IMG/VR virus record: IMGVR_UViG_3300034374_002231 | Location: 668-64,667 of that record | Reading direction: 5' to 3' (one strand) | From: a virus | Lineage: Duplodnaviria; Caudoviricetes | DNA length: 64,000 nucleotides | Part shown: positions 1 to 64,000 of the stretch, in pieces | Numbering within the stretch: position 1 is the first letter of the stretch | How the letters are laid out: the number at the start of each line of letters is the position of its first letter | The notes under the pieces: generated by a model | The model's database searches: none | Seen by the model: the letters and a program-made list of their open reading frames with translations, nothing else | Told to the model about the DNA's origin: nothing | Program-made: the position numbers and the translations under genes

Positions 1-330
1 CGCATCGAAAGTACCATGGACCGACGCGGTAAGGACAATACCGGGCTGACGGATGAGTTTGTTGTACCAGACGCAACGCCGAAAGCGTCCCTGATCGCAC
101 GGTGGGAACCAGACACAAAGCGCCTCTACCTGCTGCCGAAACCGTTCCAGAAATGGTGCGTTGACCAGCAGCTGCACATGAAGGGTCTTATGGACGACAT
201 CAAGCGGACTAATCCGGTAGCTTACAAAAAGGTGCGGATCGACAAGGGAACCAAGATGAACATGGCGGCTATTCACGCCTACGTGATCGACCTACCGGCT
301 GAGGCTCTGGATGCGGGCACCGGGGATTGA
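1..330 (+). CDS. Probable C-terminal part of the primase-helicase (5'-truncated)
   Basis: Frame is open from base 1 (RIESTMDRRG...LIARWEPDTKRLYL...FQKWC); resembles C-termini of DUF927-type primase-helicases; the N-terminal part runs off the right end of the window. Confidence 0.7.
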   Translation, partial: RIESTMDRRGKDNTGLTDEFVVPDATPKASLIARWEPDTKRLYLLPKPFQKWCVDQQLHMKGLMDDIKRTNPVAYKKVRIDKGTKMNMAAIHAYVIDLPAEALDAGTGD

Positions 331-532
331 CGACCTCTTTCCTGATGGACTGCCCATCGACGTTGCATGGGACACATGGCGTGTCGGGCAGTCTATTTTC
401 GTGCCATGCCTCAACACAAAGAAGGCCGTGGTACAGGCCCGGGCTGTGGCACGCCGGAAACAGTATACGCTGGAGTCTCAGGTCCGAATCGAGAATGGAT
501 ATTTAGGGGTTCGCATCTGGAGAACCACATGA
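311..532 (+). CDS. Small hypothetical phage protein
   Basis: 73 aa, overlaps the upstream stop, motifs VGQSIFVPCL and GVRIWR, followed by a terminator. Confidence 0.7.
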   Translation: MRAPGIDDLFPDGLPIDVAWDTWRVGQSIFVPCLNTKKAVVQARAVARRKQYTLESQVRIENGYLGVRIWRTT

Positions 533-580
533 TATAGATGGGCGTGTAACAACAGTCCTGTTGTTCTCCGCTTGTCTACT

Positions 581-616
581 ACCCCGCAGGTGCCCCCCGC
601 CCTGCGGGGTTTTTTA
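581..616 (+). terminator. Rho-independent terminator where the two arms converge
   Basis: ACCCCGCAGG...CCTGCGGGGT 10-bp stem followed by a T run. Confidence 0.75.
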
Positions 617-3600
617 GTTGAGGCCGAACTGCTCCCAGAACGTGGTCGGGCTGTCGTAGTCTGCCGCCATCTGCCGGATAATCGGCAGGTTCCGGTTGTT
701 GAAGATCATGCCGTTGACCGCCCGCTGCGTTGTCTGTTCGAAGGTGCGCGCCGACCGCTTCAACGTGTCCCGAGTGATCGCCTGCTGCGGATGCCGCTGG
801 TTGTATTCGCGGATGTCGGCCAGTACTTCTCGCATGCCGATTGCGTCGTTGTTCCGTCGAGCAAGATTCAGCCTCCGCATCAGCTTGGACTTCTTCTCTA
901 CAATCGCAGTGTCGATGTTCTTCAACTGCGTGTTGACTTCCAGCTGCCGGATGTAGTCCGCGGAGGAGAAGCCCATAGCTTGCGCCATAAGACTGTATGG
1001 CCCGAAGTCATCATAGATCACGTCACCGCGCAGGGTCTCTGCACCGCCTTGCGCGAACCGGAGGGCACGCATCACACTACCGATAGATGCGGGGAGGGAG
1101 GCTTCTGCCGCCCGGTAGTATTCTCCTTCGGACAACAACGCCGGAATACGCTCGCTGTACTTGATAAGCAGACTCGCAATCGGCCCCCCAGCGCCTTCGA
1201 TGAGGTTCATGACCGCGCCTTGGCTGTCCGCACGGAGCGGTTCACGGTAGAAGGTGTTGGACAGACCGATACGGCTCGACATCTCGGTGCCGAAGAAATA
1301 GTTACCGATGCCCTTGAAGCCCAGTTCGCCAAGCGACGTGCGGACGATGGTGTCAAAGTCTTCTTCGTCGTCATCAGTGAACAGCGTGTCGAATAGTGCT
1401 GCAAACGCCCCGTACATGGGCAGACCGGATGCACCGGCCCAGAGGCCGACGCTGCCGACGATACCACCGAACTGGAAGCGTGCGACCTTCCGCATCATCA
1501 GGGCTTCGTTGTACTCGGGCGTACCCTCGCCATACATCTCGGCCAGTTTGGCTTTGCTTGGGAACGACTTGTTCGCCACTGACAGCAGCAGATTGTACAT
1601 GGCCAGCGGGTAACGCCGGAACAGATAGAACGGCGCACCGATGTTGCCCTGCGCCAGCTTCGGCGCGGCGGCGGCAGAGATACTGCCGTTGGTCATCTCG
1701 GTCATGTACGCGGCCTTGTTGGCTGCGGCCTGCTTCTCTTCCACGGTCAGATCAGTTGGCTGCCCACGCTTTGCCTTCTCGGCCTGCAGGCGCTGTACCT
1801 CAAGGTCGTAGGCGGCGATCAGCGTGGACTCCCGCACGCTGCGTTCGAGATGGTGGAACAGGAAGCCGGACGTGCGGTTCAACTTATCCCATATACTTGT
1901 GCCGATGCTGCCTTCGATGTCCAGCGTGTCGTAGTTGATGGAGTTATGGAACAGGCCCCGAGCACGCCCCTCTTCCCGGAGGTAGTAATACCGGCTGTTC
2001 TCATCCATCTCGTAGTTGTCGAGTGAGTAGTCCACGAGATTTGTCTTGACGCGACGGGTCTCTGTCTCGCCGCGTTCGTTGATAAATTCAACGGTGCGTT
2101 CTCGTCCGCTGCCACCGTAGACACGCATGGCGTTGCCCAGCGCCTTAACTGTCTGGCGCATCCCGTACTGTCCGCTGAGGTACGGTGCGATGATGGTCGG
2201 AATAGCGAAGAAGTTGAGGGTCGCCGATGAGATGTTGGCACCCAATGTCAGGCCGAAACCCAGCGACGTGGCGAGTTTGGATATTCTAGACCGATCACGG
2301 TAGATAGCCCCGGCATAGTCCTGCATGGCTTCCAGATAGACCTGTGCCTTGACCTGCTCGTCAAGGCCGAGGCGACCGCTGAGTTGGCCCTCTGTGAATT
2401 CCTGTGTCATCCGATTGACCGCGGCCCGTGCCTTGGAGCCATACTCCATGTCAGCAAGCTGACGCGACAGGCTGGCAGCCTTCGTCAGCAGCAAGTTTGT
2501 CGTATCGGTGCGGCTGAGTTTTTGTGAGATCGGGGTCTTGTCGCCAAGGTAACCCTTGATGTTCTGGCGTCTGCGGTACGAGTTGAGGATGGACCGCTCC
2601 GGTGTCATCTCCAACGCCAACTTCACAATCTTACCTTGAATGTCGCGGGCACGGGCCATCTCTGCGCCGAGCGCAGACTGCGCAGCTGCACGCGACTGCT
2701 CTACCGTTGCGCCTTCAGCCAGCGCCTTGGCTTGCGCTGCGTTGCCTGCCGCCCGGGCATCCCGCTCCAGCATGCGGCCGATGTCCATGACGAACTTGCC
2801 CGCGGGCTGGTTATCGGTGCGGAACAAGTCCTCGATTTTAACGTACGCCTGCACATCGGTGATCCCGAGATCCGGCTCGGCTTGCTTGAGCCTCTGCAGC
2901 TCTTTATAGGCAGCGGCCCGGTCGCCCTCGGTGAGGAACGACTGCTTCGCCAGTGTGGGCTGCTTGGTCTCCGGGTCATTGTAGAAGTACGCCAGCCAGA
3001 ACCGGCCCTGACGCTGCAGCGGCTGGTACGGCACAACGACTTGATCTGCGAGGATCTTCTCGTAGATGTCTTTGTACAGCGTCTCGCTGAGCTTCTTCTG
3101 GAACGGCAGCATCTCGTCCAGACGTGCTTTCAGCACACGCCCGGTCTCTTTGTGCATGTTCTCGAACAGGGCGATGACCTTGTTGTATGCCTTCTGGCCG
3201 TCGGGTCCGAGGGCCTCCCACTGCCTGCGTATCTTACGATAGGCGTCCAGCGTCTCCTGATCGAAGTCCCTGTGCACCCGGGCCTGCGTGCGGCTTGCGG
3301 CCTTGCCTGCGTCAGTATCCTGCTTGAGCCGCGCGTTGAGATCCACAAGCGCCGAATCCCGCGCAGCTTTGGTGGGGTAGGACAGTAACTCGACCCCATC
3401 CATCTCGCCCTTGGCGTTCAGTTTCTTATAGGCCAGCGTGTAGCCCGTGTAGAAACTTTCTTTGCGGCGAGGGTCGATCTGCAATTCGCTCGAAATGAGA
3501 CGAACGTCGTTGAACAGGTCGGTCTTGTCCTTGGGCACCAGCTTCATGATGTCGTCAACGGTCTGCCGCGCACGCTGATTGAGACGGTGGATGGCCCCCG

Positions 3601-6600
3601 AGTGGCCCGTCAGGGCCTTGTAGAGATCATCGACGTTGCTGCGACCCAGATACTTACCTGCAGGCTCCAGCATGTTGACCAATCCGACGAAGGCGTCCAA
3701 CGCGAACCGCTTGAGGCCAGACCGAGACGCCCCGCCTGCAGCCAAGAAGTTGTCGATCTTCTGTTGATCCAGCTTGGTGAAGTCCTTGATGCGCCCTGCT
3801 GGACCATTGAGCCGTGCCTCAGCGCGCAGCGGGATCAGGGAGTCTTCGTACAGGTTATTGTCAGCACGCACCTCGGGGGCCGCGTCGAAAATAGTCCGGA
3901 CAAGGAAATCCACCTCGTCGAACACACTGTCCTTGCCTGCGCCTGCCTCCGGACCGACACTCATAGCGGTGTAGTCAACCGGCTGCCACTTTAGAACCCG
4001 AGTGCGTACGAAGTTTACGACGTTGCGCCAGAACTGCGTGAACGCAGAAGCCTTCCGGTCATTGGGGTACAGTTGGGCCAGCTTGGCTTGGAACTCTTGG
4101 TTCGACATAGCCTCCGCTGCGAACTCCAAAGTGTTCTTCAACCCATAGTCCTGATCCAGCAACGGCTCGACCTGCTTGCGAAGGCTTTCGAGGCGTGCCC
4201 GCACCGGGTTGGTTGGGTCCGTCAGGGCCTTGATTGTCGCCGCATGGATCATCTCGTGCAGTAGTATGTGCGCGTTCATACCGGTTGCGGAGTTCAGGAA
4301 AATGGCATCTTGCATGAGTTCGGCTACGGCAGGGTCGACCTTGGCTATTGCCGCCTTCGATTTTGCCGTGAGCAACAAATACGCGCCCGGATCAATTTTA
4401 CCGGTATCGTCGTCACGTAGAACCTCGCGTGCATAGGACACGTTGTCGGTTGTGTATACCTTGGTCTTGCCCACGTAGGGGATCAGACCTGCGGCCAGCT
4501 TTGAGATGTAGGGGTCCGTGCTGGTGTCAGCCAAGCCACGAAGGGCACCGCGCAGATCACCTTTATTCAAGGCACGCACGATGTCGGGATGGAACGGGGC
4601 TTGCAGGCCGTACACGATGCTACGACGAGGTGCACGCAGGAGGGCATCACCGAACCCTTTGCCGATGGCGTCTAGTTCTTCAGCCGTCAGTGCGTCCGGT
4701 GTGGTATCTTCAAACGCTTCGGTACCGCGCAGGGCAGACTCTGCATCGTAATAAGACTTCAAGAACGCGGCTTCGTTCTTCTCGCGCTCCCGACGCGTCA
4801 TCTGCTCTTGGTCAAGCGTATTGCCAAGGGCGTCAGCACGTCCTTCGGTGTACTCCGCGATCTGCTCGTCCATGTAGGCAATGCTGTTGAACGACAGGTT
4901 CTTCTCCACCCACTCACTGGCGGCGGTTGCAGCGTTGCGTCCAGTGCCTTGCTCTATCGCGCTAAGCGGAGTGGCCTTACTGCCCCGGCGTATTTTCGGC
5001 ACGTCGGGAGACGAGAGATCAAAGGCGATAGCCGCCAACGCATCGTTCGGATCAGGGTACTTGCTGAAGTACGCATGCGCGTTCCGAGCGTTCTTGTCTT
5101 TCTTGAGCTGTTCCTTCGATGTGGTCAGCAGGTCGAGCAGGGTGCGCTTGTCACCTGCGGTCGTCTGGTCAAACGCGGCTTCCTGCGCCAGCAGACGGGC
5201 TTCGCGGTCTGCAAGGCGGTCACGCTCACGCTGCAGTGCCCGGGCCTCGGCTTCATTCTTGGCTTCTTCGACAGGCTTGAGGCGCGCACGTTCACGGGCA
5301 ACAAGGGCGGATGCGCTATCGGCGTCAGCCTCGCGAACCAGTTCCTCGGATGCGTTGGAGCGGAACCAATCACGAAGCTGTTGACGCAGAGAGACGTTGT
5401 CGGCGCGCTCCATGAGGTTGACCGCATCCTGCGCGCCTTCAATTTCGGCCTGCTGACGCCCCGCCTCACTGCGAAGATAGGACGTCACGTTATACAGCTG
5501 TGCGCTAGTCCGGTTCAGCTGCCGCTGCAGTCGGTCCTTTACGACGCTTGGCTTGACGCCTTCTTCCTTGGCCCGTGCACTCACCGCGCGACGGGTCAGT
5601 GCCGCCTGCAGGTCTTTGACTTCTTGTTCCAGCCGAGCCTTGGTGGTCATCTGCTGCGCAATAGGTTCACGCTGTGCCGCCTTTTGCGCCTCAAGCTGCT
5701 TGCCCTGCACCCCGGCGACCCCTGCAGGGATCAACTGACCCGTAGGTGTAACGGTCGCGCCTTCAGGACGACGCAGTGTCGGCTCCGGAACCACCGGACG
5801 CCGCAAGTTGGGTGGCATTTGTTCAGCAGCGAGCGTGGCTTCTGGCGTGGCTTCTGGCGCGGCTTGCGGGGCAGCTTCTGGTGCGGTTCCCTGTTTGATC
5901 CGCTTAATGGTATCTATAATGTTTGTGTTTGCGGCTTCAGTGTTTGGTTCCGAAGGACGCATGTCTTGGTTAATGAAATCGACGAACGCGGTGTCGGTGT
6001 CGCGCGTAACCGTTGGAACCGTGGTATCCCCACGGATGTCCCCGACCGAAGCATCCAGCGCCTCGGCTGCGGCGCGCAGTTCTGGCGTGAAGTAGTAATC
6101 GGTTATGGCGCGCCCGCTAGACTTATTGAACCACCCCGTTTTAGACAAGCCAAAGAAAGGATACCACTTACCGGATGGCACGTCTGTTTTACCACCCTCG
6201 CCAGTGCTCAAGTAGAACGGCACCTTTACACCGTTTACCTCCCGTATGGCAATGGCGCGAGGTGCGCGAGAGACTCCTGCTGCTTTCTCCACAAACGAAG
6301 TAATGTCGTACATAGCCACGTCTGCTTGTGTTCCGTCCGGCAGTGGGAGGGCTATCGGCGCGGCTTCTGGCGCGGCTTTTACTGCTCCGGGCTGTTGTCC
6401 TGTTCCTCCTGCAGATTCGCGAGGGTCTGGGCTAGGAATTCCCAGTGGTGTTCCTGCAGGTGCTGCAGCTCCGGGGGTATCTTCAGGGACACTTGGTCCT
6501 CGTCCGCGTTTACCCACGCGTCGTGTATCACTCGGAACGCCTTCTCGACGTCCTCCATCGTCAAGCTGACCATCGACCGCTCCTTCTGACGGCGCTTGGC

Positions 6601-8071
6601 TAGGCGCAGTGCTAGGTTCCGGTGCAGGGGCGACCTCCTTCGGTTTCGCCAGATAATCCGCAATAGCGATTTTGGTCTCTTTTTTGACCCCGGGCAAGCG
6701 TGAATACCGTTGCAGTTCTTCTAAGAACCGGTTGTCGGTTTCGATAGCATTCTTCAGCTTGGAACGAATCGGCGCACCGGGCGCTACTTTCAACTCGTCA
6801 AGGACCACGCTGGCGGGACGCGCCGGACGCCTCAATGGCGTAGCTGGGACGGACGGGAACCCGGTCGTCTGACGTGCTGTCGCAAGGTCGGCGGAAGCTG
6901 TCAGATAGTCACTGATCTTGGTGCGTGTGGCTGTAGGAAGCGCCGTATTCGAACGCAGCTTGGCCAGCGCCGCACGGCCTTCAGTGTCGTAGAATGGGCG
7001 GCTACCGTACTTCTTTCGAAGCGGAACGGTTTTCGGCAGCCCCAGATCATCAGCCACATCGCTGATCGTTTGCGGAAGCCCACGCGGGATGCCTGCCAGC
7101 CCCGGGGCGGCTTCAGGCGCAGCCGCTGGAGCCTCTGCATCGTCTTCTATTTGGGGGCGAGAGCCGCGGAACGGACCCGACACGCCGCCGACAGCACCGC
7201 CAAGCAGACCTGCTGCGATGCCGACTTCGATGTACTCTTGGATGGCCTCGTCATCATCAAGCGGAAGCCCCGCCTGTGCGCGTTCCAGAACCTGTTGTGT
7301 GATTTCTGTGGGGACTTCGACGGCTGCACCGGTTGCTGCAAACTGTCCCGACCGCACAAACAGGTTCTTGCTGGCCGGAATACTGATCCCGAACAGCTTA
7401 CCAGCAAGGAGCAATCGCTCCCCAACAGAGTTCAGAATGGACTGACCGCCCGCCGCAAGAAACGCGTCCATGCGGTCTTTCTCTGCAAGTTCTCCAGCAT
7501 TGACCTGCGTCTCTTGGCGCTGGATGTTGCGACCATAGAAAAACGGCATAGCGGTCGCAGTGCCCGCCGCAAGGCCTGTCAGAGGTGTACCAAGAACTGT
7601 ACCTGCCGCCGTAGCCCCAAGGGTTGCCCCCATTTCGGGCGCGGTCTGCCCCGCAATCTCACCGAGGTAGCTCAGCCCACTTCCTAGACCCTTGATGTCC
7701 GCAGAGGTCATAGGTGCCGGAAGTTCGATGGACTCTCGCAGCTGCTCGCGCCGCGCACTTTCTTCCATGCCACTACCGAGGTTCTCAAGGAACCCAAAGC
7801 CGGTAGCCTCGCCGATGTCGCGTGCCGCGGTGCCCAACGCGCTGTAGGCAGACGTCTTGCCCCGGTCAAAACCACGACCAAGGGCAGTGCCGTCGCCTTC
7901 GGGAGTAAGTTGATCCCCCGTAAAATACTCAGCCAACGCATTAAGACGCGCCCGATCTTGGCTGATGTACTGCTGCATCTCGGCAAAGTCTTGGTCTGAC
8001 GGGGCATCCCCCCCATGGTTGAACAGATAGACTTTACCGGTCTGCTCGTCAGTATACTGATACTGCCCCAT
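614..8071 (-). CDS. Giant internal virion/ejection protein (polyvalent-protein-like) with a zincin HExxH motif
   Basis: 2485 aa, last gene of the virion operon; Gly/Ala-rich hydrophobic N-terminal region; LLHEMIHAAT...EFAAEA motif; helical C-terminus. Confidence 0.75.
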   Translation of the reverse strand: MGQYQYTDEQTGKVYLFNHGGDAPSDQDFAEMQQYISQDRARLNALAEYFTGDQLTPEGDGTALGRGFDRGKTSAYSALGTAARDIGEATGFGFLENLGSGMEESARREQLRESIELPAPMTSADIKGLGSGLSYLGEIAGQTAPEMGATLGATAAGTVLGTPLTGLAAGTATAMPFFYGRNIQRQETQVNAGELAEKDRMDAFLAAGGQSILNSVGERLLLAGKLFGISIPASKNLFVRSGQFAATGAAVEVPTEITQQVLERAQAGLPLDDDEAIQEYIEVGIAAGLLGGAVGGVSGPFRGSRPQIEDDAEAPAAAPEAAPGLAGIPRGLPQTISDVADDLGLPKTVPLRKKYGSRPFYDTEGRAALAKLRSNTALPTATRTKISDYLTASADLATARQTTGFPSVPATPLRRPARPASVVLDELKVAPGAPIRSKLKNAIETDNRFLEELQRYSRLPGVKKETKIAIADYLAKPKEVAPAPEPSTAPSQAPSEGAVDGQLDDGGRREGVPSDTRRVGKRGRGPSVPEDTPGAAAPAGTPLGIPSPDPRESAGGTGQQPGAVKAAPEAAPIALPLPDGTQADVAMYDITSFVEKAAGVSRAPRAIAIREVNGVKVPFYLSTGEGGKTDVPSGKWYPFFGLSKTGWFNKSSGRAITDYYFTPELRAAAEALDASVGDIRGDTTVPTVTRDTDTAFVDFINQDMRPSEPNTEAANTNIIDTIKRIKQGTAPEAAPQAAPEATPEATLAAEQMPPNLRRPVVPEPTLRRPEGATVTPTGQLIPAGVAGVQGKQLEAQKAAQREPIAQQMTTKARLEQEVKDLQAALTRRAVSARAKEEGVKPSVVKDRLQRQLNRTSAQLYNVTSYLRSEAGRQQAEIEGAQDAVNLMERADNVSLRQQLRDWFRSNASEELVREADADSASALVARERARLKPVEEAKNEAEARALQRERDRLADREARLLAQEAAFDQTTAGDKRTLLDLLTTSKEQLKKDKNARNAHAYFSKYPDPNDALAAIAFDLSSPDVPKIRRGSKATPLSAIEQGTGRNAATAASEWVEKNLSFNSIAYMDEQIAEYTEGRADALGNTLDQEQMTRREREKNEAAFLKSYYDAESALRGTEAFEDTTPDALTAEELDAIGKGFGDALLRAPRRSIVYGLQAPFHPDIVRALNKGDLRGALRGLADTSTDPYISKLAAGLIPYVGKTKVYTTDNVSYAREVLRDDDTGKIDPGAYLLLTAKSKAAIAKVDPAVAELMQDAIFLNSATGMNAHILLHEMIHAATIKALTDPTNPVRARLESLRKQVEPLLDQDYGLKNTLEFAAEAMSNQEFQAKLAQLYPNDRKASAFTQFWRNVVNFVRTRVLKWQPVDYTAMSVGPEAGAGKDSVFDEVDFLVRTIFDAAPEVRADNNLYEDSLIPLRAEARLNGPAGRIKDFTKLDQQKIDNFLAAGGASRSGLKRFALDAFVGLVNMLEPAGKYLGRSNVDDLYKALTGHSGAIHRLNQRARQTVDDIMKLVPKDKTDLFNDVRLISSELQIDPRRKESFYTGYTLAYKKLNAKGEMDGVELLSYPTKAARDSALVDLNARLKQDTDAGKAASRTQARVHRDFDQETLDAYRKIRRQWEALGPDGQKAYNKVIALFENMHKETGRVLKARLDEMLPFQKKLSETLYKDIYEKILADQVVVPYQPLQRQGRFWLAYFYNDPETKQPTLAKQSFLTEGDRAAAYKELQRLKQAEPDLGITDVQAYVKIEDLFRTDNQPAGKFVMDIGRMLERDARAAGNAAQAKALAEGATVEQSRAAAQSALGAEMARARDIQGKIVKLALEMTPERSILNSYRRRQNIKGYLGDKTPISQKLSRTDTTNLLLTKAASLSRQLADMEYGSKARAAVNRMTQEFTEGQLSGRLGLDEQVKAQVYLEAMQDYAGAIYRDRSRISKLATSLGFGLTLGANISSATLNFFAIPTIIAPYLSGQYGMRQTVKALGNAMRVYGGSGRERTVEFINERGETETRRVKTNLVDYSLDNYEMDENSRYYYLREEGRARGLFHNSINYDTLDIEGSIGTSIWDKLNRTSGFLFHHLERSVRESTLIAAYDLEVQRLQAEKAKRGQPTDLTVEEKQAAANKAAYMTEMTNGSISAAAAPKLAQGNIGAPFYLFRRYPLAMYNLLLSVANKSFPSKAKLAEMYGEGTPEYNEALMMRKVARFQFGGIVGSVGLWAGASGLPMYGAFAALFDTLFTDDDEEDFDTIVRTSLGELGFKGIGNYFFGTEMSSRIGLSNTFYREPLRADSQGAVMNLIEGAGGPIASLLIKYSERIPALLSEGEYYRAAEASLPASIGSVMRALRFAQGGAETLRGDVIYDDFGPYSLMAQAMGFSSADYIRQLEVNTQLKNIDTAIVEKKSKLMRRLNLARRNNDAIGMREVLADIREYNQRHPQQAITRDTLKRSARTFEQTTQRAVNGMIFNNRNLPIIRQMAADYDSPTTFWEQFGLN

Positions 8072-8080
8072 GCCGTCCCC

Positions 8081-10471
8081 TTACGTTTTGGGTTGGGAGG
8101 ATGATAGATTCACTGCCCCGTTGCCAGTGCCGAGTCCGGCGCCACCAAGCCCAAGCACGCTGTCAATGCTGTTAAGCTGTGCCTTTATAGCCGCCATTTG
8201 CTCCAGCTCATCGGCCGTGGGAGTTCCACCCAGCCCACCAAGGTTATTCATCTGATCTATAAGGCTCTTTCGGAGCGAAATCAGATTGCTTGGGGACAGA
8301 CTTTTGGACGCGCCACGTCCTGCACGCTTGAGTGCGAGCGCCTGCTGGGCCAGTTTGGCTTCTTCGTAGTCTTTGCGGGCCTGCTTCAGATCGTCGATCC
8401 CTGCAGCTGCGGCTTCGCCGAATGCAGCGCCGATGTTGGGCTGCCGCGAGGCCATCATAGCAAAGCCGACCTTGGCCAGCGCAAGCCACTTGTCCTGATT
8501 AAAGGCGCGCTCCATGTCCGACATGACGGCCTTGCTGGACCCGCCGAGAGCACTGCTGGCCCCACCGCCACCACCGCCAGCCCCACTTGGCTGGGCAAGC
8601 GTGGTTGTACCGCTTGGAGGTGTAGCAATGTCGGTGTCTGCACCAGCGTCTACGCCTACTTCGGCAGCTGCAGCTGCGTCAACGTCCGCTTGAGACGGAA
8701 GGAACAGGTCTTCGTCTAGTCCCGGTGCGCCGGTAAACGGAGCCGTTGGTGAGGGAGCAGTAAACGCAGCCTTGAGCGCGCCACCTCCAGCCGTATCAGT
8801 TTCGGCCTGTCTAGTTATGTTTGCTACCTGTTCGGGACTTGCCCCAAAAAACCGAGCGCCAGCCTCCGCAGCAGGAACCACAACTGCGTTTTTAACCGAT
8901 TGAACACCGGAGCTAACAGCGTCGAACACCGCCCCCGGAGCAGAGGTTATGGCGTCCGACATAGCCTGACCTGCGTTCAGGTCGTCGATTCGTAACTGGA
9001 GTTCGGCTTGAAGGAGCGGATCATTGGTTGCCGCGAGCTGCTCCTGCAAGGCTATGATCTCGTCTGTCCGCTTTTTGTCGCTCGCCTCCATCATGGCGGG
9101 TAGGAAGAACTCAGGGACATTTTTTGCTGGACGGGGGCCGAACCCAAAGACGTCTTCATCCATGCCCATAAGATCATAAGCGGAAGGCTCAAGGAACGTA
9201 CCTGCAGCCTGTCTATCCCTGACAAAGCGCGGAGTTTCAGGCTGGAACCCTTCGTCGAGTTCGCGAAATGGTACGTCCGTCGGAGACAACTTGGATCGAA
9301 CCTGTTGCGCAATCGTTGCAGGCGCAGGCTCTCCAGACTGGGCGTTAAACACCGCGCCGTTCTGGTGCATTGTATAGGGTACACCGTTTATCATGGTGGA
9401 CCGCCCTACAGTAGCGTAGTCTTTCGCGCTTGCCGGGGTGGTATCGGAAGCCGGTGTTTCCGCTGAGAAGATGCCCCCAAACATCTCTAGTAGCTCTGGC
9501 GGCGGTGGGCCTTCAGCGTAGTCGAAGCCTATCTCTGGCAGCGTGTCGGTAGGCATATAGGCTTCAAGTTTGCCGGAAACACTGGTGCTAAGAGGCGCAC
9601 CTTCGCTGGTACGAACGTCTCCCCGATCAACCATGGGTCGTTCGGGCGGGACAACGGGCCGAAGAGCGCGTTGCCCGGGACGATAACCCACCGAGGACAT
9701 CCCCATGTACATATCGCCTTGCACGTCGGTCTCTGCGTCCGGCTGGGGCAGCACGTCCCGCAGGTCGATAATCCCGTCGAGGCTGTCCACGCCCATATCT
9801 GGACTTCCGATAGTCGGACTAGGGGTACGCGAGACTGACGCTTCTGCACTGGGGTCCATCATCTTGCGCGTGTTGTATGCGCTCGGCGCTGCGGCTAGGC
9901 TTCCAATATCAGCCATCGCCTCCGGTTCAGGCGCGCCGCGGCCGCCTAGCTTGCTTTCAGCCATCTCCTCAAGAAGATCAGCCCGTTCGTACGCGTCAAC
10001 GACAGGGAACATTCCTGCAGGATCTTTGTAGACGCTGTAGGTGCCCGGATCGAAATACACCGTCTGACGTGTGCGTTTGGACGTAAACGACTCCAGCGGG
10101 CCACCCGCCTGCATGCGCTGTACCATGCCGCCACCAGCCATCTGCTGGACGGGGGCCGGACCTTGCGGCATCGGAGGCATCGGTGCCTGACCTGAGTTCA
10201 TCCCCATGTCGGTCTTAGGGGCCATGGCTTGCGCCATTCCAGCGATGCCTGCTTGTGGCACTCCTGCCGCGGCGACCACGTCTTCGGCGACAGTTGTCTG
10301 GTTCTGCTGCGCTTGTGCGGCGGCCTGTTCGGTCTCCATGCGCTTGCGGCGCTGCATCTCGCCCAAGACAAGGTACTGCGGGACCGACCCGCTGGGCATC
10401 TGCATCTCCTGTGCAAGCTGTTGCTGGGAGTAGTCCTTAAGGCGCTCCTGAAGCTGCAGTACGTTCATCAT
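8081..10471 (-). CDS. Internal virion/ejection protein
   Basis: 796 aa; MAGGG/MQAGG motifs; Pro/acidic disordered middle; C-terminal LALAKVGFAMMAS segment; located among ejection genes. Confidence 0.65.
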   Translation of the reverse strand: MMNVLQLQERLKDYSQQQLAQEMQMPSGSVPQYLVLGEMQRRKRMETEQAAAQAQQNQTTVAEDVVAAAGVPQAGIAGMAQAMAPKTDMGMNSGQAPMPPMPQGPAPVQQMAGGGMVQRMQAGGPLESFTSKRTRQTVYFDPGTYSVYKDPAGMFPVVDAYERADLLEEMAESKLGGRGAPEPEAMADIGSLAAAPSAYNTRKMMDPSAEASVSRTPSPTIGSPDMGVDSLDGIIDLRDVLPQPDAETDVQGDMYMGMSSVGYRPGQRALRPVVPPERPMVDRGDVRTSEGAPLSTSVSGKLEAYMPTDTLPEIGFDYAEGPPPPELLEMFGGIFSAETPASDTTPASAKDYATVGRSTMINGVPYTMHQNGAVFNAQSGEPAPATIAQQVRSKLSPTDVPFRELDEGFQPETPRFVRDRQAAGTFLEPSAYDLMGMDEDVFGFGPRPAKNVPEFFLPAMMEASDKKRTDEIIALQEQLAATNDPLLQAELQLRIDDLNAGQAMSDAITSAPGAVFDAVSSGVQSVKNAVVVPAAEAGARFFGASPEQVANITRQAETDTAGGGALKAAFTAPSPTAPFTGAPGLDEDLFLPSQADVDAAAAAEVGVDAGADTDIATPPSGTTTLAQPSGAGGGGGGASSALGGSSKAVMSDMERAFNQDKWLALAKVGFAMMASRQPNIGAAFGEAAAAGIDDLKQARKDYEEAKLAQQALALKRAGRGASKSLSPSNLISLRKSLIDQMNNLGGLGGTPTADELEQMAAIKAQLNSIDSVLGLGGAGLGTGNGAVNLSSSQPKT

Positions 10472-12600
10472 GCTGTGAGACCCCTATAGAGACCGACCGC
10501 ACCGAGACCGGCACCGAGTAGCTGCTGCATCGGGTTATACGGCACAGACAGCGTCTGCGTCGTGTCCGGCGTGACCGGCACCCCGCGCATAATCATGTTC
10601 ATGTAGTTCAGCTGTTCTTTCGGGAAGTCGCGCTGTGCAAGGAAGTCTTGATACGCGAGGTCCTGACCACGCTGTTGACGCGCTTCGAGCTGCTGACCGA
10701 TGGTTTCGAGAAGCTGTGCCGACTGAATGTCGCCTGCACGGGCCATCTCGCCGAGGTTGGCAAGCTGCTGTGCCTGTTCGCTGCTGAAGCCCAGTGCCGC
10801 AAGTTGCTGGTCCCGGATACGGGCGTTCTCGTCTGCTTGCGCAGCTTCCACACGGGCGCGTTCGGCGGCGTTAGCGGCTTGAACCCGGGCGGCTTCTTCG
10901 ACCGAAATGCCCTGCACGCGGGCCAGTTCAGCCGCCTGTGCGGCCTGAACCCGGGCGGCTTCTTCAATGCTGATACCCTGCACTCTGGCAAGTTCAGCTG
11001 CCTGCTGTTGCTGGATACGCGCGAACTCTTCAGCGTTGGCCGATTGTACGCGGAACCGGTCGTCTGCGATCTGCTGCTGCACCCGGGCGGCTTCTTCGAT
11101 ACCGATGCCTTGCGCCCGGGCGAACTCTTGTGCCCGTGCTCCTTGAACCCGAGACTGTTCTGCGGCCTGCGCGGCTTGGACCCGTGCCGCTTCTTCGATA
11201 CTGATTCCTTGCACCCGTGCGATTTCGGCTGCCTGCTGTTGTTGCACCCGTGCCGCTTCTTCAACACTGATACCCTGAACGCGCGCCAGTTCCGCGGCCT
11301 GCTGCTGTTGGATGCGGGCAAACTCATCCGCATTGGCGGCTTGGATACGAGAGTTGTCAGAGGCGATAGCGGCTTGGACGCGACCCGCTTCCGAGACACT
11401 GAGGTTATTAGCGCGGGCAAATTCTTCCGCCTGCGCGGCCTGCACGCGGGCGGCTTCGTCTATGCTGATGCCTTGAGTCCGTGCCAGCTCTGCGGCTTGC
11501 GACTGTTGGAATCTGGCTGCTTCGGCGGCTTCGGCCGCTTGGATACGCGCCGCTTCGGATACGCTGATACCCTGTGTGCGCGCCATCTCTTCGGCTTGCG
11601 CACGCTCCCGCTGAAACTGAGCAGCGCGGTCGGCTTCGAACTGTTGCGCCGCTTGCGTGTATCCCCGTTCCAGCCCCTCGGCTTGGATACGTGCCATGCG
11701 ATCCAGCATGTCTTCTTCAGCAATAGCTTCTTGAACCGCGGCGCGAGACCCGCCAAAGGCTCCAGCCTGTACAGCCTGCGCTGAACGACCTGCCTTGGCC
11801 ATCTCGTAGTCCTCGCGGGCCTTATCCTTTTGGATGTCCACTACATTCTGGATGTAGGGACTCATGTATTGTTCGGCCTCAGCACTCGTGAACTGCCGTG
11901 CTGGATCGAACTCATACGCGGCTACGCCTTCGTCTCCGCGCCGAAAGCCCGTGTACTGTTCAAAGTCAGCGTAGGGATCAGCAGACCCAGCCGAAAAGTC
12001 CGTAAATTGCCTCACATCACCTTCAACGAAGTCGGCTGCAGGGCCAAACTCAGACCGTTCAAAACCAGCGTAGGGACTTACCTGTGTCTCACGAAACCCT
12101 GCGTATGGGTCCGCAGCTCCTTTTTGGAACCCGCCATATAACGAGAATTGATCCGCAAACGAATCCGGTCGTGCTGCTTGGTATCCGCCGAAAGTATCAA
12201 ATTGGGTGCCTTGAAAACCCATGTAAGGCGAGGCTTGCCCAGACTGGAAACCCATATACGGGCTAACGCCCGCCGCTTGAAACGACGATGGCCCGAACTG
12301 ATACGGTGTTGCTCCTGCAGCGATATTCTGAGCGTTTATGAGGTTTTGCCCCGTAACACCCATGGCCGTATCAAGCCCCGGTATGCCCCCCGCTGCCGTT
12401 TGCCGGGTTAGGTCATACGCAGCAAGCTGATCCGGGGTAATGTCTGCAATCCGCTGACCCGGATACGCTTCATAGGGCGTGAGAGATAATCCCTCCGCGC
12501 GATCCATCATCCGTTCAAAGTACGGACGTGCATACTCGGGAAGATTAGACGTAGTGGTCTTGCTCTCGACCTTCTGCGTGCCGCCGCCCTTGCTACCCAT
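10468..12600 (-). CDS. DNA ejection/pilot protein with tandem helical repeats
   Basis: 710 aa; starts MGSKGGG; YMSPYIQNVVD and AGAFGGSRAAV motifs typical of podovirus DNA-transfer proteins; C-terminal LLGAGLGAVG. Confidence 0.7.
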   Translation of the reverse strand: MGSKGGGTQKVESKTTTSNLPEYARPYFERMMDRAEGLSLTPYEAYPGQRIADITPDQLAAYDLTRQTAAGGIPGLDTAMGVTGQNLINAQNIAAGATPYQFGPSSFQAAGVSPYMGFQSGQASPYMGFQGTQFDTFGGYQAARPDSFADQFSLYGGFQKGAADPYAGFRETQVSPYAGFERSEFGPAADFVEGDVRQFTDFSAGSADPYADFEQYTGFRRGDEGVAAYEFDPARQFTSAEAEQYMSPYIQNVVDIQKDKAREDYEMAKAGRSAQAVQAGAFGGSRAAVQEAIAEEDMLDRMARIQAEGLERGYTQAAQQFEADRAAQFQRERAQAEEMARTQGISVSEAARIQAAEAAEAARFQQSQAAELARTQGISIDEAARVQAAQAEEFARANNLSVSEAGRVQAAIASDNSRIQAANADEFARIQQQQAAELARVQGISVEEAARVQQQQAAEIARVQGISIEEAARVQAAQAAEQSRVQGARAQEFARAQGIGIEEAARVQQQIADDRFRVQSANAEEFARIQQQQAAELARVQGISIEEAARVQAAQAAELARVQGISVEEAARVQAANAAERARVEAAQADENARIRDQQLAALGFSSEQAQQLANLGEMARAGDIQSAQLLETIGQQLEARQQRGQDLAYQDFLAQRDFPKEQLNYMNMIMRGVPVTPDTTQTLSVPYNPMQQLLGAGLGAVGLYRGLTA
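10860..11640 (-). repeat. Imperfect 66-bp (22-aa) coding tandem repeat AARVQxxQAAELARVQGISIEE
   Basis: Recurrent GISxEEAARVQ units in the translation; recurring acccgggcggcttcttc in the DNA. Confidence 0.85.
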
Positions 12601-13036
12601 CGGTCAGCTCCATTCTGTATGCGATATAGTCTTGCTTCCAGCCATACCGCTCGTTCCACCGAATCCACGCGCGGCGGCCGTAGCCTTCCATGTGCGTGCA
12701 CCCGCAATCCTTGGCAAACTGTTCAATCGTCTTTTGCGCCATAGGCAGCCACTCTTTCATCCGGCGACCACCAATCCAGTCAAGTGCCATGGCTTTGCAC
12801 TGCGGATACTCAATGATCCGGGTAGTTATGGCTGCAACCGGTTTGGTTCCGTCTGTGACAAGCCACAGAATAAGATAGCCGGTGTCTAGGTTCTTCTTTA
12901 CATCATCTAGCGTGAACTTTCCATTGGCAGTTTTCACCGCTCCAACCAAAAGCTCCTTGGCATCCGGCCAAACAATGTCCACAAAGTCCAGTGGAATAAA
13001 CCCAAACGTCAGCGATCTATCCTGCGTATCCTTCAT
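12593..13036 (-). CDS. GNAT-like acyltransferase of the virion module
   Basis: 147 aa; IEQFAKDCGCTHMEGYGRRAWIR resembles GNAT-fold podovirus proteins encoded before ejection genes. Confidence 0.6.
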   Translation of the reverse strand: MKDTQDRSLTFGFIPLDFVDIVWPDAKELLVGAVKTANGKFTLDDVKKNLDTGYLILWLVTDGTKPVAAITTRIIEYPQCKAMALDWIGGRRMKEWLPMAQKTIEQFAKDCGCTHMEGYGRRAWIRWNERYGWKQDYIAYRMELTDG

Positions 13037-14322
13037 GCCGGTAGCAATCCTCCAGCGGCAACCTGCTTAGGCTGTCGAGTCATACCGGTGCGTTCCTGCC
13101 GCACCCGAGACATCATACCTTCAAGCTCTGCCGCACCTGCGTCGGTAGAGCCATTTCCGAGTCCGCTGACCACATCCGCCGGGACAATGAACTCTCCATC
13201 ACTCAGCAGTACGTCCATGGACCCGTCGTCCATTTGTGCGGGAACGAGGTCATCCATACCGTCGCCGGGGCCGCGAATCTGGCCTTCCATGTCGCCGCCT
13301 TCCGTGCGGCCCTCAGACACGTCGTTCACGAGCTTGCGAAGCGCGTCTTCACCGTAGGTCTGCACAAACTGGGCCAACACGACCGCAGCCTGTTCTTCTG
13401 GCAGCTCCTCGCGGACAGCCTTGATAGTCATGGATACCAACTCGCGCTCGTTCATGCGCGGCGCTGCCGACTCCCGCGGTGCCCGGGGGAACAGCTCGTC
13501 TCCTTGGGGCAACTCCGCAATGCCGCCGCCCTGCAACTCAATCGGCCCGCCCATAGCCATGCGAACAAGACCACCTTCGGCGTAACCGGACCCAATCGGA
13601 TACGGATCGAAATACAAGAACTCGCCGCTCCGGCCCGGATCATAGTCAGCTCCGGGGGTATACCGCTCGCGTTCACGCGGCGTGGCTTGTGGGCGTCCTT
13701 TGTATTTCTTGTCGTCGTCCCCTTCGTCCTTCTGAAACAGTCCCGGCATAAGACTGGGAGTCAAAGCGGAACCGAGACCAGCCCGGGTAAGCACCCCTTG
13801 TTTAAGACCTTGTTGGTACATGTCTTTGAAGCTCGAACCGGCGGGTAACTTTGCACCGGCCTCCAGTCCCGAGGGCATATTCTTCAGGAAGCCAAACATA
13901 CCTCCATTGCCGCCGAACAGACCCCCACCTGTGGTGGGTGAAGTAGTCGGAGGTGTGACGGGCGGTGCTACTGCGGGGACACCCGCTGCAGCCTGCTGGG
14001 CCAGCGTGGACGTAGTAGCTTGGGTTGCAGCCTGCGTTGCCGCATTTGCTGCGCCCTGCGCCCCGGCCTGTGTGGCCGCCTGTGTTCCGGCCTTTGCCGC
14101 TTCGGCTGCTGCAGTTCCGGCTCCGCCACCAAGTGCGCCGCCAAGAACAGCCCCACCAAGACCACCAAGCAGACCGGCTTGCAGGCCTTTGCCGATGTCT
14201 CCGGTTTCGATTGCTGTACCAAGGCCAGATCCAACTGCGCCTGCGATGAGTGGACTAAGCCCACCAAGAAGGCCTGCGCCAGCCGCACCCGACCCAAGAA
14301 AGCTAAGGATGAGAGGTAGCAT
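13033..14322 (-). CDS. Internal virion protein with a glycine-zipper N-terminus
   Basis: 429 aa; GxxxG-rich hydrophobic N-terminus; C-terminal GPGDGMDDLVPA...LSDGEFIVPADVV motif; RBS GGAGG. Confidence 0.7.
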   Translation of the reverse strand: MLPLILSFLGSGAAGAGLLGGLSPLIAGAVGSGLGTAIETGDIGKGLQAGLLGGLGGAVLGGALGGGAGTAAAEAAKAGTQAATQAGAQGAANAATQAATQATTSTLAQQAAAGVPAVAPPVTPPTTSPTTGGGLFGGNGGMFGFLKNMPSGLEAGAKLPAGSSFKDMYQQGLKQGVLTRAGLGSALTPSLMPGLFQKDEGDDDKKYKGRPQATPRERERYTPGADYDPGRSGEFLYFDPYPIGSGYAEGGLVRMAMGGPIELQGGGIAELPQGDELFPRAPRESAAPRMNERELVSMTIKAVREELPEEQAAVVLAQFVQTYGEDALRKLVNDVSEGRTEGGDMEGQIRGPGDGMDDLVPAQMDDGSMDVLLSDGEFIVPADVVSGLGNGSTDAGAAELEGMMSRVRQERTGMTRQPKQVAAGGLLPA

Positions 14323-14379
14323 GACGCCTCCAGTTCAAAGTTCGTGTGCGTACATTACCACGCAGCATAGCGTTTGTAA

Positions 14380-14592
14380 CTACTGACCACAAATACGTTC
14401 GTTCGTTTCGTTGTGGACAATCACGTCCACCAGAAAAGTTCTGTCGTTTTGCACAAGCCAATCGACGGTTTTCTGACTTTCAAACAGTAACGGCTTCGTG
14501 ATGTCGCAGTAGCTGTCACTGCTGATCTTTACTCCGCACCCACTTACTAGCGCGGTCAGCAAGGTCGCTGTCATCCAAGATCTGCACTTCAT
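14380..14592 (-). CDS. o-spanin (Rz1-like lipoprotein)
   Basis: MKCRSWMTATLLTALVSGC lipobox; overlaps the i-spanin 3' end in another frame; start estimated. Confidence 0.7.
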   Translation of the reverse strand: MKCRSWMTATLLTALVSGCGVKISSDSYCDITKPLLFESQKTVDWLVQNDRTFLVDVIVHNETNERICGQ

Positions 14593-14755
14593 CGTTGACC
14601 TCCTTGGCGGCGGCAAAGTTATCCAGCCGCTTTTCGTCAATCTTGCGCTTCGTCCGGTCAATGCCGCGCTGTACGCCGCTGGCGTATATGCCGAAAATAC
14701 CGGCGATGAAGGCCAGACCTATCAGAGCATAGAGCTGCAGTCGTCCAAACATCAC
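14516..14755 (-). CDS. i-spanin (Rz-like)
   Basis: N-terminal TM helix then a charged helical segment; directly follows the endolysin. Confidence 0.7.
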   Translation of the reverse strand: MMFGRLQLYALIGLAFIAGIFGIYASGVQRGIDRTKRKIDEKRLDNFAAAKEVNDEVQILDDSDLADRASKWVRSKDQQ

Positions 14756-15438
14756 TTAATCCCTGCCGCCCATTTCTTCAGACGCTCACGCATGATCCAC
14801 AACGTGAACAGCACGCTGACTCCCAAGAAGCCAAGAACAATGTACTGCGACGCGCCATCCAGAGCAGACAAGGCGGCAATGCCAGCGCCAGCTTTGGCTG
14901 CAATATCCATGGTGCTTGCCTGCATAGTCTTGGACTGAGCTACAGACGTGCGCGGTGCCTCTGCTACCTCTTCAGTGTCCACTATTTCCATCGGTTTCAG
15001 GAAGAGCTTCTTTTCGGCTTCACGGCGGCGTACCAGCCCCTTGAGAACCTTACCGCCTGCCTTGTTCCATAGAAGCAAAGCCTTGGCAGCGCCAGCCTTG
15101 TCACCCTCGTTGAACTTGCGTAGTGCGCTGGACTTCTTGAACGCACCGGGGCCGATGTTATAGGCCAGACTAATGAACGCGCCGTACTCGTTGTTGTTGA
15201 TAGGTGCCGTGATGTAGGGCTGTATTTGAAAGCCAAATTTCTCCAGCGTGGCTTCAAGATAGGCTTCAGCCTCGTCCTCTGTGATGACCATACCCGGCAC
15301 CGGATCAATGCCGACATTCGCTGCAGCAGTGGTGCCGTAGCCGATAGTCCAGACACCCGCAGGGCACTTGTATGCCTTGGCACGGAAGCCCTCGAACTCC
15401 TTGATAAGGTCCAGTGTGTCTTGGTTAATCTGCATCAT
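14752..15438 (-). CDS. Endolysin, GH24 phage lysozyme with C-terminal hydrophobic helices
   Basis: IKEFEGFRAKAYKCPAGVWTIGYGTT; SLAYNIG; WNKAGGKVLKGLVRRREAE. Confidence 0.93.
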   Translation of the reverse strand: MMQINQDTLDLIKEFEGFRAKAYKCPAGVWTIGYGTTAAANVGIDPVPGMVITEDEAEAYLEATLEKFGFQIQPYITAPINNNEYGAFISLAYNIGPGAFKKSSALRKFNEGDKAGAAKALLLWNKAGGKVLKGLVRRREAEKKLFLKPMEIVDTEEVAEAPRTSVAQSKTMQASTMDIAAKAGAGIAALSALDGASQYIVLGFLGVSVLFTLWIMRERLKKWAAGIK

Positions 15439-15731
15439 TTGCTCATCAACGCCATCTCTAGGTGCTTGATGGTTGTCTGGGCAGAGGCCAGCTGCGCCTT
15501 TAACTCTGCCATCTCAAGCAACAGTTTCTTGTTTTCAGCAGTGACTGCATCCAGCTTTTCAGCCAGACGGTCTACCTGCTCCCGGAGGGTGTCGTTAAAC
15601 TCACCACGCTCCTGCTTATCGGCAATGCGCGCTTCATGCGCTTGCTTTGCCTTGAGGGCGAACAATTGCCACATGCCACCAGCGCCGACGAGGGCAATAA
15701 TAATCGGCGTCAGCATATTAAAGTCGGGCAT
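15435..15731 (-). CDS. Membrane-anchored coiled-coil protein (holin/antiholin candidate)
   Basis: N-terminal TM (IIIALVGAGGMW) plus coiled coil; immediately upstream of the endolysin. Confidence 0.55.
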   Translation of the reverse strand: MPDFNMLTPIIIALVGAGGMWQLFALKAKQAHEARIADKQERGEFNDTLREQVDRLAEKLDAVTAENKKLLLEMAELKAQLASAQTTIKHLEMALMSK

Positions 15732-16179
15732 CGAATCGCATCCTTTCCAGCATCTGGCGATGTACCAAATTTGCCAAGTACAGGCTCCATAACGCCATCA
15801 TAACACAAGCAGAAATATGTGACACCTCATCCCACATGGTCATAGGCGTATGGCTCGGCATGTGCATCTTCATCTGCTCGGCAGTTCTACTATAGTAGAC
15901 GAAGCCCTTCGGTGCAGGTTCGTGCATGACGTAGAATGACAGCACGCAGCACGACAGAAAGAAATCAACGAGCAAGGCCCGTTTCAGCCACCAGCGCGTC
16001 AGCCAAATGGTGGCAATCAAAACTGCAGCGGAGCTACCCATCCATGCCCACAAGATTGAATCTGGAACCATGCCAGAAAACATTCCGGCATAGGTTAAAC
16101 CAACCATGGAAATGGCGATGTGTTGGGCTGAACCGTTCGCGCTTCGTATTGCGCGGTATGTATCGTGAATCCCCGGCAT
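15718..16179 (-). CDS. Multi-pass membrane protein in the lysis cassette (holin candidate)
   Basis: 153 aa with about 4 hydrophobic segments; RBS GGAGAGG. Confidence 0.55.
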   Translation of the reverse strand: MPGIHDTYRAIRSANGSAQHIAISMVGLTYAGMFSGMVPDSILWAWMGSSAAVLIATIWLTRWWLKRALLVDFFLSCCVLSFYVMHEPAPKGFVYYSRTAEQMKMHMPSHTPMTMWDEVSHISACVMMALWSLYLANLVHRQMLERMRFDARL

Positions 16180-16187
16180 GACCTCTC

Positions 16188-16415
16188 CTACGGTACGATC
16201 TTCAACGTGCCCGCGTCATTCCAGACGGAACCAGATTCAAGACCAGATGCTGATGTCGGCAGCTCTGTCAAGACCAGCGTTGTATTACGTCCTTCTCCCG
16301 GGTTTTGAATCTGTTGCAAAGCCACAGAAAATGCGCGCGTAAGTTCAGCCATGTATTGCTGGCTGTACTCGTTTGGTGGAACCGGAAAGTATGGAAGCGG
16401 TAGTTTGCTTGGCAT
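16188..16415 (-). CDS. Small virion protein
   Basis: 75 aa, LPTSASGLESGSVWNDAGTLKIV; coupled to the nozzle gene. Confidence 0.6.
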   Translation of the reverse strand: MPSKLPLPYFPVPPNEYSQQYMAELTRAFSVALQQIQNPGEGRNTTLVLTELPTSASGLESGSVWNDAGTLKIVP

Positions 16416-18277
16416 CAGCGTCTCCCGTCTGTGCGGGCATCAACGCGTGGCGTACCCAAGCGCCACTGCACATTCCGCGTATTGGACGAAACCTTAATTC
16501 GCATCTGTCGCCCACGAAGACGGAAGAACAACTGCTCCGTTCTGTCTGTAATCGGCGCAGCTTGTGTCTTTACAAAAGTTTCAGTAGCGGCGTCGTTGTA
16601 GGTGCCGTCAGGAAAGTTGCGAATGCTGACTGTAAAGTCTACCTGTGGCACGGTTTCCGTAGACTGCATGAACGAGACGTCGGGTATCATGCGCGATATG
16701 AACATGAACTCATCCCCGTCTCCAATGTCTATAGGGCTAGACTCGATATACGAGTTTATGCCGACGGTCGGGTTTTGGCTGCCATCATTGATACCGACCT
16801 CATGCTCATAAAGGTAATTGTCGGTGCCCGCGGCGATTGGCTGGTCAAATATGCCACGGTCAAACCATGCAGTTCGTGCAAGTGTCCCATAAGCCCAAGT
16901 GTTCTCTTCGTAGTTATAGATGACGTACTTGTCTACAAATCCACCACCAGCTGTGGATGGGTAGAACCACCAGATCTCAGAATGCTCGGAGTTCAGACCA
17001 GCAAAGACCTTTTCAAACTGAAGCTGGTCGATGTCATCAAAGACGTAGTCCCGCACCATGCAGGGCACCTTCTGCACGGCACCCGTGTACATATAAAACT
17101 CAGACTGACCCATCCAGTACACACGATCTTGAACAGCGACAGCGGCGTTCGGAGATGCAATCGTCACGTTTTCAGTAAGTGGATTTATACCGAAGATGTA
17201 CGGCGGTCCAAGGAATTGCATGCCGTACAAGGTCGTGTTCGTGAACACGAGGATCTGCTGGCGTGTTTCTATGGCGCAGATAATTTCCGACCCGGAACTT
17301 AGCGGGAGATCTCCGGCTGTGTTGGTGGTGCTTGTGACATCCCAGTCAGACGCATCTAACTGACTGGAAAAGCGAATAAGCATGGGGTCTTGGACACCGG
17401 GATCAAATTGGCTGTCGCAACCGAAAGCGATTACGTGCCCATCTTGGTCTGACACAAGAACTTGCTTCGCTATCGTGGGAGGGTTACTTGCGCCAGCGAG
17501 GCTGGACAACGGCACTGCCCTAGACGCAAGTCCACTAGATTTGTCCCAGTAATAGATTCCGCCATCTCGGACGTTAATAATTAGGTCTTCTCCAAAGTTG
17601 TCATGGCTCCACAGACGCAAGGTTCCTGTAATCGCAGCCACAGAAGACGCTGACCCCCAGCCGCCACTGCCCCATGTGTCTGTGCCCCAGCCGGTGCCTA
17701 CGACCGTTGTATCAAGGCCGGTGTTGATCTGGTACGCAGCCGTGACGCTACCGCCGTTTCCGGTGTCAGATGCGTTCGCGGTTACGCTAAGGGTGACTTC
17801 GTACTCCGAGGTCGAATTGATCGCCGTGATCTGGTGCTCTGCGTTCAGTACATCTGCGGTCACATTGCCACCAAGGCCAGTGGCCCCGCTGAAGGTCACG
17901 AAGTCGTTGACCACAGCGCCGTGATTCACCTGCGTTACCGTAAGAGTGGCACTGCCGTTGGTCGCGGAAAACGGCCCTGTGAGGCTGTCTGTAGCACGAA
18001 TAGGCGTGATGTCGTTAAAGTTGCCACCGGAGGAGATGTAGTACTTCAGATGTGTTCCAACGCCGATAAATTTGTCCCCTGCAAGGGAAATCCACGGAAG
18101 CAACGCACGGCATGTGCCCAAGAAGGTGCTGTTTGAGTGCTTCTGCCAGCCGCCAATCTGCTCTGGGAAACCCTTTTGAAACCTGACCTTGTCACAGTCT
18201 CTCCAGCCGCCCTCGTTGCTGTACGAGGTGATTTCGCGGTTGATGCCGGGTTTGAACTGGAGCTTCATGAAGGGCAT
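16415..18277 (-). CDS. Tail nozzle / DNA stabilization protein (P22 gp10-like)
   Basis: 620 aa; starts MPFMKLQFKPGINRE; beta-rich; ends WRLGTPRVDARTDGRR. Confidence 0.75.
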   Translation of the reverse strand: MPFMKLQFKPGINREITSYSNEGGWRDCDKVRFQKGFPEQIGGWQKHSNSTFLGTCRALLPWISLAGDKFIGVGTHLKYYISSGGNFNDITPIRATDSLTGPFSATNGSATLTVTQVNHGAVVNDFVTFSGATGLGGNVTADVLNAEHQITAINSTSEYEVTLSVTANASDTGNGGSVTAAYQINTGLDTTVVGTGWGTDTWGSGGWGSASSVAAITGTLRLWSHDNFGEDLIINVRDGGIYYWDKSSGLASRAVPLSSLAGASNPPTIAKQVLVSDQDGHVIAFGCDSQFDPGVQDPMLIRFSSQLDASDWDVTSTTNTAGDLPLSSGSEIICAIETRQQILVFTNTTLYGMQFLGPPYIFGINPLTENVTIASPNAAVAVQDRVYWMGQSEFYMYTGAVQKVPCMVRDYVFDDIDQLQFEKVFAGLNSEHSEIWWFYPSTAGGGFVDKYVIYNYEENTWAYGTLARTAWFDRGIFDQPIAAGTDNYLYEHEVGINDGSQNPTVGINSYIESSPIDIGDGDEFMFISRMIPDVSFMQSTETVPQVDFTVSIRNFPDGTYNDAATETFVKTQAAPITDRTEQLFFRLRGRQMRIKVSSNTRNVQWRLGTPRVDARTDGRR

Positions 18278-18285
18278 GGTCTACC

Positions 18286-18924
18286 TCACAGTGTAACCGT
18301 AGCGTCGCAGTCAAAGTACGTCCCGTCTTGGACTTCGTACAGCCGCCCACGGCCTGTCTTGTCTACCATCCAGCCGGAATCAAGGAGACCGTTACCCTGC
18401 CGCCCGTAATCAACGCCGCCAGTAAGGGGGTTGTCAAACTCATCGTATCCAGTGGCGCCGGACCCGTCGTTGTTTTGTCTGGAAAACAGGCGCAGGCACG
18501 GCATGGGCGCAGAGTAGTTAATGTTGTTGCTGCTTACCAAGCCGCCTCCAGAGTCCACAACGGTCAGCACAGGACTGCGTCCAGACACGCGCTTGAAGAA
18601 GTGCCAGATGTAATCGTCATATGTTTCACCGCCCCTGTTGAAGGCAAAGGTGGTCTGCCCCTGTTCAACGGTACATCCCCAAATCTCAACTTCGTAAGAC
18701 GTGGAGTAGCTTGAAAGCTGCACGGACGGATTCCCCGTTGCGGGACTATGGCTTTGTGCAACACTGAACAATGTCATAATCAGGACATCCCCCGGAACGG
18801 GTAGCGTTCCAGTGGTGGTTTGGATGTCAGAGAGAGTGGGTGTGCGCCCGCCACCTCCCCCGGCATACTCAAGGATGGGGTAGCTGCTTTCACCCATCAT
18901 CTGCATTTGCTGGATCGCGGACAT
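18286..18924 (-). CDS. Tail-fibre-associated protein (possible receptor-binding subunit)
   Basis: Start MSAIQQMQMMG overlaps the fibre stop (TAATG); Gly linker then a beta-rich domain. Confidence 0.55.
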   Translation of the reverse strand: MSAIQQMQMMGESSYPILEYAGGGGGRTPTLSDIQTTTGTLPVPGDVLIMTLFSVAQSHSPATGNPSVQLSSYSTSYEVEIWGCTVEQGQTTFAFNRGGETYDDYIWHFFKRVSGRSPVLTVVDSGGGLVSSNNINYSAPMPCLRLFSRQNNDGSGATGYDEFDNPLTGGVDYGRQGNGLLDSGWMVDKTGRGRLYEVQDGTYFDCDATVTL

Positions 18925-21236
18925 TAGCTGATGTTCCCGGACATTACGCAGACTGTGCCACTGATAAACAAGATCGTCGCGGTCCCCCGTGTTGCGAGCG
19001 TGACACTCGCCTTGTCGAGATTGTTGCCAGCAATATACGCCGTGGTAATGCTGCATGTGATCGTGATGTCGCCAGAGGTGTTGTTGAAGATGCTTACAAC
19101 GTCACCTTCGCTAAAAGTCGCGTCAGGGATTGTGATGCTGCCGCCCGTACCCACTTGGACGTACTTGCCTACATCCCCTGTCGCCAGCGTGTAGCTGGTG
19201 GTCTTGGTGCCGACAGCCGGGACGTTCCGGAAGCCAACCTCGTTGGTCCCGTCAGCAGTAGAGTTCGAAAGATCAAGTGCCGGCGTGCCGGTAGAGTTCG
19301 AAAGATTAAGTGTGGGCGTGCCGGTGCAATTCGACAAATCCCCTGATGTGGGTGTACCAAGAACTGGCGTCACCAAGGTCGGTGACGTGTTAAACACGAC
19401 GGCACCCGTTCCGGTCTCGCCGGTAATAAGTGCGGCGAAATTTGCGGTGGTCGGACTGTTTACAAACGCGTCAAACCCGGAGGCTCGGCCCACTAACCCC
19501 CACGAGGTCAGATTCGAACTGTAGGCCTGCACGTCATAGCCGATAGCCACGCCAAGATTAGTACGAGCCGCTGCCGCTGTAGAAGCCCCAGTGCCCCCGT
19601 CGGCTACCGCAAGGTCGGTGATTCCCGTTATAGATCCACCAGTGATACTGACGCTGGTGCTGTTTTGGGTAGCCATTGACCCCAAACCCAACGACGCCCG
19701 AGCAGTAACACCACTTTCGGCTACCCATGTAGACCCGTTGCCGACGATAAAGTTGCCGTTGGTCTTAGCGAGGCCCCCCAGTGCGGTAAGGTCTGCATCA
19801 TAGGCCTGCACATCGGTACCGATAGCAAGACCCAACGAGGCCCGAGCGGTTGCGCCACTTTCGGCGACCCAGCCAGCTGCGCTGCCAACAATGATGTTTC
19901 CGTCAGCGGAAGACAACGCCGCAATCTTAGTAAGGTCTGCGTCATAGGCCTGTACATCGCTTCCGATAGCGAGTCCAAGACTCGACCGGGCTGCGGATGC
20001 CGTAGTGCCTCCAGTACCCCCATTGGCGACCCCAAGCGTACCACCGAGCGTCATAGTACCAAACGACGTGATGGGGCTTCCTGAGACTGTCAGCCCTGTG
20101 GTCCCGCCGCTCAGACCAACCGAGGTAACCGAACCGTCCCCGGAGCCAGTCGAGACAAACTGCAGCGTGCCATTACCATCCGTGGCTAGAACATAGTTGG
20201 CCGTGGAGTCCGCGGTAGGAAGGGTAAAAGTGCTCAAGAACGCAGCGCTGTTCGCGTCGTATGCCGCTACGTCTACGCCGATTTCGAGGCCAAGATTAGA
20301 CCGCGCTGCCGCCGCTGTGGAAGCCCCTGTCCCACCGTCTGCGATAGCGAGGTCGGTAATTCCAGTAATAGACCCGCCAGTGATACTAACACTGGTACTG
20401 TTTTGTGTAGCTACTGTGCCAAGGCCAAGCGACGTGCGCGCAGAGCTGGGAGTCTCTAGCGCCCACGACGTTCCGGTACCCACAATAAAGTTATTAAGCG
20501 TAGGAGCCAACGCAGCGATCTGGTCGAGGTTTACGTCCCACGCCTGTACATTGCTACCAATAGCCACTCCGAGGTTAGTACGTGCATCCGCGGCAGTAGA
20601 TGCTCCAGTTCCACCGTCTGCTACAGCAAGGTCCGTGATGCCAGTGATAGAGCCACCAGTAAACGCAACACTGCTGCTAGACAGCGTGGCGGCCACCGAG
20701 CCACCTGTGATGCTGACGTTATTGCTGTTTTGAGTTGCAATGGTTCCAAGACCAAGGTTTGTTCGCGCAGTGGAGGCACTGTTGACGTCAGACAAGTTAT
20801 TGGACGCCAATAGGAAATCTCCGAAATTGGCAGTAAGATCCACAACCTGTGCCGTCGCACCGCCGCCATCTGCGTATACGACCGCGGCTTTGCCATTGGT
20901 AACAGTGACGTTACCCCCCGACCCTTGGGTAAGAACGACAGCCTGCCCGCTGTTGTTCTGGACAAAGAACAGCTTAGTCTGGTCGTTCGGGCTGATAGTT
21001 ACAGTATTGGTGCCGGTCGGAGAACCTGCGAACACAAGGACCGCATAGTTGGCGTCAGAAAGGGTGCCATCTGTTGTCGTCAGCGTGTGTGTGGTGCCAG
21101 ACAGCGATATTTCCTTGACGCCCTTGGTGGCGGCATCAAGCATCTGCAGGTTCACGTTGGTGTTATCGCCCCATGTGCCACTGTCGGCACCTGTGACCAT
21201 CAAGCGAAGCCCATTGATGTTCGTGTAGCTTGTCAT
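18924..21236 (-). CDS. Tail fibre protein
   Basis: 770 aa; repeated ITGITDLAVADGGTGASTAAAARTNLG and VQAYDADLT fibre repeats. Confidence 0.85.
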   Translation of the reverse strand: MTSYTNINGLRLMVTGADSGTWGDNTNVNLQMLDAATKGVKEISLSGTTHTLTTTDGTLSDANYAVLVFAGSPTGTNTVTISPNDQTKLFFVQNNSGQAVVLTQGSGGNVTVTNGKAAVVYADGGGATAQVVDLTANFGDFLLASNNLSDVNSASTARTNLGLGTIATQNSNNVSITGGSVAATLSSSSVAFTGGSITGITDLAVADGGTGASTAADARTNLGVAIGSNVQAWDVNLDQIAALAPTLNNFIVGTGTSWALETPSSARTSLGLGTVATQNSTSVSITGGSITGITDLAIADGGTGASTAAAARSNLGLEIGVDVAAYDANSAAFLSTFTLPTADSTANYVLATDGNGTLQFVSTGSGDGSVTSVGLSGGTTGLTVSGSPITSFGTMTLGGTLGVANGGTGGTTASAARSSLGLAIGSDVQAYDADLTKIAALSSADGNIIVGSAAGWVAESGATARASLGLAIGTDVQAYDADLTALGGLAKTNGNFIVGNGSTWVAESGVTARASLGLGSMATQNSTSVSITGGSITGITDLAVADGGTGASTAAAARTNLGVAIGYDVQAYSSNLTSWGLVGRASGFDAFVNSPTTANFAALITGETGTGAVVFNTSPTLVTPVLGTPTSGDLSNCTGTPTLNLSNSTGTPALDLSNSTADGTNEVGFRNVPAVGTKTTSYTLATGDVGKYVQVGTGGSITIPDATFSEGDVVSIFNNTSGDITITCSITTAYIAGNNLDKASVTLATRGTATILFISGTVCVMSGNIS

Positions 21237-21245
21237 GTCGGCCTC

Positions 21246-22208
21246 TTATGCGGCTATGTCGTCCCAACCATCACCAGACGGCGGAACTATTTCTGTCCAT
21301 GTGCCCCCAGAGGGTGGCGTTACTCCAGACCAAGTTACAGGCGGTTCTGGTGCTATTGGCCCCCAAACTATCACAGACGGAGTTGCTAGGGTAGCCTCAA
21401 CACCAAGCAGAGACACAACAGCAGAGCCTATTACAGAGGCTGCGCCAACGGTCCCCGTGGCAGTAACACCTGTAACGGGAGCAGTAGCACTGATAGAAAT
21501 TACAACGGAGCCAATAGCGCCAGACGCTTCAACACCTGTCGGGGAGACGTTGGCGGCAGCAAGTACCGTGACACTGCCGACAAAGCCAGTTGCCGATACT
21601 CCAGAAGCATTAACATTTGCCGGGACAGAGGCAGTGACAGAGCCGATCTGACCGGACGCAGATACGCCCGTAGCAGATACGTTTGCCGTCCCCACGACCG
21701 CAGCCGTGCCAATCGCGCCGGAGGCGGAAACGCCAACTACGGTCGTGTTGCTGTCAGCGGAAACGGTCAGGGTGCCTGCCGCGCCAGTCGCGAAGACGCC
21801 CGTAACGGGGACGTCTATGTCTATACCCTCAAGGATAGATACAGTGCCGACCTGTCCGGTTGCCTCAACACCCTCAAGGATGACATCTGGGTTAACGTCA
21901 ACAATGCCTACATTGCCTGCACCAGAAACGCCTGTTGCCACCACATTGGCCGTGCCAACCATAGTGATGGAGCCAACCGCACCGGACGCAGGGACGCCTG
22001 TGACTGTGGTATTGCTGTCAGCAGACACCGAGACAGTGCCAGCCGCACCAGTGGCGGCAACGCCGGTTACAGATACACTGGCCGCGCCTACAACAGATAG
22101 GCTTCCTACACTGCCTGTAGCCTCAACGCCGGTTAGAGTAACGGCGGTTTCACCTTTCAGGCCATCATCGGCAAGCGGCGCGGCTGATAGTGGGGCGAAG
22201 CCAAGCAT
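21246..22208 (-). CDS. Val/Thr/Gly-rich repetitive virion protein
   Basis: 320 aa; starts MLGFAPLSAAPLA; about 23-aa repeats of TGVxATGxVGxVxV. Confidence 0.7.
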   Translation of the reverse strand: MLGFAPLSAAPLADDGLKGETAVTLTGVEATGSVGSLSVVGAASVSVTGVAATGAAGTVSVSADSNTTVTGVPASGAVGSITMVGTANVVATGVSGAGNVGIVDVNPDVILEGVEATGQVGTVSILEGIDIDVPVTGVFATGAAGTLTVSADSNTTVVGVSASGAIGTAAVVGTANVSATGVSASGQIGSVTASVPANVNASGVSATGFVGSVTVLAAANVSPTGVEASGAIGSVVISISATAPVTGVTATGTVGAASVIGSAVVSLLGVEATLATPSVIVWGPIAPEPPVTWSGVTPPSGGTWTEIVPPSGDGWDDIAA

Positions 22209-22212
22209 CTAT

Positions 22213-22449
22213 TTACTCCGTAGTAGCAGCATTCCCAGCAGCGATGGCTGCATCAATCGGAGCCATGTCCTCGGTCGTCCAGAAATCAGCGCTGCGCATA
22301 ACCTCAAGATGCTCCACATTGCGCTCGATCACTGTATCGTCGTCTGCATACTGATCAGGGTTGGCGATTGCATCGTTTATGATCCATACGCTGTCGAGGC
22401 AGGCGCTATAGTGCTTTGCAATGCGTTCTGGTGTCAATTCATCTTCCAT
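22213..22449 (-). CDS. Small acidic protein, probable tail-fibre chaperone
   Basis: IERNVEHLEVM...FWTTEDMAPIDAAI; lies in the fibre cluster. Confidence 0.55.
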   Translation of the reverse strand: MEDELTPERIAKHYSACLDSVWIINDAIANPDQYADDDTVIERNVEHLEVMRSADFWTTEDMAPIDAAIAAGNAATTE

Positions 22450-22457
22450 TTTATATC

Positions 22458-22895
22458 TCAAAGTTTAGTGGGCCAAGTGACTTCGTAAGGGAAGCCTGCT
22501 TGTCCTGTTATATCACGAAGGGCTTGGCGGTACACTTCCCATTCCAATGGAATGTTGGTGCCTTTCTCAGTGTGCATAATAACAATCCAATCAGTGTCTT
22601 TTAGAAGCCCATCACGTCTATTACGGATGTTGCTCTGGGCCTGTTCTAATGGCAAGGCTTCCAGCACATACGATAAAGACCAGTTGCCAACAGAATCTTG
22701 TTCGAAATTGCCATCAACAAGTTTCCATGAGAGTGAATCGTACTCACTTGGTGTTGGGCGAGTGTACGGATACACATCGTAGCTTGCCAAGAGTGCATCA
22801 GGTATCTTCTTGGGAAAGGATGTTTGCGGATTATCACGGCGCAGTTGTCCCAGTGTGTATTTGGCCGGGACGCCGTTTGTAAGTTTCAGGTACAT
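22458..22895 (-). CDS. Tail fibre assembly chaperone
   Basis: IRNRRDGLLKDTDW...WEVYRQALRDITGQAGFPYEVTWPTK signature. Confidence 0.85.
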   Translation of the reverse strand: MYLKLTNGVPAKYTLGQLRRDNPQTSFPKKIPDALLASYDVYPYTRPTPSEYDSLSWKLVDGNFEQDSVGNWSLSYVLEALPLEQAQSNIRNRRDGLLKDTDWIVIMHTEKGTNIPLEWEVYRQALRDITGQAGFPYEVTWPTKL

Positions 22896-22916
22896 TATTC
22901 TCTGGCCTCCTTAGCC

Positions 22917-23600
22917 TCAGTCAAAAACCGCCGTGACGGCTCTCCAAACGTCATTTCCACCGCCGCCAAACCCGCCGGGGTCATCTGATGTTTGCTCGGC
23001 AATTTTATACGCAATCGCCGTAGACGAAGATTGAGAACCACTACGATCTTCAGCGCCACTAAGTTCCCAACCGACCGGCGCTGTCATTGTAACCGGGTCG
23101 TCGTCTAAATGCCCGGTGGCAATCCACAACCCACCACTTGCAGTTAAGCTGGGGGGATTAGGCATACCAATATTAGCGAAAGCAACAGCTGAATTTACAA
23201 AGCTGCTCACCCCTCTGAAGACAGACGCAACAACTGATAACCCTTCCCAGTATTCGTCATCGTGATCGTTCCACGGATTAGCATCTCCCGCCTGCACAAA
23301 CCGATAGCCCACGAACCAACCGGGGTCGCTTTGACTAGATTGATTGTAAATGTTGGAAAATGACATACCCTCCCACCGAACATTCCTGCCCCCTCTGGAA
23401 AAGCTAAACGCTATAACAACAAGGTCTCCGGGCGAAGCGATTGATAAAACGTCTAACGCCTCAGCGCTGCTATTCCAAACGCCCACATCCGCACCGCTTT
23501 TGGTCACCGACCCAAGATGCTGTATGCCACTACCGCCGCCGCCGCCGCCGCCACCAGCCCCAGCACGAGCCATCAACAGCTTCTGTGCAGAAGTAATCAT
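22917..23600 (-). CDS. Tail-fibre-associated protein (possible receptor-binding subunit)
   Basis: Start [14 protein letters not shown] overlaps the upstream stop; poly-Gly linker; GDLVVIAF and TAPVGWEL motifs. Confidence 0.6.
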
Positions 23601-25243
23601 GCCATCGCATCCCCAGCGAGGAAGCCATACCAAGTAGTGCCGCCGTCCACTGTCATAAACGTGTAGATGTCCTTTTCACCGCTTGCAGGCGCATCAGGAG
23701 CCGTGCCACCAGCCCAGTCAACCGATGCAGGCCATGTCAGCGTGTGCGTGCCTCCAGCCGTGATGATGAGACTGAACGTGCCGACCTGACCTGACGATGG
23801 TGCGCCAGTGAAGGTAAACGTGGTATTGCCAGATGTGGTCAGCGTGTAGGTGTCTCGTGCTCCTACGTCCACCGATGGGGTGGTGCCTGAGAGGGCAGCA
23901 CTGGTGTTGTCGATACCTGCACCCGGAATACGGAAGCGAGTAATGCTCGTATTCCCCAGCGTGATCTCGTTGGAGACTGTGGCAGAGGATGCGTCAGAGC
24001 CTTGGCCGATGACGATCTGGTTAGAGCCTGTAGTGGTGGCGTCACCAGCAGTCTCACCGATGAAGATGTTGTCTGTGCCAGAGGTTACGGCGAAGCCTGC
24101 TTGATACCCAATGGCGATGTTATCACCAGAAGCATCAGTAGCCACCCCAGACCCCATAGCATCTTGGCCGATGGCGATGTTACGTCCGCCAGTAGTAGCA
24201 GCATCAAGAGCATCAAGGCCAATCGCAATGTTGTAAGACCCAGTTGTAACGGACCGCGCCGCATCTTTGCCAATAAAGGTGTTTCCTATACCTGAAGTAA
24301 CGCTTGTTCCGGTTGCAGAGCCTAAAAATGTATTCCAAAAACCCGTTGATACGTTTTCACCAGCTTGAAATCCGATGGCTACATTTCGTCCAGCCGTAGA
24401 TGATGCTACACCATACCTCATGGCTCCAGTGCCGACTACAGTGTTTGCCGCGCCAGTTACACTTGTGTTCAAAGCCCTAGAGCCGACTACAGTATTATCA
24501 GCGGCGCTTACTAAATTAGCACCTGCGTTATAGCCCACAAAAACACTATCGTCAGTCGCCGTTGCATCCTGTCCCGCATTTCGTCCAACTGCCGTAGTAT
24601 ACCTAGTAGCGCCGAGTGATGGGATTGCGCCCTGCCCAAGGCCAACCGAAAATGCTGGTGTAACAGCGTCCGACAAGTCACTTAGGCTAGTGGCACCACC
24701 AGCCGTAATCCAATCATAGTCACTACCGTTCCACGACAGCACCTCACCAGTCGTAGCTGTGCCAGTGTTCAGGTGGGTGTCAACGTCACTGTCGGTGTAT
24801 CCGGGCGTAGCTATTTCAAAATTAGGATACGTTCCGCTGGCAGTAATCGCCCCAGAACCAGTGATGCTAACCGTCTGATCTGGCGCAGAGTTTGTAATTG
24901 TCGAACCAGTGATGCTTATGCCAGTGCCTGCGGTCAGGTCGGCTTGTTGCAAAATATCCTCGGCAGCAGCCGTAACATACACTACAGCGTCACCCGACAG
25001 GTTCAACAAGCTGCCTGTGCTGCTTTCGTCCAGCGTCCGCGACAGGGTGGTGCCGGTCGCCGTGTAGGTGCCTGTTCCAATCTCCCAAGCCGTACCGTCC
25101 TCAATGACATAACGCACGGTCTCCCCGTCAGCCACGCCAGCATCACCAAATGACTGATAGCCGCTTTCAGCAGAGCCAAGAGTGATGGTCCCTGTACCAG
25201 TCGTGGCCGTGGACATCTTGGCGCGGTTGACGAGTTTGACCAT
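23597..25243 (-). CDS. Tail fibre/spike with adhesin-like beta-roll repeats
   Basis: 548 aa; N-terminal [20 protein letters not shown]; NxAIGxxA repeats; C-terminal [15 protein letters not shown]. Confidence 0.85.
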
Positions 25244-25254
25244 GTTTTAGCCTC

Positions 25255-25704
25255 TTACGCGATGCGGATGATAGCGTTCGAAGCATCCGCTGTTGGGAAC
25301 AGAATCTGGAAGTCGCCAGCCGTAGAGGTCTTGTCAGACCCAAAATCAAGCACAGCAACAGTGTCTGTTGTGCCTGTGCCCCCGCCAGTGGTGGTGTTGT
25401 AGATCAACGCGCCACGGGCCGTGATGGTTGCCGACGTGAACGTGATGTCTGCAAAGTCTGCAAATGCGGTGGTGCCACTGGTAGTGGGCGTGATGTTCGT
25501 CAAAGTTCCGCCGCCCGCAGAATACGATCCGGAGTTGCTGACCTCGTTGGTGGAGGTGTAATCTGTGGTCGCTGCGGTAAAAGACGCACTGTTGGTGTAC
25601 AGAGCAATCTTGAACGTGTGGCCGGTGGAAGCCGTGAAGTCGTGCTTGGCCTGAAGCAGTTCCTGCTTGAAGCTGGTGCACATGAAGTTGCCGGTGAACG
25701 CCAT
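25255..25704 (-). CDS. Virion structural (tail) protein
   Basis: 149 aa; MCTSFKQELL...FKIALYT...ARGALIYN...VLDFGSDK, a pattern common in phage structural modules. Confidence 0.75.
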   Translation of the reverse strand: MAFTGNFMCTSFKQELLQAKHDFTASTGHTFKIALYTNSASFTAATTDYTSTNEVSNSGSYSAGGGTLTNITPTTSGTTAFADFADITFTSATITARGALIYNTTTGGGTGTTDTVAVLDFGSDKTSTAGDFQILFPTADASNAIIRIA

Positions 25705-25989
25705 TTAGAGTCTCCTGATAAGTTCGGCCAACTCTGGCTGGCCTGCATCCATAAGGGCATTATACACAGTTGTGCGGTCACTGTTAATCGCTTGCTTCAA
25801 GTACAGCATTATGAGGTGCTGCACCGTCCCGCGAAACGCTTCTGCCTGCTCTCGGATTGGCGCAGGAGCAGAGGCGGACACATGCACGATCTTTTGAACG
25901 CACTGTTCAGCCAACTCTTCCGGCGTAAACCCACGGCGGTCAGTGGTTCTGACGCCAACGGGGCCTATCTCCATCATGCCAAGACTCAT
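25705..25989 (-). CDS. Hypothetical virion-module protein
   Basis: 94 aa, RGFTPEELAEQCV; coupled to its neighbours. Confidence 0.7.
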   Translation of the reverse strand: MSLGMMEIGPVGVRTTDRRGFTPEELAEQCVQKIVHVSASAPAPIREQAEAFRGTVQHLIMLYLKQAINSDRTTVYNALMDAGQPELAELIRRL

Positions 25990-26636
25990 TGCTTAGGCCT
26001 TATAAGTTGACCGGAGCGATATTCGTCCGTCGTTTCCTTTGCCTCTCCAAGCTGCTTCAGGCCCATCAGGCTTTCCTCGAACCGCTTATCATAATAAGAC
26101 ATCAGATCCTGTGCGCCTTTCATAAACACATAAGCCTCGACAAGCGCTCCGTACAGAAGACTAAGCTCCGCGTTTACACTAAGCCATGTGGTGCCGCTGT
26201 CAGCGCCCGCGGTAATACTTGTAGGGCGGTACAAATAGTGAAGCTCGGCGGTGTACGATCCATCTGCGGACGGGGCCACGATAAAGTTGTCCACATCAAA
26301 CTGTGCGTAATACCGAGGCACGCCAGTATCAGCCGGGTCTGGGTTCACCTCCTGCACAAAGTTCGCAGACTTGAACAGCAGAAACTCCTTATCGCCTGAC
26401 GTACCAGTCAAGCTCAGCGACCAAGGCGCTAGGAAGTCAGACGGGCACGGGAGGTACTGAGAGCTAGAGGACAGAGTGGCAGTAGCGTTCTTGCGGAACA
26501 GACTAAGCTGCACACTCTTCAGTATCCTCTCCTCCGCAGAGCGAATAAACACAGGAAGATTGCTGACGAAGGTGCTCTCCGTGTTTTCAGCGTAGTCCTG
26601 AATTGCCTGCTTTAGCTCTGCGTAGGTGAAGCTCAT
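25986..26636 (-). CDS. Head-tail adaptor / tail tubular protein
   Basis: 216 aa; MSFTYAELKQAIQDY, GVPRYYA, LLYGALVEA. Confidence 0.7.
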   Translation of the reverse strand: MSFTYAELKQAIQDYAENTESTFVSNLPVFIRSAEERILKSVQLSLFRKNATATLSSSSQYLPCPSDFLAPWSLSLTGTSGDKEFLLFKSANFVQEVNPDPADTGVPRYYAQFDVDNFIVAPSADGSYTAELHYLYRPTSITAGADSGTTWLSVNAELSLLYGALVEAYVFMKGAQDLMSYYDKRFEESLMGLKQLGEAKETTDEYRSGQLIRPKQ

Positions 26637-26639
26637 GGG

Positions 26640-27002
26640 TTATGCCTTGCTGTACTTGCCACCCTTGGTGGCTGCGCCCATCCCACGGCACGTGCCGCCG
26701 GACTTCTTCTTGACGACGCCGCCGGACTTTTTCTTGACGACACCCCCTTTTGCAAGCCCGGAGGCTTTCCGTGCATCACGCGTTTTCTGCTTCATATCCT
26801 GCATACCCTTTATGCGGTGCGCCTCAGAGACTTTACCGCTCCTCAGTTTTTGCCTGAGACGATTTGCAGCGGCCTTGTCCAGATCGCCACTAGTCTCTCT
26901 AGCATTGATTTTAGAGTTCACCGCTCTTGCAGCTTTGATAATTTTTGACGCTTTCTTTTCGTCGCGGTTGTACGGACGTGCAGTTGAATTTCCACCGGGC
27001 AT
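26640..27002 (-). CDS. Small Lys/Arg-rich protein with KGG/SGG motifs
   Basis: RBS GGAGAA before ATG at 27002; ends LAKGGVVKKKSGGVVKKKSGGTCRGMGAATKGGKY. Confidence 0.7.
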   Translation of the reverse strand: MPGGNSTARPYNRDEKKASKIIKAARAVNSKINARETSGDLDKAAANRLRQKLRSGKVSEAHRIKGMQDMKQKTRDARKASGLAKGGVVKKKSGGVVKKKSGGTCRGMGAATKGGKYSKA

Positions 27003-27003
27003 T

Positions 27004-27327
27004 TCATTCTCCATCGGTTGTGGTGACAGTGACAGTTCCAACAGATGCTACCATATACTGGGCAGGATTGCCTACGGGATTCCACCCCCACAACGCCCGG
27101 CTTTCCTGCAGCGAGGTGTCGGGTCGTGGATCAACGAGCGATTGTGGGTCAAAAATTTTAACTCGCCCAAGGAAGTTCTGCGGGTGATCGGGGTCCACGA
27201 CATCCTTACCGACACGCATGCCTGTCTTAACGCCGTCCTTGTATTCCCACACAAGGTCAGCAAGTGGGTATCGAAACCCCGTTTTGTCACAGTAACCGTA
27301 TGCGTATTTACCGGCAGCGCGAGGCAT
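27004..27327 (-). CDS. Conserved virion-module protein
   Basis: 107 aa; GKYAYGYCDKTGFRY...DPDHPQ...DPRPD. Confidence 0.7.
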   Translation of the reverse strand: MPRAAGKYAYGYCDKTGFRYPLADLVWEYKDGVKTGMRVGKDVVDPDHPQNFLGRVKIFDPQSLVDPRPDTSLQESRALWGWNPVGNPAQYMVASVGTVTVTTTDGE

Positions 27328-27998
27328 TAGATGTACCCCATATAAGGAACGAACCTAGACGACGAACGATCTTCGTCTTCACTTGCGGCAAGGGCAAACT
27401 GTTCGTCATAGTCGGCCTTGAGTGCTGGTACCCGAGGCGCGGCATCCGGCTTCTTCATGGCAATCTGATAGGCAAGACCAGACACAAGGGCGGGTACAAA
27501 CCGCGGCGGGATAGCTGCCGAGGTTCCGATACCAGACGCCAAACCATCAATACCTTTCAAGCGATAGTAGAACAGCGTATACGATGTCGTAGCGTCAGGA
27601 ACCGGCCATAAAGTAACAGTGACGTCACTGATATTACGCGCCACATAAATCTGTGTCGGGCGTCCAGTTGTGTTCTTGTTGGTCTGTTGTGCGTACGTGG
27701 ATACGCTAATCCGCTCCAACGACGTGTCAACCTGATTGACCCCGCTACCAGTACGCAGCTGATGCTCTATCAGATCAATCGTATCTGTAGGCATCGTGTA
27801 CGAGGCTGTACCCGCGGTCAGAGCTTGTGTGCCAGACTCAATCGTGAAGAGGTTCAGACCCCGGTTTTGCCATTCAAGAGTCAGCAAGTTCAGACTGCGT
27901 CGGGCGGTCTTCAGGTCGTACCCCGTACGCATTTCGAGGCCTGCGCGCTCGTAGGCCTCCTCAAACAGCTCCGCAATATCAGGTACGACTACAGCCAT
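27327..27998 (-). CDS. Head-tail adaptor (P22 gp4-like position)
   Basis: 223 aa; EEAYERAG...ARRSLNLL..EWQNRGLNL, GRPTQIY, LWPVPD. Confidence 0.75.
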   Translation of the reverse strand: MAVVVPDIAELFEEAYERAGLEMRTGYDLKTARRSLNLLTLEWQNRGLNLFTIESGTQALTAGTASYTMPTDTIDLIEHQLRTGSGVNQVDTSLERISVSTYAQQTNKNTTGRPTQIYVARNISDVTVTLWPVPDATTSYTLFYYRLKGIDGLASGIGTSAAIPPRFVPALVSGLAYQIAMKKPDAAPRVPALKADYDEQFALAASEDEDRSSSRFVPYMGYI

Positions 27999-28252
27999 CA
28001 GGTCTTCTTCCTATGCCGTGCGGTTTTCTTCGCAACCGTCTTTGGCTGCTTGGAGAACTGCTTTCCCTTTTTTGTGTCCTCTCGCTTCTTGCGAGACGTC
28101 GCCGCGTATTCAGACGCGGACAAGGACTTGATCGCGTTCTCCGGCAAGTACCGCTCGCCAGTCGCTGTGGGGCCTTGCGTGGAGGGCTGACCAGACTTGG
28201 TGCGCCACTTCTGCTTTGTCCACGCGTTCAGAGACTTCTGCGGGGCCTTCAC
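27998..28252 (-). CDS. Small basic protein (DUF5872-like)
   Basis: GTG start with RBS GGAGG; SLNAWTKQKWRTKSG...GERYLP...GKQFSKQP. Confidence 0.7.
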   Translation of the reverse strand: MKAPQKSLNAWTKQKWRTKSGQPSTQGPTATGERYLPENAIKSLSASEYAATSRKKREDTKKGKQFSKQPKTVAKKTARHRKKT

Positions 28253-28566
28253 GACGTGTACCCTCCGCCCTTGTCCTTGTACTGCTTGGCAAGCATCTGG
28301 GCCTTACGAGCAGACCACTGCCCGGGCTTGCCGCCCTTGCCACCCGCCTTGATACTCTCGAACAAGCTCTTGCGCATCCCGGGATTCGTGTAGTTACCAG
28401 ACTCGTTGACCCGACTTTCGGTTTTACCTCCAGTCTTCATGGGCTTGGTGCCCTTGTACCCAGACGCGTACGCGGCACGCCCCTGCCGTTCGGCAGCGGC
28501 TTTGGTCTTGTAGACCTTGCCTTTGCTACCCCACTTGTAGCCTCCGGGTACTTTTTTGACCGGCAT
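28249..28566 (-). CDS. Small basic protein
   Basis: 105 aa; GGYKWGSKGKVY; YTNPGMRK...GGKPGQWSARKAQMLAKQYKDKGGGY. Confidence 0.75.
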   Translation of the reverse strand: MPVKKVPGGYKWGSKGKVYKTKAAAERQGRAAYASGYKGTKPMKTGGKTESRVNESGNYTNPGMRKSLFESIKAGGKGGKPGQWSARKAQMLAKQYKDKGGGYTS

Positions 28567-28880
28567 TACCGCATAGTCCCCTTGGTCTTACCCCGCTGGC
28601 AGACACCGTCTCCACGGACCCGGCCGCCGGATTTCATCTTCTTCATGCCCGTCACTTTGCGCATTAGAGGGGCTGCGTCCTTACGAGGGGCTTTATCCTT
28701 CGCCACCGCCATAGCCTGCGCTACGGCCTGTTCCATAGCCTGCTTGCCTGCCTGCGGTGTGGCGGAGTAGTTGCCCTCAGCGTCAGGCATCATGCCGCCC
28801 GCCTGCATCTTCTTGGTGCCTTTGCAGTTCATGCGGTTTCCTTTCATCTGGCTGCCCATCTGGGCACGCGAAATAGCCAT
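28566..28880 (-). CDS. Small basic protein beginning MAISRAQ
   Basis: Coupled to the upstream stop (TGATG); MQAGG and MKSGGRVRGDGVCQRGKTKG; alternative RBS-preceded ATG at 28832. Confidence 0.7.
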   Translation of the reverse strand: MAISRAQMGSQMKGNRMNCKGTKKMQAGGMMPDAEGNYSATPQAGKQAMEQAVAQAMAVAKDKAPRKDAAPLMRKVTGMKKMKSGGRVRGDGVCQRGKTKGTMR

Positions 28881-29176
28881 CAGCACTTCCAGCGCTTGCG
28901 CGCCTGCCTCAGTCGGCTGTTTGGATCTTTGGCCGCTTTGGGAAACTGCTTCATCTGTCCAGCGGAGCGTGCGCAGAACGACTTACGTCGCTTAGCCCTT
29001 TTACCCGTTGGGTTATCTTCGGTCACCGCGGTCTGCAGTTTGGACCCGGGGTTCTTCTTTCGATACGCGGCAACGCCTTTTTTGGTCATGCCTGCGCCCT
29101 CAGAGGTCTTCCGGTAGTTTGCGCCCTTGCCCTTTGTGGTTCGGGCAATCGGCTTATCGCGTTTCTCTTTAGCCAT
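28880..29176 (-). CDS. Small basic protein (DUF6321-like)
   Basis: 98 aa; GMTKKGVAAYR..NPGSKL..RRKSFCARS..DPNSRLRQARKRWKC. Confidence 0.7.
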   Translation of the reverse strand: MAKEKRDKPIARTTKGKGANYRKTSEGAGMTKKGVAAYRKKNPGSKLQTAVTEDNPTGKRAKRRKSFCARSAGQMKQFPKAAKDPNSRLRQARKRWKC

Positions 29177-29903
29177 TGCTAATCAGAACCCCCTCAAATG
29201 TAGCGGATACCGCGTTGATCTGGTTCTTGTTACAAATAGCACGGACCTCAAGGTCGCTCTTCTCAGGGAGGCGAAGAGGGTAGGTAAACGGGAACAGAAG
29301 CTCCCCACCAGTCACATCGACCTTGACGGTGGTTCTGAACACACCACCGGGCTGACGAACCATGAATCGGATCGTCATGTATGCCCCAGCAGTATCTGTT
29401 CCGTGCGTGGCCGTACCGCTGGAAAGGTAAAGCGTCTTACCAGCAGGCACAGTATAGACCGCCATTAGAGTTTGGTTTTCACCAGCCGTAATCTGGGCAT
29501 ACGTTGTGCCGCCATTGGCGACGGTGATATTGCCTGCGGGTGCCGTTGCGCCAGAAACAAAGGCCCGGAAAACACGCAGGAATGTCTGTGTGGTTGTGGC
29601 CGTTCCGCTGGCGTTCAGGGTGACCTCTTCATTCACCTCGACGCAATCCGCATCAAGTCCGTAGACCTGAACCTTTACACCAGAATCAGTTGCACCGCTT
29701 GCCGATGTAACAGTCATGGCAACAGCGGAACCCGGATAGGTATAGATACCACCACCATCCCATATGGTCTCTTCGACATTGATGATGTTGGAGTTGTACC
29801 CATACTTGAACAACGTGTTGTGCAGATAAATCTGCCCACGCGCAGCTTGAAGCTCGAACGGCTCAGACGTGCCGACCCGTGTGATAGAACTTATCTCAGC
29901 CAT
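29169..29903 (-). CDS. Virion structural protein
   Basis: 244 aa, beta-rich; FKYGYN..ETIWDGG, VYGLD, QTLMAVYTVPAGKT. Confidence 0.7.
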   Translation of the reverse strand: MAEISSITRVGTSEPFELQAARGQIYLHNTLFKYGYNSNIINVEETIWDGGGIYTYPGSAVAMTVTSASGATDSGVKVQVYGLDADCVEVNEEVTLNASGTATTTQTFLRVFRAFVSGATAPAGNITVANGGTTYAQITAGENQTLMAVYTVPAGKTLYLSSGTATHGTDTAGAYMTIRFMVRQPGGVFRTTVKVDVTGGELLFPFTYPLRLPEKSDLEVRAICNKNQINAVSATFEGVLISNG

Positions 29904-29914
29904 CCGAGCCTCTC

Positions 29915-30187
29915 TTAGTTGTAGAACACCGTCATCGCAGTGATGTTTGTGAACGCAGAGACGTAAATGTCGCTAACGCGCAGTCCATCCGCCGGTATGT
30001 TAACCGAATGCGAATCCGACGCCAGAAAATCCAAGTCCAGAACCGTAGCACCGCCGCTGCCATCAGTAATGGTCAACCGAGGAGTGCCTGTTGTGGTCAA
30101 GACCTGAATCTGCCGAATACGGGCAGGGCCAACGGCCACAGAGCCGGTGCCCGTTACCCGCTTTGACTGTACGTCAGAGCTTGCCAT
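29915..30187 (-). CDS. Small structural protein
   Basis: 90 aa, beta-rich, ends MTVFYN; downstream of the capsid gene. Confidence 0.7.
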   Translation of the reverse strand: MASSDVQSKRVTGTGSVAVGPARIRQIQVLTTTGTPRLTITDGSGGATVLDLDFLASDSHSVNIPADGLRVSDIYVSAFTNITAMTVFYN

Positions 30188-30190
30188 AGG

Positions 30191-30307
30191 TCAGTCGCCC
30201 TTCTTCGTCGCGGTTTTCTTGGTGCTCTTAGGGACCGCAGGCTTTGCTGCGGCCTCCCGTTCAGCCAGCTCCTCCTTGGAAGGAGCCTCCCATTTGATAA
30301 CGCCCAT
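30191..30307 (-). CDS. 38-aa Lys-rich peptide
   Basis: MGVIKWEAPSKEELAEREAAAKPAVPKSTKKTATKKGD fills the intergenic gap; RBS GAGGTGA. Confidence 0.55.
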   Translation of the reverse strand: MGVIKWEAPSKEELAEREAAAKPAVPKSTKKTATKKGD

Positions 30308-30315
30308 AGCTCACC

Positions 30316-30576
30316 TCACGATGCCGCGATGGTAGCGCCAGTATCCGAACGCTTCCAGTTGGTGCCGTCCGAAAACGCGAGAATCGGCGAACCAGCAGCG
30401 CCATTAGAAACGTAGATTAGCGTCCCTGCGCCTGCCGAAGCGGCGGAAGGTGCGCCTGCCACAGTGTAGGTGGGAACGGTGATCGCGCCAACGACGTCAC
30501 CTGTCACATCGCCCGTCACGTTACCCGTGAAGCCGTTGTTTGAAACAACCGGACCGCTGAAAGTAGTCGTACCCAT
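30316..30576 (-). CDS. Capsid decoration / head fibre protein
   Basis: MGTTTFSGPVVS...LAFSDGTNWKRSD; first gene after the capsid terminator. Confidence 0.65.
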   Translation of the reverse strand: MGTTTFSGPVVSNNGFTGNVTGDVTGDVVGAITVPTYTVAGAPSAASAGAGTLIYVSNGAAGSPILAFSDGTNWKRSDTGATIAAS

Positions 30577-30654
30577 GTGCATCTCCTGTCGTGGGTCAAG
30601 TCAGCCACCCTATGCGGCTGTCAGGGATGCACGCAGCATACACTCGTACAGAAT

Positions 30655-30683
30655 AAAAAGAAAGGGGCCGCCGAAGCGGCCCC
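30655..30683 (-). terminator. Rho-independent terminator after the major capsid gene
   Basis: Minus strand GGGGCCGC-TTCG-GCGGCCCC then TTTCTTTTT. Confidence 0.85.
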
Positions 30684-30761
30684 AGTTTGGAAGACAGTCA
30701 TGTCAAACAGGGAGGAGTTTAACAAGACCAGACTACCAAACTTTCACGGTCACGTCACGCT

Positions 30762-31670
30762 TTATGCAGCGCCCGGCGAACCATAGATGCCCAGCGGGTC
30801 CGAGACGCCGAAGCTGTAACGCTCACGGGCCTTGTAGCGGACGTTGCCGGTGTCGAAGTCACCGTCCATCGACGTTGCCATCGGCGTACGCACAAAGTGC
30901 TTCATACCGTTGGGGATGTCGGTGGTCAGGAACCAAGCATCGTTGTCGGTCAGGTAGTGGTTTACACGGTACCCTTCCGGAATCGACCCGTTCGACTTCA
31001 GAGCGTTCAGATCGTTGTCGGCGGTGCCAACACGAAGCTCGGTCTGCAGCAGACGAGTTGCAACGAACATCAGCGCCGGAGGAACGATCAGCTTACGCGG
31101 ACGGGCCGCGATCAGCAGACCACGCTCGTCAGTGTACGCAGCGATGTCGATCACTGCCTGTTCGAGCGAGGTTTCGTTCAGATCCGAAGCTACCGTCGGG
31201 CGGTTCGAGTTGTTCGAGCCGGTGACCGTCGGGTGTGAGGTCGAGAACAGGGTAACACCGTCGCCCGAGTTGAACGAGGTGAAACCGGTGTTCAGCAGCG
31301 AGGCTGCTTTGACCTGCTTGGTATACGCCATGGCACGTGCAAGCGCCTTGGTGTAGCGAGCCGAGAGCGAGTCGTACAGGTTGTCTTCCATCGCCTCTTC
31401 GGTGATGGAGAAACCCATAGCGACGGTCTCGTGGGTGTAACGAGCAGTGAATGCTTCCTGCGCGTTGTCGTAGGAGATCGCCTCACCTTCGGCCTTGGTC
31501 GGTGCAGCACCGAAGCCCGAAAGTTTGACTTCTTCCTCGAACGAACGTTCGGAGTTTTCAGTCTCGTAAATCTCAGCGTGCTCGCCTTCATAGGAGTCAT
31601 ACTCCATGCCGAAGAGCGCGTTGAGGCCGGGAAGCAGCTCTTTAAGGAGCTGGGCGCGCGAAATAGCCAT
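30762..31670 (-). CDS. Major capsid protein
   Basis: 302 aa; MAISRAQLLKELLPGLNALFG...GDFDTGNVRYKARERYSFG; followed by a terminator. Confidence 0.9.
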   Translation of the reverse strand: MAISRAQLLKELLPGLNALFGMEYDSYEGEHAEIYETENSERSFEEEVKLSGFGAAPTKAEGEAISYDNAQEAFTARYTHETVAMGFSITEEAMEDNLYDSLSARYTKALARAMAYTKQVKAASLLNTGFTSFNSGDGVTLFSTSHPTVTGSNNSNRPTVASDLNETSLEQAVIDIAAYTDERGLLIAARPRKLIVPPALMFVATRLLQTELRVGTADNDLNALKSNGSIPEGYRVNHYLTDNDAWFLTTDIPNGMKHFVRTPMATSMDGDFDTGNVRYKARERYSFGVSDPLGIYGSPGAA

Positions 31671-31682
31671 CAGTCAGACTCC

Positions 31683-32279
31683 TTATGCTACGCCAAGACC
31701 AGCAGTGTACGCATGCGACGACGGGTTAAACTTAACCAGTACGTCGGTGTACGCATCACCAACAGTCGAAGTAGTGCTGTCCACAAAATCCACGACCTTG
31801 AAGGCAATGGTTGCGGTGGTAGCACCGGTTGCAACGTCAAGCGAAATACCCGACACACCGGTCGCCGTGGAACCCGCGCCCTGATTGACCGCATAGTTCA
31901 GGTGAAGACCAGTCTGAGCAATCGACGCATCCGCTTGGATCATGAACAGAGTGTCCGGATCGTCCACGACATACGCGACAGCGTCAGAAGCGACAGTGCC
32001 CGACGGCCAGTAGTTCTGGGTACGAAGACCCGAAACAGCATCAGTGTAGGCGCAGCCCACAAAGACACCCACTGTACCAGCGGGGAAGGCGTCGGCGGCG
32101 GTGCCGACATTGGTCACCTTCGTGATGGTGCCGTCAGTGTGCACTTGCACAATGTCACCATTGAAGATGTTGGCTGCATAGCCCGATGCAATCTTGATCT
32201 GCCGTGTCGAACCAGCGAAGGGGCGACCACCGATAAGATTGACCGGACGCAGACCATAGGGAGTGGCAGTGGTAGCCAT
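31683..32279 (-). CDS. Minor capsid / cement protein
   Basis: 198 aa; PYGLRPV, IFNGDIV, VGVFVGC, YVVDDPD; directly upstream of the capsid gene. Confidence 0.7.
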   Translation of the reverse strand: MATTATPYGLRPVNLIGGRPFAGSTRQIKIASGYAANIFNGDIVQVHTDGTITKVTNVGTAADAFPAGTVGVFVGCAYTDAVSGLRTQNYWPSGTVASDAVAYVVDDPDTLFMIQADASIAQTGLHLNYAVNQGAGSTATGVSGISLDVATGATTATIAFKVVDFVDSTTSTVGDAYTDVLVKFNPSSHAYTAGLGVA

Positions 32280-32308
32280 AGTTCTCTCCTTGTTGCGTCA
32301 AATGGCAA

Positions 32309-32752
32309 TTACTTGCCAAAGCTAGTCCGCGATGATCGTTCCGGTTTAAGAACGGGCATGCGCGGATCAGACTCGCGGAGGTAGTTACGATCCACAGAAT
32401 CCATCTGCTGCTTGGCCTTTTGAGCCATCTGATCGTTTCTGTCCTCTACGATTTCGGTCGGGATAGAACACAGAAGCAGACCGCCGACTTCGATGTTGCC
32501 TTTAAAACGTGAATCCACGTCCGACATCACCATAAGTTCCGGATGGTCCTCGGCTCTGACTGGTGTGTAACCCTCACGGAAGCGCATAGACACATTTCGG
32601 TTGTCTGCCTCACCAAGCGTCGAGGTGCGAATCCAACGAAAGCTCAAGCCATCTTTGGGTTCGGGGGTGGGCAGGGCCGAGGGTTGTTGCCATGTCCGCT
32701 TACGTTCACCCGATTCACGGGTTTCAGTTGTGCGTGGGGTCCGGTCAGCCAT
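32309..32752 (-). CDS. Conserved head-module protein
   Basis: 147 aa; FRWIRTS...REGYTPVRAEDHPE...VGGLLLC. Confidence 0.7.
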   Translation of the reverse strand: MADRTPRTTETRESGERKRTWQQPSALPTPEPKDGLSFRWIRTSTLGEADNRNVSMRFREGYTPVRAEDHPELMVMSDVDSRFKGNIEVGGLLLCSIPTEIVEDRNDQMAQKAKQQMDSVDRNYLRESDPRMPVLKPERSSRTSFGK

Positions 32753-33671
32753 TTCTCTGGTCCTTCAGTAGTTGCGCCGCGTACTGTTCAGGTTTCAACC
32801 CAAGGCGCTTGGCGAGAGCAACCTGAGTGGAGGTCAGTTTGACTTTGCGTGGATTTGTTGCGCTGCGAGCAGCAGGGGCCACCACGTTGGCCGTTTTCCG
32901 AGGAGTAACGTCAACCTCTTCCGTTACACCGCCGAAGCGTTCGGGGAAACGCTTGCGCATTCCCTCGTTAATCTTAGCATAATACGTATCAGTGTTTGGA
33001 TCAACACCACTACGTACCAATCGTTCATGAAGCCCGTAGGCTGCACCGGTCATCTCTTCATCCTTGCCAAACCAGTCGTTGTCAGCAAGCCATGCACGCT
33101 GGCGATCATCCAGCTGCGGAACCGGCGGGTTCTTTTGCTGGTACTGCTGATACGCCTGCTGAAGCCGTTCCGGGCTATACTCCGGCTGGACAGGCTGCGG
33201 ACGCCAATTCTGCACGCGAGACAAGCTGTTCTGAGCTTCGACGAGGCGCTGCTGTGCCTCAACAAGCCCGTCGGAGTCACCGGCTTCGTACGCCATTTTG
33301 TAATCGCGTTTGGCCCGCTCTACTTCGGACTGATAGCGCATCTTTGCGCTTTCAACGACACTGTTCTGTCCCTTAGAAAGACGCTCACTGAGTCGCTGGT
33401 TTTCTTCGGCGGCACGCTGTGCGTACTGAATGGCCTCCTCTCGGAGACGGATCGCTTCTTGCTTCTGTCGTTCGGCTTCATGATACTCGAACTTCAGTTG
33501 CTTGATGCGCTTCTGCACGGACTCGCTGTACTTCTCGACTTCATCATCGTCGGGAAGGTCTGCTTTATGGTCCTCCGCGAGGCGCGGTCTCTCTTCCGCG
33601 GGAACGTCATCTACGACTTCCAACTCGAAATCGTTGTCGTCGCGGTCGATCTGGTCAGTTTGTTCAGTCAT
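32745..33671 (-). CDS. Capsid scaffolding protein
   Basis: 308 aa; acidic N-terminus, coiled coil, C-terminal KLTSTQVALAKRLGLKPEQYA. Confidence 0.75.
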   Translation of the reverse strand: MTEQTDQIDRDDNDFELEVVDDVPAEERPRLAEDHKADLPDDDEVEKYSESVQKRIKQLKFEYHEAERQKQEAIRLREEAIQYAQRAAEENQRLSERLSKGQNSVVESAKMRYQSEVERAKRDYKMAYEAGDSDGLVEAQQRLVEAQNSLSRVQNWRPQPVQPEYSPERLQQAYQQYQQKNPPVPQLDDRQRAWLADNDWFGKDEEMTGAAYGLHERLVRSGVDPNTDTYYAKINEGMRKRFPERFGGVTEEVDVTPRKTANVVAPAARSATNPRKVKLTSTQVALAKRLGLKPEQYAAQLLKDQRNG

Positions 33672-33674
33672 AGC

Positions 33675-34040
33675 TTATGCCCTCGTGTAGCCGCGAGGGT
33701 CGTCAACGACGGCCTCCACAGTATCGTCGTTGATGAGGCGGAACTCTTTTCCGCCAACCTTGAAGCGGGTTCCGGAGTAAGACCGGAAGATCACGAAGTC
33801 TCCCTCCTTACACCACGGCCCGTTCGGAAAACGATCACGGTCTGCGTACGCCTCACTACCGGCCTTCATCACGAAGCCAATAATGGACGCGGTAGACTCC
33901 GCGGCTTTCAACTTGTCGGGCATATAAACGCCACCTTCGGTCTTTTCATCAACCTCTAGCGTGGCGATCAGGAGCCGGTATCCTTTCGGTTCCGGCAACT
34001 TGTGAACGATACTCTCGTCCACCGCAGTGGGTGTATACAT
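33675..34040 (-). CDS. groES: GroES-like co-chaperonin
   Basis: PKGYRLLI..EKTEGGVYMPD..G.VMKAG..KEGDFVIFRSYSGT..GKEFRLINDDTVEAVV. Confidence 0.85.
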   Translation of the reverse strand: MYTPTAVDESIVHKLPEPKGYRLLIATLEVDEKTEGGVYMPDKLKAAESTASIIGFVMKAGSEAYADRDRFPNGPWCKEGDFVIFRSYSGTRFKVGGKEFRLINDDTVEAVVDDPRGYTRA

Positions 34041-34107
34041 GCTTCCCTCTGTTCGCAGTGATTAAGGCTCACCGTTGCCTGCCCCGGCCCATCCGGGGTC
34101 GCCTCCG

Positions 34108-34290
34108 TTAGGAGGATATGTGCCGCTCTATCAACTCGCGGAGATCATCCTCAACCACATTGAACGCTTCTAGGCGGCCAACGATCCGCTGGTATCCGTC
34201 GTAATCTTTGACAGACCCAGCAGCGAGGTAGTCTTTAAGTTGCTCGCGGTATTCAGTCACCTTCTTTAGAAGGAGTTGTAGTTCGTCCAA
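34108..34290 (-). CDS. Small hypothetical protein
   Basis: TTG start with RBS GGAG; LAAGSVKDYDGYQRIVG. Confidence 0.65.
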   Translation of the reverse strand: MDELQLLLKKVTEYREQLKDYLAAGSVKDYDGYQRIVGRLEAFNVVEDDLRELIERHISS

Positions 34291-36784
34291 GGTTTGCTCC
34301 CTTTGCCAAGTCAGTGGCAATCTTCACGCCCAGCTTCGCACCTTCTGTCTTCTCTTTGCGAGAGTTGGCGTCCAACTGCGTAGCCATACGGGCGCTGATA
34401 TTCGCAGCATCACGCTGCATGTCGGCGTCGAGACGCTCCTGCTGAACCGCCAAGTTGCCTGCCTTTGCGGCGGTGTCCATCTTGAAGCGTTCCAGCTCCA
34501 TGATGGCGTTGTGCTTCGCTTGATCCTCTTTCAACTTGATCTCGCGGGCTTTCAACTCCAGCTCCGCACGCTGGATCTGCGTAAGCGGGTCCTGCTCTTG
34601 CTGCTGGGCCTGCTGCTGTGCAGCCTCTGCTTGGTTACCCTTGAGCAGCTTGTCTGCGGCCATAGCCGCCATGCGGGACACTTCAAGCTCCACATCCTCG
34701 GGCAGCGGAGCCTCCGGATTAGGCAGTTCGACACCAAGGCGTTTCTGTATCTCCACGCGGTACTGCAGGGCGATGTGCTCGGTGATATGCGCCGACATAG
34801 CGTTCATGATCGCAGGCGCGAAGGGTGACTGTCCGACCATCTGCTGGATCTTCGGGTCTTGAGCCATAGCCATATGGACCTGAATGTGTGCTTGGTGGTC
34901 CTGATACGCAAAGGCCTTAACCGGCTCCTGCTTGAGGATCGCCATGTTTTCAGTGACCGGATCAGCAGGCTTGATGTCGTCAGGCAACTTGATGATGTCG
35001 TCTGCGTCCTGAATCCCCAGCACCTCCAGCATCTGACGATGTAGCTTACCCATATCATAGAGCTGCGGAGCCTGCTGAGCCAACTGCAGTGCAGACTGAT
35101 ACTGCACGACTCGCTGCGCCATAGTCGCGGCGTTCGGATCAGACACGGGGATTACGTCCACACGACCGTCGAAGTCTTCGATTCGGTTAAAGGTCTCGCC
35201 GTCTTCGGCCTCCATGTAGGAGTATTCGGCGGGCATGTAGTCGTGGATTACACGAGCCAACAAACGAAGCTCGTTCTTCATGGCGGCATGCAGGCGAGCC
35301 TGTACACCCGACATGACCTTCAGAGACCGTTCGAGCAGGGCCAGTGTCGTACCGACCGGTGCTTCCGGGTTCATATTCCCGACCTGAATATCGGCCACGG
35401 AGCCAATGCGGCGTCCTTCCTCAACCACATTTCCCAGCAGTTGGTACAAGACACCCGACGGTTCTTTATACGGTAGGAACGTAATAGAATCGCGAATGGC
35501 TCCGCCCGGGATGTCAACGTCTCGGAACTCTCCCGGCATGATAGGCGTATCGTCCCCACGAATACGCATACCACGGGCTTTAAGACCGCCGGGAAGGTTA
35601 GACAATGTGCCTGCGTCGATCAGCTGGCGCATGATAGACGTTGCAGACTTAGCCAGACCACCAATCAGATGGATCAGACCTGTACCGTAGAACCCAAGGC
35701 CCGGCAGATACTTATAATGCACGAAGTGCATCAGCTTCTTTTTCTTCGGGTCGTCTTCGTCATAGTTGCGACGAATCGACAGCACGGTACGGGACGACTT
35801 GTCGATAGTAATAATGTATGGCCGTGCAACACCGTCAGGGTCGTCAAACCCCTCCGGCATGTTCATGTCCACGTGCATCTCTAGCAACGTATGACGGTCG
35901 TCATCGTCCAGTGTGGCTTCTTCCCCGTCGAGATCATCATACTTCTCTTGGATGTCAGAAATATCTGCGGTGGGGGCAGGAAGGTCTACATCACGATAGA
36001 AGCCGCTGATCTGCAACTTCAAGATTTCGTTGGCGTCCTTCTTCATGACGTGCGTATAGCGCGAGCAGGTCTGTAGATCAGACGCCCCATACGACACCAC
36101 AAAGTCCTCTACGGGCACGAACATAGCCACCGGGCGCTCCCGGATCGGATCATAGTAGACTTTCTTAAACGCAGAACCAGCCAATGGGAGACGGAACAAC
36201 ATCTGCTCCATTTCGTCACGGTATTCTGTCATTTCTTCGGTTAGCTGATAGTTCAGCTCGTTCTGGACGCGTTCGGCCTGCTTGAATTTTTCAGGCGTCA
36301 ACTTGCCGAGAATCTTTGACTTCGCAGGGCCAGAGGCAGGGAATATCTCACCCATAGCTTGCGCTTGAAACCGCACAACGGCTTCCGTAAGCAGGGGGTG
36401 GAACACCCCCGACGCACCCTGCCATGGCTGACTACGATCTTCGACCTTGAAACCCAAAAGGTCCAGACCCTTCATGTACGCCGCGGCCCAATCCTTGCGA
36501 GACCGACGATCAGCCTCGAACTCCTGAACCAACTCGCTGGCCATCGACTCCAGTATATCTTCGTCAATGAAATCAGCGAGGTTCGCGGTATGGTCCGGAC
36601 CAAGAAGGGCATCACTGACTCCGCCAGTGAAATCAAGGATCATACCACCATCATCGGTTTCGATAGAGATTGCATCCGGATTGACGATCTCCAGTTCGAG
36701 ATCGGCTTCATCCAGTTCCATGTCATCATCCTCAAGCGCCTCTGGAGGAATCTGAAATGGTGTTTGTACTTTATCGACAGCCAT
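34253..36784 (-). CDS. Portal protein
   Basis: 843 aa; HPLLTEAVVRFQAQA, LPLAGSAFKKVYYD, QLIDAGTLSNLPGG; long helical C-terminal extension. Confidence 0.9.
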   Translation of the reverse strand: MAVDKVQTPFQIPPEALEDDDMELDEADLELEIVNPDAISIETDDGGMILDFTGGVSDALLGPDHTANLADFIDEDILESMASELVQEFEADRRSRKDWAAAYMKGLDLLGFKVEDRSQPWQGASGVFHPLLTEAVVRFQAQAMGEIFPASGPAKSKILGKLTPEKFKQAERVQNELNYQLTEEMTEYRDEMEQMLFRLPLAGSAFKKVYYDPIRERPVAMFVPVEDFVVSYGASDLQTCSRYTHVMKKDANEILKLQISGFYRDVDLPAPTADISDIQEKYDDLDGEEATLDDDDRHTLLEMHVDMNMPEGFDDPDGVARPYIITIDKSSRTVLSIRRNYDEDDPKKKKLMHFVHYKYLPGLGFYGTGLIHLIGGLAKSATSIMRQLIDAGTLSNLPGGLKARGMRIRGDDTPIMPGEFRDVDIPGGAIRDSITFLPYKEPSGVLYQLLGNVVEEGRRIGSVADIQVGNMNPEAPVGTTLALLERSLKVMSGVQARLHAAMKNELRLLARVIHDYMPAEYSYMEAEDGETFNRIEDFDGRVDVIPVSDPNAATMAQRVVQYQSALQLAQQAPQLYDMGKLHRQMLEVLGIQDADDIIKLPDDIKPADPVTENMAILKQEPVKAFAYQDHQAHIQVHMAMAQDPKIQQMVGQSPFAPAIMNAMSAHITEHIALQYRVEIQKRLGVELPNPEAPLPEDVELEVSRMAAMAADKLLKGNQAEAAQQQAQQQEQDPLTQIQRAELELKAREIKLKEDQAKHNAIMELERFKMDTAAKAGNLAVQQERLDADMQRDAANISARMATQLDANSRKEKTEGAKLGVKIATDLAKGANLGRTTTPSKEGD

Positions 36785-36793
36785 GATGGCTCC

Positions 36794-37582
36794 TTACCTC
36801 ATTGCATAGGACGGTGCAGTGCGGGGACCGCCCGACATCTGGTCAGAACGCATTTGCGGGCCACCCTTGCCGCCCATGCCGCCCATCTGGGGCTGCATAG
36901 GCGGACGGCCAAAGCCGCCAAAGCCGCCAAAGCCGCCAAACCCACCAAACCCGCCACCAAACTGCGGAGGCATAGGCGGACGGCCAAAGCCGCCAAAGCC
37001 GCCAAACCCACCAAACCCGCCACCAAACTGCGGAGGCATAGGCGGACGGCCAAAGCCGCCCATCTGTTGTTGCATCGCAAGCATCTGTGCAAGACCACTG
37101 GCCATCGGCGGGCGGGTAAAACCGCCCGGCGGCATCTGCCTCATACTGTCGGGCACGGACCGAACGTCCGACATTCTAAATGGCAGCCTCTGCCCGCCCT
37201 GCATGTTGTTCGTCTGTGGTTGTAATCTTCCCGAGCGGTACTGATCGTATCGCTCCGCGAGAACCGGATCGACCATCTTGCCTTCGTATTCAACCAGCGG
37301 ACGTAACTCTTGTGTGGTCGGACCCATCAAAGACGACCTAGAAAACTCGTCTATGGACATAAGCGGCTGCGCTGGCTGAACTTGCGGTCGGAACGGAGCC
37401 ATGCCGCCACCCCGTGGACCCATGTCAGGAGCGTAACCGCCCTTTGGCCTAGAACCACCTTTGCCACCCATGCCGCGGGCCATCGGCTGGCGTGCAGGCA
37501 TCACAGCGGGACGAGGGCCGTACATACGATCATTTACAGCGTCCATTGTCGCCTGCGACGTTCCGGGTGCAAAACTGGTCAT
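36794..37582 (-). CDS. Low-complexity Gly/Pro/Met/Phe-rich protein
   Basis: 262 aa; GGFGGFGG and GRPPMPPQF repeats; ATGA coupling with the upstream gene; RBS GGAGG. Confidence 0.7.
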   Translation of the reverse strand: MTSFAPGTSQATMDAVNDRMYGPRPAVMPARQPMARGMGGKGGSRPKGGYAPDMGPRGGGMAPFRPQVQPAQPLMSIDEFSRSSLMGPTTQELRPLVEYEGKMVDPVLAERYDQYRSGRLQPQTNNMQGGQRLPFRMSDVRSVPDSMRQMPPGGFTRPPMASGLAQMLAMQQQMGGFGRPPMPPQFGGGFGGFGGFGGFGRPPMPPQFGGGFGGFGGFGGFGGFGRPPMQPQMGGMGGKGGPQMRSDQMSGGPRTAPSYAMR

Positions 37583-38460
37583 GCGTAGCCACCTCCAAAG
37601 AAGCCACCAACCCCAGCGGCCATGTTGTTACCTTGTCCGCCCCCCTTGCCACCATAGCCATAAGACGGCGTGCTATAGGCATTATACTGAGGAGCGATAC
37701 GAAATCCACTGGCCGACGGTTGCTGCATGCCATAGCCACCGTAGCCGCCGTAGCTGCCGTATGACGGCTGCTGCATGCCATAGCCACCGTATGACGGTTG
37801 CTGCATGCCATAGCCACCGTATCCATAGGAAGGCTGTCCGTAAGCCATAGCAGGTGGCTGCATGCCATAGCCACCATAATTGTATGATGTCTGCATCGGC
37901 ATAACTTGCGGGAGGTAGGACGCCAACATCTCGTTCAGACGAGACACCTGCGAAGAATACGGTGTGAATGACGGCTGTGTGTAGGAAGGAGTAGAATTAA
38001 AAAACTGAGTAACCGCAGGGGAGGGGACATATGAAAATTCAGGGGCTTCGATAGCGATACCACGGGGAGCGTTAGGATCACCCGCGGCTGAAGAGGGCAG
38101 AAAACGGCGTCCTTCAGAGCCTTCACCTTGGCTGACATACCCACCATAGGAACTACCTGCGCCCTCTCGGCCCGGATCAAAATAGCGGGCAATCCCAGTG
38201 GCCCGTATACCCGAGCCGCTCGGCGTGGCTCCTATGGCGTTGGACGTACGCCCAATCCACCCGCCCGGGCTGCTGGTGTTCTGACGATTCTCGCCCGCGC
38301 CTAGAGTACCACCCCCGGCAACATAGTCAGCGTTCGAGCCAGAGTAGAAATAGTCACCCGCGCCGCCAGCACCGCCGCCGTTGACCATATCCAGCTGCTT
38401 GTCGGCAAAATTTATCTTGCCATCGTTGTTTGCGTCGTACCCGCCGTAGCCCGACCCCAT
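37579..38460 (-). CDS. Low-complexity Gly/Tyr/Ser/Gln-rich protein with an EF-hand-like loop
   Basis: RBS AAGGAGA before ATG at 38460 (MGSGYGGYDANNDGKINFAD); YGGYGMQQPS repeats. Confidence 0.7.
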   Translation of the reverse strand: MGSGYGGYDANNDGKINFADKQLDMVNGGGAGGAGDYFYSGSNADYVAGGGTLGAGENRQNTSSPGGWIGRTSNAIGATPSGSGIRATGIARYFDPGREGAGSSYGGYVSQGEGSEGRRFLPSSAAGDPNAPRGIAIEAPEFSYVPSPAVTQFFNSTPSYTQPSFTPYSSQVSRLNEMLASYLPQVMPMQTSYNYGGYGMQPPAMAYGQPSYGYGGYGMQQPSYGGYGMQQPSYGSYGGYGGYGMQQPSASGFRIAPQYNAYSTPSYGYGGKGGGQGNNMAAGVGGFFGGGYA

Positions 38461-38520
38461 ACGCTGTCTCCTTGCCCTAACACGGTGGACTATACCGTGA
38501 AACACCCCAATCTGGCAATG

Positions 38521-40083
38521 TCAGTAATAGTCTGCCTTCCTACGGTAGTTGAAGTCCTCCTCCGGCTCGTCCGTGGGCAGTCGAATGAACCCGCCCTGAC
38601 GGAACCGCAGCAGTGCCATAACCGTAGAGTCAACCAAGTCGTCGTGTGACCCGTACGGGAATGACGCCACTTCTTCAATGACCTCCTCAGCCCACCGTTT
38701 AGGCGGTGCCCAGACCATCCCAGAGGCCAAAATGTCCGCAACGGAGTTCAGGCGGGCCAACTTGTCCCCTGTACCGCGGTGCGGTGTGTACTCCTGCAGC
38801 GGGATACCCATCCGGCGCAGTTCTTGATAGATAGCCACCCCCGCACTCTTCTTTTCCACAATGAAGCTGTCCGGCTCCCACTCTTTCCAGTGCTCTAGGC
38901 ACAGAGCCTTCAGTTCCGGGAAGTCCAGACGCTCTTTGACAGCATTCAACAATATCAGCCCGGGTTCCCCCGTGTCCTCGTTGTAGAATACCCCCCACGT
39001 CGTCAGTGCGGTGAAGTCGGCACGGTTATGTTTCTCTGCCGCGGCGTCGAGTGACGATATAATGTATTCGCACGCGGGGGGTCGTTCCTTACCCCATGTG
39101 TTCCACCACTCCCGCTTGACGATTGACGCTTCTTCGGACGTGGGGTTCTGCTGATACTGAGCGTTCCACTGGAACAGCGGCATCGACGCCTTGGTGCGGT
39201 GCAGGGCAGGCAGGTCGAAGAACTCCGGCCAGAGCGCTTTCTCCTTAGTCCGACCCTTCTTGTCCTCCACCTCCATGATGGCAGGCAGTTCGACAACCTC
39301 ATATTGATCCGAGCCTTCGTTTTGTACCATATCTCGTACAACGCGTCCGGTGAGATCATCCATGTGCCAACGTGTCTGCACGACCGCTACGCGCCCCCCG
39401 GGCATCAGACGGGTACGGGCACCGAATGTGAACCACTCGTAGGCCTTCTCGAACACTTCGAAGTTACCGTTCAGCACGTCCTGTTCTGAGTGGGGGTCGT
39501 CGATCAACAACAAGTCCGCACCGCGACCGGCCAAGGCCGACCCGACGCCGCAGGCGAAATACTCGCCTCCCGCGTTCGTGTTCCACCGACCGGCCGACTT
39601 ACTGTCTGCAGCCAGCGTCACTGCCGGAAAAACTTTCCGGAAATCCTCAGACGCGATGAGGTTACGGACTTTGCGACCAAAGTCTACCGCGAGATCCGTG
39701 GTGTGCGACACCATCATGACTTTCTTGTTCGGATTGCGACCCAAGAACCACGCAGGGTAATATACTGAGACCAACTGCGACTTACCGTGACGAGGCGGCA
39801 TGTTTACGCAGATCCGGTCCTTATCCCCGGCCTCAATAGCCATAAGCTGATCCGCAAGGATGCGGTGGTGTCGGCCTACCTTATAATCAGGTTGCATGGC
39901 CTTGCAGAACTCAATCAGGTCGTCCTGCACCGCCTTTTGGGCGTTTCTACGCTCCAACTCCTCCAGTTGTTCGCTGATGGCCGCGACTTCCCGGTCCGAC
40001 AGATTGTCTATATTTTGAAGCAGCAGCTGAAGCTCAGCTTCGCTGAATCCGAGGTCGCTGACTGGCTCCACAGTGTCTTTCAT
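38521..40083 (-). CDS. terL: Terminase large subunit
   Basis: Walker A NMPPRHGKS, Walker B LLLIDDP, VQTRWH, nuclease motif HDDLVDS. Confidence 0.95.
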   Translation of the reverse strand: MKDTVEPVSDLGFSEAELQLLLQNIDNLSDREVAAISEQLEELERRNAQKAVQDDLIEFCKAMQPDYKVGRHHRILADQLMAIEAGDKDRICVNMPPRHGKSQLVSVYYPAWFLGRNPNKKVMMVSHTTDLAVDFGRKVRNLIASEDFRKVFPAVTLAADSKSAGRWNTNAGGEYFACGVGSALAGRGADLLLIDDPHSEQDVLNGNFEVFEKAYEWFTFGARTRLMPGGRVAVVQTRWHMDDLTGRVVRDMVQNEGSDQYEVVELPAIMEVEDKKGRTKEKALWPEFFDLPALHRTKASMPLFQWNAQYQQNPTSEEASIVKREWWNTWGKERPPACEYIISSLDAAAEKHNRADFTALTTWGVFYNEDTGEPGLILLNAVKERLDFPELKALCLEHWKEWEPDSFIVEKKSAGVAIYQELRRMGIPLQEYTPHRGTGDKLARLNSVADILASGMVWAPPKRWAEEVIEEVASFPYGSHDDLVDSTVMALLRFRQGGFIRLPTDEPEEDFNYRRKADYY

Positions 40084-40694
40084 TCTTCATCCCATGCGTT
40101 GTCGAGCGCCACCGAAGACATAGGCTCGACTTCGACCACCTCTGCATCCACGACGTCCTCTCCGACAAGTCGGGACAACTTCTGCCGCAGGGAATCCCGC
40201 AGCTCATCAGACGTACGATGCGTCACCGTAACCTCGCTACGCTCTGCAAACAGTCCGACATCGCTGACCTTACCAAGCAGTTCCAGTGCCTTGATCCGAA
40301 TACGAGGGTCAGGGTTGTCCGTCTCCTCCAGCAGCTTGTTCGTCACGTAGTTCCGCACCTGCTCGGCATCATCTACGATCCTATGGCTGAATTGCCGGAG
40401 TTGGTGGTCAATCGCACGCAGGGCTGAGGGTGTCATGGTACCTATCCGTCTCTCTGTCATGGCCTTTGTCGCCGCATCTGGGTCTCTTGCATAATCCATC
40501 AGCACCGAGCCTGCCGTTTCGCAGTCGTCCGAACCAAGGACGACCTTTAGTCCGTGAGTCGCCAGCAGCTCCACCGTTTTCGCAGCTGCGGCCATGTGTT
40601 CTGGCAGCGACTCCGTAGGTGGCGCGCTGCCATGCTTAAAGCTCAGCCCATCAGGCATCGGTACGTCTGACTCAGGCACAAGAGATAGTGTCAT
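40080..40694 (-). CDS. Terminase small subunit (probable)
   Basis: Directly upstream of terL; IRIKALELLGKVSDVGLFAERSEV; start either 40694 or 40703. Confidence 0.7.
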   Translation of the reverse strand: MTLSLVPESDVPMPDGLSFKHGSAPPTESLPEHMAAAAKTVELLATHGLKVVLGSDDCETAGSVLMDYARDPDAATKAMTERRIGTMTPSALRAIDHQLRQFSHRIVDDAEQVRNYVTNKLLEETDNPDPRIRIKALELLGKVSDVGLFAERSEVTVTHRTSDELRDSLRQKLSRLVGEDVVDAEVVEVEPMSSVALDNAWDEE

Positions 40695-41111
40695 GTGGTG
40701 CATGGTACCAACAAATATAGGGGTCTGACAATCCGGGACTCTTTATGCACGAAACAGGGGGTCGGCAGGGGGGTGGGGTGCTCCTTAATGCGCATGCGAT
40801 TGATACCCCCGGGGGAAGGTCGAATGGTCGGCTTGGACCGAATGTTCCGGTAATGTTCTGAAATGTGGTGTTGTGGGTGCGGAATAGCATTACTGCCGCA
40901 GCGGGCCGCCGCCTCGAAGCAGGGGGGATGCCCCCCGGTGGGGGTCCAGCCCCGGGGCGTTATACGTGCCGTATAACAGACCGTGACGCGATATTAAATG
41001 ACACGTTCCGAAACCAAACCGTGGCAAGGCATGGCAAAACGTGTCAGATATAGGTTATCGGAAGGGCAATCCCGCCTGACCGAAACCATGTCAACCGAGA
41101 AAGGACAAGAC

Positions 41112-41810
41112 ATGACAAACGCAACCGCAACCGCAACCGCCAAGGCAACCGCAACCGCCAAGGCAACCGCAACCGCCAAGGCACGCAAGCCGCGCGCTGC
41201 AAAGGCGCAAGCCGCCCCCGTCAATTTTTCCGTCAAAGATGCGGCGCTTGCCGCAACGGATGGGCTGAAAGCGCAAGGGCGGCTCGAAAGCGCGCAAGCT
41301 GCGCGCGACAAGGCCGCCCTTGCTTTCCGCGATATGGTCATCGCGGCAAGCCTGACCACGAACGATTTTCGTGGTGCGACAAAAGACAAGACGCGTGGTG
41401 AAGGCAAGCATTGTCAGGCCTTGCGGCAAGAGGTGGCCTTGTCTTGGTTGAACGCGGCCGAACGCAAGATTGTCGAAACGGCGAACGATAAGGCGAACGG
41501 TTCGCCTTATCACAAGGCCATGACCAAGGTCACGAACGCGGTCAATCGGTTCCTTGACCATGTGGATCGCGTGGCCAAGGCTGAGGCTGAGGCCAAGGCC
41601 AATGGCGGCAAGGGCAAGGGCAAGGCTAGCCCCGGCGGCCGCACAATCAAGGCCATGTCCGAGGTACTGACCGAGGGTTTCGGCACGATGCTGAAACGCC
41701 TTGGCAACGACAAGAGGTCGAAAAACCCCAGCGGGGCGAACCACGATACGGTCCGCAGGGTTTTGGAAAAGGCATTGAGAGATGCCTTGGCGGAAATGGC
41801 CAAGCAATAA
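41112..41810 (+). CDS. First early gene, Ala/Lys-rich protein
   Basis: RBS GAAAGGA before ATG at 41112; N-terminal TATAKA repeats (18-bp unit); followed by a terminator. Confidence 0.7.
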   Translation: MTNATATATAKATATAKATATAKARKPRAAKAQAAPVNFSVKDAALAATDGLKAQGRLESAQAARDKAALAFRDMVIAASLTTNDFRGATKDKTRGEGKHCQALRQEVALSWLNAAERKIVETANDKANGSPYHKAMTKVTNAVNRFLDHVDRVAKAEAEAKANGGKGKGKASPGGRTIKAMSEVLTEGFGTMLKRLGNDKRSKNPSGANHDTVRRVLEKALRDALAEMAKQ

Positions 41811-41814
41811 CACG

Positions 41815-41844
41815 AAGGGCGGCGCGAAAGCGCCGCCTTTTTTT
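41815..41844 (+). terminator. Rho-independent terminator
   Basis: GGCGGCGC-GAAA-GCGCCGCC then TTTTTTT. Confidence 0.9.
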
Positions 41845-42017
41845 GTGCCTTGCGTCCTGCGGGACGCTGCGTCACCAGTTACCCCAACAGCACGGGGCGC
41901 GTTATACGCACCGTATAACAGCACCGGGTCGACAGCGGTTCCGGCCCAGCGACACGTCTCCACGCGTCACCAGTTACCGCAGCAGCACAGGGCACGAGGT
42001 CGGACAGCACACGGCAT

Positions 42018-42157
42018 ACGAGGTTGTTATACGGGCCGTATAACACGTTCGGCCGCCGCATCACCAGTTTCCACAGCAGCACAGGGCACGAGGTTGTTAT
42101 ACGGGCCGTATAACACGTTCGGCCGCCGCATCACCAGTTTCCACAGCAGCACAGGGC
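42018..42157. repeat. Exact 70-bp direct tandem duplication containing the palindromic box
   Basis: 42018-42087 equals 42088-42157; degenerate partial units near 41870 and 41965. Confidence 0.9.
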
Positions 42158-42329
42158 GCGCTACACGCTAGGCGCGAAGCCGGGCGAAAAATTTACAACT
42201 TGTGGGGGGTGCGAGGATTACGCTCAGAGCATTGCGTCCACCACTGCGTGGTGTAGCTAACGCTACGTGTAGCGTAACCCAAATTGAGATTTTGTCAACC
42301 CCCTCGCTCACGGGTTGTAACAATTCTAC

Positions 42330-42995
42330 CCAGAGATTGTTCCACAAATATATCACAACGTGGATGCGTTATACGGCCCGTATAACACTGATTTCATGTA
42401 ATGTTCCAGTCTACAACCATACACCTATTGTTCCAAATGTTCCAGTCGCCTAAAAAGAGTGGAACAATATAACGCGTTGATAACAAAAGAAAAAACGGGT
42501 ATTGTTCCAATGTTCCATAAATTCGAGGAATAGTGACCTCGGCAACCGTTTTCGTCTGACCGAATGCACCGCACCGTCAAACACCCCCCAAATTTTTCCA
42601 ACCCGGTATATACTAAAAAATGTGGAACATTTGGAACATTTGGAACAATAGGCATCTACTACTACTACTAACTATAAATATATATATATATATCAGACAC
42701 TTACACCAACACACATGCAGGTTTGTATTGTTCCAATTCAAAATCTTGAATAGGAACATTTGGAACATTACCGAATATCAATGACTTAGCGTTTTCGGTC
42801 CCGCTGGACCGCACACCCTGCACCCTATGCTGCCAATCCCACACCGTTGTTATACGACCTGTATAACAGCTACCAATACTTACCAGAACCTCACATGATA
42901 TTCTCAAATGAAACATGAGATTCTCAAATGAAGCATATTGACTCAAATCGTATTATATCGTACTATACTACGTATAGTTTGTTTGTTCCCGGGTC
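42330..42995. other. AT-rich non-coding region with TGTTCC/GGAACA repeats (candidate origin)
   Basis: More than 10 copies of TGTTCC in both orientations, some with 9-bp period; (CTA)n and (TA)n runs at 42656-42693. Confidence 0.5.
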
Positions 42996-43518
42996 TTGTT
43001 GACCAACGCTCTTTGACATCGTGATTGGCTGCGCCTGACGCAGCCCGGCCTAGCTAGGTGTTATACGCCCCGTATAACACCGATGATGCAGAACCAACCG
43101 GCCATTGCCTGTGACGCGCGGCTACGAAAACACCGCAGCGTGGGCACGCTCCCACTTCCAGTGGGGGCGTTGCAGAAATCAAGAACCAGCAAGCCACTGT
43201 ATTGGCATCAAGGGAGACGGGAGTTCCCCCCTACAAAACTCGAAGCCCCACGCAGCTATCACACGCGACGGTACGTTGGCCTGTTATACTTCGCGACCCG
43301 CGATGCGGGTTATACGCCTCGTATAACGGCTCATGCCACTTCATACCTAGCCCAGCCTGCACCCGAGAATGGTGCGGAAGCTGCTGCCGGTTGGTTCGAC
43401 AAAACACATACGTCAGCATCCGCTGACGTGGGCGACAACAGCTAGGACACGCGGATGCCCGCGTGTCTCATGGTGCAGTCGCGCCACCACACCGAAACCA
43501 TTGAGAAAGGAACTACAG

Positions 43519-43728
43519 ATGAAATTGACACACATCCCCCTCGCAGTCCGCGCCACTGTTCTGGCGCATGCCCGCGACATGCGCAGTATCAGGGGCGATC
43601 AACAACCAGATCAGTGGCTGGACGCCCGCTATCGGGCCGCTGCTGATCTGGCGCATGACTTGCGCCGTCTGCACGGCATCCACGCGCCCCAGTGGGCGCG
43701 CGACCTGATCTTTCAGGTCGCAACATAA
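43519..43728 (+). CDS. Early hypothetical protein
   Basis: RBS GAAAGGA; MKLTHIPLAVRA..., 69 aa. Confidence 0.65.
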   Translation: MKLTHIPLAVRATVLAHARDMRSIRGDQQPDQWLDARYRAAADLAHDLRRLHGIHAPQWARDLIFQVAT

Positions 43729-43793
43729 CCACACCGAAACCATCGCAACACGCCCCGTTATACGGGGCATATAACAGTGAGAAAGGAAGTATC

Positions 43794-44225
43794 ATGCTCA
43801 GCACAACAACACAGAACCAGATCAATCAGGAATGGGAACGCAAGGCAGAAGCCTTTGCGTGGGAGGACAAGCACCCTGTCCACCCGACAACCGACGTGCG
43901 GAACGACGCGTTCCGCAACGCGATGAACGCAATCGGGCACAAAGCCCTGCCGTTCATGAATGCCAAGTATACATACGTCAGCGATCTGGCGTGGGATGCC
44001 GCTGCCTGTGCCGACCTGGAGAAGGGGGACACGCTGTTCCTCCTCATCCGCGAGTGCGGCACGTCCCTGTTCACGCCGATCACGCAGGAGCCAGATCACG
44101 TCCAGCGCAAGCTGGAGGAGGTCATCGAACACGTAGACGTGTGCAGCACCCGCAAGGCTGTACTGCGCGTGGTGCGTGAAGCCTATGACACCTTCACGGT
44201 GTCGGTCGTGTACAACCGCGTGTGA
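43794..44225 (+). CDS. Early hypothetical protein
   Basis: Palindromic box and RBS GAAAGGA before MLSTTTQNQ. Confidence 0.7.
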   Translation: MLSTTTQNQINQEWERKAEAFAWEDKHPVHPTTDVRNDAFRNAMNAIGHKALPFMNAKYTYVSDLAWDAAACADLEKGDTLFLLIRECGTSLFTPITQEPDHVQRKLEEVIEHVDVCSTRKAVLRVVREAYDTFTVSVVYNRV

Positions 44226-44282
44226 CGCGGACAACCAGCGCCCCGTTATACGGGGCGTATAACATGAGAAAGGAGACCAGCA

Positions 44283-44459
44283 ATGGCTGGAGAACTTATG
44301 ACATTTGCCGCCCTGCCACAGGGCGCGCCGTTTTTCTTCAACGGCAACCGCTGCATCAAGCGGTCGTCCAAGACGGCCGAACTCGTTGACTACAAGCGGA
44401 CGTTCTACTTCCGCAAAGACGACGTGATCGCCCTCGGCTGGCCGGGAGATGGCGAATGA
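44283..44459 (+). CDS. 58-aa early hypothetical protein
   Basis: Box and RBS AAGGAG; MAGELMTFAALPQGAPFFFNGNRCIKRS; ATGA overlap with the next gene. Confidence 0.7.
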   Translation: MAGELMTFAALPQGAPFFFNGNRCIKRSSKTAELVDYKRTFYFRKDDVIALGWPGDGE

Positions 44460-44659
44460 CGCAGAAACCCACGCCCAAGACGTGCGCGTGCTGTGGGGAG
44501 ATGACCCCGCCGCTGATGCAGTGGTTCAACCAAGACACAGGCTACGGCCTGTGCGAGCCGTGCGCTGACTGGATCGAACAGCGAAGCGGGGCCGACTATC
44601 TCGCCGAAACCTACGGGCAGCGCGGAGTGCATATTGCAGATAACAGGGAGCAGAGATGA
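44456..44659 (+). CDS. Small zinc-finger protein
   Basis: CACCG...QWFNQDTGYGLCEPC. Confidence 0.7.
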   Translation: MTQKPTPKTCACCGEMTPPLMQWFNQDTGYGLCEPCADWIEQRSGADYLAETYGQRGVHIADNREQR

Positions 44660-44868
44660 GAACTAACGTAGACCCACACTGTATAACGTGTGGTGACGAG
44701 TACCCTCACGCGCGCCGCGCGTTGGGGTACCAGACCTGCCTTGACTGTGGGCAGGAAGCCGCTGTGGCCATGCGCGCAGGGTGGTGCATCGTGCCGCTGC
44801 CCAAGCAGGGTTACACACGGGTCACCCGCAAAGACGAACTGCAACACCTCAACCAGAAGCCCCGCTGA
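44656..44868 (+). CDS. DksA/TraR-type C4 zinc-finger protein
   Basis: CITCGDEYPHARRALGYQTCLDC fits the CxxCG..I..R.....CxxC pattern. Confidence 0.7.
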   Translation: MRTNVDPHCITCGDEYPHARRALGYQTCLDCGQEAAVAMRAGWCIVPLPKQGYTRVTRKDELQHLNQKPR

Positions 44869-44906
44869 TGCGGGGTTATACACAGCGTATAACAAGGAGA
44901 ACGACA

Positions 44907-45806
44907 ATGACTTTTACTTTCGATAACGCACCGGCACCGCAGGGTGCCACTCTTCAGTCCTCGACCATGCTGGTCGAACTGAGTATCTCGGTCTGGACTG
45001 CGCGCAAGCTGGACAAGCGTGCGTCTGACGACGTGACAACGCAGAAACGTGCCGACAAGGGTATGGCCAACGTCCACAAGAAGCTGATTGCCTGTGACGA
45101 GTTGACCGCGATCCAGAAGTTCGCCGCGAACGCACGCACGTCGCACCACTATGCTATGACGCTGCCGTGGTCCGACAGCGGGCTGCGTATGCTGCCGACG
45201 TCGAAGTATTTCGGCTATCACAAGACCATGACCGGACTGCAAGCCGAGTTCGACAGGCTCGTGGAGAAGTTCTTGGCCCGGTACGAGTGGCTTATCAACG
45301 AGACCCAGATCAAGCTGGGCGACATGTATAACCCAGCCGAGTACCCGTCGCTTGACAGGATGCAGGCCAAGTTCGGCTTTCGCCTCAACTACATTCCCTT
45401 GCCCGAGGCGGGCGACTTCCGCGTGGACATTGGCAACCAGCAGGCTGCCGAGTTGCAGCAGCAGTATGCTTCGTTCTACGAAGCGCAGCTGACCCGGGCG
45501 ATGGGCAACCTGTGGTCCCGTACATACAAGACGCTGACCCACATGTCCGAGCGGCTGGACTACGCTGACCACGAACAGAAGAAGGTGTTCCATAACACGT
45601 TGGTGTCCAACGTGCTGGACCTGATCGACATGATGGAGACCATGAACATCACCAACGATCCGAACATGCAGCTGCAAAGCCGTCGCCTCAAGATGGCGAT
45701 GCAGGGTATCTCGCCGGACGCGTTGCGTGAGGACGAGGGTCTGCGCCGTGAGACCAAGCGGGCTGTGGACGAGGCCATCAAGGCCCTGCCGTCGCTCGAC
45801 TTCTAA
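44907..45806 (+). CDS. DUF3150-like phage protein
   Basis: Box and RBS AAGGAG; MLVELSISVWTARKLD...TLPWSDSGLRMLP...YNPAEYPS. Confidence 0.65.
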   Translation: MTFTFDNAPAPQGATLQSSTMLVELSISVWTARKLDKRASDDVTTQKRADKGMANVHKKLIACDELTAIQKFAANARTSHHYAMTLPWSDSGLRMLPTSKYFGYHKTMTGLQAEFDRLVEKFLARYEWLINETQIKLGDMYNPAEYPSLDRMQAKFGFRLNYIPLPEAGDFRVDIGNQQAAELQQQYASFYEAQLTRAMGNLWSRTYKTLTHMSERLDYADHEQKKVFHNTLVSNVLDLIDMMETMNITNDPNMQLQSRRLKMAMQGISPDALREDEGLRRETKRAVDEAIKALPSLDF

Positions 45807-45878
45807 TACAATACGTCAACCAGCGGGGCGTTATACGCCCCGTATAACAAATCAAATCAAACCAAACGGAGAACTACC

Positions 45879-46967
45879 ATGACTAACACTATGTATCACC
45901 TCGGTCTGGACCAGACCGCAAACCTCATCAAGATCATTGGCCACAAGCGCACCGTGCTGGCGCAGGGTCACATGGGTACCGGCAAGTCCTCGCTGCTCAA
46001 GATGCTGGCCGAGATGCTGCCGACGCACACCCCCGTGTACTTCGACTGCACGACCAAGGACTTGGGTGACCTCATGTTGCCACGCATCGCCGAGGTGGAC
46101 ACAGAGACACCGTACGTCAGCTACGCACCGAACGAGGAGTTGGGTATCCACCACAACACCCCCGTGATCGTCATGCTTGACGAGTATGGCAAGGCTAACG
46201 CCGCTGTGAAGCAGGGCCTGACCGCCTTCATGCTGGAGCGCCGGTTGGGTAACAACGTGCTGCACCCTGACAGCATCGTGTTCTGCACCACCAACCTCGG
46301 GGCCGAGGGCGTGGGCGACTTGCTTGTGGCACACCAGCGCAACCGCATCATCCCTGTCACGGTACGCAAGCCTAGCAACGTGGACTGGATCGAGTGGGGC
46401 ATCAACAACGGGATCGACCACAGCCTGTTGGGCTGGTGCCGTGACAACCCGCAGCTGTTCGCTGACTTCACCGAGATCAAAGATCCGGACGAGAACCCTT
46501 ACATCTTCCATCCTCGTGCGCAGCGTGCTGCCTTCGTCACACCTCGTTCGCTCGAAACTGCGTCTGACATTCTCAAGACGCGTGAGTTCCTTGACGACCA
46601 GACGGTGGTGGCTGGCTTGATCGGTGCCATCGGTGATCGTGCGGCGATGGACTTGATGGCCTTCGTCAAGCTGGCTGACCAGCTGCCCAGCTTGCAGTCT
46701 ATCAAGGACGACCCGAAGAACGCTATCGTGCCGACCAGCGCCGCAGCTGTGTGTATGGTGGTGTATCGTACCATGGCAGCGCTCGAACGTGACTGGCTCG
46801 ACGCGTGGATGGACTACATGGTGCGGCTGCCGAAAGAGGCGCAGGGTATGTTTGCCAACGGTGTCCGCACCCCGAAGTATTCCAAGCAGCCCATGGTGAT
46901 GACCAACACCAAGTTCACCAACTGGGCCATGCAGAACAGCTATCTCTACGCAGCTGACATCAAGTGA
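45879..46967 (+). CDS. AAA+ ATPase (MoxR/AAA_5-like)
   Basis: Walker A GHMGTGKS, Walker B VMLDE, TTN, NR, TPRS. Confidence 0.88.
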   Translation: MTNTMYHLGLDQTANLIKIIGHKRTVLAQGHMGTGKSSLLKMLAEMLPTHTPVYFDCTTKDLGDLMLPRIAEVDTETPYVSYAPNEELGIHHNTPVIVMLDEYGKANAAVKQGLTAFMLERRLGNNVLHPDSIVFCTTNLGAEGVGDLLVAHQRNRIIPVTVRKPSNVDWIEWGINNGIDHSLLGWCRDNPQLFADFTEIKDPDENPYIFHPRAQRAAFVTPRSLETASDILKTREFLDDQTVVAGLIGAIGDRAAMDLMAFVKLADQLPSLQSIKDDPKNAIVPTSAAAVCMVVYRTMAALERDWLDAWMDYMVRLPKEAQGMFANGVRTPKYSKQPMVMTNTKFTNWAMQNSYLYAADIK

Positions 46968-46974
46968 GGGACAC

Positions 46975-47130
46975 ATGTCGACCGATGACCTGAAAACGGC
47001 CCAGCTTATTCTGGACCTCAAGGAAATGCTTCGCGTCTACGTAGACGGGAAGGATCACAACGAAACTCGTGGCCAAGCCTTGGCCACGATACGCGAAGCA
47101 AACGCATGGCTATATGGAGAGGACAAATGA
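46975..47130 (+). CDS. 51-aa hypothetical protein
   Basis: RBS GAGG; MSTDDLKTAQLILDLKEMLR; ATGA overlap with the next gene. Confidence 0.6.
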   Translation: MSTDDLKTAQLILDLKEMLRVYVDGKDHNETRGQALATIREANAWLYGEDK

Positions 47131-47420
47131 AACCGTACCAGAAGAAGTACAAGCCCAAAGAGGGCAAGCGGAACACGCTTTGGACTGAAGAAGACCGCGA
47201 CCTGCTGCGCACACTGGCTGCGCAAGGTGTGCCGCATTGGGACATTGGCAAGCGTCTCGACCGCTCGCCCGGTTCGATCAGCCAGCAGCTGTACCTGATG
47301 CGTAAGCAAGATGAGGCGGAACGCTTCATCGACGCAGTGATGGAGGACTACCACGAGGTGGAGGTCACGCCGAAACCGTCGCTGTGGCGGCGCATCATGA
47401 ACATTATACGACGCGTATAA
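47127..47420 (+). CDS. GcrA-like helix-turn-helix protein
   Basis: WTEEDRDLLRTLAAQGVPHWDIGKRLDRSPGSI resembles the GcrA N-terminal domain. Confidence 0.6.
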   Translation: MKPYQKKYKPKEGKRNTLWTEEDRDLLRTLAAQGVPHWDIGKRLDRSPGSISQQLYLMRKQDEAERFIDAVMEDYHEVEVTPKPSLWRRIMNIIRRV

Positions 47421-47436
47421 CAGACAGGAGAACAAC

Positions 47437-48651
47437 ATGTTTATGGGTAAGTTGACACCCGAGCAACGGGTGCAGAAAGCCGTGATCGACATCATGGCCA
47501 AGGATCGCTACGCCGCACTGGCTGGCATTCTGATGATCGGCGAGAAGCGTGTGGAGTATGACGCTGACAAGTGTCCGACCGCGTACACCGACGGTAAGAA
47601 CGTGGTGTTCGGTGCTGACTTCATGGACGGCATGACCGACGCAGAGTTGCGGTTCCTCGCTATCCACGAGGAGAAGCACAAGATGTATCGCCACCTGACA
47701 ACGTGGGAGTGGATGTGGAAGGAGGACAAGCAGCTTGCCAACCAAGCGTGCGACCACGTCATCAACATTGAGACAGTGGACGAGAACCCTGACGGCTTCG
47801 CCACTATGACAGGCAAGCTGGCCGAGGGTTGCTGTGACTTCAAGTACCGTGGGTGGGATGCTGCACAGGTATTCCATGACCTCAAGCGCAAGCGTGACGA
47901 GCAGGGCGGCAGCAGTGGTGACGGTGATGGTGACTACGACGGCAGCTTCGACCAGCATGGCTGGGAAGAAGCGCAGGACATGACCGCCGAGGAGAAGCGC
48001 GAATTGTCCCGTGCCGTGGACGAGGCCATACGTCAGGGTGTCTTGCTTGCAGGTAAGACCGGGTCCGGTGGCGACCGCAGCTTCGAGGAACTGCTGACAC
48101 CGCAGGTCAACTGGCGTGACGCGCTGCGTGAGTTTGTACAGAACACATGCGCTGGGTCTGACTACTCAACGTGGCGCAAGCCCAACCGTCGGTACGTCGG
48201 GATGAACATCTACATGCCCTCCGGTGTCAGCGAGACAGTGGGCGAGATGGCCGTGCTGATCGACACGTCAGGGTCTACCTACGCACCGGGTGTGCTGCCC
48301 GCCTTCATGTCCGAGGCCAAGGCCATAGCCGAGACTGTCCGACCGGAGCGGGTGCACATCATCTACTGGGACACCTCGGTGTGTCAGGCTGAGGTGTACG
48401 AGCAGGACGAGTTGGACAAGATGATCTCCAGCACGCAGCCCAAGGGCGGTGGAGGCACCGACATTACCTGTGCCATCGACTACATGGCCGAGCATAACAT
48501 CAAGCCGCAAGCATCCATCGTACTGACTGATGGTTATCTGTTCGGTGGCTGGGGATCGTGGTCACACCCTGTGATGTGGTGCGTGATCGACAACAAGAAC
48601 GCCAAGCCCGACACGGGCAAGGTCGTACACATTCGTGCGAGTGACATGTGA
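47437..48651 (+). CDS. Metallopeptidase-VWA protein (DUF2201-like)
   Basis: PTAYTDG, HEEKH, ACDHVIN, WRKPNRR, MIDAS DTSGS, GGGGTD, LTDG. Confidence 0.85.
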   Translation: MFMGKLTPEQRVQKAVIDIMAKDRYAALAGILMIGEKRVEYDADKCPTAYTDGKNVVFGADFMDGMTDAELRFLAIHEEKHKMYRHLTTWEWMWKEDKQLANQACDHVINIETVDENPDGFATMTGKLAEGCCDFKYRGWDAAQVFHDLKRKRDEQGGSSGDGDGDYDGSFDQHGWEEAQDMTAEEKRELSRAVDEAIRQGVLLAGKTGSGGDRSFEELLTPQVNWRDALREFVQNTCAGSDYSTWRKPNRRYVGMNIYMPSGVSETVGEMAVLIDTSGSTYAPGVLPAFMSEAKAIAETVRPERVHIIYWDTSVCQAEVYEQDELDKMISSTQPKGGGGTDITCAIDYMAEHNIKPQASIVLTDGYLFGGWGSWSHPVMWCVIDNKNAKPDTGKVVHIRASDM

Positions 48652-48700
48652 TACCAACCACGCCTCGTTATACGGGGCGTATAACACAAGGAGATGAGCA

Positions 48701-49732
48701 ATGGCTCGTTACTACAAAGCAATCAACAGTTTCGCCGACATTGAAACTGCCTATAACCTAACCCTCCCTCTGCGTGGCGCGAAGAACAAGGACAAAGACA
48801 TCCGTCCCATTGGCGACCGCAAGCGCAAGTGGGAGCGCATCGTCAAGGTAAGCAACAACTGCTACGCCCTGACTAACGGATGGCACCCGGGCGAACCGGA
48901 TTACTGGATGCGTGATAGCGCGGTTGATGGTGAGCCTCCTATCAGCTGGATGGCCAAGTATTCGCCCATCGTCTGGCGTAGGCATAAAGATGGAACCGAG
49001 ACCGTCACCCTGCGTAACGGTACAGGCTCCCGTCAGCACAATAGCGTGTATGATTTCCTGCAGCGCCACGTCCCGAGATATATGTTTTTCCGACAGACGA
49101 ACGTCGGACACCAGTATATCAGCGTGCATGGCACTGACTACTACTTGGCGAAGGGTCGCACCATACCGAAGCAATACGCTGCTCGCGCGTTGAAGTACGA
49201 CTCGGAGCGTGTGTGGTACCAGACCACTGACGACAACGCGTCTCTGACCTTCAAGGTGTTGGACGGCCGCTATGAATTTGTTGGCGAGGCGCTGACGGTA
49301 CCGAAGCCGCCCAAGAAGCGCGTAGATAAGGCCCGCAAGGCAGCCCTCAAGCCGCACATCGACGCGTTCCGTGACTGGGCTATAGCTATCCTGCCCATGA
49401 TGCCTTCTGACTGGAAGTCCGAGAACGAGGTGCTGAACCAAGCCCGCACCGTACCTATCGGTGCCTTCCGTCTTGGGTACTCTGTTGGGTGGGCCTTCAA
49501 TACCTACAACTCAAAACTAGCAGAGCAAATTATACAGCACGACCAGCACGCGCTTCGCGTTTTGTTGGCGCTTGACATGCGTGCGGTGGTTCGTTCTGCG
49601 CTTGAGACTGAGCACGGGAGCGGCACGAACTACACACACCTGCACCTGAATGCCGGGTTCCAGACCGCCTATAACCGCTGGGTCAACAGGGTACTCGGAC
49701 TTATCAACGAAGTACAAGGAGATGCGAAATGA
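48701..49732 (+). CDS. Hypothetical protein
   Basis: 343-aa ORF; box and RBS AAGGAG upstream. Confidence 0.75.
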   Translation: MARYYKAINSFADIETAYNLTLPLRGAKNKDKDIRPIGDRKRKWERIVKVSNNCYALTNGWHPGEPDYWMRDSAVDGEPPISWMAKYSPIVWRRHKDGTETVTLRNGTGSRQHNSVYDFLQRHVPRYMFFRQTNVGHQYISVHGTDYYLAKGRTIPKQYAARALKYDSERVWYQTTDDNASLTFKVLDGRYEFVGEALTVPKPPKKRVDKARKAALKPHIDAFRDWAIAILPMMPSDWKSENEVLNQARTVPIGAFRLGYSVGWAFNTYNSKLAEQIIQHDQHALRVLLALDMRAVVRSALETEHGSGTNYTHLHLNAGFQTAYNRWVNRVLGLINEVQGDAK

Positions 49733-50589
49733 ACGCAGAATGGATGGAAGTAGACGACCTCAAGCCAGTGAGTGATAACACGCACCCAAACCTGTTGGCC
49801 TTTATGCGTGGCGTTCAGGCCAAGATACCCGGCATACAGTTCGGGCAGCGCGGTCCTTCGGCAACCAGTGCAGTGTTTGCGTACCTGCCCGGAGAACACG
49901 TGACTATGGGCCGTATTGGCTACGGCGATTTCAAGGTCCGAGGTAAGGGCACCGCCGAATACATCGTGGAGTCCGACTATATTAATAATTGCAAGTACAG
50001 CAGCTCCAGTAGGCAGCATCACATGGCGATGACTAAGGACCGCGAAAAAGCGGTGACGAACGCACAGAAGTTCTTGCGTCGGATGCCTACTCCTGTAGTT
50101 GCGCTCCGTTTGTTTGCTGGGGCAAACGCGTTTGTGCACGATAGAGCATCCAAACTCCGGGACGCAGCTGCAAAGGCCGAGTCGAAGGTGTTTACGACGT
50201 CGCTCTCTAGATACGGTTCAGGTGCCGTACGCATACGACTGCTGGCTGAAATGCAACGCCTTATAGATACAGATCACATCTTCAGCGATCCATCGTTTGG
50301 TACGGATCTTGCCGCTATGCTTACTGCACGTGCCGAGTATGACGCGCTTAAAGACGGCGTGGAGTTTACATTCGTGGGCGTCAAAGACACGCCGTTCGGT
50401 CAGCAGATAGAAGTAATAGATTTGGATAAGTACGGATGTGACGGAAGTGATGTACGCATCTTCACCGAAGCTGATATGCCTACTGACCTCGCAGGTAAAG
50501 TGGCCGTACTGTCCATGCTTCAGCCTCGCGAATACGTCGATGGTGTAGGCTGCCGTCGTACAGAGCGGGTGTTCTATGTCGTACGGTGA
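49729..50589 (+). CDS. Hypothetical protein
   Basis: 286 aa; C-terminal MPTDLAGKVAVLSML..VDGVG..FYV. Confidence 0.75.
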   Translation: MNAEWMEVDDLKPVSDNTHPNLLAFMRGVQAKIPGIQFGQRGPSATSAVFAYLPGEHVTMGRIGYGDFKVRGKGTAEYIVESDYINNCKYSSSSRQHHMAMTKDREKAVTNAQKFLRRMPTPVVALRLFAGANAFVHDRASKLRDAAAKAESKVFTTSLSRYGSGAVRIRLLAEMQRLIDTDHIFSDPSFGTDLAAMLTARAEYDALKDGVEFTFVGVKDTPFGQQIEVIDLDKYGCDGSDVRIFTEADMPTDLAGKVAVLSMLQPREYVDGVGCRRTERVFYVVR

Positions 50590-50821
50590 GTTGTCATATC
50601 GCGTGGAATATCTGCCTGACAACGAGCATGTCAAAGTACTATGTTTTACGTCGAAACAACTTGCATTGATACCGGATGGTACGTATCGTATAGATACCCT
50701 CCCGCAAATTCTGCGCGACAAATTGGCTGTTCTAGCCATACTGGAGACCCCACCTCCGCCGGTTGATGTGGCGGGAGTGGGCCAGCGCGTAGGAGAGCGA
50801 GCGTTCTGGGTGTACCTCTAA
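50576..50821 (+). CDS. Hypothetical protein resembling the C-terminus of the previous gene product
   Basis: LPQILRDKLAVLAIL..VAGVGQR..FWV. Confidence 0.7.
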   Translation: MSYGELSYRVEYLPDNEHVKVLCFTSKQLALIPDGTYRIDTLPQILRDKLAVLAILETPPPPVDVAGVGQRVGERAFWVYL

Positions 50822-50880
50822 CAACGTACGAGGCGTGTTATACGCCTCGTATAACATCACCAGTTACATGGAGACGACGA

Positions 50881-51231
50881 ATGGGAATGACGCCCGAAGC
50901 AAAGATCAAGAAGGTTGTCGCACAGCAACTCAAGGACATGGGTGCGTACTACTTTTATCCAGTGACAGGGGGGTACGGGGGCAGCGGAGTGCCCGACATT
51001 GTTGGATGCTACAACGGTAGATTTTTTGGCATCGAATGCAAAGCCGGGAACAATAAGCCAACCGCACTGCAACAGAAAAACATCGACTCCATCTTAGCCG
51101 CAGGTGGCCTGTCATGGGTCGCCAATGAGAAAAACATGCGTATGACCGAAGAAATTTTACTCGCAGCAGAAGAAGTCCTACGCGAAGACGAAAGGATCGC
51201 ATCTGAAAATAACCGAACCATGGGGGACTAA
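50881..51231 (+). CDS. VRR-NUC domain nuclease
   Basis: TPEAKIKKVV..GGYGGSGVPDIVGC..FFGIECKAG..PTALQ. Confidence 0.88.
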   Translation: MGMTPEAKIKKVVAQQLKDMGAYYFYPVTGGYGGSGVPDIVGCYNGRFFGIECKAGNNKPTALQQKNIDSILAAGGLSWVANEKNMRMTEEILLAAEEVLREDERIASENNRTMGD

Positions 51232-51325
51232 CCTACGGGAGTTCCTACTCATCATGTTCCAACACGACATCGTGTGGAAACCAAACAAACCCGGCGATAC
51301 GCCACCCTTTTAAAGGACTAAAACA

Positions 51326-51967
51326 ATGGCTGATACAGCATATGAAGCGATAACGATCACTAACGAAATACACACAGGTGCAGCTTTCGGTATTCAACAT
51401 GGCACCGGACGCAGCTGCTATATCCCAGCAACCGTTATGTATTCTAGTGGCTCCCGCCCCGGAGACGTCGTGCAAGCGGTTCTGATAGACAACCCGAGCA
51501 ACGACCCCGACATCCGGAACCGCACGCCGTATTTGGTACGGTTCATCAAGCCCATGGTAACCCCGACACAGCTCGAACTGCCACTGGAACAGCCCTCGCA
51601 GCTGGCGCAAGAGATCGTCGCAAAGCTGGGCGGCGCCGCCCCGACCCCGGCCCCGGCCCCGGCTCCGGTACCTACGATAAAGGAGCGTGCGGCAAAGCAC
51701 GTCGAGGCGACCATGATGGCCGGTGGGGTGTGGAGATTTGCGACTATGTTTGAGGATTTCATGGCGGCCGAGGGTAAACCCGGAGCAGCACGCTCGGATC
51801 ACATGGAGGAGTATTGGGCAGTGGCGCATGTTATGCGTCGTTTGTTTGAGACTGATCGCTGCGCGAAATGGGTTCTTTACAATCGAGCCTCAAACACCAA
51901 AGCCTCAAGAGAGTGGTATAGCTGCCGCCCTGAAACCATCGACGTAGCGGAGTTCGACGATGAGTAA
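51326..51967 (+). CDS. Hypothetical protein
   Basis: 213 aa; RBS AAGGA; PAPAPAP linker. Confidence 0.7.
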   Translation: MADTAYEAITITNEIHTGAAFGIQHGTGRSCYIPATVMYSSGSRPGDVVQAVLIDNPSNDPDIRNRTPYLVRFIKPMVTPTQLELPLEQPSQLAQEIVAKLGGAAPTPAPAPAPVPTIKERAAKHVEATMMAGGVWRFATMFEDFMAAEGKPGAARSDHMEEYWAVAHVMRRLFETDRCAKWVLYNRASNTKASREWYSCRPETIDVAEFDDE

Positions 51968-52448
51968 GCCGTTAACAGTCAACGAACAGCACGTATGGGC
52001 ATACCTCCTGCAACACCGAAACGCCCGGGCCTTTGAAGTGGCCGAGGCTGTTGGCGTGAGTGAGGCGCTCGTTGCGGCCATGATGGACCGCATTTCCTCT
52101 GACAACTGGCGGGAGGAGGTAACCCCTCCCGCTACCAGCGGCGTCAAGTATGACAGTGACAAGCTGCCGATGCACCTCTTGCCACCTGAACTGCTGGAAG
52201 GCACCGCTGCGGTGCTGGCCTTCGGTGCTCGCAAATACACTCCCCGCAACTGGGAACTCGGCATGGAGTGGCACCGACCCTACTCTGCCCTGATGCGTCA
52301 TATGTTGGCGTGGTGGGGTGGAGAGGATCTCGACCCGGAGACTGGGCTGTCACACACATGGCATGCGGCATGCTGCATCGCGTTCTTGATGGCCTACGAA
52401 CAACGCAAGATCGGAACAGACGACCGACCGAGGGAGCACACCGCATGA
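51960..52448 (+). CDS. HTH fused to a dATP/dGTP diphosphohydrolase domain (DUF5664-like)
   Basis: GVKYDSDK..LLP..VLAFGARKY..RNW..ALMRH..GEDLDPETGLSH..HAACC. Confidence 0.85.
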   Translation: MSKPLTVNEQHVWAYLLQHRNARAFEVAEAVGVSEALVAAMMDRISSDNWREEVTPPATSGVKYDSDKLPMHLLPPELLEGTAAVLAFGARKYTPRNWELGMEWHRPYSALMRHMLAWWGGEDLDPETGLSHTWHAACCIAFLMAYEQRKIGTDDRPREHTA

Positions 52449-52825
52449 GGACCATTCACTTTAACCTTATCAGACGCCGCCGCTGGCGCGAATGTGCGGA
52501 GGCTCTGGAGGCCCACGGCAACGCGACCGATGCGGCAACGGCGCTGGGGTGGAAACGACAGCAGGTCTACGACGTGATCCACCGAATGAAGAAAGCCGGG
52601 ATCATTGAGCAGACAGCGCCCTACACATGCAGCTACGCCTCGTCGCAGCAGCGCGCGGGCACTATGCGGGCTGGCCGTATCTTGGAAGCAGCACAGGCAT
52701 ACGACCGAGACTTCCAGCGGTGGTTGGTAGGACAGATACCAGAGGGCGGCACGTTGGCAGAGTTGCTCATGGCCATGGCGTTTGACGCTTACATTGAAGA
52801 AGAAAGCCAGAAGGAGGCAGCGTGA
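52445..52825 (+). CDS. HTH-containing hypothetical protein
   Basis: GNATDAATALGWKRQQVYDVIHRMK; ATGA coupling. Confidence 0.65.
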   Translation: MRTIHFNLIRRRRWRECAEALEAHGNATDAATALGWKRQQVYDVIHRMKKAGIIEQTAPYTCSYASSQQRAGTMRAGRILEAAQAYDRDFQRWLVGQIPEGGTLAELLMAMAFDAYIEEESQKEAA

Positions 52826-53025
52826 TGGGTAAGTATTACACAACACTGTCCGACATGCACAGGGTAGAAGCTAACCACCTGCGGGACAAGCTGCGGATCG
52901 CTATGGCGGCGCTGGATGTAATCATCCGCTTTGGAAACGAAACGTACCCCGACCCCGAGCGGGCTGTTACCGACATGAAGGTGGTAGCGGAGAGAGCGCT
53001 TGAAAGGATCGAAGGCGATGAGTGA
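52822..53025 (+). CDS. Hypothetical protein
   Basis: 67 aa; RBS AAGGAGG; coupled. Confidence 0.65.
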   Translation: MMGKYYTTLSDMHRVEANHLRDKLRIAMAALDVIIRFGNETYPDPERAVTDMKVVAERALERIEGDE

Positions 53026-53272
53026 GGTTGCAAGGATCGGCCCCGCCGATGACGGGGTGCAGCGGTTTTACCGGCTGTATGCGCGGCGCAAGTCTGATTT
53101 CGTGGTTGCCGAGCATGACTTTTGCTGCCGCACACTTGGTGGTGCGGTCGCGGAACATAAAGCCAGAAAGCATGCAGAGTGGTTGATGAACACCAAGCCT
53201 GCGTACGATCAGGTCCGCATCACCCTGCACGTTGTCCATCCAATCATGGAGAAGGGGTTTGAAGATGAGTGA
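53018..53272 (+). CDS. Hypothetical protein
   Basis: MSEVARIGPADDG...; overlaps the upstream stop. Confidence 0.6.
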   Translation: MSEVARIGPADDGVQRFYRLYARRKSDFVVAEHDFCCRTLGGAVAEHKARKHAEWLMNTKPAYDQVRITLHVVHPIMEKGFEDE

Positions 53273-53753
53273 CGATCTGGTGAAGCGGGCAAGGCATAAT
53301 GCTCTGTCTGACATGCCCCATTATGCAAGCGTTGAACTCATTGAAGCGTTAGCCGACCGCATCGAGGAGTTGGAGCGGGAGCGGGTTCTATCAAAGGCGG
53401 CGTATGATGGTGTGTCGTCGCTGCTTTTGAGTGTCCAGCAGGACTGCATCAAGGAACACAACCGCGCCGAAGCCGCAGAGGCCGCGCTGAAAGAGGCGAT
53501 TGAAAAAGAGCTGGATGCAATCAGCACTCTGGACGCTTGGTTCGACCGAAGGGAACTTGGTCACGCCGCCGTGGATCAGGCAGTTGTTGACGCCGCTTCA
53601 GGGTATCTCAGAACATCAAGATGCGGAGGAATGCCTCAAGAGGAAAGTGACCTGATCCTTGGCGTGATGCAGAACATGGCTAGGCTTGGACTGTTTGCCG
53701 ACCTGTTTGCCCGCGCCTACCCCGCCGAACTGAAAGGGGAGGGTCGGGGATGA
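53265..53753 (+). CDS. Modular-array gene 1
   Basis: MSDDLVKR...ADRIEELE...AEAAEAAL...AELKGE. Confidence 0.75.
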   Translation: MSDDLVKRARHNALSDMPHYASVELIEALADRIEELERERVLSKAAYDGVSSLLLSVQQDCIKEHNRAEAAEAALKEAIEKELDAISTLDAWFDRRELGHAAVDQAVVDAASGYLRTSRCGGMPQEESDLILGVMQNMARLGLFADLFARAYPAELKGEGRG

Positions 53754-54124
53754 GTGACGATCTGGTGAAGCGGCTGCGTGAAGATCGACCCGTGACACAG
53801 GATATGGCAAGCACGATGCAATGCGCCCTGCAAGACGCAGCAGCCGACCGCATCGAAGAACTGGAGGATAAGCTGAACTGGGTCATCGTAGAACGAGATG
53901 AGACATTTGCTTTGATGCTGGATCGTGCACAAACAGCGGAAGCCAAGCTGGCAAAGAATGAAGCCCTGATGCAAGCAGGCTTTGCGGAATACGAACACAG
54001 GCTGGCGAAGGCGGTGGAGGCTTTGGAGAAACTGGCACGGCTGGGTAACGGCGACCTTTACGGCAACAGCGATGGCAACATGATTGCCCGCACCACCCTC
54101 GCAGAACTGAAAGGAGATAAGTGA
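53750..54124 (+). CDS. Modular-array gene 2
   Basis: MSDDLVKRLR...AADRIEELEDKL...AEAKLAK...ARTTLAELKGDK. Confidence 0.8.
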   Translation: MSDDLVKRLREDRPVTQDMASTMQCALQDAAADRIEELEDKLNWVIVERDETFALMLDRAQTAEAKLAKNEALMQAGFAEYEHRLAKAVEALEKLARLGNGDLYGNSDGNMIARTTLAELKGDK

Positions 54125-54585
54125 TGACTAAGCCAGACTGGGAAAACTTCGCCAAGGCTGTGCTGACAGACTGGCCAACTGGTGATCTGGACGGCTCTGT
54201 TCTGTTCGACTTGTCGCTGCAATACGGCATGATCCAAGAGGTGCCGGGTGGGTATAACTCTGACCACCATATCGACGCAGACTGTATCTGCCCGGAAGAA
54301 GGCGATCCTTGGTATGAATACACCTTCCGAGGCGAGGCTGGGCCGGGGCTGTATTCCATTTCCAACATGACCAAGCGCATCCAAGAATTGCATGACGAGA
54401 ACGCACGGCTTCGTGATGCCGTTTACATTGATGACTTGACTGTAACCTTGCAGGGGAAAGACAGAGCCGTTGCGATTGCAGGAATGGAGCGGGCTTTAGA
54501 CTTAATCAATGCAGACCTAACGCAAGAAGCAAAAGTGGCTCTGCGCACCACCCTCGCAGAACTGAAAGGAGAGAAGGATGAGTGA
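54121..54585 (+). CDS. Modular-array gene 3
   Basis: Unique acidic N-terminal domain, KRIQEL, ends RTTLAELKGEKDE. Confidence 0.75.
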   Translation: MMTKPDWENFAKAVLTDWPTGDLDGSVLFDLSLQYGMIQEVPGGYNSDHHIDADCICPEEGDPWYEYTFRGEAGPGLYSISNMTKRIQELHDENARLRDAVYIDDLTVTLQGKDRAVAIAGMERALDLINADLTQEAKVALRTTLAELKGEKDE

Positions 54586-54808
54586 CGATCTGGTGAAGGC
54601 AGCGGTGCTGGCACAAAACACAATAGAAGCGATCTATCAATGGGTCGATAAGGTCGAAAAGGCTGGCGGCACAACTTCAATCGAAGGGATTGCCGTTGCC
54701 CATGCAATGTTCAAAAGCCTTCAAAGCAACAGAAGTAGACTTGATAAGCTAATAACACAGCCGCTGGAGAAAGCCCTCGCAGAACTGAAAGGAGAGAAGG
54801 ATGAGTGA
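54578..54808 (+). CDS. Modular-array gene 4
   Basis: MSDDLVK...ALAELKGEKDE. Confidence 0.75.
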   Translation: MSDDLVKAAVLAQNTIEAIYQWVDKVEKAGGTTSIEGIAVAHAMFKSLQSNRSRLDKLITQPLEKALAELKGEKDE

Positions 54809-55157
54809 CGATCTAGAAGTGCTTGGGTCAGACGGTATTAGACGTACATATGATGAGCACTACGACACCATGATGGATGTAGAACAAGACCCAACTGGTG
54901 CTTGGCAGGCCATACATAACCAACACGACCGCATCGAGGAACTTGAGGACAAGCTGGATTGGGTTATCACGGAACGGGACGAGACTTTTGCTTTGATGCT
55001 GGATCGTGTGCAAACAGCAGAGGCCAAGCTGGCGAAGGCGGTGGAGGCTTTAGAGAAGCTGGCACGGCTTGGCAATGGCGACCGTTATGGCAACAGCGAC
55101 GGCAACACGATAGCCCGCACCACCCTCGCAGAACTGAAAGGAGAGAAAGATGAGTGA
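54801..55157 (+). CDS. Modular-array gene 5
   Basis: MSDDLE...DRIEELEDKL...AEAKLAKAVEAL...ARTTLAELKGEKDE. Confidence 0.8.
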   Translation: MSDDLEVLGSDGIRRTYDEHYDTMMDVEQDPTGAWQAIHNQHDRIEELEDKLDWVITERDETFALMLDRVQTAEAKLAKAVEALEKLARLGNGDRYGNSDGNTIARTTLAELKGEKDE

Positions 55158-55539
55158 AGATCTAGTGAAGCGGCTGCGAACATCTTGGGATGCTGACCGC
55201 AGTATAATTTCACAGACTGACAACTGGATGAGGGAACGGCAAGAAGCAGCCGACCGCATCGAGAAATTAGAGGCCGAACTGCACCTGATGAAAACATCAG
55301 GTATCGCAGAGGTGGCCGCGCGAAACCCAAGCGTCATGGAATACATGCGGCATTGGGAAGGAAGAGCAGAAGCAGCAGAGGACAAGCTGGCGAAGGCGGT
55401 GGAGCTGGTCAATACAGCGTTTAATGAAGGCTTTGGCGAGGGAATGAATGACGTGATGCGCCGCCGTGGTGGAAAGTCTTGGTATGAAAGCAGATCTCGC
55501 AAGCGCATCGCAGAACTGAAAGGAGGCCCCGATGCCTGA
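55150..55539 (+). CDS. Modular-array gene 6
   Basis: MSEDLVKRLR...AADRIEKLE...AEDKLAKAVE...IAELKGG. Confidence 0.8.
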   Translation: MSEDLVKRLRTSWDADRSIISQTDNWMRERQEAADRIEKLEAELHLMKTSGIAEVAARNPSVMEYMRHWEGRAEAAEDKLAKAVELVNTAFNEGFGEGMNDVMRRRGGKSWYESRSRKRIAELKGGPDA

Positions 55540-55708
55540 CAATCGCGGGGTCAACGAGGCGCTGCGGCGGGCCGGGTACAAATGCTTGCCCGACTGGTGG
55601 GTGACTGAAGCAGAGTTTGACGTGATTTGGAGGATGGCCCATAATCACGAGGACATCGTGAATGAAATCAGGGCTTTCTATCGGAACAAGGATGACGACG
55701 ATGGATGA
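55532..55708 (+). CDS. 58-aa hypothetical protein
   Basis: RBS AAGGAGG; MPDNRGVNEALRRAGYKCLPDWWVT. Confidence 0.65.
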   Translation: MPDNRGVNEALRRAGYKCLPDWWVTEAEFDVIWRMAHNHEDIVNEIRAFYRNKDDDDG

Positions 55709-55904
55709 AGAAGACCTGACCCCAAACCAGTTGGAGGTTGTTTCGAAGTTGTACCCCCGCGTGCAATACCTTATGGGTAAAGGCCTGACGGAGAAGCAGG
55801 TTGTTGACACGCTGGTGGTCGGTGAGGGGTGGCCTGTCGGTGCCGTTCAGGCGACTATGAGCCGGGTCAAGCGCTCACGCCCCAATCGAAGCAGCGCCAC
55901 TTGA
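55701..55904 (+). CDS. Small hypothetical protein
   Basis: MDEEDLTPNQLEVV...; overlaps the upstream stop; start uncertain. Confidence 0.5.
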   Translation: MDEEDLTPNQLEVVSKLYPRVQYLMGKGLTEKQVVDTLVVGEGWPVGAVQATMSRVKRSRPNRSSAT

Positions 55905-56058
55905 GGACGAACGTGCCGGGTGGCAGGGCTGGTGCAAGAGCGTTGTTGACGTAGTCCTCTGTTGCCATCTGGCACATTTCGATTGTTTCGAATACCGGCG
56001 CTGGGGGCGTATAGCACTCCCCACTCATCGAACATATGAGGATCAACGGACTGAACAT
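55867..56058 (-). CDS. Small Cys-containing, possibly exported protein on the opposite strand
   Basis: MFSPLILICSMSGEC...C...WRCFDW; promoter-like sequence just upstream. Confidence 0.6.
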   Translation of the reverse strand: MFSPLILICSMSGECYTPPAPVFETIEMCQMATEDYVNNALAPALPPGTFVLKWRCFDWGVSA

Positions 56059-56104
56059 GCGCTGATACTACCACAAAATATAACACCGACAAAGGAGAAC
56101 AACG

Positions 56105-57934
56105 ATGGACCTGATTACGCTCGATTTCGAGACGTACTACGACAGGGAATACAGCCTGTCGAAGCTGACGACAGAAGAGTACATCCGCGACCCGCGGTTC
56201 CAAGTTATCGGGGTGAGCACCAAGCTGAATGACGATGAACCTGTCTGGGTTACAGGGAAGGCCAGCGAGGTGCTGACACATCTGCACACGTTGCCGTGGG
56301 AGAATGCGATCATGCTCTGTCAGAACACCATGTTCGACGGGGCGATCATGACGTGGCGCTGCGGTATCAAGCCGAAAGTGTTGGCCGACACGATGCTTAT
56401 GTCGCGCGCCATTTATGGCGTGGAAGTATCACATAGCCTCAAGGCTATATCCGAGCGGCTGGGCATCGGGGTCAAAGGCGACGAGGTAATCAACGCGCTG
56501 GGCAAGCGCCGGGCCGACTTCACACCAGAACAGATGGAGCGGTACGGTGAATACTGCCGCACCGATGTTACGCTGACATACATGGCGTTCAAGAAGTTTA
56601 TAGAGGCAGGGTTCCCAAAGAAGGAACTCAAGCTGATAGACACTACATTGCGCATGTTTACTGATCCGGTTCTGGAGTTGGATCGCGCACATCTGGAGAA
56701 GCACCTCGCCGAAGTCACTGCGCGCAAGAGCGCACTGCTGACCGATGCAGGTGTCACCGACAAGAAAGACCTGATGTCGAACCCGAAGTTTGCAGAGATG
56801 CTTCTCTCGTACGGTGTAGAACCGCCCATGAAGGTCAGCCCGACTACTGGCAAAGATACATACGCCTTTGCCAAGGGTGACGAGGAGTTTGTCGCTTTGT
56901 TGGAGCACGACGACGAGAACGTGCAGACACTCATGGCAGCGCGTCTAGGTAACAAGTCCACACTGGAAGAGACCCGCACGCAGCGGTTCATCGACATCGC
57001 CAAACGTGGCCCTCTACCCGTGCCTATCAGATACTACGCGGCACACACCGGACGCTGGGGCGGTTCTGACAAGATCAATCTGCAGAACCTGCCGAGCCGT
57101 GGACCGAACGCGAAGCAGATCAAGAACTCCATTGTGGCCCCGGCAGGGCACAAGCTGATAGACGCCGACTCCGCACAGATCGAAGCCCGGGTGCTGGCGT
57201 GGCTGGCCGAACAAGAAGATGTGGTGCAGACCTTCGCCGAGAATGGTGACGTGTACAAACGCATGGCTGCCAAGATCTTCAACAAGGACGAGGGGGACAT
57301 CGACAAGCAGGAGCGCCAGATCGGCAAGGTTGTGATCCTTGGCGCAGGATATGGTGTTGGTCATAACAAGCTGCAGACGTTTCTCAAGCTGCAAGCCGGG
57401 GTCGAGGTAGACCTCAAGGAAGCCAAGCGGATCATCGACGTGTACCGCAGTTCCAACGATAGGATCAGTGGCCTGTGGCGCGAAGCGGACAACATGCTCC
57501 GCGAAATGTCCAAGGGTAACAGCAAGCAGTTTGGGCGGCCCGGTGTGCTGACAGTGCATGGTGACCGCAGCGCCATACAGCTGCCGAGTGGGCTGGACAT
57601 CAAGTACACGGACCTCAAAGCGACACCGGGTGAGATCGGGTACGACTACACATATCAGACCCGCAGAGGGCCGAACAATATCTATGGCGGGAAGGTCATA
57701 GAGAACGTGACGCAAGCACTGGCACGTTGTATTGTGGGCGAACAGATGTTAAAGATTGCCAAACGGTACCGTGTGGTGCTAACTGTACATGACTCCGTTG
57801 TGGCATGTGTACGCAGCGAAGAAGTAGACGAAGCACAGGCATACATCGAACAGTGTATGCGCTGGACCCCTGACTGGGCAGAGGGCTTGCCGGTAAACTG
57901 TGAGTCCGACGTCAGTCGCAGATACGGAGAATAA
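56105..57934 (+). CDS. Family A DNA polymerase
   Basis: Exonuclease LDFETY; HTGRWGG; motif A DSAQIEARVLAWLA; motif B RQIGKVVILGAGYG; motif C TVHDS. Confidence 0.95.
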   Translation: MDLITLDFETYYDREYSLSKLTTEEYIRDPRFQVIGVSTKLNDDEPVWVTGKASEVLTHLHTLPWENAIMLCQNTMFDGAIMTWRCGIKPKVLADTMLMSRAIYGVEVSHSLKAISERLGIGVKGDEVINALGKRRADFTPEQMERYGEYCRTDVTLTYMAFKKFIEAGFPKKELKLIDTTLRMFTDPVLELDRAHLEKHLAEVTARKSALLTDAGVTDKKDLMSNPKFAEMLLSYGVEPPMKVSPTTGKDTYAFAKGDEEFVALLEHDDENVQTLMAARLGNKSTLEETRTQRFIDIAKRGPLPVPIRYYAAHTGRWGGSDKINLQNLPSRGPNAKQIKNSIVAPAGHKLIDADSAQIEARVLAWLAEQEDVVQTFAENGDVYKRMAAKIFNKDEGDIDKQERQIGKVVILGAGYGVGHNKLQTFLKLQAGVEVDLKEAKRIIDVYRSSNDRISGLWREADNMLREMSKGNSKQFGRPGVLTVHGDRSAIQLPSGLDIKYTDLKATPGEIGYDYTYQTRRGPNNIYGGKVIENVTQALARCIVGEQMLKIAKRYRVVLTVHDSVVACVRSEEVDEAQAYIEQCMRWTPDWAEGLPVNCESDVSRRYGE

Positions 57935-57935
57935 C

Positions 57936-58604
57936 ATGAGCGCAGGTGCGTGGTCGTTCAGTCGCATGAAGGGGTTCGAGACGTGCCCGAAGCAGTATTA
58001 TCACGTCAACGTGTTGAAGGAGTTTCCCTTCAAAGAGACTGATGCCACGCGCTATGGTACCGAGTTCCACAAGGCGGCCGAGGACTACATTCGGGACGAC
58101 ACCCCTGTGCCGGAACGGTTCTCGTTTGCCATGCCGACGCTGGAGGCCCTCAAGGCCAAGCCGGGCGAAAAGCACTGCGAACTCAAGATGGGTCTGACCG
58201 AAGACCTGCAGCCCTGCGGGTTCTATGACAAGAACGTGTGGTTCCGCGGCATCGTAGACCTCGCCATCATCAACGGCGAGAAAGCGTTTATCGTGGACTA
58301 CAAGACGGGCAAGTCTGCAAAGTACGCGGACACTGGGCAGCTGCAACTGATGGCCCTGTCTCTGTTTGCGCACTTCCCCGAAGTTAAACGGGCCAAGGGC
58401 GGGCTTTTGTTTGTCATCGCGGATAAGTTTGTGGGCGCGGACTTCAATGCGTCAGATCACAACGTGCTGTGGTCTCCGTGGATCAAGAAGTACGCCCAAC
58501 TGCAGAAGGCCCACGAGACAAACGTGTGGAATCCGGTACCGAGTGGGCTATGCCGAAAGCATTGTCCCGTGGTAGAATGTCCGCATAACGGACAGCACAG
58601 GTGA
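57936..58604 (+). CDS. Cas4-like PD-(D/E)xK exonuclease
   Basis: WSFSR..FETCPKQY, GTEFH, GIVD, VDYKTGK, QLQLMAL, C-terminal CRKHC..C. Confidence 0.88.
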   Translation: MSAGAWSFSRMKGFETCPKQYYHVNVLKEFPFKETDATRYGTEFHKAAEDYIRDDTPVPERFSFAMPTLEALKAKPGEKHCELKMGLTEDLQPCGFYDKNVWFRGIVDLAIINGEKAFIVDYKTGKSAKYADTGQLQLMALSLFAHFPEVKRAKGGLLFVIADKFVGADFNASDHNVLWSPWIKKYAQLQKAHETNVWNPVPSGLCRKHCPVVECPHNGQHR

Positions 58605-58607
58605 CGC

Positions 58608-58877
58608 ATGCCGTACGTCAACAAACCACGCCCCTACGCGAAAGAGTGGCAGCAAGAGAAGGCCCGCAACGAGAAGCCAGCCCGTGCAGAGCGGGCCAAG
58701 GCACGGCGGGCCTTCGACAAAAAACACGGTAAGAAAGCCCGAGAAGGGCTGGACCTCAGCCATCGCAAGGACTTGTCCCGTGGTGGTGATAATTCGGACG
58801 GTGTACGTCTGGAAAGCCCGAGCGCTAACCGCGCCCGTGGCGGTGCCTTGAGCAAGCCCCCAAAGAAAAAGGCCTAG
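58608..58877 (+). CDS. Small basic HNH-like protein
   Basis: GLDLSHRKDLSRGGDN...SPSANRAR. Confidence 0.6.
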   Translation: MPYVNKPRPYAKEWQQEKARNEKPARAERAKARRAFDKKHGKKAREGLDLSHRKDLSRGGDNSDGVRLESPSANRARGGALSKPPKKKA

Positions 58878-58905
58878 TTATACGGGCCGTATAACGGAGA
58901 ACCAC

Positions 58906-60441
58906 ATGAAGATCGTTGACAACCGCGCACTGCAGCTGCAGCTGCGCAACCCTACAAGAGTCACTACTGTCATCCCAAAGAGCAAACAGATCGGCCCGCA
59001 CGAGGTGTTGGTGCACTGGGGGGTAGAAGAAACACAGACGCTGCGGGAGTTGAACATCAAGGCCCCGTCGCCGATTTCGTCGCGTTACGACTGGCCCGGT
59101 CAGTACCCGCCGATGTCTCATCAGAAGGCCACCGCGGACTTCCTTACCATGCACCGCAAGGCCTTTTGTTTCAACGAACAGGGTACAGGTAAGACTGCCA
59201 GTGCAATCTGGGCTGCGGACTTCCTTATGAAACAGAAGAAGGTACGCCGCGCGCTGGTCGTGTGTCCTATCTCCATCATGGACTCGGCTTGGCGCGCGGA
59301 CCTGTTCAAGGTCGCTATGCACCGCACGGTAGACATCGCGCATGGCAGCGCGGACAAACGTAAGAAGATAATAAACGGCGGTTCTGAGTTCGTTATTATC
59401 AACTACGACGGCATCGGTATCGTCGAAGAGGAGATACGCAACGGTGGGTTCGATCTCATCATTGTGGACGAAGCCTCACACTACAAGAACTCGCAGAGCA
59501 AGCGGTGGAAGACCATGCACCGTCTGCTGCGTCCTGACACGTGGCTATGGCTCATGACGGGTACACCGGCAGCGCAGTCGCCGACCGACGCCTTCGGCCT
59601 TGCCAAGCTGGTAAGCCCGCACAACGTGCCGAAGTTCTACGGCGCGTTCCGAGATATGGTACAACGCAAGGTCACGCAGTTCCGCTGGGAGAACAAACCC
59701 AACGCGGTGGAAACGGTGCACCGGGTGCTGCAGCCCGCCATTCGGTTCTCCAAGGACGACTGTCTCGACCTACCAGATATGCTGTACACAAGCCGCCACG
59801 TCCCCATGACGAGGCAGCAGGAGGTGTACTACAAGAAACTGAAAAAAGATTTCATGATGGAAGCGGCTGGGGCTGAAGTCACGGCTGTTAACGCCGCCGT
59901 GAAAATGAACAAGCTGCTGCAGATCAGTGCAGGTGCGGTCTACACCGATGACGGTGACACACTAGAGTTCGACATCTCAGAGCGATACAAAGTGCTGCGT
60001 GAGGTCATCGACGAGACGACCAAGAAGGTGCTGGTGTTCGTGCCGTTCAAGAGCACAATCCGCATGTTGTCGGAGGCCCTGCAAGCTGACGGTATCACCA
60101 CCGAAACTATTTCGGGCGATGTGAGTGCTGGAGCACGGACCGACATCTTCAAGCGGTTCCAGACTACACCAGACCCACGCGTGCTAGTCATTCAGCCGCA
60201 AGCAGCCGCACATGGTGTCACGTTGACCGCAGCCAATACCGTTGTGTGGTGGGCACCCACAGCCTCACTGGAGACGTACGCGCAGGCCAACGCCCGCATC
60301 CATCGTTCCGGCCAGACGTCTAAGTGTACTGTAGTGCATCTGGAAAGCGCCCCTGTGGAACGCCGCCTGTACAGCATGCTGGAACAGCGCATTGACGTAC
60401 ATGCGCAAATCCTCAATTTGTACAAAGAATTGCTTGACTAG
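58906..60441 (+). CDS. SNF2-family helicase
   Basis: EQGTGKT, IVDEASH, MTGTP, HGVTLTAA, QANARIHRSGQ. Confidence 0.92.
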   Translation: MKIVDNRALQLQLRNPTRVTTVIPKSKQIGPHEVLVHWGVEETQTLRELNIKAPSPISSRYDWPGQYPPMSHQKATADFLTMHRKAFCFNEQGTGKTASAIWAADFLMKQKKVRRALVVCPISIMDSAWRADLFKVAMHRTVDIAHGSADKRKKIINGGSEFVIINYDGIGIVEEEIRNGGFDLIIVDEASHYKNSQSKRWKTMHRLLRPDTWLWLMTGTPAAQSPTDAFGLAKLVSPHNVPKFYGAFRDMVQRKVTQFRWENKPNAVETVHRVLQPAIRFSKDDCLDLPDMLYTSRHVPMTRQQEVYYKKLKKDFMMEAAGAEVTAVNAAVKMNKLLQISAGAVYTDDGDTLEFDISERYKVLREVIDETTKKVLVFVPFKSTIRMLSEALQADGITTETISGDVSAGARTDIFKRFQTTPDPRVLVIQPQAAAHGVTLTAANTVVWWAPTASLETYAQANARIHRSGQTSKCTVVHLESAPVERRLYSMLEQRIDVHAQILNLYKELLD

Positions 60442-60489
60442 GGTACCGTTTGGTACTAATTGTCACGTATAGACAACCCGGAGACAACA

Positions 60490-60894
60490 ATGACTGATGC
60501 TACGACAGCACCGTCGGTAGATGACCTGACGCGTACATACGTTAAAATTCGCACCCGGCTGCAGGAAAAAGCAGCTGCGTTCAAAGAAGAAGAGGCAAAG
60601 CTGAAATCGCAGCTTGACCTCATCAAGCGCGCTCTGCTTGATTACTGTTCTGAACACGGTGTCGAAAGTGCCCGCACTGCGTACGGTACGTTCTACCGGA
60701 CTACAAAAACCCGCTACTGGACTAGCGACTGGGAGGCCATGCACAAGTTCGTGCTGCAGCAAGAGGTGCCTGACTTTTTGGAGAAGCGCCTTAACCAGTC
60801 AGTGGTCAAGCAGTTTCTGGAGGAAAACCCTGAACAGGTGCCTCCCGGGTTGAACACCGACGTGGAGTACGTCGTAACTGTGAGGAAGACCTGA
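60490..60894 (+). CDS. Conserved replication-module protein
   Basis: YVKIR, coiled coil, GTFYR, DW, LEKRL, PPGLN; RBS GGAG. Confidence 0.7.
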   Translation: MTDATTAPSVDDLTRTYVKIRTRLQEKAAAFKEEEAKLKSQLDLIKRALLDYCSEHGVESARTAYGTFYRTTKTRYWTSDWEAMHKFVLQQEVPDFLEKRLNQSVVKQFLEENPEQVPPGLNTDVEYVVTVRKT

Positions 60895-61091
60895 TGGCCA
60901 GCACGTATGTCCCCATCAAAGACGTCGCGGACTATTTCAACGTGTCCGTCTCTACAATTCGGAACTGGATTCGCAGCGGAACCATTCCAGAAGATACCTA
61001 CATCAAGGCCGGAGAGACTTACCGTTTCAGCCTTGATCGGGTAGAAAACGCGCTACTGCGCAGCAACGAGTCGAAGGAGAACGACAAATGA
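60894..61091 (+). CDS. Excisionase/MerR-like HTH DNA-binding protein
   Basis: IKDVADYFNVSVSTIRNWIRSG..YRF. Confidence 0.8.
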   Translation: MASTYVPIKDVADYFNVSVSTIRNWIRSGTIPEDTYIKAGETYRFSLDRVENALLRSNESKENDK

Positions 61092-61996
61092 CAATGGACC
61101 TTTCTGCGTTCGAGGGGAACGCACTGGTATCGTCCGACGCTTTCAAGCGGATGATGGAACTGAACAAGGCGCTGTCTGGCGGCGGCGGTGCTACAAGCCG
61201 TCGTATCAGCATCAGGGGCGGTCGCTTCCGTGAGATGGTCAACGGTGAACAAGTGAACGTCAACAGTTCCGGATCGCTTAACGTGGTCGTGCTGGGTACG
61301 TCGAAGATCGGCCGCACCTATTTCGAGGGTACCTATGACCCCGAGAACCCGTCGGGGCCAACATGCTGGTCTGCGGATAGTGAAACCCCTGCAGCGGATG
61401 TTCCGGCCGAGAAGCGCAAAGCCGCCGCGTGCCGTAATTGCCCGATGAACATTAAGGGTTCGGGTCAAGGAAACGGCCGCGCGTGCCGCTTCAACCAGCG
61501 TCTGGCTGTCGCCATAGAGGGACAGTACGACAAGGTGTACCAGCTGCAGCTTCCCGCCACATCGCTGTTCGGTGATGCCAAAGACAACAAGTACGGCATG
61601 CAAGCCTACGCACGGTTCATGGATGCACGTGGCTTCCCGGTCAGCGCCGTGGTCACCACTGCGTATTTCGACGAGAACAGCGAGACACCGAAGCTGTTCT
61701 TCAAGGCTGCGCGGCCCCTGAACGATCAAGAGTTGGTGCAGGTCGAGGCACTGATGAACGATCCGGACGTGAAGAAGGCAACCACGCTGACCGTGTATCA
61801 GCGCGACGAAGGTGAAGACCGCGCTGGCTCCAAGCCGTATAACCCGAAGTCGCAAGGGTTTGAAGTTGACGACACGCCTGCACCGAAGGCCGCAGAAGAG
61901 CCGGTCGCAGAACCTGCCAAGCGCGAAAGCAAACCCGCGCCGATGGCGGAACCCCAACAGCTGAATAACCTCGTGCAGGCGTGGGACGACGAGTAA
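61088..61996 (+). CDS. Probable ssDNA-binding protein
   Basis: RISIRGGRF, PTCWS, CxxCP, ACRF, acidic aromatic tail AWDDE; located before the primase. Confidence 0.65.
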   Translation: MTMDLSAFEGNALVSSDAFKRMMELNKALSGGGGATSRRISIRGGRFREMVNGEQVNVNSSGSLNVVVLGTSKIGRTYFEGTYDPENPSGPTCWSADSETPAADVPAEKRKAAACRNCPMNIKGSGQGNGRACRFNQRLAVAIEGQYDKVYQLQLPATSLFGDAKDNKYGMQAYARFMDARGFPVSAVVTTAYFDENSETPKLFFKAARPLNDQELVQVEALMNDPDVKKATTLTVYQRDEGEDRAGSKPYNPKSQGFEVDDTPAPKAAEEPVAEPAKRESKPAPMAEPQQLNNLVQAWDDE

Positions 61997-62047
61997 TATA
62001 GTGGTGGGGCGTTCGCGCCCCGCCCTCACACGAGCGGGGGTAATCGC

Positions 62048-64000
62048 ATGGACACGAATACGTTTCTGTCCAGCACGTTGGCAAGTGATGGGTACTATTG
62101 TCTGTGGGTATTTAATCGGGCTAACGAGCGGAAGATACAGAAGTTCTACGACACAATAGAGCAGCTGGAAGCTGCCGCACTGGACTATGACCGCAAGGGA
62201 TGGGATGCGTACTTCGCCCTTGCAACATTCAAGAATAACCAGAACCGCACGTCAGCCAACGCACACAAGCTGCGGTGTTTCTTTTTAGATTTGGATTGCG
62301 GTCCTGAGAAAGACTACCCGGATCAGGTGACTGCGGTGCAATCATTGCAGAATTTCTGCATGCGGATGGCCTTGCCGAAACCAATGCTGGTCAATAGCGG
62401 ACGAGGTATCCACGTCTATTGGATTATGGATCGCGACCTGACACGCGACGAATGGCAGCCAGTAGCGGACCAACTCAAGGCATCGTGCCTTCAGCACAAT
62501 TTCCCGATGGACTCATCGGTGCCCGCAGACGCGGCACGCATCCTGCGTATACCGGGAACCCACAACCACAAAGACAGCCCGCCATCACCAGTTACTGCGT
62601 TATCCCAAGCAGGGGCAAAGCGCGTGTCGTTCGAAGCGTTTGCGTCAAAGTTTGACGGGGTCGTGGTCAAGAAGCCTCGGTTCACGCCGAAGGTCATGGA
62701 TGCTGTGACGCAGCAGCTTATGGGCAACAAGACCAATAACTTCAAGAAACTGCTTACCCGGTCCGACCCATGTGCGCAGATCCTGCACGCTGCGCTGAAC
62801 CAGCGTAGTATAGATGAACCGCTGTGGCGCGCCGCGCTGTCTATCGCTGTGCACTGCGAAGATGCCGACAAGGCAATTCACGCCGTATCCAAAGAGCACC
62901 CGGAATACGATCCGCGCCTGACCGAAGAAAAGGCCAGTCGGATCAAAGGTCCATACCTGTGCAGTCGGTTCGAAGAATATAACCCCGGGGGCTGCGACGG
63001 GTGCCCGCACAAGGACAAGATCAAGTCGCCCATCGTTCTAGGTAGCGAGTTGCGCGCCGCCGAAACCGAAGAAGAGCGCACAGTGGAAGTGCCTGCGGAC
63101 GTACAGTTTGACAGCACGCTGCGCACCCAGAAGGTGGTCGTACCGAAACCCCCAGCGCCGTACATACGAGGCGTCAACGGAGGTGTCTACAAGCAGACCA
63201 AGGACGACGACGGTGATCCAGTTGACGTCTTAATCTACCACCACGATCTGTATGTGACGCGTCGTGTTTATGATGAGACGTTTGGTGACGGGGTTCTTGT
63301 CCGTCTGCATCTGCCCCAAGACGGTATGCGTGAGTTCCTCGTGTTGCAGAGTGCCGTGAACTCCCCAGACAAGCTGAAAGAGGCGCTGAGTTCGCGTGGT
63401 GTAACTGCCAAGACCAAGAAGCAGTGGGATAACATAGGATATTACATCATGGACTACGTAGATCACCTGCAGGCCAAGGAACCTGCTGACAAAGCTCACC
63501 GTCAGATGGGCTGGACCGAAAACATGGGGTCGTTTGTCCTCGGAGAGAAGGAATACTTCCCCGGTAACGTACGGCACAGCCCGCCCACAGAGCCGACACA
63601 GACTATCGTGAAGTACATGAAGCCCAAGGGTACGCTGGAGAAGTGGAAGGAACTCATGCAGTTCTACAACCACGAAGGTATGGAACTGCACCAGCTTATA
63701 ATCTGCAGCGCTTTCGGCGCGCCCCTGATGGAATTTACGGCTATTCCTGCGATGCTCATGCACCTCGACGGTCCGACCGGGTTCGGCAAGTCAACGACAC
63801 AGGCAGCCGCCGCGAGTGTGTATGGCAAGCCCGACGGCATCATGATTAAACACGATGACACGAACGCATCGACGTTCAACAGGTTCGAGATGATGAAGAA
63901 CCTGCCCATCTATCTGGACGAGTTGACGAACTGTGCGCCGTCCGAGGCCAGTGCAATCGCGTACAGTCTGTCTGCAGGGCAGCAGCGCATGCGTATGTCA
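62048..64000 (+). CDS. AEP primase fused to a DUF927-type helicase (3'-truncated)
   Basis: Translated by hand: FFLDLDCG, VNSGRGIHVYW, ARILRIPGTHN, Cys cluster, Walker A GPTGFGKST, Walker B IYLDELTN; no stop before the window end. Confidence 0.88.
   Translation, partial: MDTNTFLSSTLASDGYYCLWVFNRANERKIQKFYDTIEQLEAAALDYDRKGWDAYFALATFKNNQNRTSANAHKLRCFFLDLDCGPEKDYPDQVTAVQSLQNFCMRMALPKPMLVNSGRGIHVYWIMDRDLTRDEWQPVADQLKASCLQHNFPMDSSVPADAARILRIPGTHNHKDSPPSPVTALSQAGAKRVSFEAFASKFDGVVVKKPRFTPKVMDAVTQQLMGNKTNNFKKLLTRSDPCAQILHAALNQRSIDEPLWRAALSIAVHCEDADKAIHAVSKEHPEYDPRLTEEKASRIKGPYLCSRFEEYNPGGCDGCPHKDKIKSPIVLGSELRAAETEEERTVEVPADVQFDSTLRTQKVVVPKPPAPYIRGVNGGVYKQTKDDDGDPVDVLIYHHDLYVTRRVYDETFGDGVLVRLHLPQDGMREFLVLQSAVNSPDKLKEALSSRGVTAKTKKQWDNIGYYIMDYVDHLQAKEPADKAHRQMGWTENMGSFVLGEKEYFPGNVRHSPPTEPTQTIVKYMKPKGTLEKWKELMQFYNHEGMELHQLIICSAFGAPLMEFTAIPAMLMHLDGPTGFGKSTTQAAAASVYGKPDGIMIKHDDTNASTFNRFEMMKNLPIYLDELTNCAPSEASAIAYSLSAGQQRMRMS

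Follow-up and report, generated by a model that had tools for sequence, protein, structure and literature searches.

The early/replication half of an uncultivated phage (IMG/VR record of 64,667 bases) is marked by 16 copies of a 19-base palindrome. Pattern searches confirmed that this marking is real. The box is best explained, at a probability of about 0.4, as a DNA site whose reader, a phage protein, would control transcription of the early arm by host polymerase.

Sequence and distribution of the boxes

In the window, i.e., the whole analyzed stretch of 64,000 nt of the record, the motif GTTATACG-N3-CGTATAAC had 12 exact matches, spanning positions 40959–58895. When up to three mismatches were allowed, 16 matches were found, the additional four (42849, 43757, 44875, and 47403) having one mismatch each. 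The shuffled window gave on average 0.00 exact matches and 0.14 matches with up to three mismatches (maximum 1). The whole record contained no boxes beyond these 16 at up to two mismatches, and all coordinates in the first-pass annotation, which listed 16 boxes, proved correct. Its statement that the virion arm lacks boxes also holds: this 40.9-kb arm had zero at up to three mismatches and no palindrome family with more than two copies.

Near-invariant arms around a variable spacer, described at first sight, were borne out by per-position counts. Arm positions 2–7 and 14–19 were identical in all 16 boxes, and positions 1, 8, 12, and 13 in 15 of them. The spacers comprised nine different triplets with a G+C content of 85%, including the reverse-complement pairs GGG/CCC and GGC/GCC. 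The boxes are polar: an A lies directly 3′ of 14 of 16, while only 5 of 16 have the mirror T directly 5′ (Fisher P = 0.003).

The boxes, to which no strand is assigned, are as follows.

Box 1, 40959–40977: exact; spacer TGC; divergent region that separates the virion arm from the first + strand gene, 135 nt 5′ of the likely start of that gene (41112)
Box 2, 41901–41919: exact; CAC; first box past the canonical terminator, with a CACCAGTT element before it
Box 3, 42026–42044: exact; GGC; within copy 1 of a 70-bp tandem repeat
Box 4, 42096–42114: exact; GGC; within copy 2 of the 70-bp tandem repeat
Box 5, 42368–42386: exact; GCC; left edge of the TGTTCCA-iteron/AT-rich region
Box 6, 42849–42867: one mismatch, G8.T12; ACC; on the right side of the iteron region
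Box 7, 43060–43078: exact; CCC; about 95 nt past a sigma70-like promoter, an arrangement that recurs in the related genome G002
Box 8, 43309–43327: exact; CCT; inside the doubtful ORF 43083–43445; no counterpart at that place in the 97%-related genome G005
Box 9, 43757–43775: one mismatch, C7.A13; GGG; 18 nt 5′ of ATG 43794
Box 10, 44245–44263: exact; GGG; 19 nt 5′ of ATG 44283
Box 11, 44875–44893: one mismatch, A8.C12; CAG; 13 nt 5′ of ATG 44907 (DUF3150); a separate GC hairpin abuts its upstream side
Box 12, 45830–45848: exact; CCC; 30 nt 5′ of ATG 45879 (AAA ATPase)
Box 13, 47403–47421: one mismatch, A1.C19; ACG; 15 nt 5′ of ATG 47437 (DUF2201 peptidase/VWA)
Box 14, 48667–48685: exact; GGG; 15 nt 5′ of ATG 48701 (343-aa protein)
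Box 15, 50837–50855: exact; CCT; 25 nt 5′ of ATG 50881 (Hjc-like protein); followed by CACCAGTT
Box 16, 58877–58895: exact; GGC; 10 nt 5′ of ATG 58906 (SNF2 helicase); an ORF cassette of about 350 nt takes its place in G005

Boxes 9–16 end 10–30 nt 5′ of an ATG with a GGAG-type ribosome site. This agrees with the eight gene-proximal boxes noted in the first-pass annotation, with the refinement that box 13 overlaps the stop codon of ORF 47106–47420. Six of the other eight boxes (41901–43060) lie in a mostly non-coding 1.3-kb leader; the remaining two are those at 43309 and 40959.

Three further features were found in and next to the leader.

41818–41844, + strand: canonical intrinsic terminator (8-bp GC stem, 4-nt loop, 7-T run), read directly in the sequence
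42290–42780, no strand: non-coding and AT-rich; contains about 12 TGTTCCA/TGGAACA iterons plus a (TA)10 run
42938–42966, + strand: sigma70-like promoter TTGACT-17-TACTAT (consensus match only), 5′ of box 7 and of the early operon

The terminator closes the first + strand gene and serves as a reference for a true terminator in this genome. The AT-rich stretch is likely an origin, with boxes 5 and 6 flanking it. The counterpart of the promoter in G002 is TTGACA-17-TATTGT, and the clade shows a recurring order of terminator, box, and conserved CCAGTT element. That host polymerase transcribes the early arm is plausible: both the present genome (G000) and G002 have sigma70-like promoters 5′ of the operon, one canonical terminator is present, and PF00940 was matched in none of five complete genomes; the nature of the giant virion protein and a weak zinc-finger ORF (both below) point the same way. 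The earlier idea that TATAAC in each arm is a sigma70 −10 element fails because no −35 element is present and the ribosome site begins 0–7 nt past TATAAC at six of eight sites.

Lineage-specific palindromes in related phages

The boxes appear to be one case of a clade-wide system in which the predicted cis-element is lineage-specific. At least three copies of an own palindrome, mostly of GTTA..TAAC types, were present in 78 of 79 ATPase-linked related IMG/VR loci, and likewise in G001 and G003/G004. A box precedes the AAA-ATPase gene at the orthologous junction in 49 of 76 related loci and the DUF2201 gene in all six genomes compared. In three of three further complete genomes, the boxes were limited to one stretch of 8–19 kb, in one arm only. 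The control genomes of KPP25 and the N4-like phage Axy11 had no such palindrome family. Conservation in relatives, on which the first-pass annotation staked its proposal, thus consists of a kept position and a sequence changed genome-wide. Such concerted evolution implies a co-evolving, sequence-specific reader, which would be encoded by the phage.

The lineage palindromes are 15–21 bp long. Some lineages have a perfect even-length palindrome without a loop (GTTAGGGAATTCCCTAAC, 9 of 9 identical), and others a conserved AAA/TTT centre in either orientation; the GTAGTG lineage has TTT centres in leader boxes and AAA in gene-proximal ones. In one lineage, boxes lie within the ATPase and DUF2201 coding sequences. 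Within some 22 of the 78 loci with an own palindrome, the distance between the arms shifts by 1–2 nt, which suits a hairpin better than a rigid dimer.

Hairpins overlapping the boxes

At five of the eight gene-proximal boxes, the box hairpin cannot form in RNA together with a stronger, GC-rich hairpin that takes up the box centre.

43752–43768: alternative hairpin, box 9
44238–44258: alternative hairpin, box 10
45823–45843: alternative hairpin, box 12
48660–48680: alternative hairpin, box 14, containing a U.G pair
50826–50852: alternative hairpin, box 15

The folding energies at these sites were −6 kcal/mol for the box hairpin versus −13 to −17 kcal/mol for the overlapping one, so that the former loses by 7–11 kcal/mol; both arms stay conserved there. 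The overlapping hairpins covary, as shown by a compensatory A>G/T>C double change between the orthologous sites at 50837 in G000 and 8835 in G005, and two U.G wobbles in them pair on the + strand only. A strong match between the spacer and the upstream flank was found in 19 of 54 boxes versus 2 with the spacer flipped. The family-wide flip test was negative (165 versus 172; strong cases, 35 versus 26), and the overlapping-hairpin arrangement is lineage-restricted. Non-Watson-Crick arm positions in the 54 distinct boxes comprised 12 A.C versus 5 G.T, without + strand RNA bias, and arm changes were compensated in 4 of the 54.

Search for a polymerase and a reader

Neither a T7-like nor a two-barrel RNA polymerase was detected. 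PF00940 matched in none of five complete genomes, and Pfam and PHROGs searches of 57 ORFs revealed no phage RNA polymerase. Among the 15 largest proteins that are unassigned or from the virion arm, 14 lack the DxDxD motif, the lone match lying in a tail-spike-like 548-aa protein. The giant protein of the virion, a polyvalent LPD39/zincin protein, had no polymerase match in PDB. Proteins p343 and p286 are conserved and fast-evolving, with confident models that have no structural relative; structural relatives of the 343-aa product of 48701 were sought and none detected. A weak DksA/TraR-like zinc-finger ORF is present.

No box-reader protein was identified among the candidates: the HTH proteins 47106, 51960, and 52445 are poorly conserved across the clade, while the 60894 product, suggested earlier as a binder, is a conserved 65-aa HTH_17 protein. 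The phage also encodes a prim-pol/DUF927 protein, Hjc-like, PD-(D/E)XK, and possible HNH-like genes, and an ATPase/VWA module common to N4-like phages at 22%–28% identity. No transposase was found among the ORFs scanned.

Proposed function and alternatives

We propose that each lineage sets its own 15–21 bp palindrome at the same early-arm junctions and in a leader cluster beside the presumed origin, and that a sequence-specific phage-encoded protein may read the box on DNA. The simplest reader would be a symmetric dimer on the two invariant 7–8 bp arms, whose centres are 11 bp apart, about one helical turn, leaving the 3-bp centre uncontacted. Acting as an operator or a temporal switch of the roadblock type for early/middle genes, such a system could govern how host RNA polymerase passes along the + arm or is used there. 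The GC-rich uncontacted centre may in this lineage have acquired a second use, providing the 3′ half of strong RNA hairpins closing the upstream cistron. Among the options first suggested, a phage-wide regulon read by a specific, possibly dimeric protein is the best supported, by the kept position and changed sequence in relatives; the binder itself did not emerge from the search. Reading on DNA is favored by the invariant arms with a free centre, arm conservation where the box RNA hairpin cannot form, the absence of RNA bias, the loop-less palindromes, and the conserved AAA/TTT centre in either orientation. Box polarity, the boxes inside coding sequences of one lineage, and the negative family-wide flip test speak against this reading. 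Sixteen roadblocks in a single operon would seem redundant.

The boxes could instead be hairpins in the polycistronic early mRNA, read by a phage RNA-binding protein or endoribonuclease for cistron cutting, end protection, or translation gating. This we consider doubtful. RNA-processing sites were among the initial suggestions. In their favor, the boxes are intercistronic, 10–30 nt before start codons, and on the transcribed strand. The loop is free in length and sequence in many lineages (N3–N5), some arm changes are compensated, and many junctions across the clade have GC hairpins lacking T runs beside them; two boxes of G001 serve as the apex of GC stems that lead into T runs, and a box in G005 takes the place of another hairpin's apex. 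But the weak box hairpin is out-competed where its arms are still invariant, A.C mismatches exceed G.U on the mRNA strand rather than showing wobble bias, the leader, which has no cistrons, holds six to seven boxes, boxes within genes would cut essential mRNAs in one lineage, and the conserved centre occurs in either orientation. Most RNA-protein recognition is the reverse of an invariant stem with a free loop. Less probable still are core promoters, duplex or extruded as hairpins, for an unrecognised phage or virion-delivered transcription enzyme or factor acting in the T7-group or N4 manner. The copy number, 19–20 bp length, and intergenic location before ribosome sites recall T7-group promoters, the leader cluster lies beside the origin-like region, genome-specific concerted change is the behavior of polymerase/promoter pairs, and the polar element takes part in the recurring terminator-box-CCAGTT order. 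Further points are the shared ATPase/VWA module, the fast-evolving p343 and p286, and a lean of arm mismatches to template-strand wobble (12 versus 5, not significant). A stem with a 3-nt loop and a GC-rich heptamer between inverted repeats is also N4-like, as described in part of PMC4496689. Against promoters stand the polymerase searches above, the unconserved loop, the sigma70-like promoters already upstream, the helicase gene in G005 that does without a box, and the ribosome site abutting the boxes at 58877 and 44875, which excludes an enzyme starting at least 4 nt past its site.

Recombination joints or self-spreading palindromes that bound exchangeable cassettes and spread by gene conversion or a site-specific nuclease are improbable. 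Breakpoints at boxes, proposed as a check in the first-pass annotation, were partly found: of 13 homology breakpoints between G000 and G005, 6 are no more than 40 nt from a box, and 3–4 others are at gene junctions without one, so this pattern cannot be told apart from ordinary junction mosaicism. One cassette substitutes for exactly 58873–58894, boxes were gained or lost between the 97%-related genomes (43309; 1122 in G005), half-box remnants occur, substitutions created a box inside a conserved ATPase segment, and Hjc-like, PD-(D/E)XK, and possible HNH-like genes are present. Conservation of position across relatives of 65% identity favors a selected function over selfish spread, and a transposase is missing among the scanned ORFs. 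Even less probable are ssi-like hairpins for the phage primase-polymerase or helicase, or other replication signals. The box cluster flanks the iteron/AT-rich region, the phage has its prim-pol/DUF927 protein, and the plasmid AEP primase RepB′ of RSF1010 performs hairpin-specific priming at ssiA/ssiB; but the 40-kb virion arm, which also needs replication, has no boxes, and the tight association with ribosome sites would be left unexplained.

Comparison with known systems

Stoperators of L5-like (cluster A) phages, P1 C1 operators, and the conserved inverted repeats of phiC31 are likewise short, intergenic, genome-specific operators in many copies, at which one phage repressor binds and blocks transcription. 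Stoperators and P1 operators are asymmetric and occupy both arms of temperate phages, whereas the boxes are symmetric and confined to one arm, and no repressor or integrase was seen. Bacterial REP/BIME elements are also lineage-specific intergenic palindromes at cistron ends, conserved at the foot of the stem and variable at its top, but REPs are spread by RAYT transposase and lie after genes; here no RAYT-type gene was seen, and the sites lie in a phage in front of ribosome sites.

T7-group promoters, as far as part of PMC4496689 describes them, are alike in number (about 16–17), length (about 20 bp), location before ribosome sites and near the origin, and co-evolution with the phage; they differ in being asymmetric and in needing a phage polymerase gene, which is absent here (PF00940, 0 of 5). 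N4's promoters for its virion RNA polymerase, in the same partial account (PMC4496689), share a GC-rich heptamer that has a 3-nt centre and lies between inverted repeats, stem bases of which some are read and others need only pair, and an early-region location in a podovirus-like genome whose giant virion protein gene ends the late arm; a distant relationship also links the ATPase/VWA genes. The N4-like hairpin promoters suggested at first nevertheless resemble the boxes in form alone: N4 has three at one end, versus 16 sites over 18 kb here with no polymerase detected, and membership fails because the loop is variable.

The SAS/ESAS of cluster K mycobacteriophages, according to parts of PMC3203893 and PMC12699233, are short repeats found only in the non-structural half, directly before early-gene start codons, conserved at orthologous genes with a consensus differing between sub-lineages; ESAS are inverted repeats with a variable spacer. 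In contrast to the boxes, SAS is a 13-bp asymmetric motif containing the ribosome site, ESAS have 17-bp imperfect arms 4–13 bp apart (PMC3203893, PMC12699233), and the hosts and phages of cluster K are unrelated to those here. The boxes form a compact near-perfect palindrome separate from the ribosome site and also occur in a leader cluster. Stoperators are mentioned for mycobacteriophages in part of PMC3203893, and the function of SAS/ESAS was still unverified in 2025, according to part of PMC12699233. In the phages studied here, the own versions of the box at the same gene junctions in relatives point to a putative phage-encoded reader that would control early genes.

Palindromic boxes of the early arm

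The 19-bp palindrome GTTATACG-N3-CGTATAAC occurs in 12 exact copies in the window and in 16 at up to three mismatches, each of the four inexact boxes being one base off. Dinucleotide-preserving shuffles gave a random expectation of 0.00 exact copies and 0.14 copies at ≤3 mismatches. All 16 box coordinates reported by the first-pass annotation were recovered in this pattern scan, and the full 64,667-base IMG/VR record, rated complete and represented in the window by bases 668–64667, contains the same 16 boxes. They all fall within 18 kb (40959–58895), in line with the earlier statement that none was found in the 40-kb virion arm; no palindrome family above two copies was found in this 40.9-kb minus-strand arm. 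The pattern is real and larger than first reported, being a clade-wide, lineage-specific palindrome system of the early arm.

The near-invariant arms and variable spacer noted from the sequence alone were confirmed: box positions 2–7 and 14–19 are unchanged across all 16 copies, and the spacer comprises nine triplet types with a G+C content of 85% and a purine (9/16) or pyrimidine (7/16) at its central base. Half-site spacing is constant in all 16 boxes of this genome and also in most relatives. Lone half-sites outside the boxes are GTATAAC (four times) and GTTATAC (three times). The base after the box is A in 14 of 16 copies; its mirror image, a T directly before the box, is found in only 5 of 16 (P = 0.003). 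Eight boxes end 10–30 nt 5′ of an ATG with a GGAG-type ribosome site, in agreement with the eight gene-start boxes claimed earlier. Box 47403 runs into the stop codon of ORF 47106–47420, and box 40959 lies between the two divergent arms, 135 nt 5′ of position 41112, the likely start of the first plus-strand gene. Boxes 41901–43309 lie within a mostly non-coding leader, where box 43309 is inside the doubtful ORF 43083–43445 and each copy of a 70-bp tandem repeat contains one box.

Genome context and the leader region

Main features of the window
40890 down to 614, minus strand: virion arm (terminase, portal, fibres, ejection-type proteins, giant protein)
38521–40083, minus strand: terminase
34253–36784, minus strand: portal
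614–8071, minus strand: 2485-aa polyvalent-type virion protein with conserved HExxH at 1272–1276
40998 onward, plus strand: early/replication arm
41818–41844, plus strand: canonical terminator closing the first plus-strand gene, with a run of 7 T
42290–42780 (also 40840–40860): AT-rich non-coding leader stretch containing some 12 TGTTCCA/TGGAACA iterons, (TA)10 and CTA x5

The domains found in homologues of the 2485-aa protein are LPD39, ART, GNAT or FtsK-gamma, and DarB-like PHROGs match the C-terminal end of the protein itself. The early arm encodes DUF3150, a MoxR-like AAA ATPase, a DUF2201 peptidase/VWA protein, an Hjc-like protein, a MazZ-like diphosphohydrolase, PolA, a PD-(D/E)XK nuclease, an SNF2 helicase and a prim-pol/DUF927 protein. 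The AT-rich stretch at 42290–42780 is probably the replication origin. GGAACA iterons were also observed in the related genomes G002 (about 1793–2160) and G003. A consensus scan revealed two sigma70-like promoters in the leader; such promoters are located about 95–110 nt 5′ of the first operon box both here and in G002. Since these promoters lie upstream and only one canonical terminator (41818–41844) was detected, the early arm is plausibly transcribed by the host polymerase.

Two other elements were observed in this region. In the divergent inter-arm region, a GGGGGG-N2-3-CCCCCC hairpin followed by GGTGGGGGTCC (40920–40958) is located just 5′ of the first box and is conserved in the related loci L006 and L038 and in the tail of G002. 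The element gaaaCCAGTT occurs at 41872–41879, 41967–41974, 42062–42069, 42132–42139 and 50858–50865, as well as in many related loci, being kept across the clade regardless of box type and often followed by GCGgTGAGCCA. It lies about 10–19 nt 3′ of leader boxes and also 5′ of the Hjc-like gene, and in several relatives it looks like an ECF-type -35/-10 pair (GAAAC-N15/16-CGTT).

Conservation and concerted change in related phages

A megablast search with 40000–52000 found no close GenBank phage, and the best PolA matches, about 36% identical, were from the Rhizobium RHph_TM3_14A group and Pseudomonas KPP25. The region 41001–51000 was found in 23 datasets, all of freshwater DNA, and the box sequence is shared by near-identical and by more distant IMG/VR contigs. 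The DUF2201 protein of G005 and L006 is 97% identical to that of the window. G002 has 11–12 box sites, at two of which A>G is compensated by T>C, and boxes of the same type occur at three sites in G003, four in G004 and seven in L038, some with both outer bases altered. G001, with a 65% identical DUF2201 protein, has only one such box and 11 other GTTA..TAAC palindromes: those in its leader are GTTAGC, those ahead of genes GTTAGTG. The leader palindromes of G003 and G004 are of the GTTAGAC type, and GTTATACG is used ahead of their genes. All six genomes compared have a box at the DUF2201 junction, of whichever type is local there. The helicase junction carries a box in the window, G001 and G002 and none in G003; in G005 an ORF cassette of about 350 nt occupies the exact place of 58873–58894.

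The first-pass annotation had suggested looking for the boxes in relatives. With the ATPase as a marker, at least 547 IMG/VR relatives were found, and 80 loci of 65–97% identity were retained. Of the 79 ATPase-linked loci analyzed, 78 have at least three palindromes of a single family, each lineage having its own. The commonest arm starts were GTTAGT (38 loci), TGTTAG (10), GTTAGG (6) and GTAGTG (4), and TTTACG, TTTAGG, GTATGC, TTATGC and GTTATG were also found. A family box ends 15–85 nt 5′ of the ATPase start in 49 of 76 loci. Three additional complete genomes contain 13, 9 and 15 boxes, each set within one stretch of 8–19 kb. No comparable palindrome family was found in the negative controls, namely KPP25, the N4-like phage Axy11 and the late arm of this genome. 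That the position of the box is kept while its sequence shifts in concert in each genome implies a putative phage-encoded reader that recognizes a specific sequence and evolves together with it.

In the lineage with GTAGTG boxes (L108, L109, L112 and L113), perfect boxes were observed within the ATPase and DUF2201 coding sequences (e.g., L112:2774 and L112:4357), and the one in the ATPase arose by substitutions altering two residues of a conserved segment. The "direct terminal repeat" of G002 is a 9-bp tandem array, (GATGGCGGC)n, covering 125 bp at both ends (L050:1–125 and the end of L053). It is more probably an assembly wrap-around than a pair of true termini.

A GC-rich hairpin overlapping the box

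At boxes 43757, 44245, 45830, 48667 and 50837, the spacer together with the bases flanking it is reverse-complementary to the 5–7 nt directly 5′ of the box. RNA at these five boxes folds, at minimum energy, into a GC-rich hairpin with the left box arm as its loop, and the stability of this hairpin is -13 to -17 kcal/mol versus -6 kcal/mol for the hairpin formed by the two box arms. Among 54 boxes of the lineage, a strong match between spacer and flank was found for the true spacer in 19 cases and for the flipped spacer in 2; in our own recount without the five orthologue pairs of this genome and G005, the numbers were 14 and 1. A paired change distinguishes orthologous sites, with flank cgAggc and spacer CCT in this genome and flank cgGggc and spacer CCC in G005, and at two sites U·G pairs are possible on the plus strand only. 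The spacer-flank matching, the paired change and the strand-limited U·G pairs point to a real plus-strand structure, presumably in RNA. Where this structure is present, the box hairpin would be unable to form in the mRNA, and both arms are invariant regardless. The same arrangement occurs in the L078 and L083 lineages. The clade-wide flip test on 411 distinct boxes was negative (165 versus 172; 35 versus 26 for strong cases), and other sites have GC hairpins before, after or around the box.

How the boxes may be read

Our preferred reading, tentatively given a probability of about 0.4, is that the box is a DNA site through which a specific phage-encoded protein controls how the host transcribes early and middle genes; in this lineage, RNA hairpins would also make use of its free centre. 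Conservation of the arms whatever the RNA context argues for DNA, as do the non-Watson-Crick arm positions on the mRNA strand, where A·C outnumbers G·T (12 versus 5). In addition, some lineages have loopless perfect palindromes with 9/9 identical copies, and in one lineage a conserved AAA/TTT centre occurs in both orientations. Other evidence is consistent with a hairpin or a polar element: about 22 of the 78 loci have boxes whose arm spacing differs by 1–2 nt, the arms contain four compensated pair changes, some boxes form the apex of longer stems, the trailing A is much commoner than the leading mirror T, and the centre in the GTAGTG lineage is TTT for boxes of the leader and AAA for those close to genes. 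An RNA hairpin acting in processing, stability or translation is an unlikely alternative. The box was rejected as an intrinsic terminator, an element with a GC-rich stem and a U tract behind it: the box stem is AU-rich (-6 kcal/mol) and the next base is A, not T, in 14 of 16 copies, while the true terminator has 7 T. That the boxes serve as recombination joints or self-spreading palindromes appears very improbable, and no Y1/HUH transposase of the REP/RAYT type was found among 57 ORFs scanned with Pfam; a role as priming sites is the least probable of all.

Cryptic promoters are an unlikely explanation. A sigma70 promoter has its -35 and -10 hexamers 16–18 bp apart and its start site ahead of the ribosome site. 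For the TATAAC in each arm, pointed out earlier as close to a sigma70 -10 element, this reading did not hold up: no -35 element was found and no box was called by the consensus scan. A GC-rich flank occupies the place expected for -35, and at six of the eight gene-start sites the ribosome site starts 0–7 nt past TATAAC. A promoter would have room only for an enzyme initiating at the extreme end of its own site. T7-type polymerases initiate at the very end of their site. A PF00940 search (E ≤ 1) detected a T7-like polymerase in none of five complete genomes of the clade, which is weak evidence of absence since the controls also gave no match. No polymerase families were recognized among the 57 ORFs, and, of the 15 largest proteins that are unassigned or belong to the virion arm, 14 lack a DxDxD motif, the single match being in a tail-spike-like protein. 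The 2485-aa protein was rejected as a virion polymerase, since its sequence and a 17-sequence profile yielded only low-complexity noise against PDB and it has no DxDxD.

The products of 48701–49732 (p343) and 49729–50589 (p286) are encoded by adjacent, overlapping genes that are fast-evolving yet conserved, being present in 47 and 53 of 79 loci at about 31–35% identity. They were considered as a split minimal polymerase and rejected, as no significant structural or profile match was obtained in the PDB. Their AlphaFold models are confident (pLDDT 91.0 and 90.8), Foldseek gave nothing at E ≤ 0.001, and profile searches against PDB were equally negative. ESM Atlas returned only unnamed viral clusters (scores ≤0.85), and the best VIA Z scores, 4.1 and 6.1, are within noise. 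It is quite unlikely, although conceivable, that the clade drives its early/middle programme by a hitherto undescribed system, in which a hairpin- or palindrome-specific factor of novel fold, with p343 and p286 as candidates, reads the boxes of each lineage, initiates or processes transcripts there and replaces in function the two polymerases of the distantly related N4-like phages. A stoperator-like set of operators for a dimeric repressor would require a DNA-binding protein from the phage and half-sites at a fixed spacing. Helix-turn-helix ORFs are located at 47106, 51960, 52445 and 60894, and a link to the box was found for none.

Comparison with known systems

The N4-type hairpin promoters proposed in the first-pass annotation resemble the boxes in form and differ from them in loop, copy number and enzyme. 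The passages on promoter structure in PMC4496689 describe an inverted repeat with a short stem, a 3-nt loop and a GC-rich core; similarly, the stem of the box is 8 bp long, its centre 3 nt, and its core CG-SSS-CG. The same passages report that the polymerase contacts loop bases -10G and -11G and that the promoters are few, located at the first-injected genome end, with transcription starting about 11 nt from the loop centre (PMC4496689). In contrast to this conserved loop and these few sites, the box loop is variable and 16 boxes are spread over 18 kb; moreover, a T7-like virion RNA polymerase was not found here by the PF00940 search, in which the controls were also blank.

Among described systems, the one closest to the boxes in its logic is SAS/ESAS of cluster K mycobacteriophages. 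According to the portions of PMC3203893 that deal with these elements, SAS is a 13-bp asymmetric motif with AGGAG located 3–7 bp before the start codon, and ESAS are optional 17-bp imperfect inverted repeats upstream of it. The box was rejected as a member of this family, as sequence and architecture differ and the distribution logic alone is in common. An excerpt of PMC12699233 states that the function of SAS/ESAS is itself not yet known. A search of the main texts of articles with the arm words found no prior description of these boxes.

Other genes

Six small paralogous genes are arranged in tandem at 53232–55539. Five of the six products start with MS[DE]DL, four of them as MSDDLVK, and all six have AELKG 3–5 residues from the stop, three ending in LAELKGEKDE; owing to the overlap between consecutive genes, GCAGAACTGAAAGGAG is repeated at each junction. 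The product of 51960–52448 combines a MazZ-like dATP/dGTP diphosphohydrolase domain (PF18909, E = 1.8e-34) with a weak N-terminal HTH fusion, and this domain may be a sign of base modification, for example to 2-aminoadenine; no PurZ was recognized alongside it. The product of 61088–61996 (p302) is likely an SSB because it has a conserved acidic WDD(E) C-terminal tail and Cys clusters. The product of 44656–44868 (p70) may modulate the host polymerase, given its weak match to the DksA/TraR zinc finger (E = 0.004). The product of 58608–58877 (p89) is rich in Arg/Lys and has an HNH-like DxxH..N..N segment. Rfam and tRNA scans found no tRNA; the sole RNA family was Mu-gpT-DE in the late arm, matched in the head-gene region at 30574–30626 on the minus strand (67 bits, E = 2e-13).

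Significance

If confirmed, the boxes would represent a clade-wide regulatory code in which hundreds of uncultivated phages from fresh water use more than 10 natural palindrome specificities at shared gene junctions. In contigs of metagenomic phages, they would flag the early arm, the starts of genes and probable origins, and they would provide natural orthogonal site-and-reader pairs for synthetic biology. A DNA site overlapping a covarying RNA hairpin would be a clear case of two codes in one sequence. The system would also offer a tractable route to the missing transcription or RNA factor in N4-related phages without the N4 polymerases.

Follow-up and report, generated by a model that had tools for sequence, protein, structure and literature searches.

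Along the early arm of this phage genome a short palindromic box recurs ahead of genes, and at several copies the bases directly 5' of it pair with the box centre; we asked what this pairing does and whether it makes a switch. A sequence-only reading had taken the flank to co-vary with the box spacer, giving two mutually exclusive hairpins, and had proposed either a bistable RNA or single-stranded DNA switch beside ribosome-binding sites or the footprint of template-switch events.

A palindromic box repeated in the early arm

The box, GTTATACG-NNN-CGTATAAC, is present in 16 copies in the phage record, with 0.46 expected by chance. Searching for TTATACNNNNNGTATAA with up to 2 mismatches across the window, by which we mean the whole 64,000-nucleotide stretch of DNA analyzed, gave 16 matches versus 0.46 expected and a maximum of 3 in 100 shuffles, and the whole 64,667-bp record gave the same 16 matches, with 0 in the backwards control. 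All 16 boxes fall within 40959-58895, in the early/replication arm, and the motif scan of the window and the whole record identified 0 boxes in the 40-kb late arm. The box-bearing phage is a freshwater one.

The box is a 19-bp palindrome in which the two arms are constrained and the central 3 bases, inside a G...C frame, are free. Half-site spacing is constant in the window (16/16 boxes), and among 44 copies of the W-type box from 7 genomes the arms are invariant, with 97.4% of cells paired and 0 compensatory changes. Single mismatches in the box stem showed no G.U preference (26 G.U vs 31 A.C). Several copies, on the plus strand like every feature described here, are without a flank hairpin: boxes 3 (42026-42044) and 4 (42096-42114), both with spacer GGC and lying in units 1 and 2 of a 70-bp tandem duplication; box 5 (42368-42386; spacer GCC), in an AT-rich noncoding early region; box 6 (42849-42867; spacer ACC), in which a T at the start of the right arm puts a G-T pair into the box stem; box 7 (43060-43078; spacer CCC), which a sigma-70-like promoter match at 42938-42966 precedes by about 94 nt; and box 13 (47403-47421; spacer ACG), which has A as its first base and overlaps the end of ORF 47106-47420. 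Box 11 (44875-44893) has a 5-nt spacer, ACAGC, without spacer pairing, and is adjoined by an independent GC hairpin at 44860-44875, CCCCGC-tgat-GCGGGG, whose loop holds the upstream stop TGA.

A Shine-Dalgarno sequence plus start codon follows within 60 nt of 126/272 boxes versus 394/2000 random positions. Sigma-70 promoter-like matches (-35/-10 hexamers, 16-18 bp spacing) coincided with a box in 0/10 cases, and a search of 40500-51500 against Rfam covariance models, with E up to 1, was negative, the sole Rfam match across the window being Mu-gpT-DE at 30574-30626. Protein family and fold searches of the phage ORFs identified no box-binding protein; ORF 47106-47420 had a sub-threshold HTH_38 match (E=5e-4), and a conserved 81-aa protein family had no fold match. 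Because the arms are invariant and without compensatory change, and because the right arm persists at sites whose flank hairpin precludes the box hairpin, the box appears to be read by its sequence and not through an RNA hairpin of its own. As one part of a two-signal reading, we tentatively suggest that the phage early/middle gene programme uses the box for sequence-specific recognition, its most likely reader being a putative phage-encoded protein acting on double-stranded DNA. Related lineages carry palindromes of their own, with a common outer GTTA..TAAC in 72/80 related loci.

Pairing between the upstream flank and the box spacer

All five flank-centre hairpins that the sequence-only reading had noted, at 43752, 44239, 45824, 48660, and 50827, were found again; hereafter H1 denotes the flank hairpin and H2 the box hairpin. 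They have GC-rich stems of 7-10 bp and, in 4/5, a 3-nt loop. At box 9 (43757-43775; spacer GGG, with A for G at position 13 in the right arm), H1 spans 43752-43768 as GCCCCGT-tat-ACGGGGC, 23 nt past the stop codon at 43726-43728 (dG -13.5 kcal/mol in a 38-nt context and -14 in the intergenic fold; P(H2)=0.00). Box 10 (44245-44263; spacer GGG) shares its centre with CGCCCCGT-tat-ACGGGGCG at 44239-44257, 13 nt past the stop codon at 44223-44225 (dG -17.7 to -17.9), and box 12 (45830-45848; spacer CCC), upstream of the ATPase gene at 45879-46967, with CGGGGCGT-tat-ACGCCCCG at 45824-45842, 17 nt past the stop codon at 45804-45806 (dG -17.4 to -17.7, z=-3.9). The hairpin of box 14 (48667-48685; spacer GGG), ACGCCTCGT-tat-ACGGGGCGT at 48660-48680, includes one G-T (U.G) pair and begins 8 nt past the stop codon at 48649-48651 (dG -13.9). 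That of box 15 (50837-50855; spacer CCT, with CACCAGTT next, at 50858) is in a shifted register, TACGAGGCGT-gttat-ACGCCTCGTA at 50827-50851, with 10 bp and a 5-nt loop, 5 nt past the stop codon at 50819-50821 (dG -18.5 to -21.3).

Weaker versions had also been listed at four further boxes, and these stood only in part. Box 2 (41901-41919; spacer CAC) has a near-H1 of 6 Watson-Crick pairs plus one C.A mismatch, whereas box 8 (43309-43327; spacer CCT) is merely adjoined by an independent hairpin at 43296-43310, with 0 spacer pairing. Only 4 contiguous pairs were identified at box 1 (40959-40977; spacer TGC), which lies upstream of the first early gene (40998-41810) and is adjoined by the palindrome GCCCCGGGGC. 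Box 16 (58877-58895; spacer GGC), upstream of the SNF2 helicase gene and overlapped by the upstream stop codon, has only a weak, shifted GGCC/GGCC stem (P(H2)=0.39). The flank hairpin is thus a minority feature in the window, at 5/16 boxes.

The claim that the flank changes with the spacer so as to keep intra-strand pairing was borne out: swapping spacers among boxes destroyed the pairing, both in W-type boxes (spacer-swap energy test, n=43, z=-6.5, 0/500 shuffles) and in the sister box, TTATGC-N5-GCATAA (n=54, z=-7.8, 0/500 shuffles). In fixed-register counts of 44 W-type boxes, 71.6% of cells were paired versus 64.4 +/- 1.4, and covariation was 0.213 versus 0.135 +/- 0.015, with either value reached in 0/500 shuffles; of 7 slid registers, this one was the best. 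The pairing also survived control for copy relatedness, with 38/84 Watson-Crick pairs versus 27.8 +/- 3.9 (P=0.007) in 28 flank groups left by over-strict de-duplication; support was weaker in the initial, smaller set under a stricter count of contiguous stems, at 8/20 versus a null mean of 4.1 and a null maximum of 8. At least 17 different stem sequences occur across the two box types. A plain double-stranded operator, as had been argued, leaves this flank-spacer complementarity unexplained, at positions otherwise free to vary.

Stem pairs also differ at orthologous sites in 97%-identical relatives. Between 50827 and L002:8836 an A-T to G-C change is compensatory, the U.G pair at 48660 is C-G at L002:6663, and a C-G pair at 43752 is U.G at L001:5893; no disruptive change within the stem was identified at these three sites. 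The flank hairpin is essentially restricted to two box types, with the commonest lineage having it at 8/86 boxes, and pooling all lineages gave no general hairpin excess just upstream of boxes (mean -0.28 kcal/mol vs shuffles, not significant).

The pairing is one-sided. Counting only stems that cover the box centre and have 6 or more Watson-Crick pairs, we identified pairing with the upstream flank in 37/97 boxes and with the downstream flank in 3/97 (20/43 and 1/43 of W-type boxes, 17/54 and 2/54 of sister-type boxes). Loop sizes and registers differ among the hairpins (3, 4, 5, 8, and 11-12 nt), and internal wobbles carry no strand signal (G.U vs A.C, 5 vs 10 and 8 vs 11).

Gene ends and the competition between hairpins

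The flank hairpin goes with the end of the upstream gene and not with the box: it is present at 19/27 boxes located 9-70 nt past the stop of an upstream frame 60 or more codons long, versus 7/70 others (odds ratio 21, p=1e-8); position beside ribosome-binding sites, put forward earlier as the setting of the hairpins, is therefore not what organizes them. Per box type, it occurs at 10/15 and 9/12 boxes after gene ends, and at 4/46 boxes (3/18 and 1/28) with a noncoding flank following no gene. The gap from stop codon to hairpin at 22 junction sites has a median of about 8 nt and a range of -11 to 23 nt, with 16/22 at 10 nt or less and 6/22 above 10 nt, and the five window hairpins begin 5-23 nt past their stop codons. 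GC hairpins without a U tract also trail stop codons at 43445 and 61996, both box-less: GGACACGCGG-atgc-CCGCGTGTCT at 43445-43468, which has 10 pairs, including an outermost G-U, and lies at the stop codon 43443-43445 (dG -27.3 in a 45-nt window), and GGGGCG-ttcg-CGCCCC at 62006-62021, 10 nt past the stop codon 61994-61996. Genome-wide, post-stop hairpins showed no excess over mid-gene windows (13 vs 12, + arm).

The link to gene ends bears on a neutral origin, in which template switching in quasi-palindromes extends the left-arm GT-TAT-AC outward and copies the spacer complement into the flank, or the reverse, as a replication by-product without function. The left arm is indeed self-complementary (GT..AC), the base preceding the W-type box is C, the partner of G8, in 28/44 copies, a single event would give a compensatory double change such as that between 50827 and L002:8836, and three adjacent G-C pairs are flipped at 45824 relative to 44239 in otherwise near-identical 36-nt units. 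The neutral reading nevertheless fits poorly, because the pairing is one-sided, with the right arm (GT-ATA-AC) almost never extended in mirror image, and because it is rare at noncoding flanks following no gene; the variable registers and loops also speak against a single seed palindrome. We consider a purely neutral by-product quite unlikely, although template switching may be the mutational route of compensation. Contigs from 4 runs, which hide rare variants, listed no variants at the boxes.

Location right after stop codons, GC-rich 7-10 bp stems, and 3-5-nt loops would also suit genuine, though weak, termination or attenuation of transcription between cistrons, with the A/T-rich arm of the box as the terminator tail, and in relatives canonical hairpin-plus-T-run terminators run directly into the box TGTTA (L006:7148, L007:7726, L026:7684, and L029:3851). 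As intrinsic terminators, however, the five hairpins fit only in part: a stem-loop stands directly after the gene, but the U tract (about 5 of 8) is missing, the post-stem tail TATAACA having 2 U in 8. The terminator scan reported 0/5 flank hairpins, whereas it did report the canonical terminator after the first early gene at 41818-41845, GGCGGCGC-gaaa-GCGCCGCC followed by T7, from which the host appears to use U tracts. With neither a U tract nor a report by the scan, termination is doubtful, and we rate this reading as improbable.

The flank and box hairpins are topologically exclusive, as proposed, but the pair is not bistable. H1 has a dG of -13.5 to -18.5 kcal/mol versus -6.0 (or -0.9) for H2, so that in predicted folds H1 is the more stable by about 8-12 kcal/mol at the five sites; it also forms before the box hairpin during transcription. 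Since the flank hairpin is far stronger, predicted box-hairpin occupancy is 0.00 at all five sites. A conformer that hides a ribosome-binding site or a terminator was rejected as well, the ribosome-binding site being unpaired in both states and in folds of the full intergenic regions, with the exception of a weak local stem at 50838 that takes in part of GGAG.

A switch could instead be coupled to translation. Since the flank hairpin begins so close to the stop codon, the terminating ribosome would melt its 5' arm, and the box hairpin would then form as the target of a putative phage RNA-binding regulator or nuclease, linking gene control to translation of the preceding gene. The flank, the left arm plus spacer, and the right arm do form a three-segment layout, and most of the junction gaps, at 10 nt or less, suit the reading. 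In GTTAGTG lineages, 3- and 4-nt spacers coexist in one genome (6 and 4 copies in L006; 202 vs 34 overall), which counts against a double-stranded dimer site and is easier to reconcile with a hairpin loop; L007 has a box preceded by a strong sigma-70-like promoter match, so that this box is transcribed as part of a leader. Set against this, the box hairpin has no predicted occupancy without the ribosome, the gaps above 10 nt extend past terminating-ribosome cover, and neither conformer touches the ribosome-binding site. All 7-8 box stem pairs are invariant, a pattern that B-DNA readout typically produces and that an RNA stem rarely shows, and the single mismatches lack the G.U preference. We therefore regard translation coupling as unlikely. 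A translation-sensing switch in which a lineage-specific RNA-binding regulator or nuclease reads the box hairpin, and each early gene follows its upstream neighbour's translation, seems to us slightly less likely again; if true, one box 'code' with lineage-specific sequences would run across hundreds of uncultured aquatic podoviruses.

Early promoters of phage N4 are short-stem hairpins with a 3-nt loop, a geometry that the stems and loops identified here resemble, and a further reading places the hairpin on single-stranded DNA or in a cruciform, as an N4 virion-polymerase-type promoter or a replication/recombination signal. N4-like phages have the closest counterparts of the ATPase and VWA genes (about 25% identity), and the wobbles show no RNA-sense strand preference. 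Yet the RNA polymerase family was not found in any ORF scanned, and the 2485-aa virion protein had no PDB match, only PLxRFG/DarB-like relatives over its C-terminal quarter. The central loop base also differs between box types (TAT vs TTA), and the sites follow gene ends rather than marking gene starts that lack an upstream gene, so this reading appears very improbable.

A proposed pair of overlapping signals and comparison with known systems

We lean, without great confidence, toward two overlapping signals, a protein-site box and a gene-end RNA hairpin that uses its unconstrained spacer. At gene-to-gene junctions with few noncoding bases, the upstream transcript would end in a GC-rich hairpin; as the intergenic gap is just 15-30 nt, the inner end of the box left arm and the free spacer would together make the 3' arm, with the self-complementary GT..AC of the left arm assisting, and the flank would be the 5' arm. 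Selection for the hairpin would then make flank and spacer co-vary. We infer that the hairpin acts on RNA, most likely as a barrier to 3'-to-5' decay or a weak attenuator setting off the upstream cistron. The spacer-based hairpin would be a tidy, fairly ordinary packing of two signals in one short gap.

The box itself recalls the 17-bp palindromic repeat of Cluster O mycobacteriophages, 5'-TGTTCGGNNNCCGAACA, with 34 copies in Corndog, which in the available part of its description likewise has a 7-bp inverted repeat, a 3-bp variable centre, invariant arms, and tens of copies per genome, and whose outer TGTT..AACA resembles the commonest variant among the boxes here, TGTTAGTG-NNN-CACTAACA (PMC4351075). 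Cluster O copies are genome-wide, 10/34 of them well inside genes, and that part of the source reports no meaningful orientation, whereas the boxes here are confined to the early arm, before genes; flank-spacer pairing, present here, is not among the features it describes (PMC4351075).

The composite terminator/promoter motif PeSL of T4-like phages, according to excerpts of its description, similarly fuses a gene-end stem-loop to the next gene's expression signal, is repeated between small early genes, and differs in stem sequence by phage lineage (PMC4122927; see also PMC2839356). In PeSL the stem-loop and a host sigma-70 early promoter stand side by side (PMC4122927, in part), whereas the hairpin in this phage interlocks with a palindromic box that has no sigma-70 match. 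The start-associated sequences (SAS) and extended SAS (ESAS) of Cluster K mycobacteriophages are also conserved just upstream of the start codons of some genes, about half of them having inverted repeats with a variable spacer, and their consensus differs by subcluster; in the excerpted account, however, the SAS is a 13-bp asymmetric motif overlapping the ribosome-binding site, unlike the palindromic box, and ESAS has imperfect 17-bp repeats whose spacers measure 4-13 bp, with no spacer-flank covariation reported there (PMC3203893).

Like the L5 'stoperators', as covered in the same excerpts (PMC3203893), the boxes are many copies of a short, here putative, protein-binding site in short early intergenic gaps. 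Stoperators are asymmetric and serve a temperate phage repressor, whereas no repressor or integrase was identified in this phage. The conserved inverted repeats of phiC31 are multi-copy operators in short early-gene gaps, and malEFG and puf are operons with intercistronic stabilizer hairpins. For the gene-end hairpin, a stabilizer that borrows the box spacer would be akin to REP-type (PMC3184786) and intercistronic stabilizer hairpins of bacterial operons, which are GC-rich stem-loops without a U tract that lie between cistrons and protect the upstream message. REP-type and stabilizer hairpins are free-standing, whereas the hairpin in this phage takes half of its stem from another signal's spacer.

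Covariation of the upstream flank with the box spacer

The 19-bp palindromic box GTTATACG-NNN-CGTATAAC, in which constrained arms enclose a free central spacer, was identified in 16 copies in the window against 0.46 expected, all within 40959-58895 and none in the 40-kb late arm. Eight copies were located in the largely noncoding 40.9-43.3 kb, and the remaining 8 were found 10-30 nt upstream of a Shine-Dalgarno sequence and start codon. The covariation between the spacer and the flank upstream of the box is real. The 5 flank hairpins of the sequence-only reading, each pairing the upstream flank with the box center, were found at its coordinates (starting at 43752, 44239, 45824, 48660, and 50827), and its claim that flank and spacer change together was borne out by alignment shuffles (0/500) and spacer-swap tests (0/500 each). 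The common register has the left-arm TAT as its loop, with G1-T2 paired to A6-C7 and flank positions -1 to -6 paired to G8, the 3 spacer bases, C12, and G13.

We analyzed an ungapped alignment of 44 distinct boxes of the window's own type (W-type) from 7 genomes, in which 71.6% of cells of the flank structure were paired versus 64.4 +/- 1.4 after shuffling (0/500), the covariation score was 0.213 versus 0.135 +/- 0.015 (0/500), and the common register ranked best among 7 slid registers. The 3 variable pairs had C-G/G-C counts of 15/9, 11/13, and 12/9, with 15-19 of the 44 boxes unpaired. Exchanging the 5-nt center among boxes and refolding gave z=-6.5 for W-type boxes (n=43, 0/500) and z=-7.8 for the sister type TTATGC-N5-GCATAA (n=54 from 5 genomes, 0/500), values that, like the covariation figures, are inflated by related copies. 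A first, smaller spacer-swap test gave z=-3.9, with a weaker effect in GTTAGTG lineages (z=-3.5 and -3.1) and no signal in lineages with a constant center, and the contiguous-stem count in the first set (8/20 versus a null mean of 4.1 and maximum of 8) was only suggestive. The signal persisted when copy relatedness was controlled by retaining 1 row per flank group (28 groups, a grouping that also merges unrelated copies), with 38 of 84 variable positions pairing versus 27.8 +/- 3.9 (P=0.007). Further, copy relatedness cannot fully account for the signal, given that the stems comprise at least 17 distinct sequences. In relatives with 97% ATPase identity, differences at orthologous sites preserve the structure, including TACGAGGCGT/ACGCCTCGTA in the window versus TACGGGGCGT/ACGCCCCGTA in the related locus L002, CGCCTC versus CGCCCC opposite GGGGCG, and CGCCCC versus CGCTCC. 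A neutral by-product of template switching remains as an alternative source of the pairing. In the search for spacer-inversion variants, no box differences were identified among the rows listed for contigs from runs X1, X14, X17, and X18, a result that is uninformative because contigs drop rare variants.

Hairpins at gene ends and their energetics

Upstream-flank stems with 6 or more Watson-Crick pairs covering the box center were found at 20 of 43 W-type and 17 of 54 TTATGC-type boxes, compared with 1 of 43 and 2 of 54, respectively, for the downstream flank. The hairpin was identified in 10 of 15 W-type and 9 of 12 TTATGC-type boxes lying 9-70 nt beyond the stop codon of a plus-strand frame of at least 60 codons, in 2 of 10 and 1 of 14 boxes abutted or overlapped by a stop codon, and in 3 of 18 and 1 of 28 boxes with no long frame ending nearby. 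For both types together, it was present at 19 of 27 boxes after gene ends versus 7 of 70 elsewhere (odds ratio 21, p=1e-8), and the distance from stop codon to hairpin start ranged from -11 to 23 nt (median ~8). In other lineages, stop codon and box are usually directly adjacent and the flank hairpin is rare (e.g., 8 of 86).

The covariation reflects selection for an intrastrand hairpin at the end of the upstream gene, a hairpin that takes over the sole unconstrained part of the adjoining box. The most likely reading, which we put forward tentatively, is that it acts at the message end, in stability or attenuation. A weak terminator also remains a candidate role. The window genome harbors box-less GC hairpins lacking a U tract after the stop codons at 43445 and 61996 and a canonical T-tailed terminator at 41818-41845, 3' of the first early gene. 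Two broader rules were rejected: that every box has a hairpin in front of it (across 271 boxes, the 32 upstream nt showed no general enrichment) and that hairpins follow all stop codons, which fails genome-wide since the majority of genes overlap their successor.

RNA folding of the 5 sites gave -13.5 to -18.5 kcal/mol for the flank hairpin and -6.0 (or -0.9) kcal/mol for the box hairpin alone, in which the 2 box arms pair with each other. Predicted box-hairpin occupancy was 0.00 at these sites and 0.17-1.00 at the other 11 boxes. The flank hairpin was the minimum-energy structure in whole-intergenic folds (z=-2.3 to -3.9), in which the ribosome-binding site stayed single-stranded apart from a weak local stem at 50838. 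The proposal of 2 mutually exclusive, bistable hairpins thus stands in its first half only, since the flank hairpin dominates energetically and the pair is exclusive yet not bistable. A switch triggered by translation remains as a rival to the message-end role.

The arrangement shows how 2 signals can occupy the same nucleotides where the space between genes is very short: a protein-recognition palindrome lends its unconstrained spacer as an arm of a gene-end hairpin, and the resulting covariation could pass for a riboswitch-like element. For annotation of this large group of uncultured phages, it offers a rule whereby boxes flag the starts of early and middle genes and flank hairpins flag true gene ends. 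The nearest described systems include the Cluster O 17-bp palindromes (PMC4351075), the PeSL terminator/promoter cassettes of T4-like phages (PMC4122927), and the Cluster K SAS/ESAS repeats (PMC3203893), and the available portions of these 3 papers do not mention pairing of a box spacer with its flank. We found no account of such pairing at phage palindromic boxes in the open-access literature searched.

Recognition and diversity of the box

The arms of W-type boxes never vary (97.4% paired, 0 compensatory changes), and the right arm is kept even where pairing is impossible, which argues for probable recognition of the box by sequence, double-stranded DNA being the simplest substrate. Counting against double-stranded DNA, N3 and N4 spacers occur together in single genomes of related lineages. 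No strand signal was identified from wobbles within flank stems (internal G.U versus A.C, 5 versus 10 and 8 versus 11) or from single mismatches in box stems (26 versus 31), and a single-stranded-DNA signal remains as another reading of the flank hairpin. A preference of wobbles for the plus strand, drawn from 3 orthologous changes, failed in the wider count.

No RNA polymerase, sigma factor, or clear helix-turn-helix or other DNA-binding protein was identified among 44 ORFs searched against PHROGs and Pfam, and Rfam had no match at the boxes. The 2485-aa protein was rejected as a virion RNA polymerase; it had no match in the PDB and only PLxRFG/DarB-like relatives. A conserved, fast-evolving 81-aa protein (50576-50821, +; consensus YRV...LP.W.Q.KLAVL...PPT..V.GVGRRI...YWV) was present in 59 of 80 loci, and the neighboring 286-aa protein (49729-50589, +) ends in a paralogous domain. 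Its AlphaFold model was confident (pLDDT 87.9) and had no PDB fold match at E up to 0.001. In many relatives, the stop codon of this protein falls within the following box (..TGT TAG). Adjacent genes at 44456-44868 (+) encode 2 small CxxC...CxxC zinc-ribbon proteins, the second with homologues in 24 of 80 loci and a subthreshold DksA/TraR zinc-finger match (E=0.004), and it could be a modifier of host RNA polymerase.

The window's box type was present in only 5 of 80 related loci, and 72 of 80 had their own recurring palindrome with outer GTTA..TAAC. Variants included GTTAGTG-N3-CACTAAC (the commonest), GTTAGTC-N4-GACTAAC, GTTAGGG-N4-CCCTAAC, TTTACGGAATTCCGTAAA, GTTATGC-N4-GCATAAC, and TTATGC-N5-GCATAA. 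These lineage-specific GTTA..TAAC boxes would be read by a phage protein, as DNA or RNA. In a de-duplicated set of 272 boxes, a Shine-Dalgarno sequence and start codon lay at most 60 nt downstream of 126, versus 394 of 2000 random positions, and in the opposite direction from 27. One related genome, L024, holds 2 box types (TTAGTCCACGGACTAA and TTATGCCACGGCATAA), and the orthologous position ahead of the ATPase gene is occupied by different types in L024 and L025, both arms being replaced together, which suggests 2 specificities or box conversion. The relative L007 has a box ~54 nt after a strong sigma-70-like match (TTGACA-17-TATTCT), which places this box in a transcribed leader. The cultured Rhizobium phage RHph_TM3_14A (L082, MN988472.1), with early genes ordered as in the window phage, harbors GTTACC-N6-GGTAAC 12 times in 42 kb and 8 copies of TTACCT-N4-AGGTAA. 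About 5 of its palindrome copies lie deep within long genes (polymerase, helicase, and primase-like), and a leader element cannot be the sole role of this related palindrome.

Genome layout and neighboring repeats

The 64,667-bp virus record, rated complete and nearly wholly covered by the window, encodes structural genes (terminase, portal, tail fiber, and the 2485-aa protein) at 0.6-40.7 kb (-). Early and replication genes follow from ~41 kb (+), including DUF3150, a MoxR-like ATPase, a DUF2201/VWA protein, a family-A DNA polymerase, a PD-(D/E)XK nuclease, a SNF2 helicase, and a DUF927 primase-like protein. Megablast identified no near-identical GenBank phage, and none is close in DNA. The ATPase matched N4-like phages at ~25% identity, the terminase pelagiphages at 46-48%, and the polymerase RHph_TM3_14A at 36%, the gene order being common to both phages. 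HTVC027P (terminase 46% identical) differs in layout and lacks a recurring palindrome. Scanning a viral contig collection with the ATPase yielded 275 relatives, of which 80 loci were retained. DNA of the phage was present in freshwater metagenome runs, and no RNA run was listed for it.

A 70-bp tandem duplication at 42012-42160 bears 2 identical boxes (42026 and 42096), and public contigs are interrupted there, with pieces stopping at 42047 and resuming at 42088 or 42128. Thirteen copies of (A/T)TGTTCCA on both strands of an AT-rich, gene-poor ~430 bp (42337-42768) resemble origin iterons or a regulator array and adjoin, near 42655-42700, a (TA)n run plus TAC repeats. L007 has a cluster of similar kind (aatgttccaaatgttcgc, ggaacattagaacatt) at 7830-8100. 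The motif (C)ACCAGTT occurs 2-18 nt 3' of boxes in the window (41873, 41968, 42062, 42132, and 50858) and in L006, L007, L011, L019, L023, L024, L026, L029, L035, L055, and L130. Exact CACCAGTT was found in 8 copies in the window versus 2.35 expected, 5 of them near boxes. The combination of box and ACCAGTT is preserved across lineages with different box sequences, and in relatives canonical terminators separate such units, an organization resembling a series of short early transcription units.

The first early gene (40998-41810, +) encodes a 270-aa protein with a repeated T-A-T-A-K-A peptide near its start, encoded by a tandem DNA repeat (aaccgcaaccgccaaggc) at 41100-41190 (+); the rest is Lys/Ala-rich and helical-looking, no family was assigned, and only 1 of 80 loci had a detectable homologue. 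The 2485-aa virion-type protein (614-8071, -) carries an HExxH motif (LLHEMIHAA) in a region with weak likeness to a crAss-like phage protein. Its first ~1800 residues matched no family, and its C-terminal quarter (~600 residues) resembles PLxRFG/DarB-like (ejection) proteins. An Rfam Mu-gpT-DE RNA motif was identified in the structural arm at 30574-30626 (-), scoring 67.1 bits against a gathering score of 49.

Follow-up and report, generated by a model that had tools for sequence, protein, structure and literature searches.

Mosaicism of phage genomes is usually put down either to rare illegitimate joins followed by selection or to intergenic regulatory repeats. In the T-even tail-fibre adhesins, swaps at the glycine-rich motifs of gp37/gp38 give rise to modular proteins. 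The PeSLs of T4-type phages are presented in the sources cited here as intergenic promoter-plus-terminator stem-loops (PMC2839356; also PMC4122927). PeSL recombination inserts, deletes and replaces genes according to the former account, which also quotes the 'linker' idea of Botstein and Campbell (PMC2839356). Ea22 of lambdoid phages, as portrayed in the reports cited, is an early-region protein with a coiled-coil between a short N-terminal part and a C-terminal domain, and its sequences are highly diverse among phages (PMC10834534, PMC7093339).

Here we analysed a gene array in a 64,000-nt stretch of a Caudoviricetes record from IMG/VR (IMGVR_UViG_3300034374_002231), referred to as the window. 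At positions 53265-55540 the window contains six overlapping ORFs on one strand with three common blocks, A, B, and C. Results of our analysis make it quite probable that the array represents a mosaic family of dimeric coiled-coil early proteins, which are shuffled by homologous recombination at the blocks.

Organization of the array and its blocks

The start and stop codons of the array ORFs overlap by 1, 4 or 8 nt, and blocks A, B, and C are confined to the array, with none in the rest of the window. The original prediction described six genes built from three blocks. While the coupled ORFs and the blocks themselves proved to be real, genes 3 and 4 are different: they carry block A only, to which gene 4 adds the N-terminal half, and hence not all six genes are of the three-block type.

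Block A is a 55-nt unit, the reference copy of which was placed by repeat analysis of the window at 54544-54598 on the plus strand. It encodes RTTLAELKGEKDE followed by a stop codon, the Shine-Dalgarno sequence AAAGGAG, and the overlapping start of the next gene with MSDDLVK. The same analysis located other copies on this strand at 53716-53770, 54089-54143, 54767-54821, 55116-55170, and 55498-55552, as well as the start half alone at 53264-53288; the six copies of the block show 60-100% identity to the reference copy. The core, GCAGAACTGAAAGGAG, has six matches with up to three mismatches vs. 0.51 expected (none of 100 shuffles reached six), and the start half has four vs. 0.00 expected. The six copies and the start half agree with the proposed role of block A as a junction that joins a C-terminus, a ribosome binding site, a stop codon, and the next start.

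Block B has five matches with up to two mismatches vs. 0.52 expected, and the four copies originally noticed (53355, 53846, 54927, and 55252) are among them. Block C has three matches vs. 0.00 expected, to which repeat analysis adds a copy at 53931 and a weak one at 53470. Although the copies of B and C predicted earlier are real, they do not represent separate blocks: B and C each make up one half of a single central motif, RIEELEAKLAKAVE, which most relatives have in uninterrupted form. The zipper RIEELE / EAKLAKAVE is present in genes 2, 5, and 6 (g2, g5, and g6), g1 has its B part only, and g3 and g4 have neither part.

All genes of the region described below are on the plus strand. Upstream of the array there is a diverged family member, gM (52825-53025; 66 aa, C-terminal end ALERIEGDE), in which the stretch DKLRIAMAALD resembles block C and which overlaps the next start by 8 nt. 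It is followed by g0 (53018-53272; 84 aa, MSEVARIG...FEDE), which is without family motifs and whose position within the array varies among relatives; in one of them (G005) a copy of block A precedes g0. The product of g1 (53265-53753; 162 aa) has the N block MSDDLVK; in the gene, block B (53355-53368) is followed by a weak C-like stretch (53470-53504) and by a degenerate block A, which encodes the terminal PAELKGEGRG. Gene g2 (53750-54124; 124 aa) comprises the N block, B (53846-53859), a middle segment, two C copies (53931-53965 and 53985-54019), a C-segment, and block A; its product is identical to a protein, P0007, on record from 23 contigs. Gene g3 (54124-54585; 153 aa, MTKPDWENF...) has block A at its C-terminus and, in addition, a weak B-like stretch at 54372-54390. 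Gene g4 (54578-54808; 76 aa), limited to the N block and block A, is flanked by junction-block direct repeats (54544-54598 and 54767-54821). In g5 (54801-55157; 118 aa), block B (54927-54940), a middle segment, block C (55012-55046), a C-segment, and block A (55116-55157) follow each other. The last gene, g6 (55150-55539; 129 aa), starts with MSEDLVKRLR and comprises B (55252-55265), a middle segment of its own, C (55370-55404), a C-segment, and a shortened block A encoding RIAELKGGPDA at the C-terminus. A conserved neighbour downstream of the array, named here the MPDNRG gene (55532-55708; 58 aa), has its start overlapping the last block A.

Genes g2 and g5 have two stretches in common, one of 112 nt (85% identity) and one of 123 nt (90%). 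The spacings of these two repeats, 1081 and 1027 nt, indicate a 54-nt insert between the two C copies of g2, and thus both the common segments and the extra insert that had been predicted for this pair were confirmed.

The array is located in a replaceable (hyperplastic) region of the phage backbone, 52432-55996, delimited by comparison with the closest backbone relative (L146). Positions 49043-52431 and 55997-60000 of the window align with this relative at 84-91%, and the region between them is exchanged in it for 2.47 kb, which has only 42 nt in common with the window.

Family extent, predicted structure and conservation of the blocks

The family comprises at least 2187 representatives of 50%-identity clusters at E<=0.001, and 233 at E<=1e-10. 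A canonical member begins with a variable N-terminal segment, often starting with MSDDLVKRLR, which is followed by the central zipper ADRIEELEAKLAKAVEAL, a variable C-terminal segment, the C-terminal helix ARTTLAELKG, and, immediately after this helix, a junction of fixed geometry with a Shine-Dalgarno site and the overlapping next start. The motif xTLAELKG within ~8 codons of the stop codon, combined with an overlapping start, is complete in g2-g5 and incomplete in g1 and g6, and it is also present in both relevant ORFs of roseophage SIO1 (NC_002519), namely gp13 and an unannotated 78-codon ORF upstream of it. Both SIO1 ORFs end with TLAELKG[KE]TDE and the overlapping start ATGAGTGA, as in the family, and gp13 contains ADRIEELE and AEAKLAKA. 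The DNA similarity of SIO1 to the window is limited to a 42-nt match at 95% within block A, with nothing else in common for a 2.7-kb query, and SIO1 differs in being a podovirus of 39.9 kb with two tandem members instead of six. No function is annotated for these two members in the SIO1 records.

The family is undescribed: it has neither a name nor a Pfam, PHROG or NCBIfam model. When the array proteins were compared with these three databases, and 43 family members with profiles, all that came up was coiled-coil noise below the threshold. None of 50,697 phage records from GenBank matched g5 in a tblastn search (E<=0.001), and in the ESM Atlas only unnamed clusters were found, at 0.89. A DNA search with the stretch from the central motif to the junction identified seven SIO1 records and one record of an uncultured Caudoviricetes phage; a short 80% match in two Gordonia phage records from the same search is probably due to chance. 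Most phages with a related DNA polymerase have no family member upstream of the polymerase gene: only one of the 20 loci examined does. A description of the family was not found in the main texts of the openly accessible papers searched; the strings LAELKG, EELEAKLAKA, DDLVKRLR, IEELEAKL, and TLAELKGE are absent from them, and the terms mosaic, recombination, and coiled are not mentioned in the Cobavirus paper.

The coiled-coil scaffold postulated in the original prediction gained support from structural models of the g5 product. The AF2 monomer model (43 alignment rows, mean pLDDT of 75.9) shows one long helix at residues 31-90 and a second one at residues 100-112. The homodimer model scored 0.53 vs. 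0.00 for the best control, with controls passed; this score mark was attained by 20 of the 30 proteins whose solved structure is a pair and by one of the 23 whose solved structure is a single chain. Between runs, 63% or more of the contacts are the same, and the pLDDT of the partner is at least 68. In this model the two chains are in register (45:45, 48:48, 77:77, 80:80, 84:84), which places blocks B, C, and A in the predicted interface. The nearly invariant columns of the 43 aligned members, except for M1, are all located in the three blocks. A Foldseek search of the PDB gave nothing at E<=0.001, which is not surprising for a long helix.

The exact 18-nt core of block A is present in 76 IMG/VR contigs. 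In 596 Gb of bacterial genomes it has 13 matches, which is at chance level, and only three of them, all on MAG contigs, are of the junction type. Sixty-six of the 72 unique contexts of the core are in frame at the 3' end of an ORF with an ATG nearby. Where a stop codon and an ATG are both nearby (68 contexts), the ATG lies 7-8 nt past the core in 62, and the start/stop overlap is 8 nt in 36. In 22 junctions chosen by neither search pattern, the core GCAGAACTGAAAGGA is still conserved at ~90% or more per position.

The blocks are near-identical in DNA, including synonymous sites, while the other parts of the genes are unrelated. A degenerate scan for TTLAELKG[DE] identified 47 matches in 41 contigs, representing 38 unique contexts, in which the successive residues are encoded by ACC (34), ACC (37), CTC (36), GCA (38), GAA (38), CTG (37), AAA (29), and GGA (33); the background use of GCA and GAA in the family genes is 0.29 and 0.47, respectively. 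In EAKLAKA, both lysines are encoded by AAG in 35 of 35 instances and GCG is used in 29-30 of 35 (vs. 0.26 in the background), and in DRIEELE CGC is used in 29 of 31 (vs. 0.31), although such instances are not phylogenetically independent, and hence these counts are not probabilities.

A part of the conservation of block A is explicable without recombination, because AAAGGAG is a ribosome site. Block A might even be mainly a translation signal, in which a strong ribosome site at fixed spacing and an overlapping start couple the expression of early genes, its DNA being conserved by selection on mRNA and recombination being a by-product. The AAAGGAG within the block and the fixed distances between the core, stop, and start are consistent with such a role, as is the occurrence of block A ahead of unrelated genes, for instance at the start of a DNA polymerase gene (L061). 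Similarly, the predicted folding of the six junction RNAs is no more stable than that of shuffled sequences (z from -1.39 to +1.43), in agreement with an open initiation region. However, the conservation reaches through ACCACCCTCGCAGAACTG to ~20 nt ahead of the ribosome site, and the mid-gene blocks B and C show the same position-specific fixation of codons with no role as ribosome sites. Moreover, identical variable segments are swapped also at B and C. We consider it rather unlikely that translation is the main reason for the conservation of block A.

Segment combinations in related phages

The variable segments occur in many combinations, both within and between phages. In five contigs that share genes with the array (G001-G005), the order of genes and the pairing of segments are different in each case, and similarity breaks at the blocks; the same fixed order and pairings with breaks away from the blocks, the pattern named beforehand as evidence against shuffling, were not seen in these contigs. 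In G003, a single gene consists of the N-segment of g1, the middle segment of g2/g5, and a new C-segment, and the two alignments of this gene with the window have 18 nt in common at block B. This N-segment reappears with other downstream parts also in locus L077. In G001, a g5-like gene in which B is joined straight to C is directly followed by the MPDNRG gene, which means that g6 is absent. The C-segment of g5 is 100% identical in G002 over 120 nt, with flanking genes at 72-74%; stretches of 133 nt at 99% in G001 and 120 nt at 98% in G004 were also found, and the flanks across relatives are at 71-77%. In G004, the 3' part of gM (52884-53025, 93%) is joined to the B-middle-C segment of g6. The alignments overlap at this joint by 10 nt, and only these 10 nt are identical, which represents microhomology and not a block.

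Whole genes vary as well. Gene g3 has 84-94% nucleotide identity in G001, G003, and G004, where its neighbours differ, and in G001 and G003 the g3 homologue is not followed by g4. The MPDNRG gene retains 72% identity in G001-G003, and the N, middle, and C segments of g6 were each seen separately in other contigs.

The loci encode 101 distinct family proteins. In a pool of 216 proteins, all eight patterns of presence and absence of the g5 N, middle (M), and C segments are represented: N only (43), M only (40), C only (30), none (95), MC (3), NMC (2), NM (2), and NC (1). With the 76 contigs that carry the block A core, this is the outcome of the IMG/VR block search and count of combinations by which the prediction was to be checked, and it speaks in its favour. 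The set for the analysis of segment pairing was derived from 332 pooled proteins, of which 89 were dropped as having no A motif or M start and a further 67 for want of B or C. Among 154 proteins, 75 N types and 89 C types form 142 distinct pairs, and 21 N types and 23 C types have at least two partners, with only five independent cycles in the bipartite segment graph and a sampling biased towards g5 relatives. Similarity breaks preferentially at the blocks: 224 of 390 informative ends of DNA alignments are inside blocks, which constitute 28% of the sequence, and the remaining 166 are outside. The variation observed consists in the replacement of whole segments and not in point changes. The rearrangements in the five contigs and the eight g5 patterns support the idea that recombination at in-frame repeats shuffles protein segments and adds or removes genes.

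Except for cultured SIO1 and strains, the evidence for the combinations comes from metagenome assemblies, and repeats of 15-55 nt could lead to some chimeric contigs. The combinations might then be apparent only, resulting from assemblers that crossed between family members at the common blocks. In four runs, Logan unitigs break exactly at the junction blocks, bins with blocks have a several-fold higher summed depth (e.g., 48.5 vs. ~13 in run X2), and many short-sided joints are located at blocks. These joints (sides of 20-32 nt), which were not counted as rearrangements of this phage, probably stem from other family members in the samples; the blocks explain why such regions break metagenome assemblies. 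However, blocks of no more than 55 nt are shorter than usual reads, and in the genome of cultured SIO1 the same blocks occur in two tandem members. The same proteins also recur on several contigs: that of g2 on the 23 mentioned above, and the g3 homologue in seven places in the loci examined, some of them overlapping on the same contigs. Additionally, 12 runs (X1-X12) contain at least 0.9 of the sampled words of the window region, and nine of these, from eight other studies, are left after removal of the possible source run and of same-sample duplicates. That the combinations are assembly chimeras is therefore very unlikely.

The genes could also be ordinary tandem paralogues in which motifs are functionally conserved and the rest has diverged with no exchange of segments. 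The location of the blocks in the predicted dimer interface, and of the nearly invariant columns in the blocks, would explain the conservation of amino acids in this way. It does not account for single variable segments with many partners, as in the eight combinations of g5 segments, for segments of 98-100% identity that adjoin regions of 71-77% in the same gene neighbourhood, or for near-fixed synonymous sites in blocks whose flanks are unalignable, and we regard it as highly improbable. A cassette system equipped with a dedicated site-specific recombinase or mutagenic machinery, similar to integrons or diversity-generating retroelements, is hardly credible, since only the cassette-like layout of genes bounded by a repeated junction is in its favour, while inverted repeats of at least 12 nt within 200 nt, including the attC type, are absent from 52800-56100, junctions are coding and in frame, neither integrase nor reverse transcriptase was found among 20 window ORFs scanned with Pfam, and the carriers are spread over 43 clusters of loci sharing DNA at the 1500-nt threshold (18, 43 or 59 clusters depending on the threshold).

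Annealing-type recombinases were not found among the 20 scanned ORFs. The only recombination-related product detected in that scan is a PD-(D/E)XK nuclease, encoded at 57900-58604.

Possible mechanism and comparison with known systems

The shuffling of a mosaic protein family by homologous recombination could proceed as follows. The array sits in a hyperplastic region of early genes, filled with members of the family, in a phage of 64.7 kb. Homologous recombination at identical blocks of ~15-55 nt would exchange N, middle, and C segments in frame, between tandem paralogues and with co-infecting phages, by means of recombination functions of either the phage or the host. Whole genes between junction blocks would be gained or lost in the same way, and repeated conversion may keep the blocks homogeneous. 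As the blocks also make up the signal for translational coupling and the interface predicted for the dimer, the recombinants would be expected to remain folded and expressed. The genomic position and the diversity of these proteins may suggest that they are dimeric coiled-coil adaptors, the variable ends of which bind different targets at an early stage of infection. Blocks that are conserved down to synonymous sites mark here the breakpoints of exchange at both the gene and the sub-gene level.

A more tentative possibility is that the blocks are standardised recombination linkers maintained by selection, which form a community-wide parts kit crossing phage lineages. The universal junction would let any gene cassette enter any phage with one copy of it, and the two internal in-frame linkers would re-assort the modules (N, middle, and C) of effectors that are dimeric coiled-coils. 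Should this be the case, co-infecting unrelated phages would draw on one pool of host-interaction modules, and the array would be the clearest natural case of the Botstein-Campbell linker, at sub-gene resolution. It would also offer a testable system of fast diversification of early proteins in which fold, oligomerisation, and expression are kept.

Of the known systems, gp37/gp38 resemble the array in having short, conserved, in-frame motifs that flank variable segments. However, they are virion adhesins that determine the host range, while the array encodes small proteins of the replication/early region, and here the junction additionally bears the expression signals of the next gene. With Ea22, as far as it is characterized in the reports cited above, the array proteins share the early-region position, the coiled-coil, and the high diversity. 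A search with the Ead/Ea22 model (PF13935) gave no match for the six array proteins at E<=1 and none for the 43 family members at E<=0.01. The only link to Ea22, an Atlas feature score of 0.80, is at chance level, and no sequence relationship with Ea22 was detected.

The array shares with PeSLs, as these are presented in the cited accounts, the short conserved repeats at boundaries of small uncharacterised genes in hyperplastic regions, an arrangement that would embody the 'linker' idea; its repeats bound small accessory genes that are gained and lost between copies, as in systems of the PeSL type. In contrast to PeSLs as portrayed there, neither promoters nor terminators above chance were found here, and no stable hairpin is predicted at the junctions: in the region 50500-56300 there are four promoter-like (sigma-70-like) sites vs. 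2.8 +/- 1.6 in shuffles, and the terminator-like sites number eight vs. 5.6 +/- 2.6, with none of either kind at the junction block. The junction of the array, unlike the intergenic PeSL of those accounts, is coding and comprises a C-terminal helix, a ribosome site, and the next start. The array further differs from PeSLs so described in having two extra, intragenic blocks, at which protein segments are exchanged in frame.

Gene content and block structure of the array region

The 64,000-nt window belongs to an IMG/VR virus record of 64,667 nt, which is complete according to CheckV. The large terminase is encoded on the minus strand, as is the largest ORF (2485 codons, 614-8071), while the replication block lies on the plus strand and encodes a family A DNA polymerase (56105-57934), a PD-(D/E)XK nuclease, an SNF2 helicase, and a DUF927 primase-like protein. 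Six same-strand ORFs (g1-g6, 53265-55539), which follow one another with stop/start overlaps of 1, 4 or 8 nt, lie a short way upstream of the polymerase gene. They are preceded by two coupled small genes, gM (52825-53025) and g0 (53018-53272), and followed by a 58-codon gene named MPDNRG by its first residues. Further upstream, the plus-strand gene block includes a gene of a DUF2201 putative metallopeptidase with a VWA-like domain (47437-48651) and an ORF (51960-52448) in which the dATP/dGTP diphosphohydrolase N-terminal domain was recognised (PF18909 of Pfam, E 1.8e-34); enzymes of this type go with phages having modified bases.

Repeated blocks were noted in the array from its sequence, and our counts bear this out. 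Block A, the junction block that comprises the C-terminus of one gene, the ribosome site, and the start of the next gene, is present in six copies and one start-half copy (core: 6 occurrences vs. 0.51 expected in the window; start half: 4 vs. 0.00). Blocks B (ADRIEELE) and C (AEAKLAKAVE), which lie within genes, also occur far beyond chance, and within the window all three are limited to the array. The proposed sharing of segments by g2 and g5 was found as well, over stretches of 112 nt (85% identity) and 123 nt (90%), with an extra insert of 54 nt in g2. The description of all six genes as built from three blocks holds for the sharing of blocks but not for g3 and g4, which contain block A only. 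Nor do B and C stand as independent blocks: in most relatives they adjoin as RIEELEAKLAKAVE, and therefore the B-to-C segments of the window are inserts within one central motif.

The closest backbone relative of the phage is locus L146 (polymerase identity of 92%), which aligns to the window at 84-91% on both sides of 52432-55996 but has in place of this stretch 2.47 kb of other genes with one family member only, a family member being any mosaic protein that shares the blocks. Judging from this alignment, the array-holding region of the phage is replaceable. Two adjoining ORFs in the replacing stretch (5050-5600 of L146) consist almost entirely of Gly-rich repeats (GSGNG and GYG units). Among 20 polymerase-related loci with upstream sequence, L146 alone has a family member upstream of the polymerase gene, and the carrier loci form 43 clusters if 1500 nt or more of DNA must be shared.

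Conservation of the blocks and predicted structure of the proteins

A 42-nt stretch of block A is 95% identical to the DNA of the cultured roseophage SIO1, which had no other match to our 2.7-kb query. In SIO1, two family members stand in tandem, an ORF of 78 codons that has no annotation and gp13, both with the C-terminus and the overlapping start as in the array; ADRIEELE and AEAKLAKA are also present in gp13. Among the carriers of block A this marine phage alone is cultured, one uncultured GenBank record comes from a spring, and 21 of 22 public runs containing region 52800-56100 are labelled freshwater metagenome, the organism of the remaining one (X22) being not recorded. The exact 18-nt core of A was found in 76 IMG/VR contigs, while its 13 occurrences in 596 Gb of bacterial genomes are about the chance number; only three of these are of the junction type, all on MAG contigs, one of which is labelled Marivivens. 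The core is in frame at an ORF 3' end with an ATG nearby in 66 of 72 unique contexts. In the 68 junctions with a stop and an ATG nearby, this ATG lies 7-8 nt past the core in 62 and the start/stop overlap is 8 nt in 36. The sequences flanking the core on both sides are unrelated between contigs.

A codon-blind scan with the degenerate back-translation of TTLAELKG[DE] gave 47 matches in 41 contigs (38 unique contexts), in which the codons are nearly fixed: GCA (38), GAA (38), CTG (37), CTC (36), ACC (34 and 37 at its two positions), GGA (33), and AAA (29). Since the instances are not independent, these counts and the further codon counts below are descriptive and are not probabilities. In family genes in general, GCA makes up 0.29 of Ala codons and GAA 0.47 of Glu codons. 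The central motif, which had no part in locus selection, exhibits the same position-specific codon fixation (AAG in 35/35 at both Lys positions, GCG in 29-30/35 at two Ala positions and GCC in 24/35 at a third, CGC in 29/31), and in 22 junctions selected by neither search pattern the core keeps a conservation of about 90% or higher at each position. The DNA is not forced by the peptide, since other codons are used for it in a few copies. As judged from codon choice, the blocks are thus conserved at the nucleotide level. The ribosome site alone accounts for part of this conservation in block A, but it offers no explanation for B and C.

The AlphaFold2 model of the g5 product (43 alignment rows, mean pLDDT of 75.9) comprises a long helix over residues 31-90, which corresponds to B, the middle segment, and C, and a helix over residues 100-112, which corresponds to block A. 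A two-copy model scored 0.53 vs. 0.00 for the best control, a score that is attained by 20 of the 30 proteins whose solved structures are pairs and by one of the 23 solved as single chains; contact agreement between runs was at least 63%, and partner pLDDT at least 68. The tightest contacts, in register, involve I45, L48, L77, A80, and L84, which are invariant block residues. The two-copy model supports a predicted parallel dimer of the g5 protein. A PDB fold search with the g5 model gave no match.

Re-assortment of segments in related phages

The fetched loci encode 101 distinct family proteins. With g5 as the query, 959 candidates included 310 proteins at E<=0.001, which are all metagenomic and named only 'hypothetical protein' or by scattered automatic labels, none fitting a small coiled-coil protein. 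When 1.84 billion representatives were searched with a profile, 2187 scored E<=0.001, and the stricter cut-off of E<=1e-10 left 233. Among 216 pooled distinct proteins, the N, middle, and C segments of g5 occur in all eight presence/absence patterns (N only, 43; middle only, 40; C only, 30; middle and C, 3; N and middle, 2; N and C, 1; all three, 2; none, 95). From a pool of 332 proteins, 89 with no A motif or M start and 67 with no B or C were removed, and 154 of the remaining 176 have N and C segments of at least 12 residues. In this set, which is enriched for g5 relatives, 75 N types and 89 C types are combined in 142 different pairs; more than one partner is found for 21 N types (up to 22) and for 23 C types (up to 20), and the graph of segments contains five independent cycles. 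Many N-terminal segments (loci L007-L114) contain either paired CxxC motifs of zinc-ribbon appearance or the conserved motif APERIW, and the variable ends may therefore be small domains in their own right.

Instead of the one fixed order with breaks off the blocks that would speak against shuffling, gene order differs in all five fetched contigs sharing array genes (G001-G005), and 224 of 390 informative DNA alignment ends fall inside blocks, which make up 28% of the sequence (all family genes with flanks), the other 166 falling outside. A single gene of G003 combines the g1 N-segment with the g2/g5 middle segment and another C-segment, the alignments to 53006-53368 (90%) and 53842-54586 (84%) overlapping by 18 nt at block B. 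In G001, a g5-like gene with B directly fused to C is followed straight by the MPDNRG gene, and thus g6 is missing there. Identity changes in steps: it reaches 100% over 120 nt in G002 (55025-55144), 99% in G001 (55020-55152), and 98% in G004 (54926-55045), against 72-77% for the conserved neighbour genes of these contigs and 71% for the G001 g5 N-segment. G004 also encodes a 207-residue chimera (locus L113, reverse complement, 3948-4571), in which the g6 B-M-C segment (95% to 55254-55389) is joined to the gM 3' part (93% to 52884-53025); the alignment overlap of only 10 nt indicates a join by microhomology rather than by a full block.

Since unitigs break at the blocks, segment combinations in single contigs may in some cases be assembly chimeras. 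Such chimeras do not account for SIO1, for the same proteins recurring on many contigs, or for the identity steps. Recombination at in-frame repeats, as originally predicted, is supported at the level of phage populations.

The blocks as probable recombination sites and their relation to known systems

The simplest account is that the blocks are protein and expression elements that, being almost the same DNA across many genes and phages, double as sites of in-frame homologous recombination. They would serve the protein as a dimer interface and C-terminal helix, and expression as a ribosome site with a coupled start. Homologous recombination at them would join otherwise unrelated segments in frame, and repeated exchange could in turn keep the blocks identical. 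Given their position, size, and diversity, the family proteins may have an early role in host interaction. A literature search of freely available main texts found the family undescribed in print.

Junction RNAs have no stable structure (z from -1.39 to +1.43), and the junction contains neither promoter or terminator signals exceeding chance nor inverted repeats, which rules it out both as a PeSL-type cassette and as an attC-like site. In its working, the array system parallels the linker model of modular phage evolution and the shuffling that PeSLs mediate in phages of the T4 type (PMC2839356); its junction lacks the features that define a PeSL. It also resembles tail-fibre adhesins with motif-mediated swapping. 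What it adds to the known systems is that the junction itself is coding and carries the start of the next gene, and that two more in-frame linkers lie within the genes.
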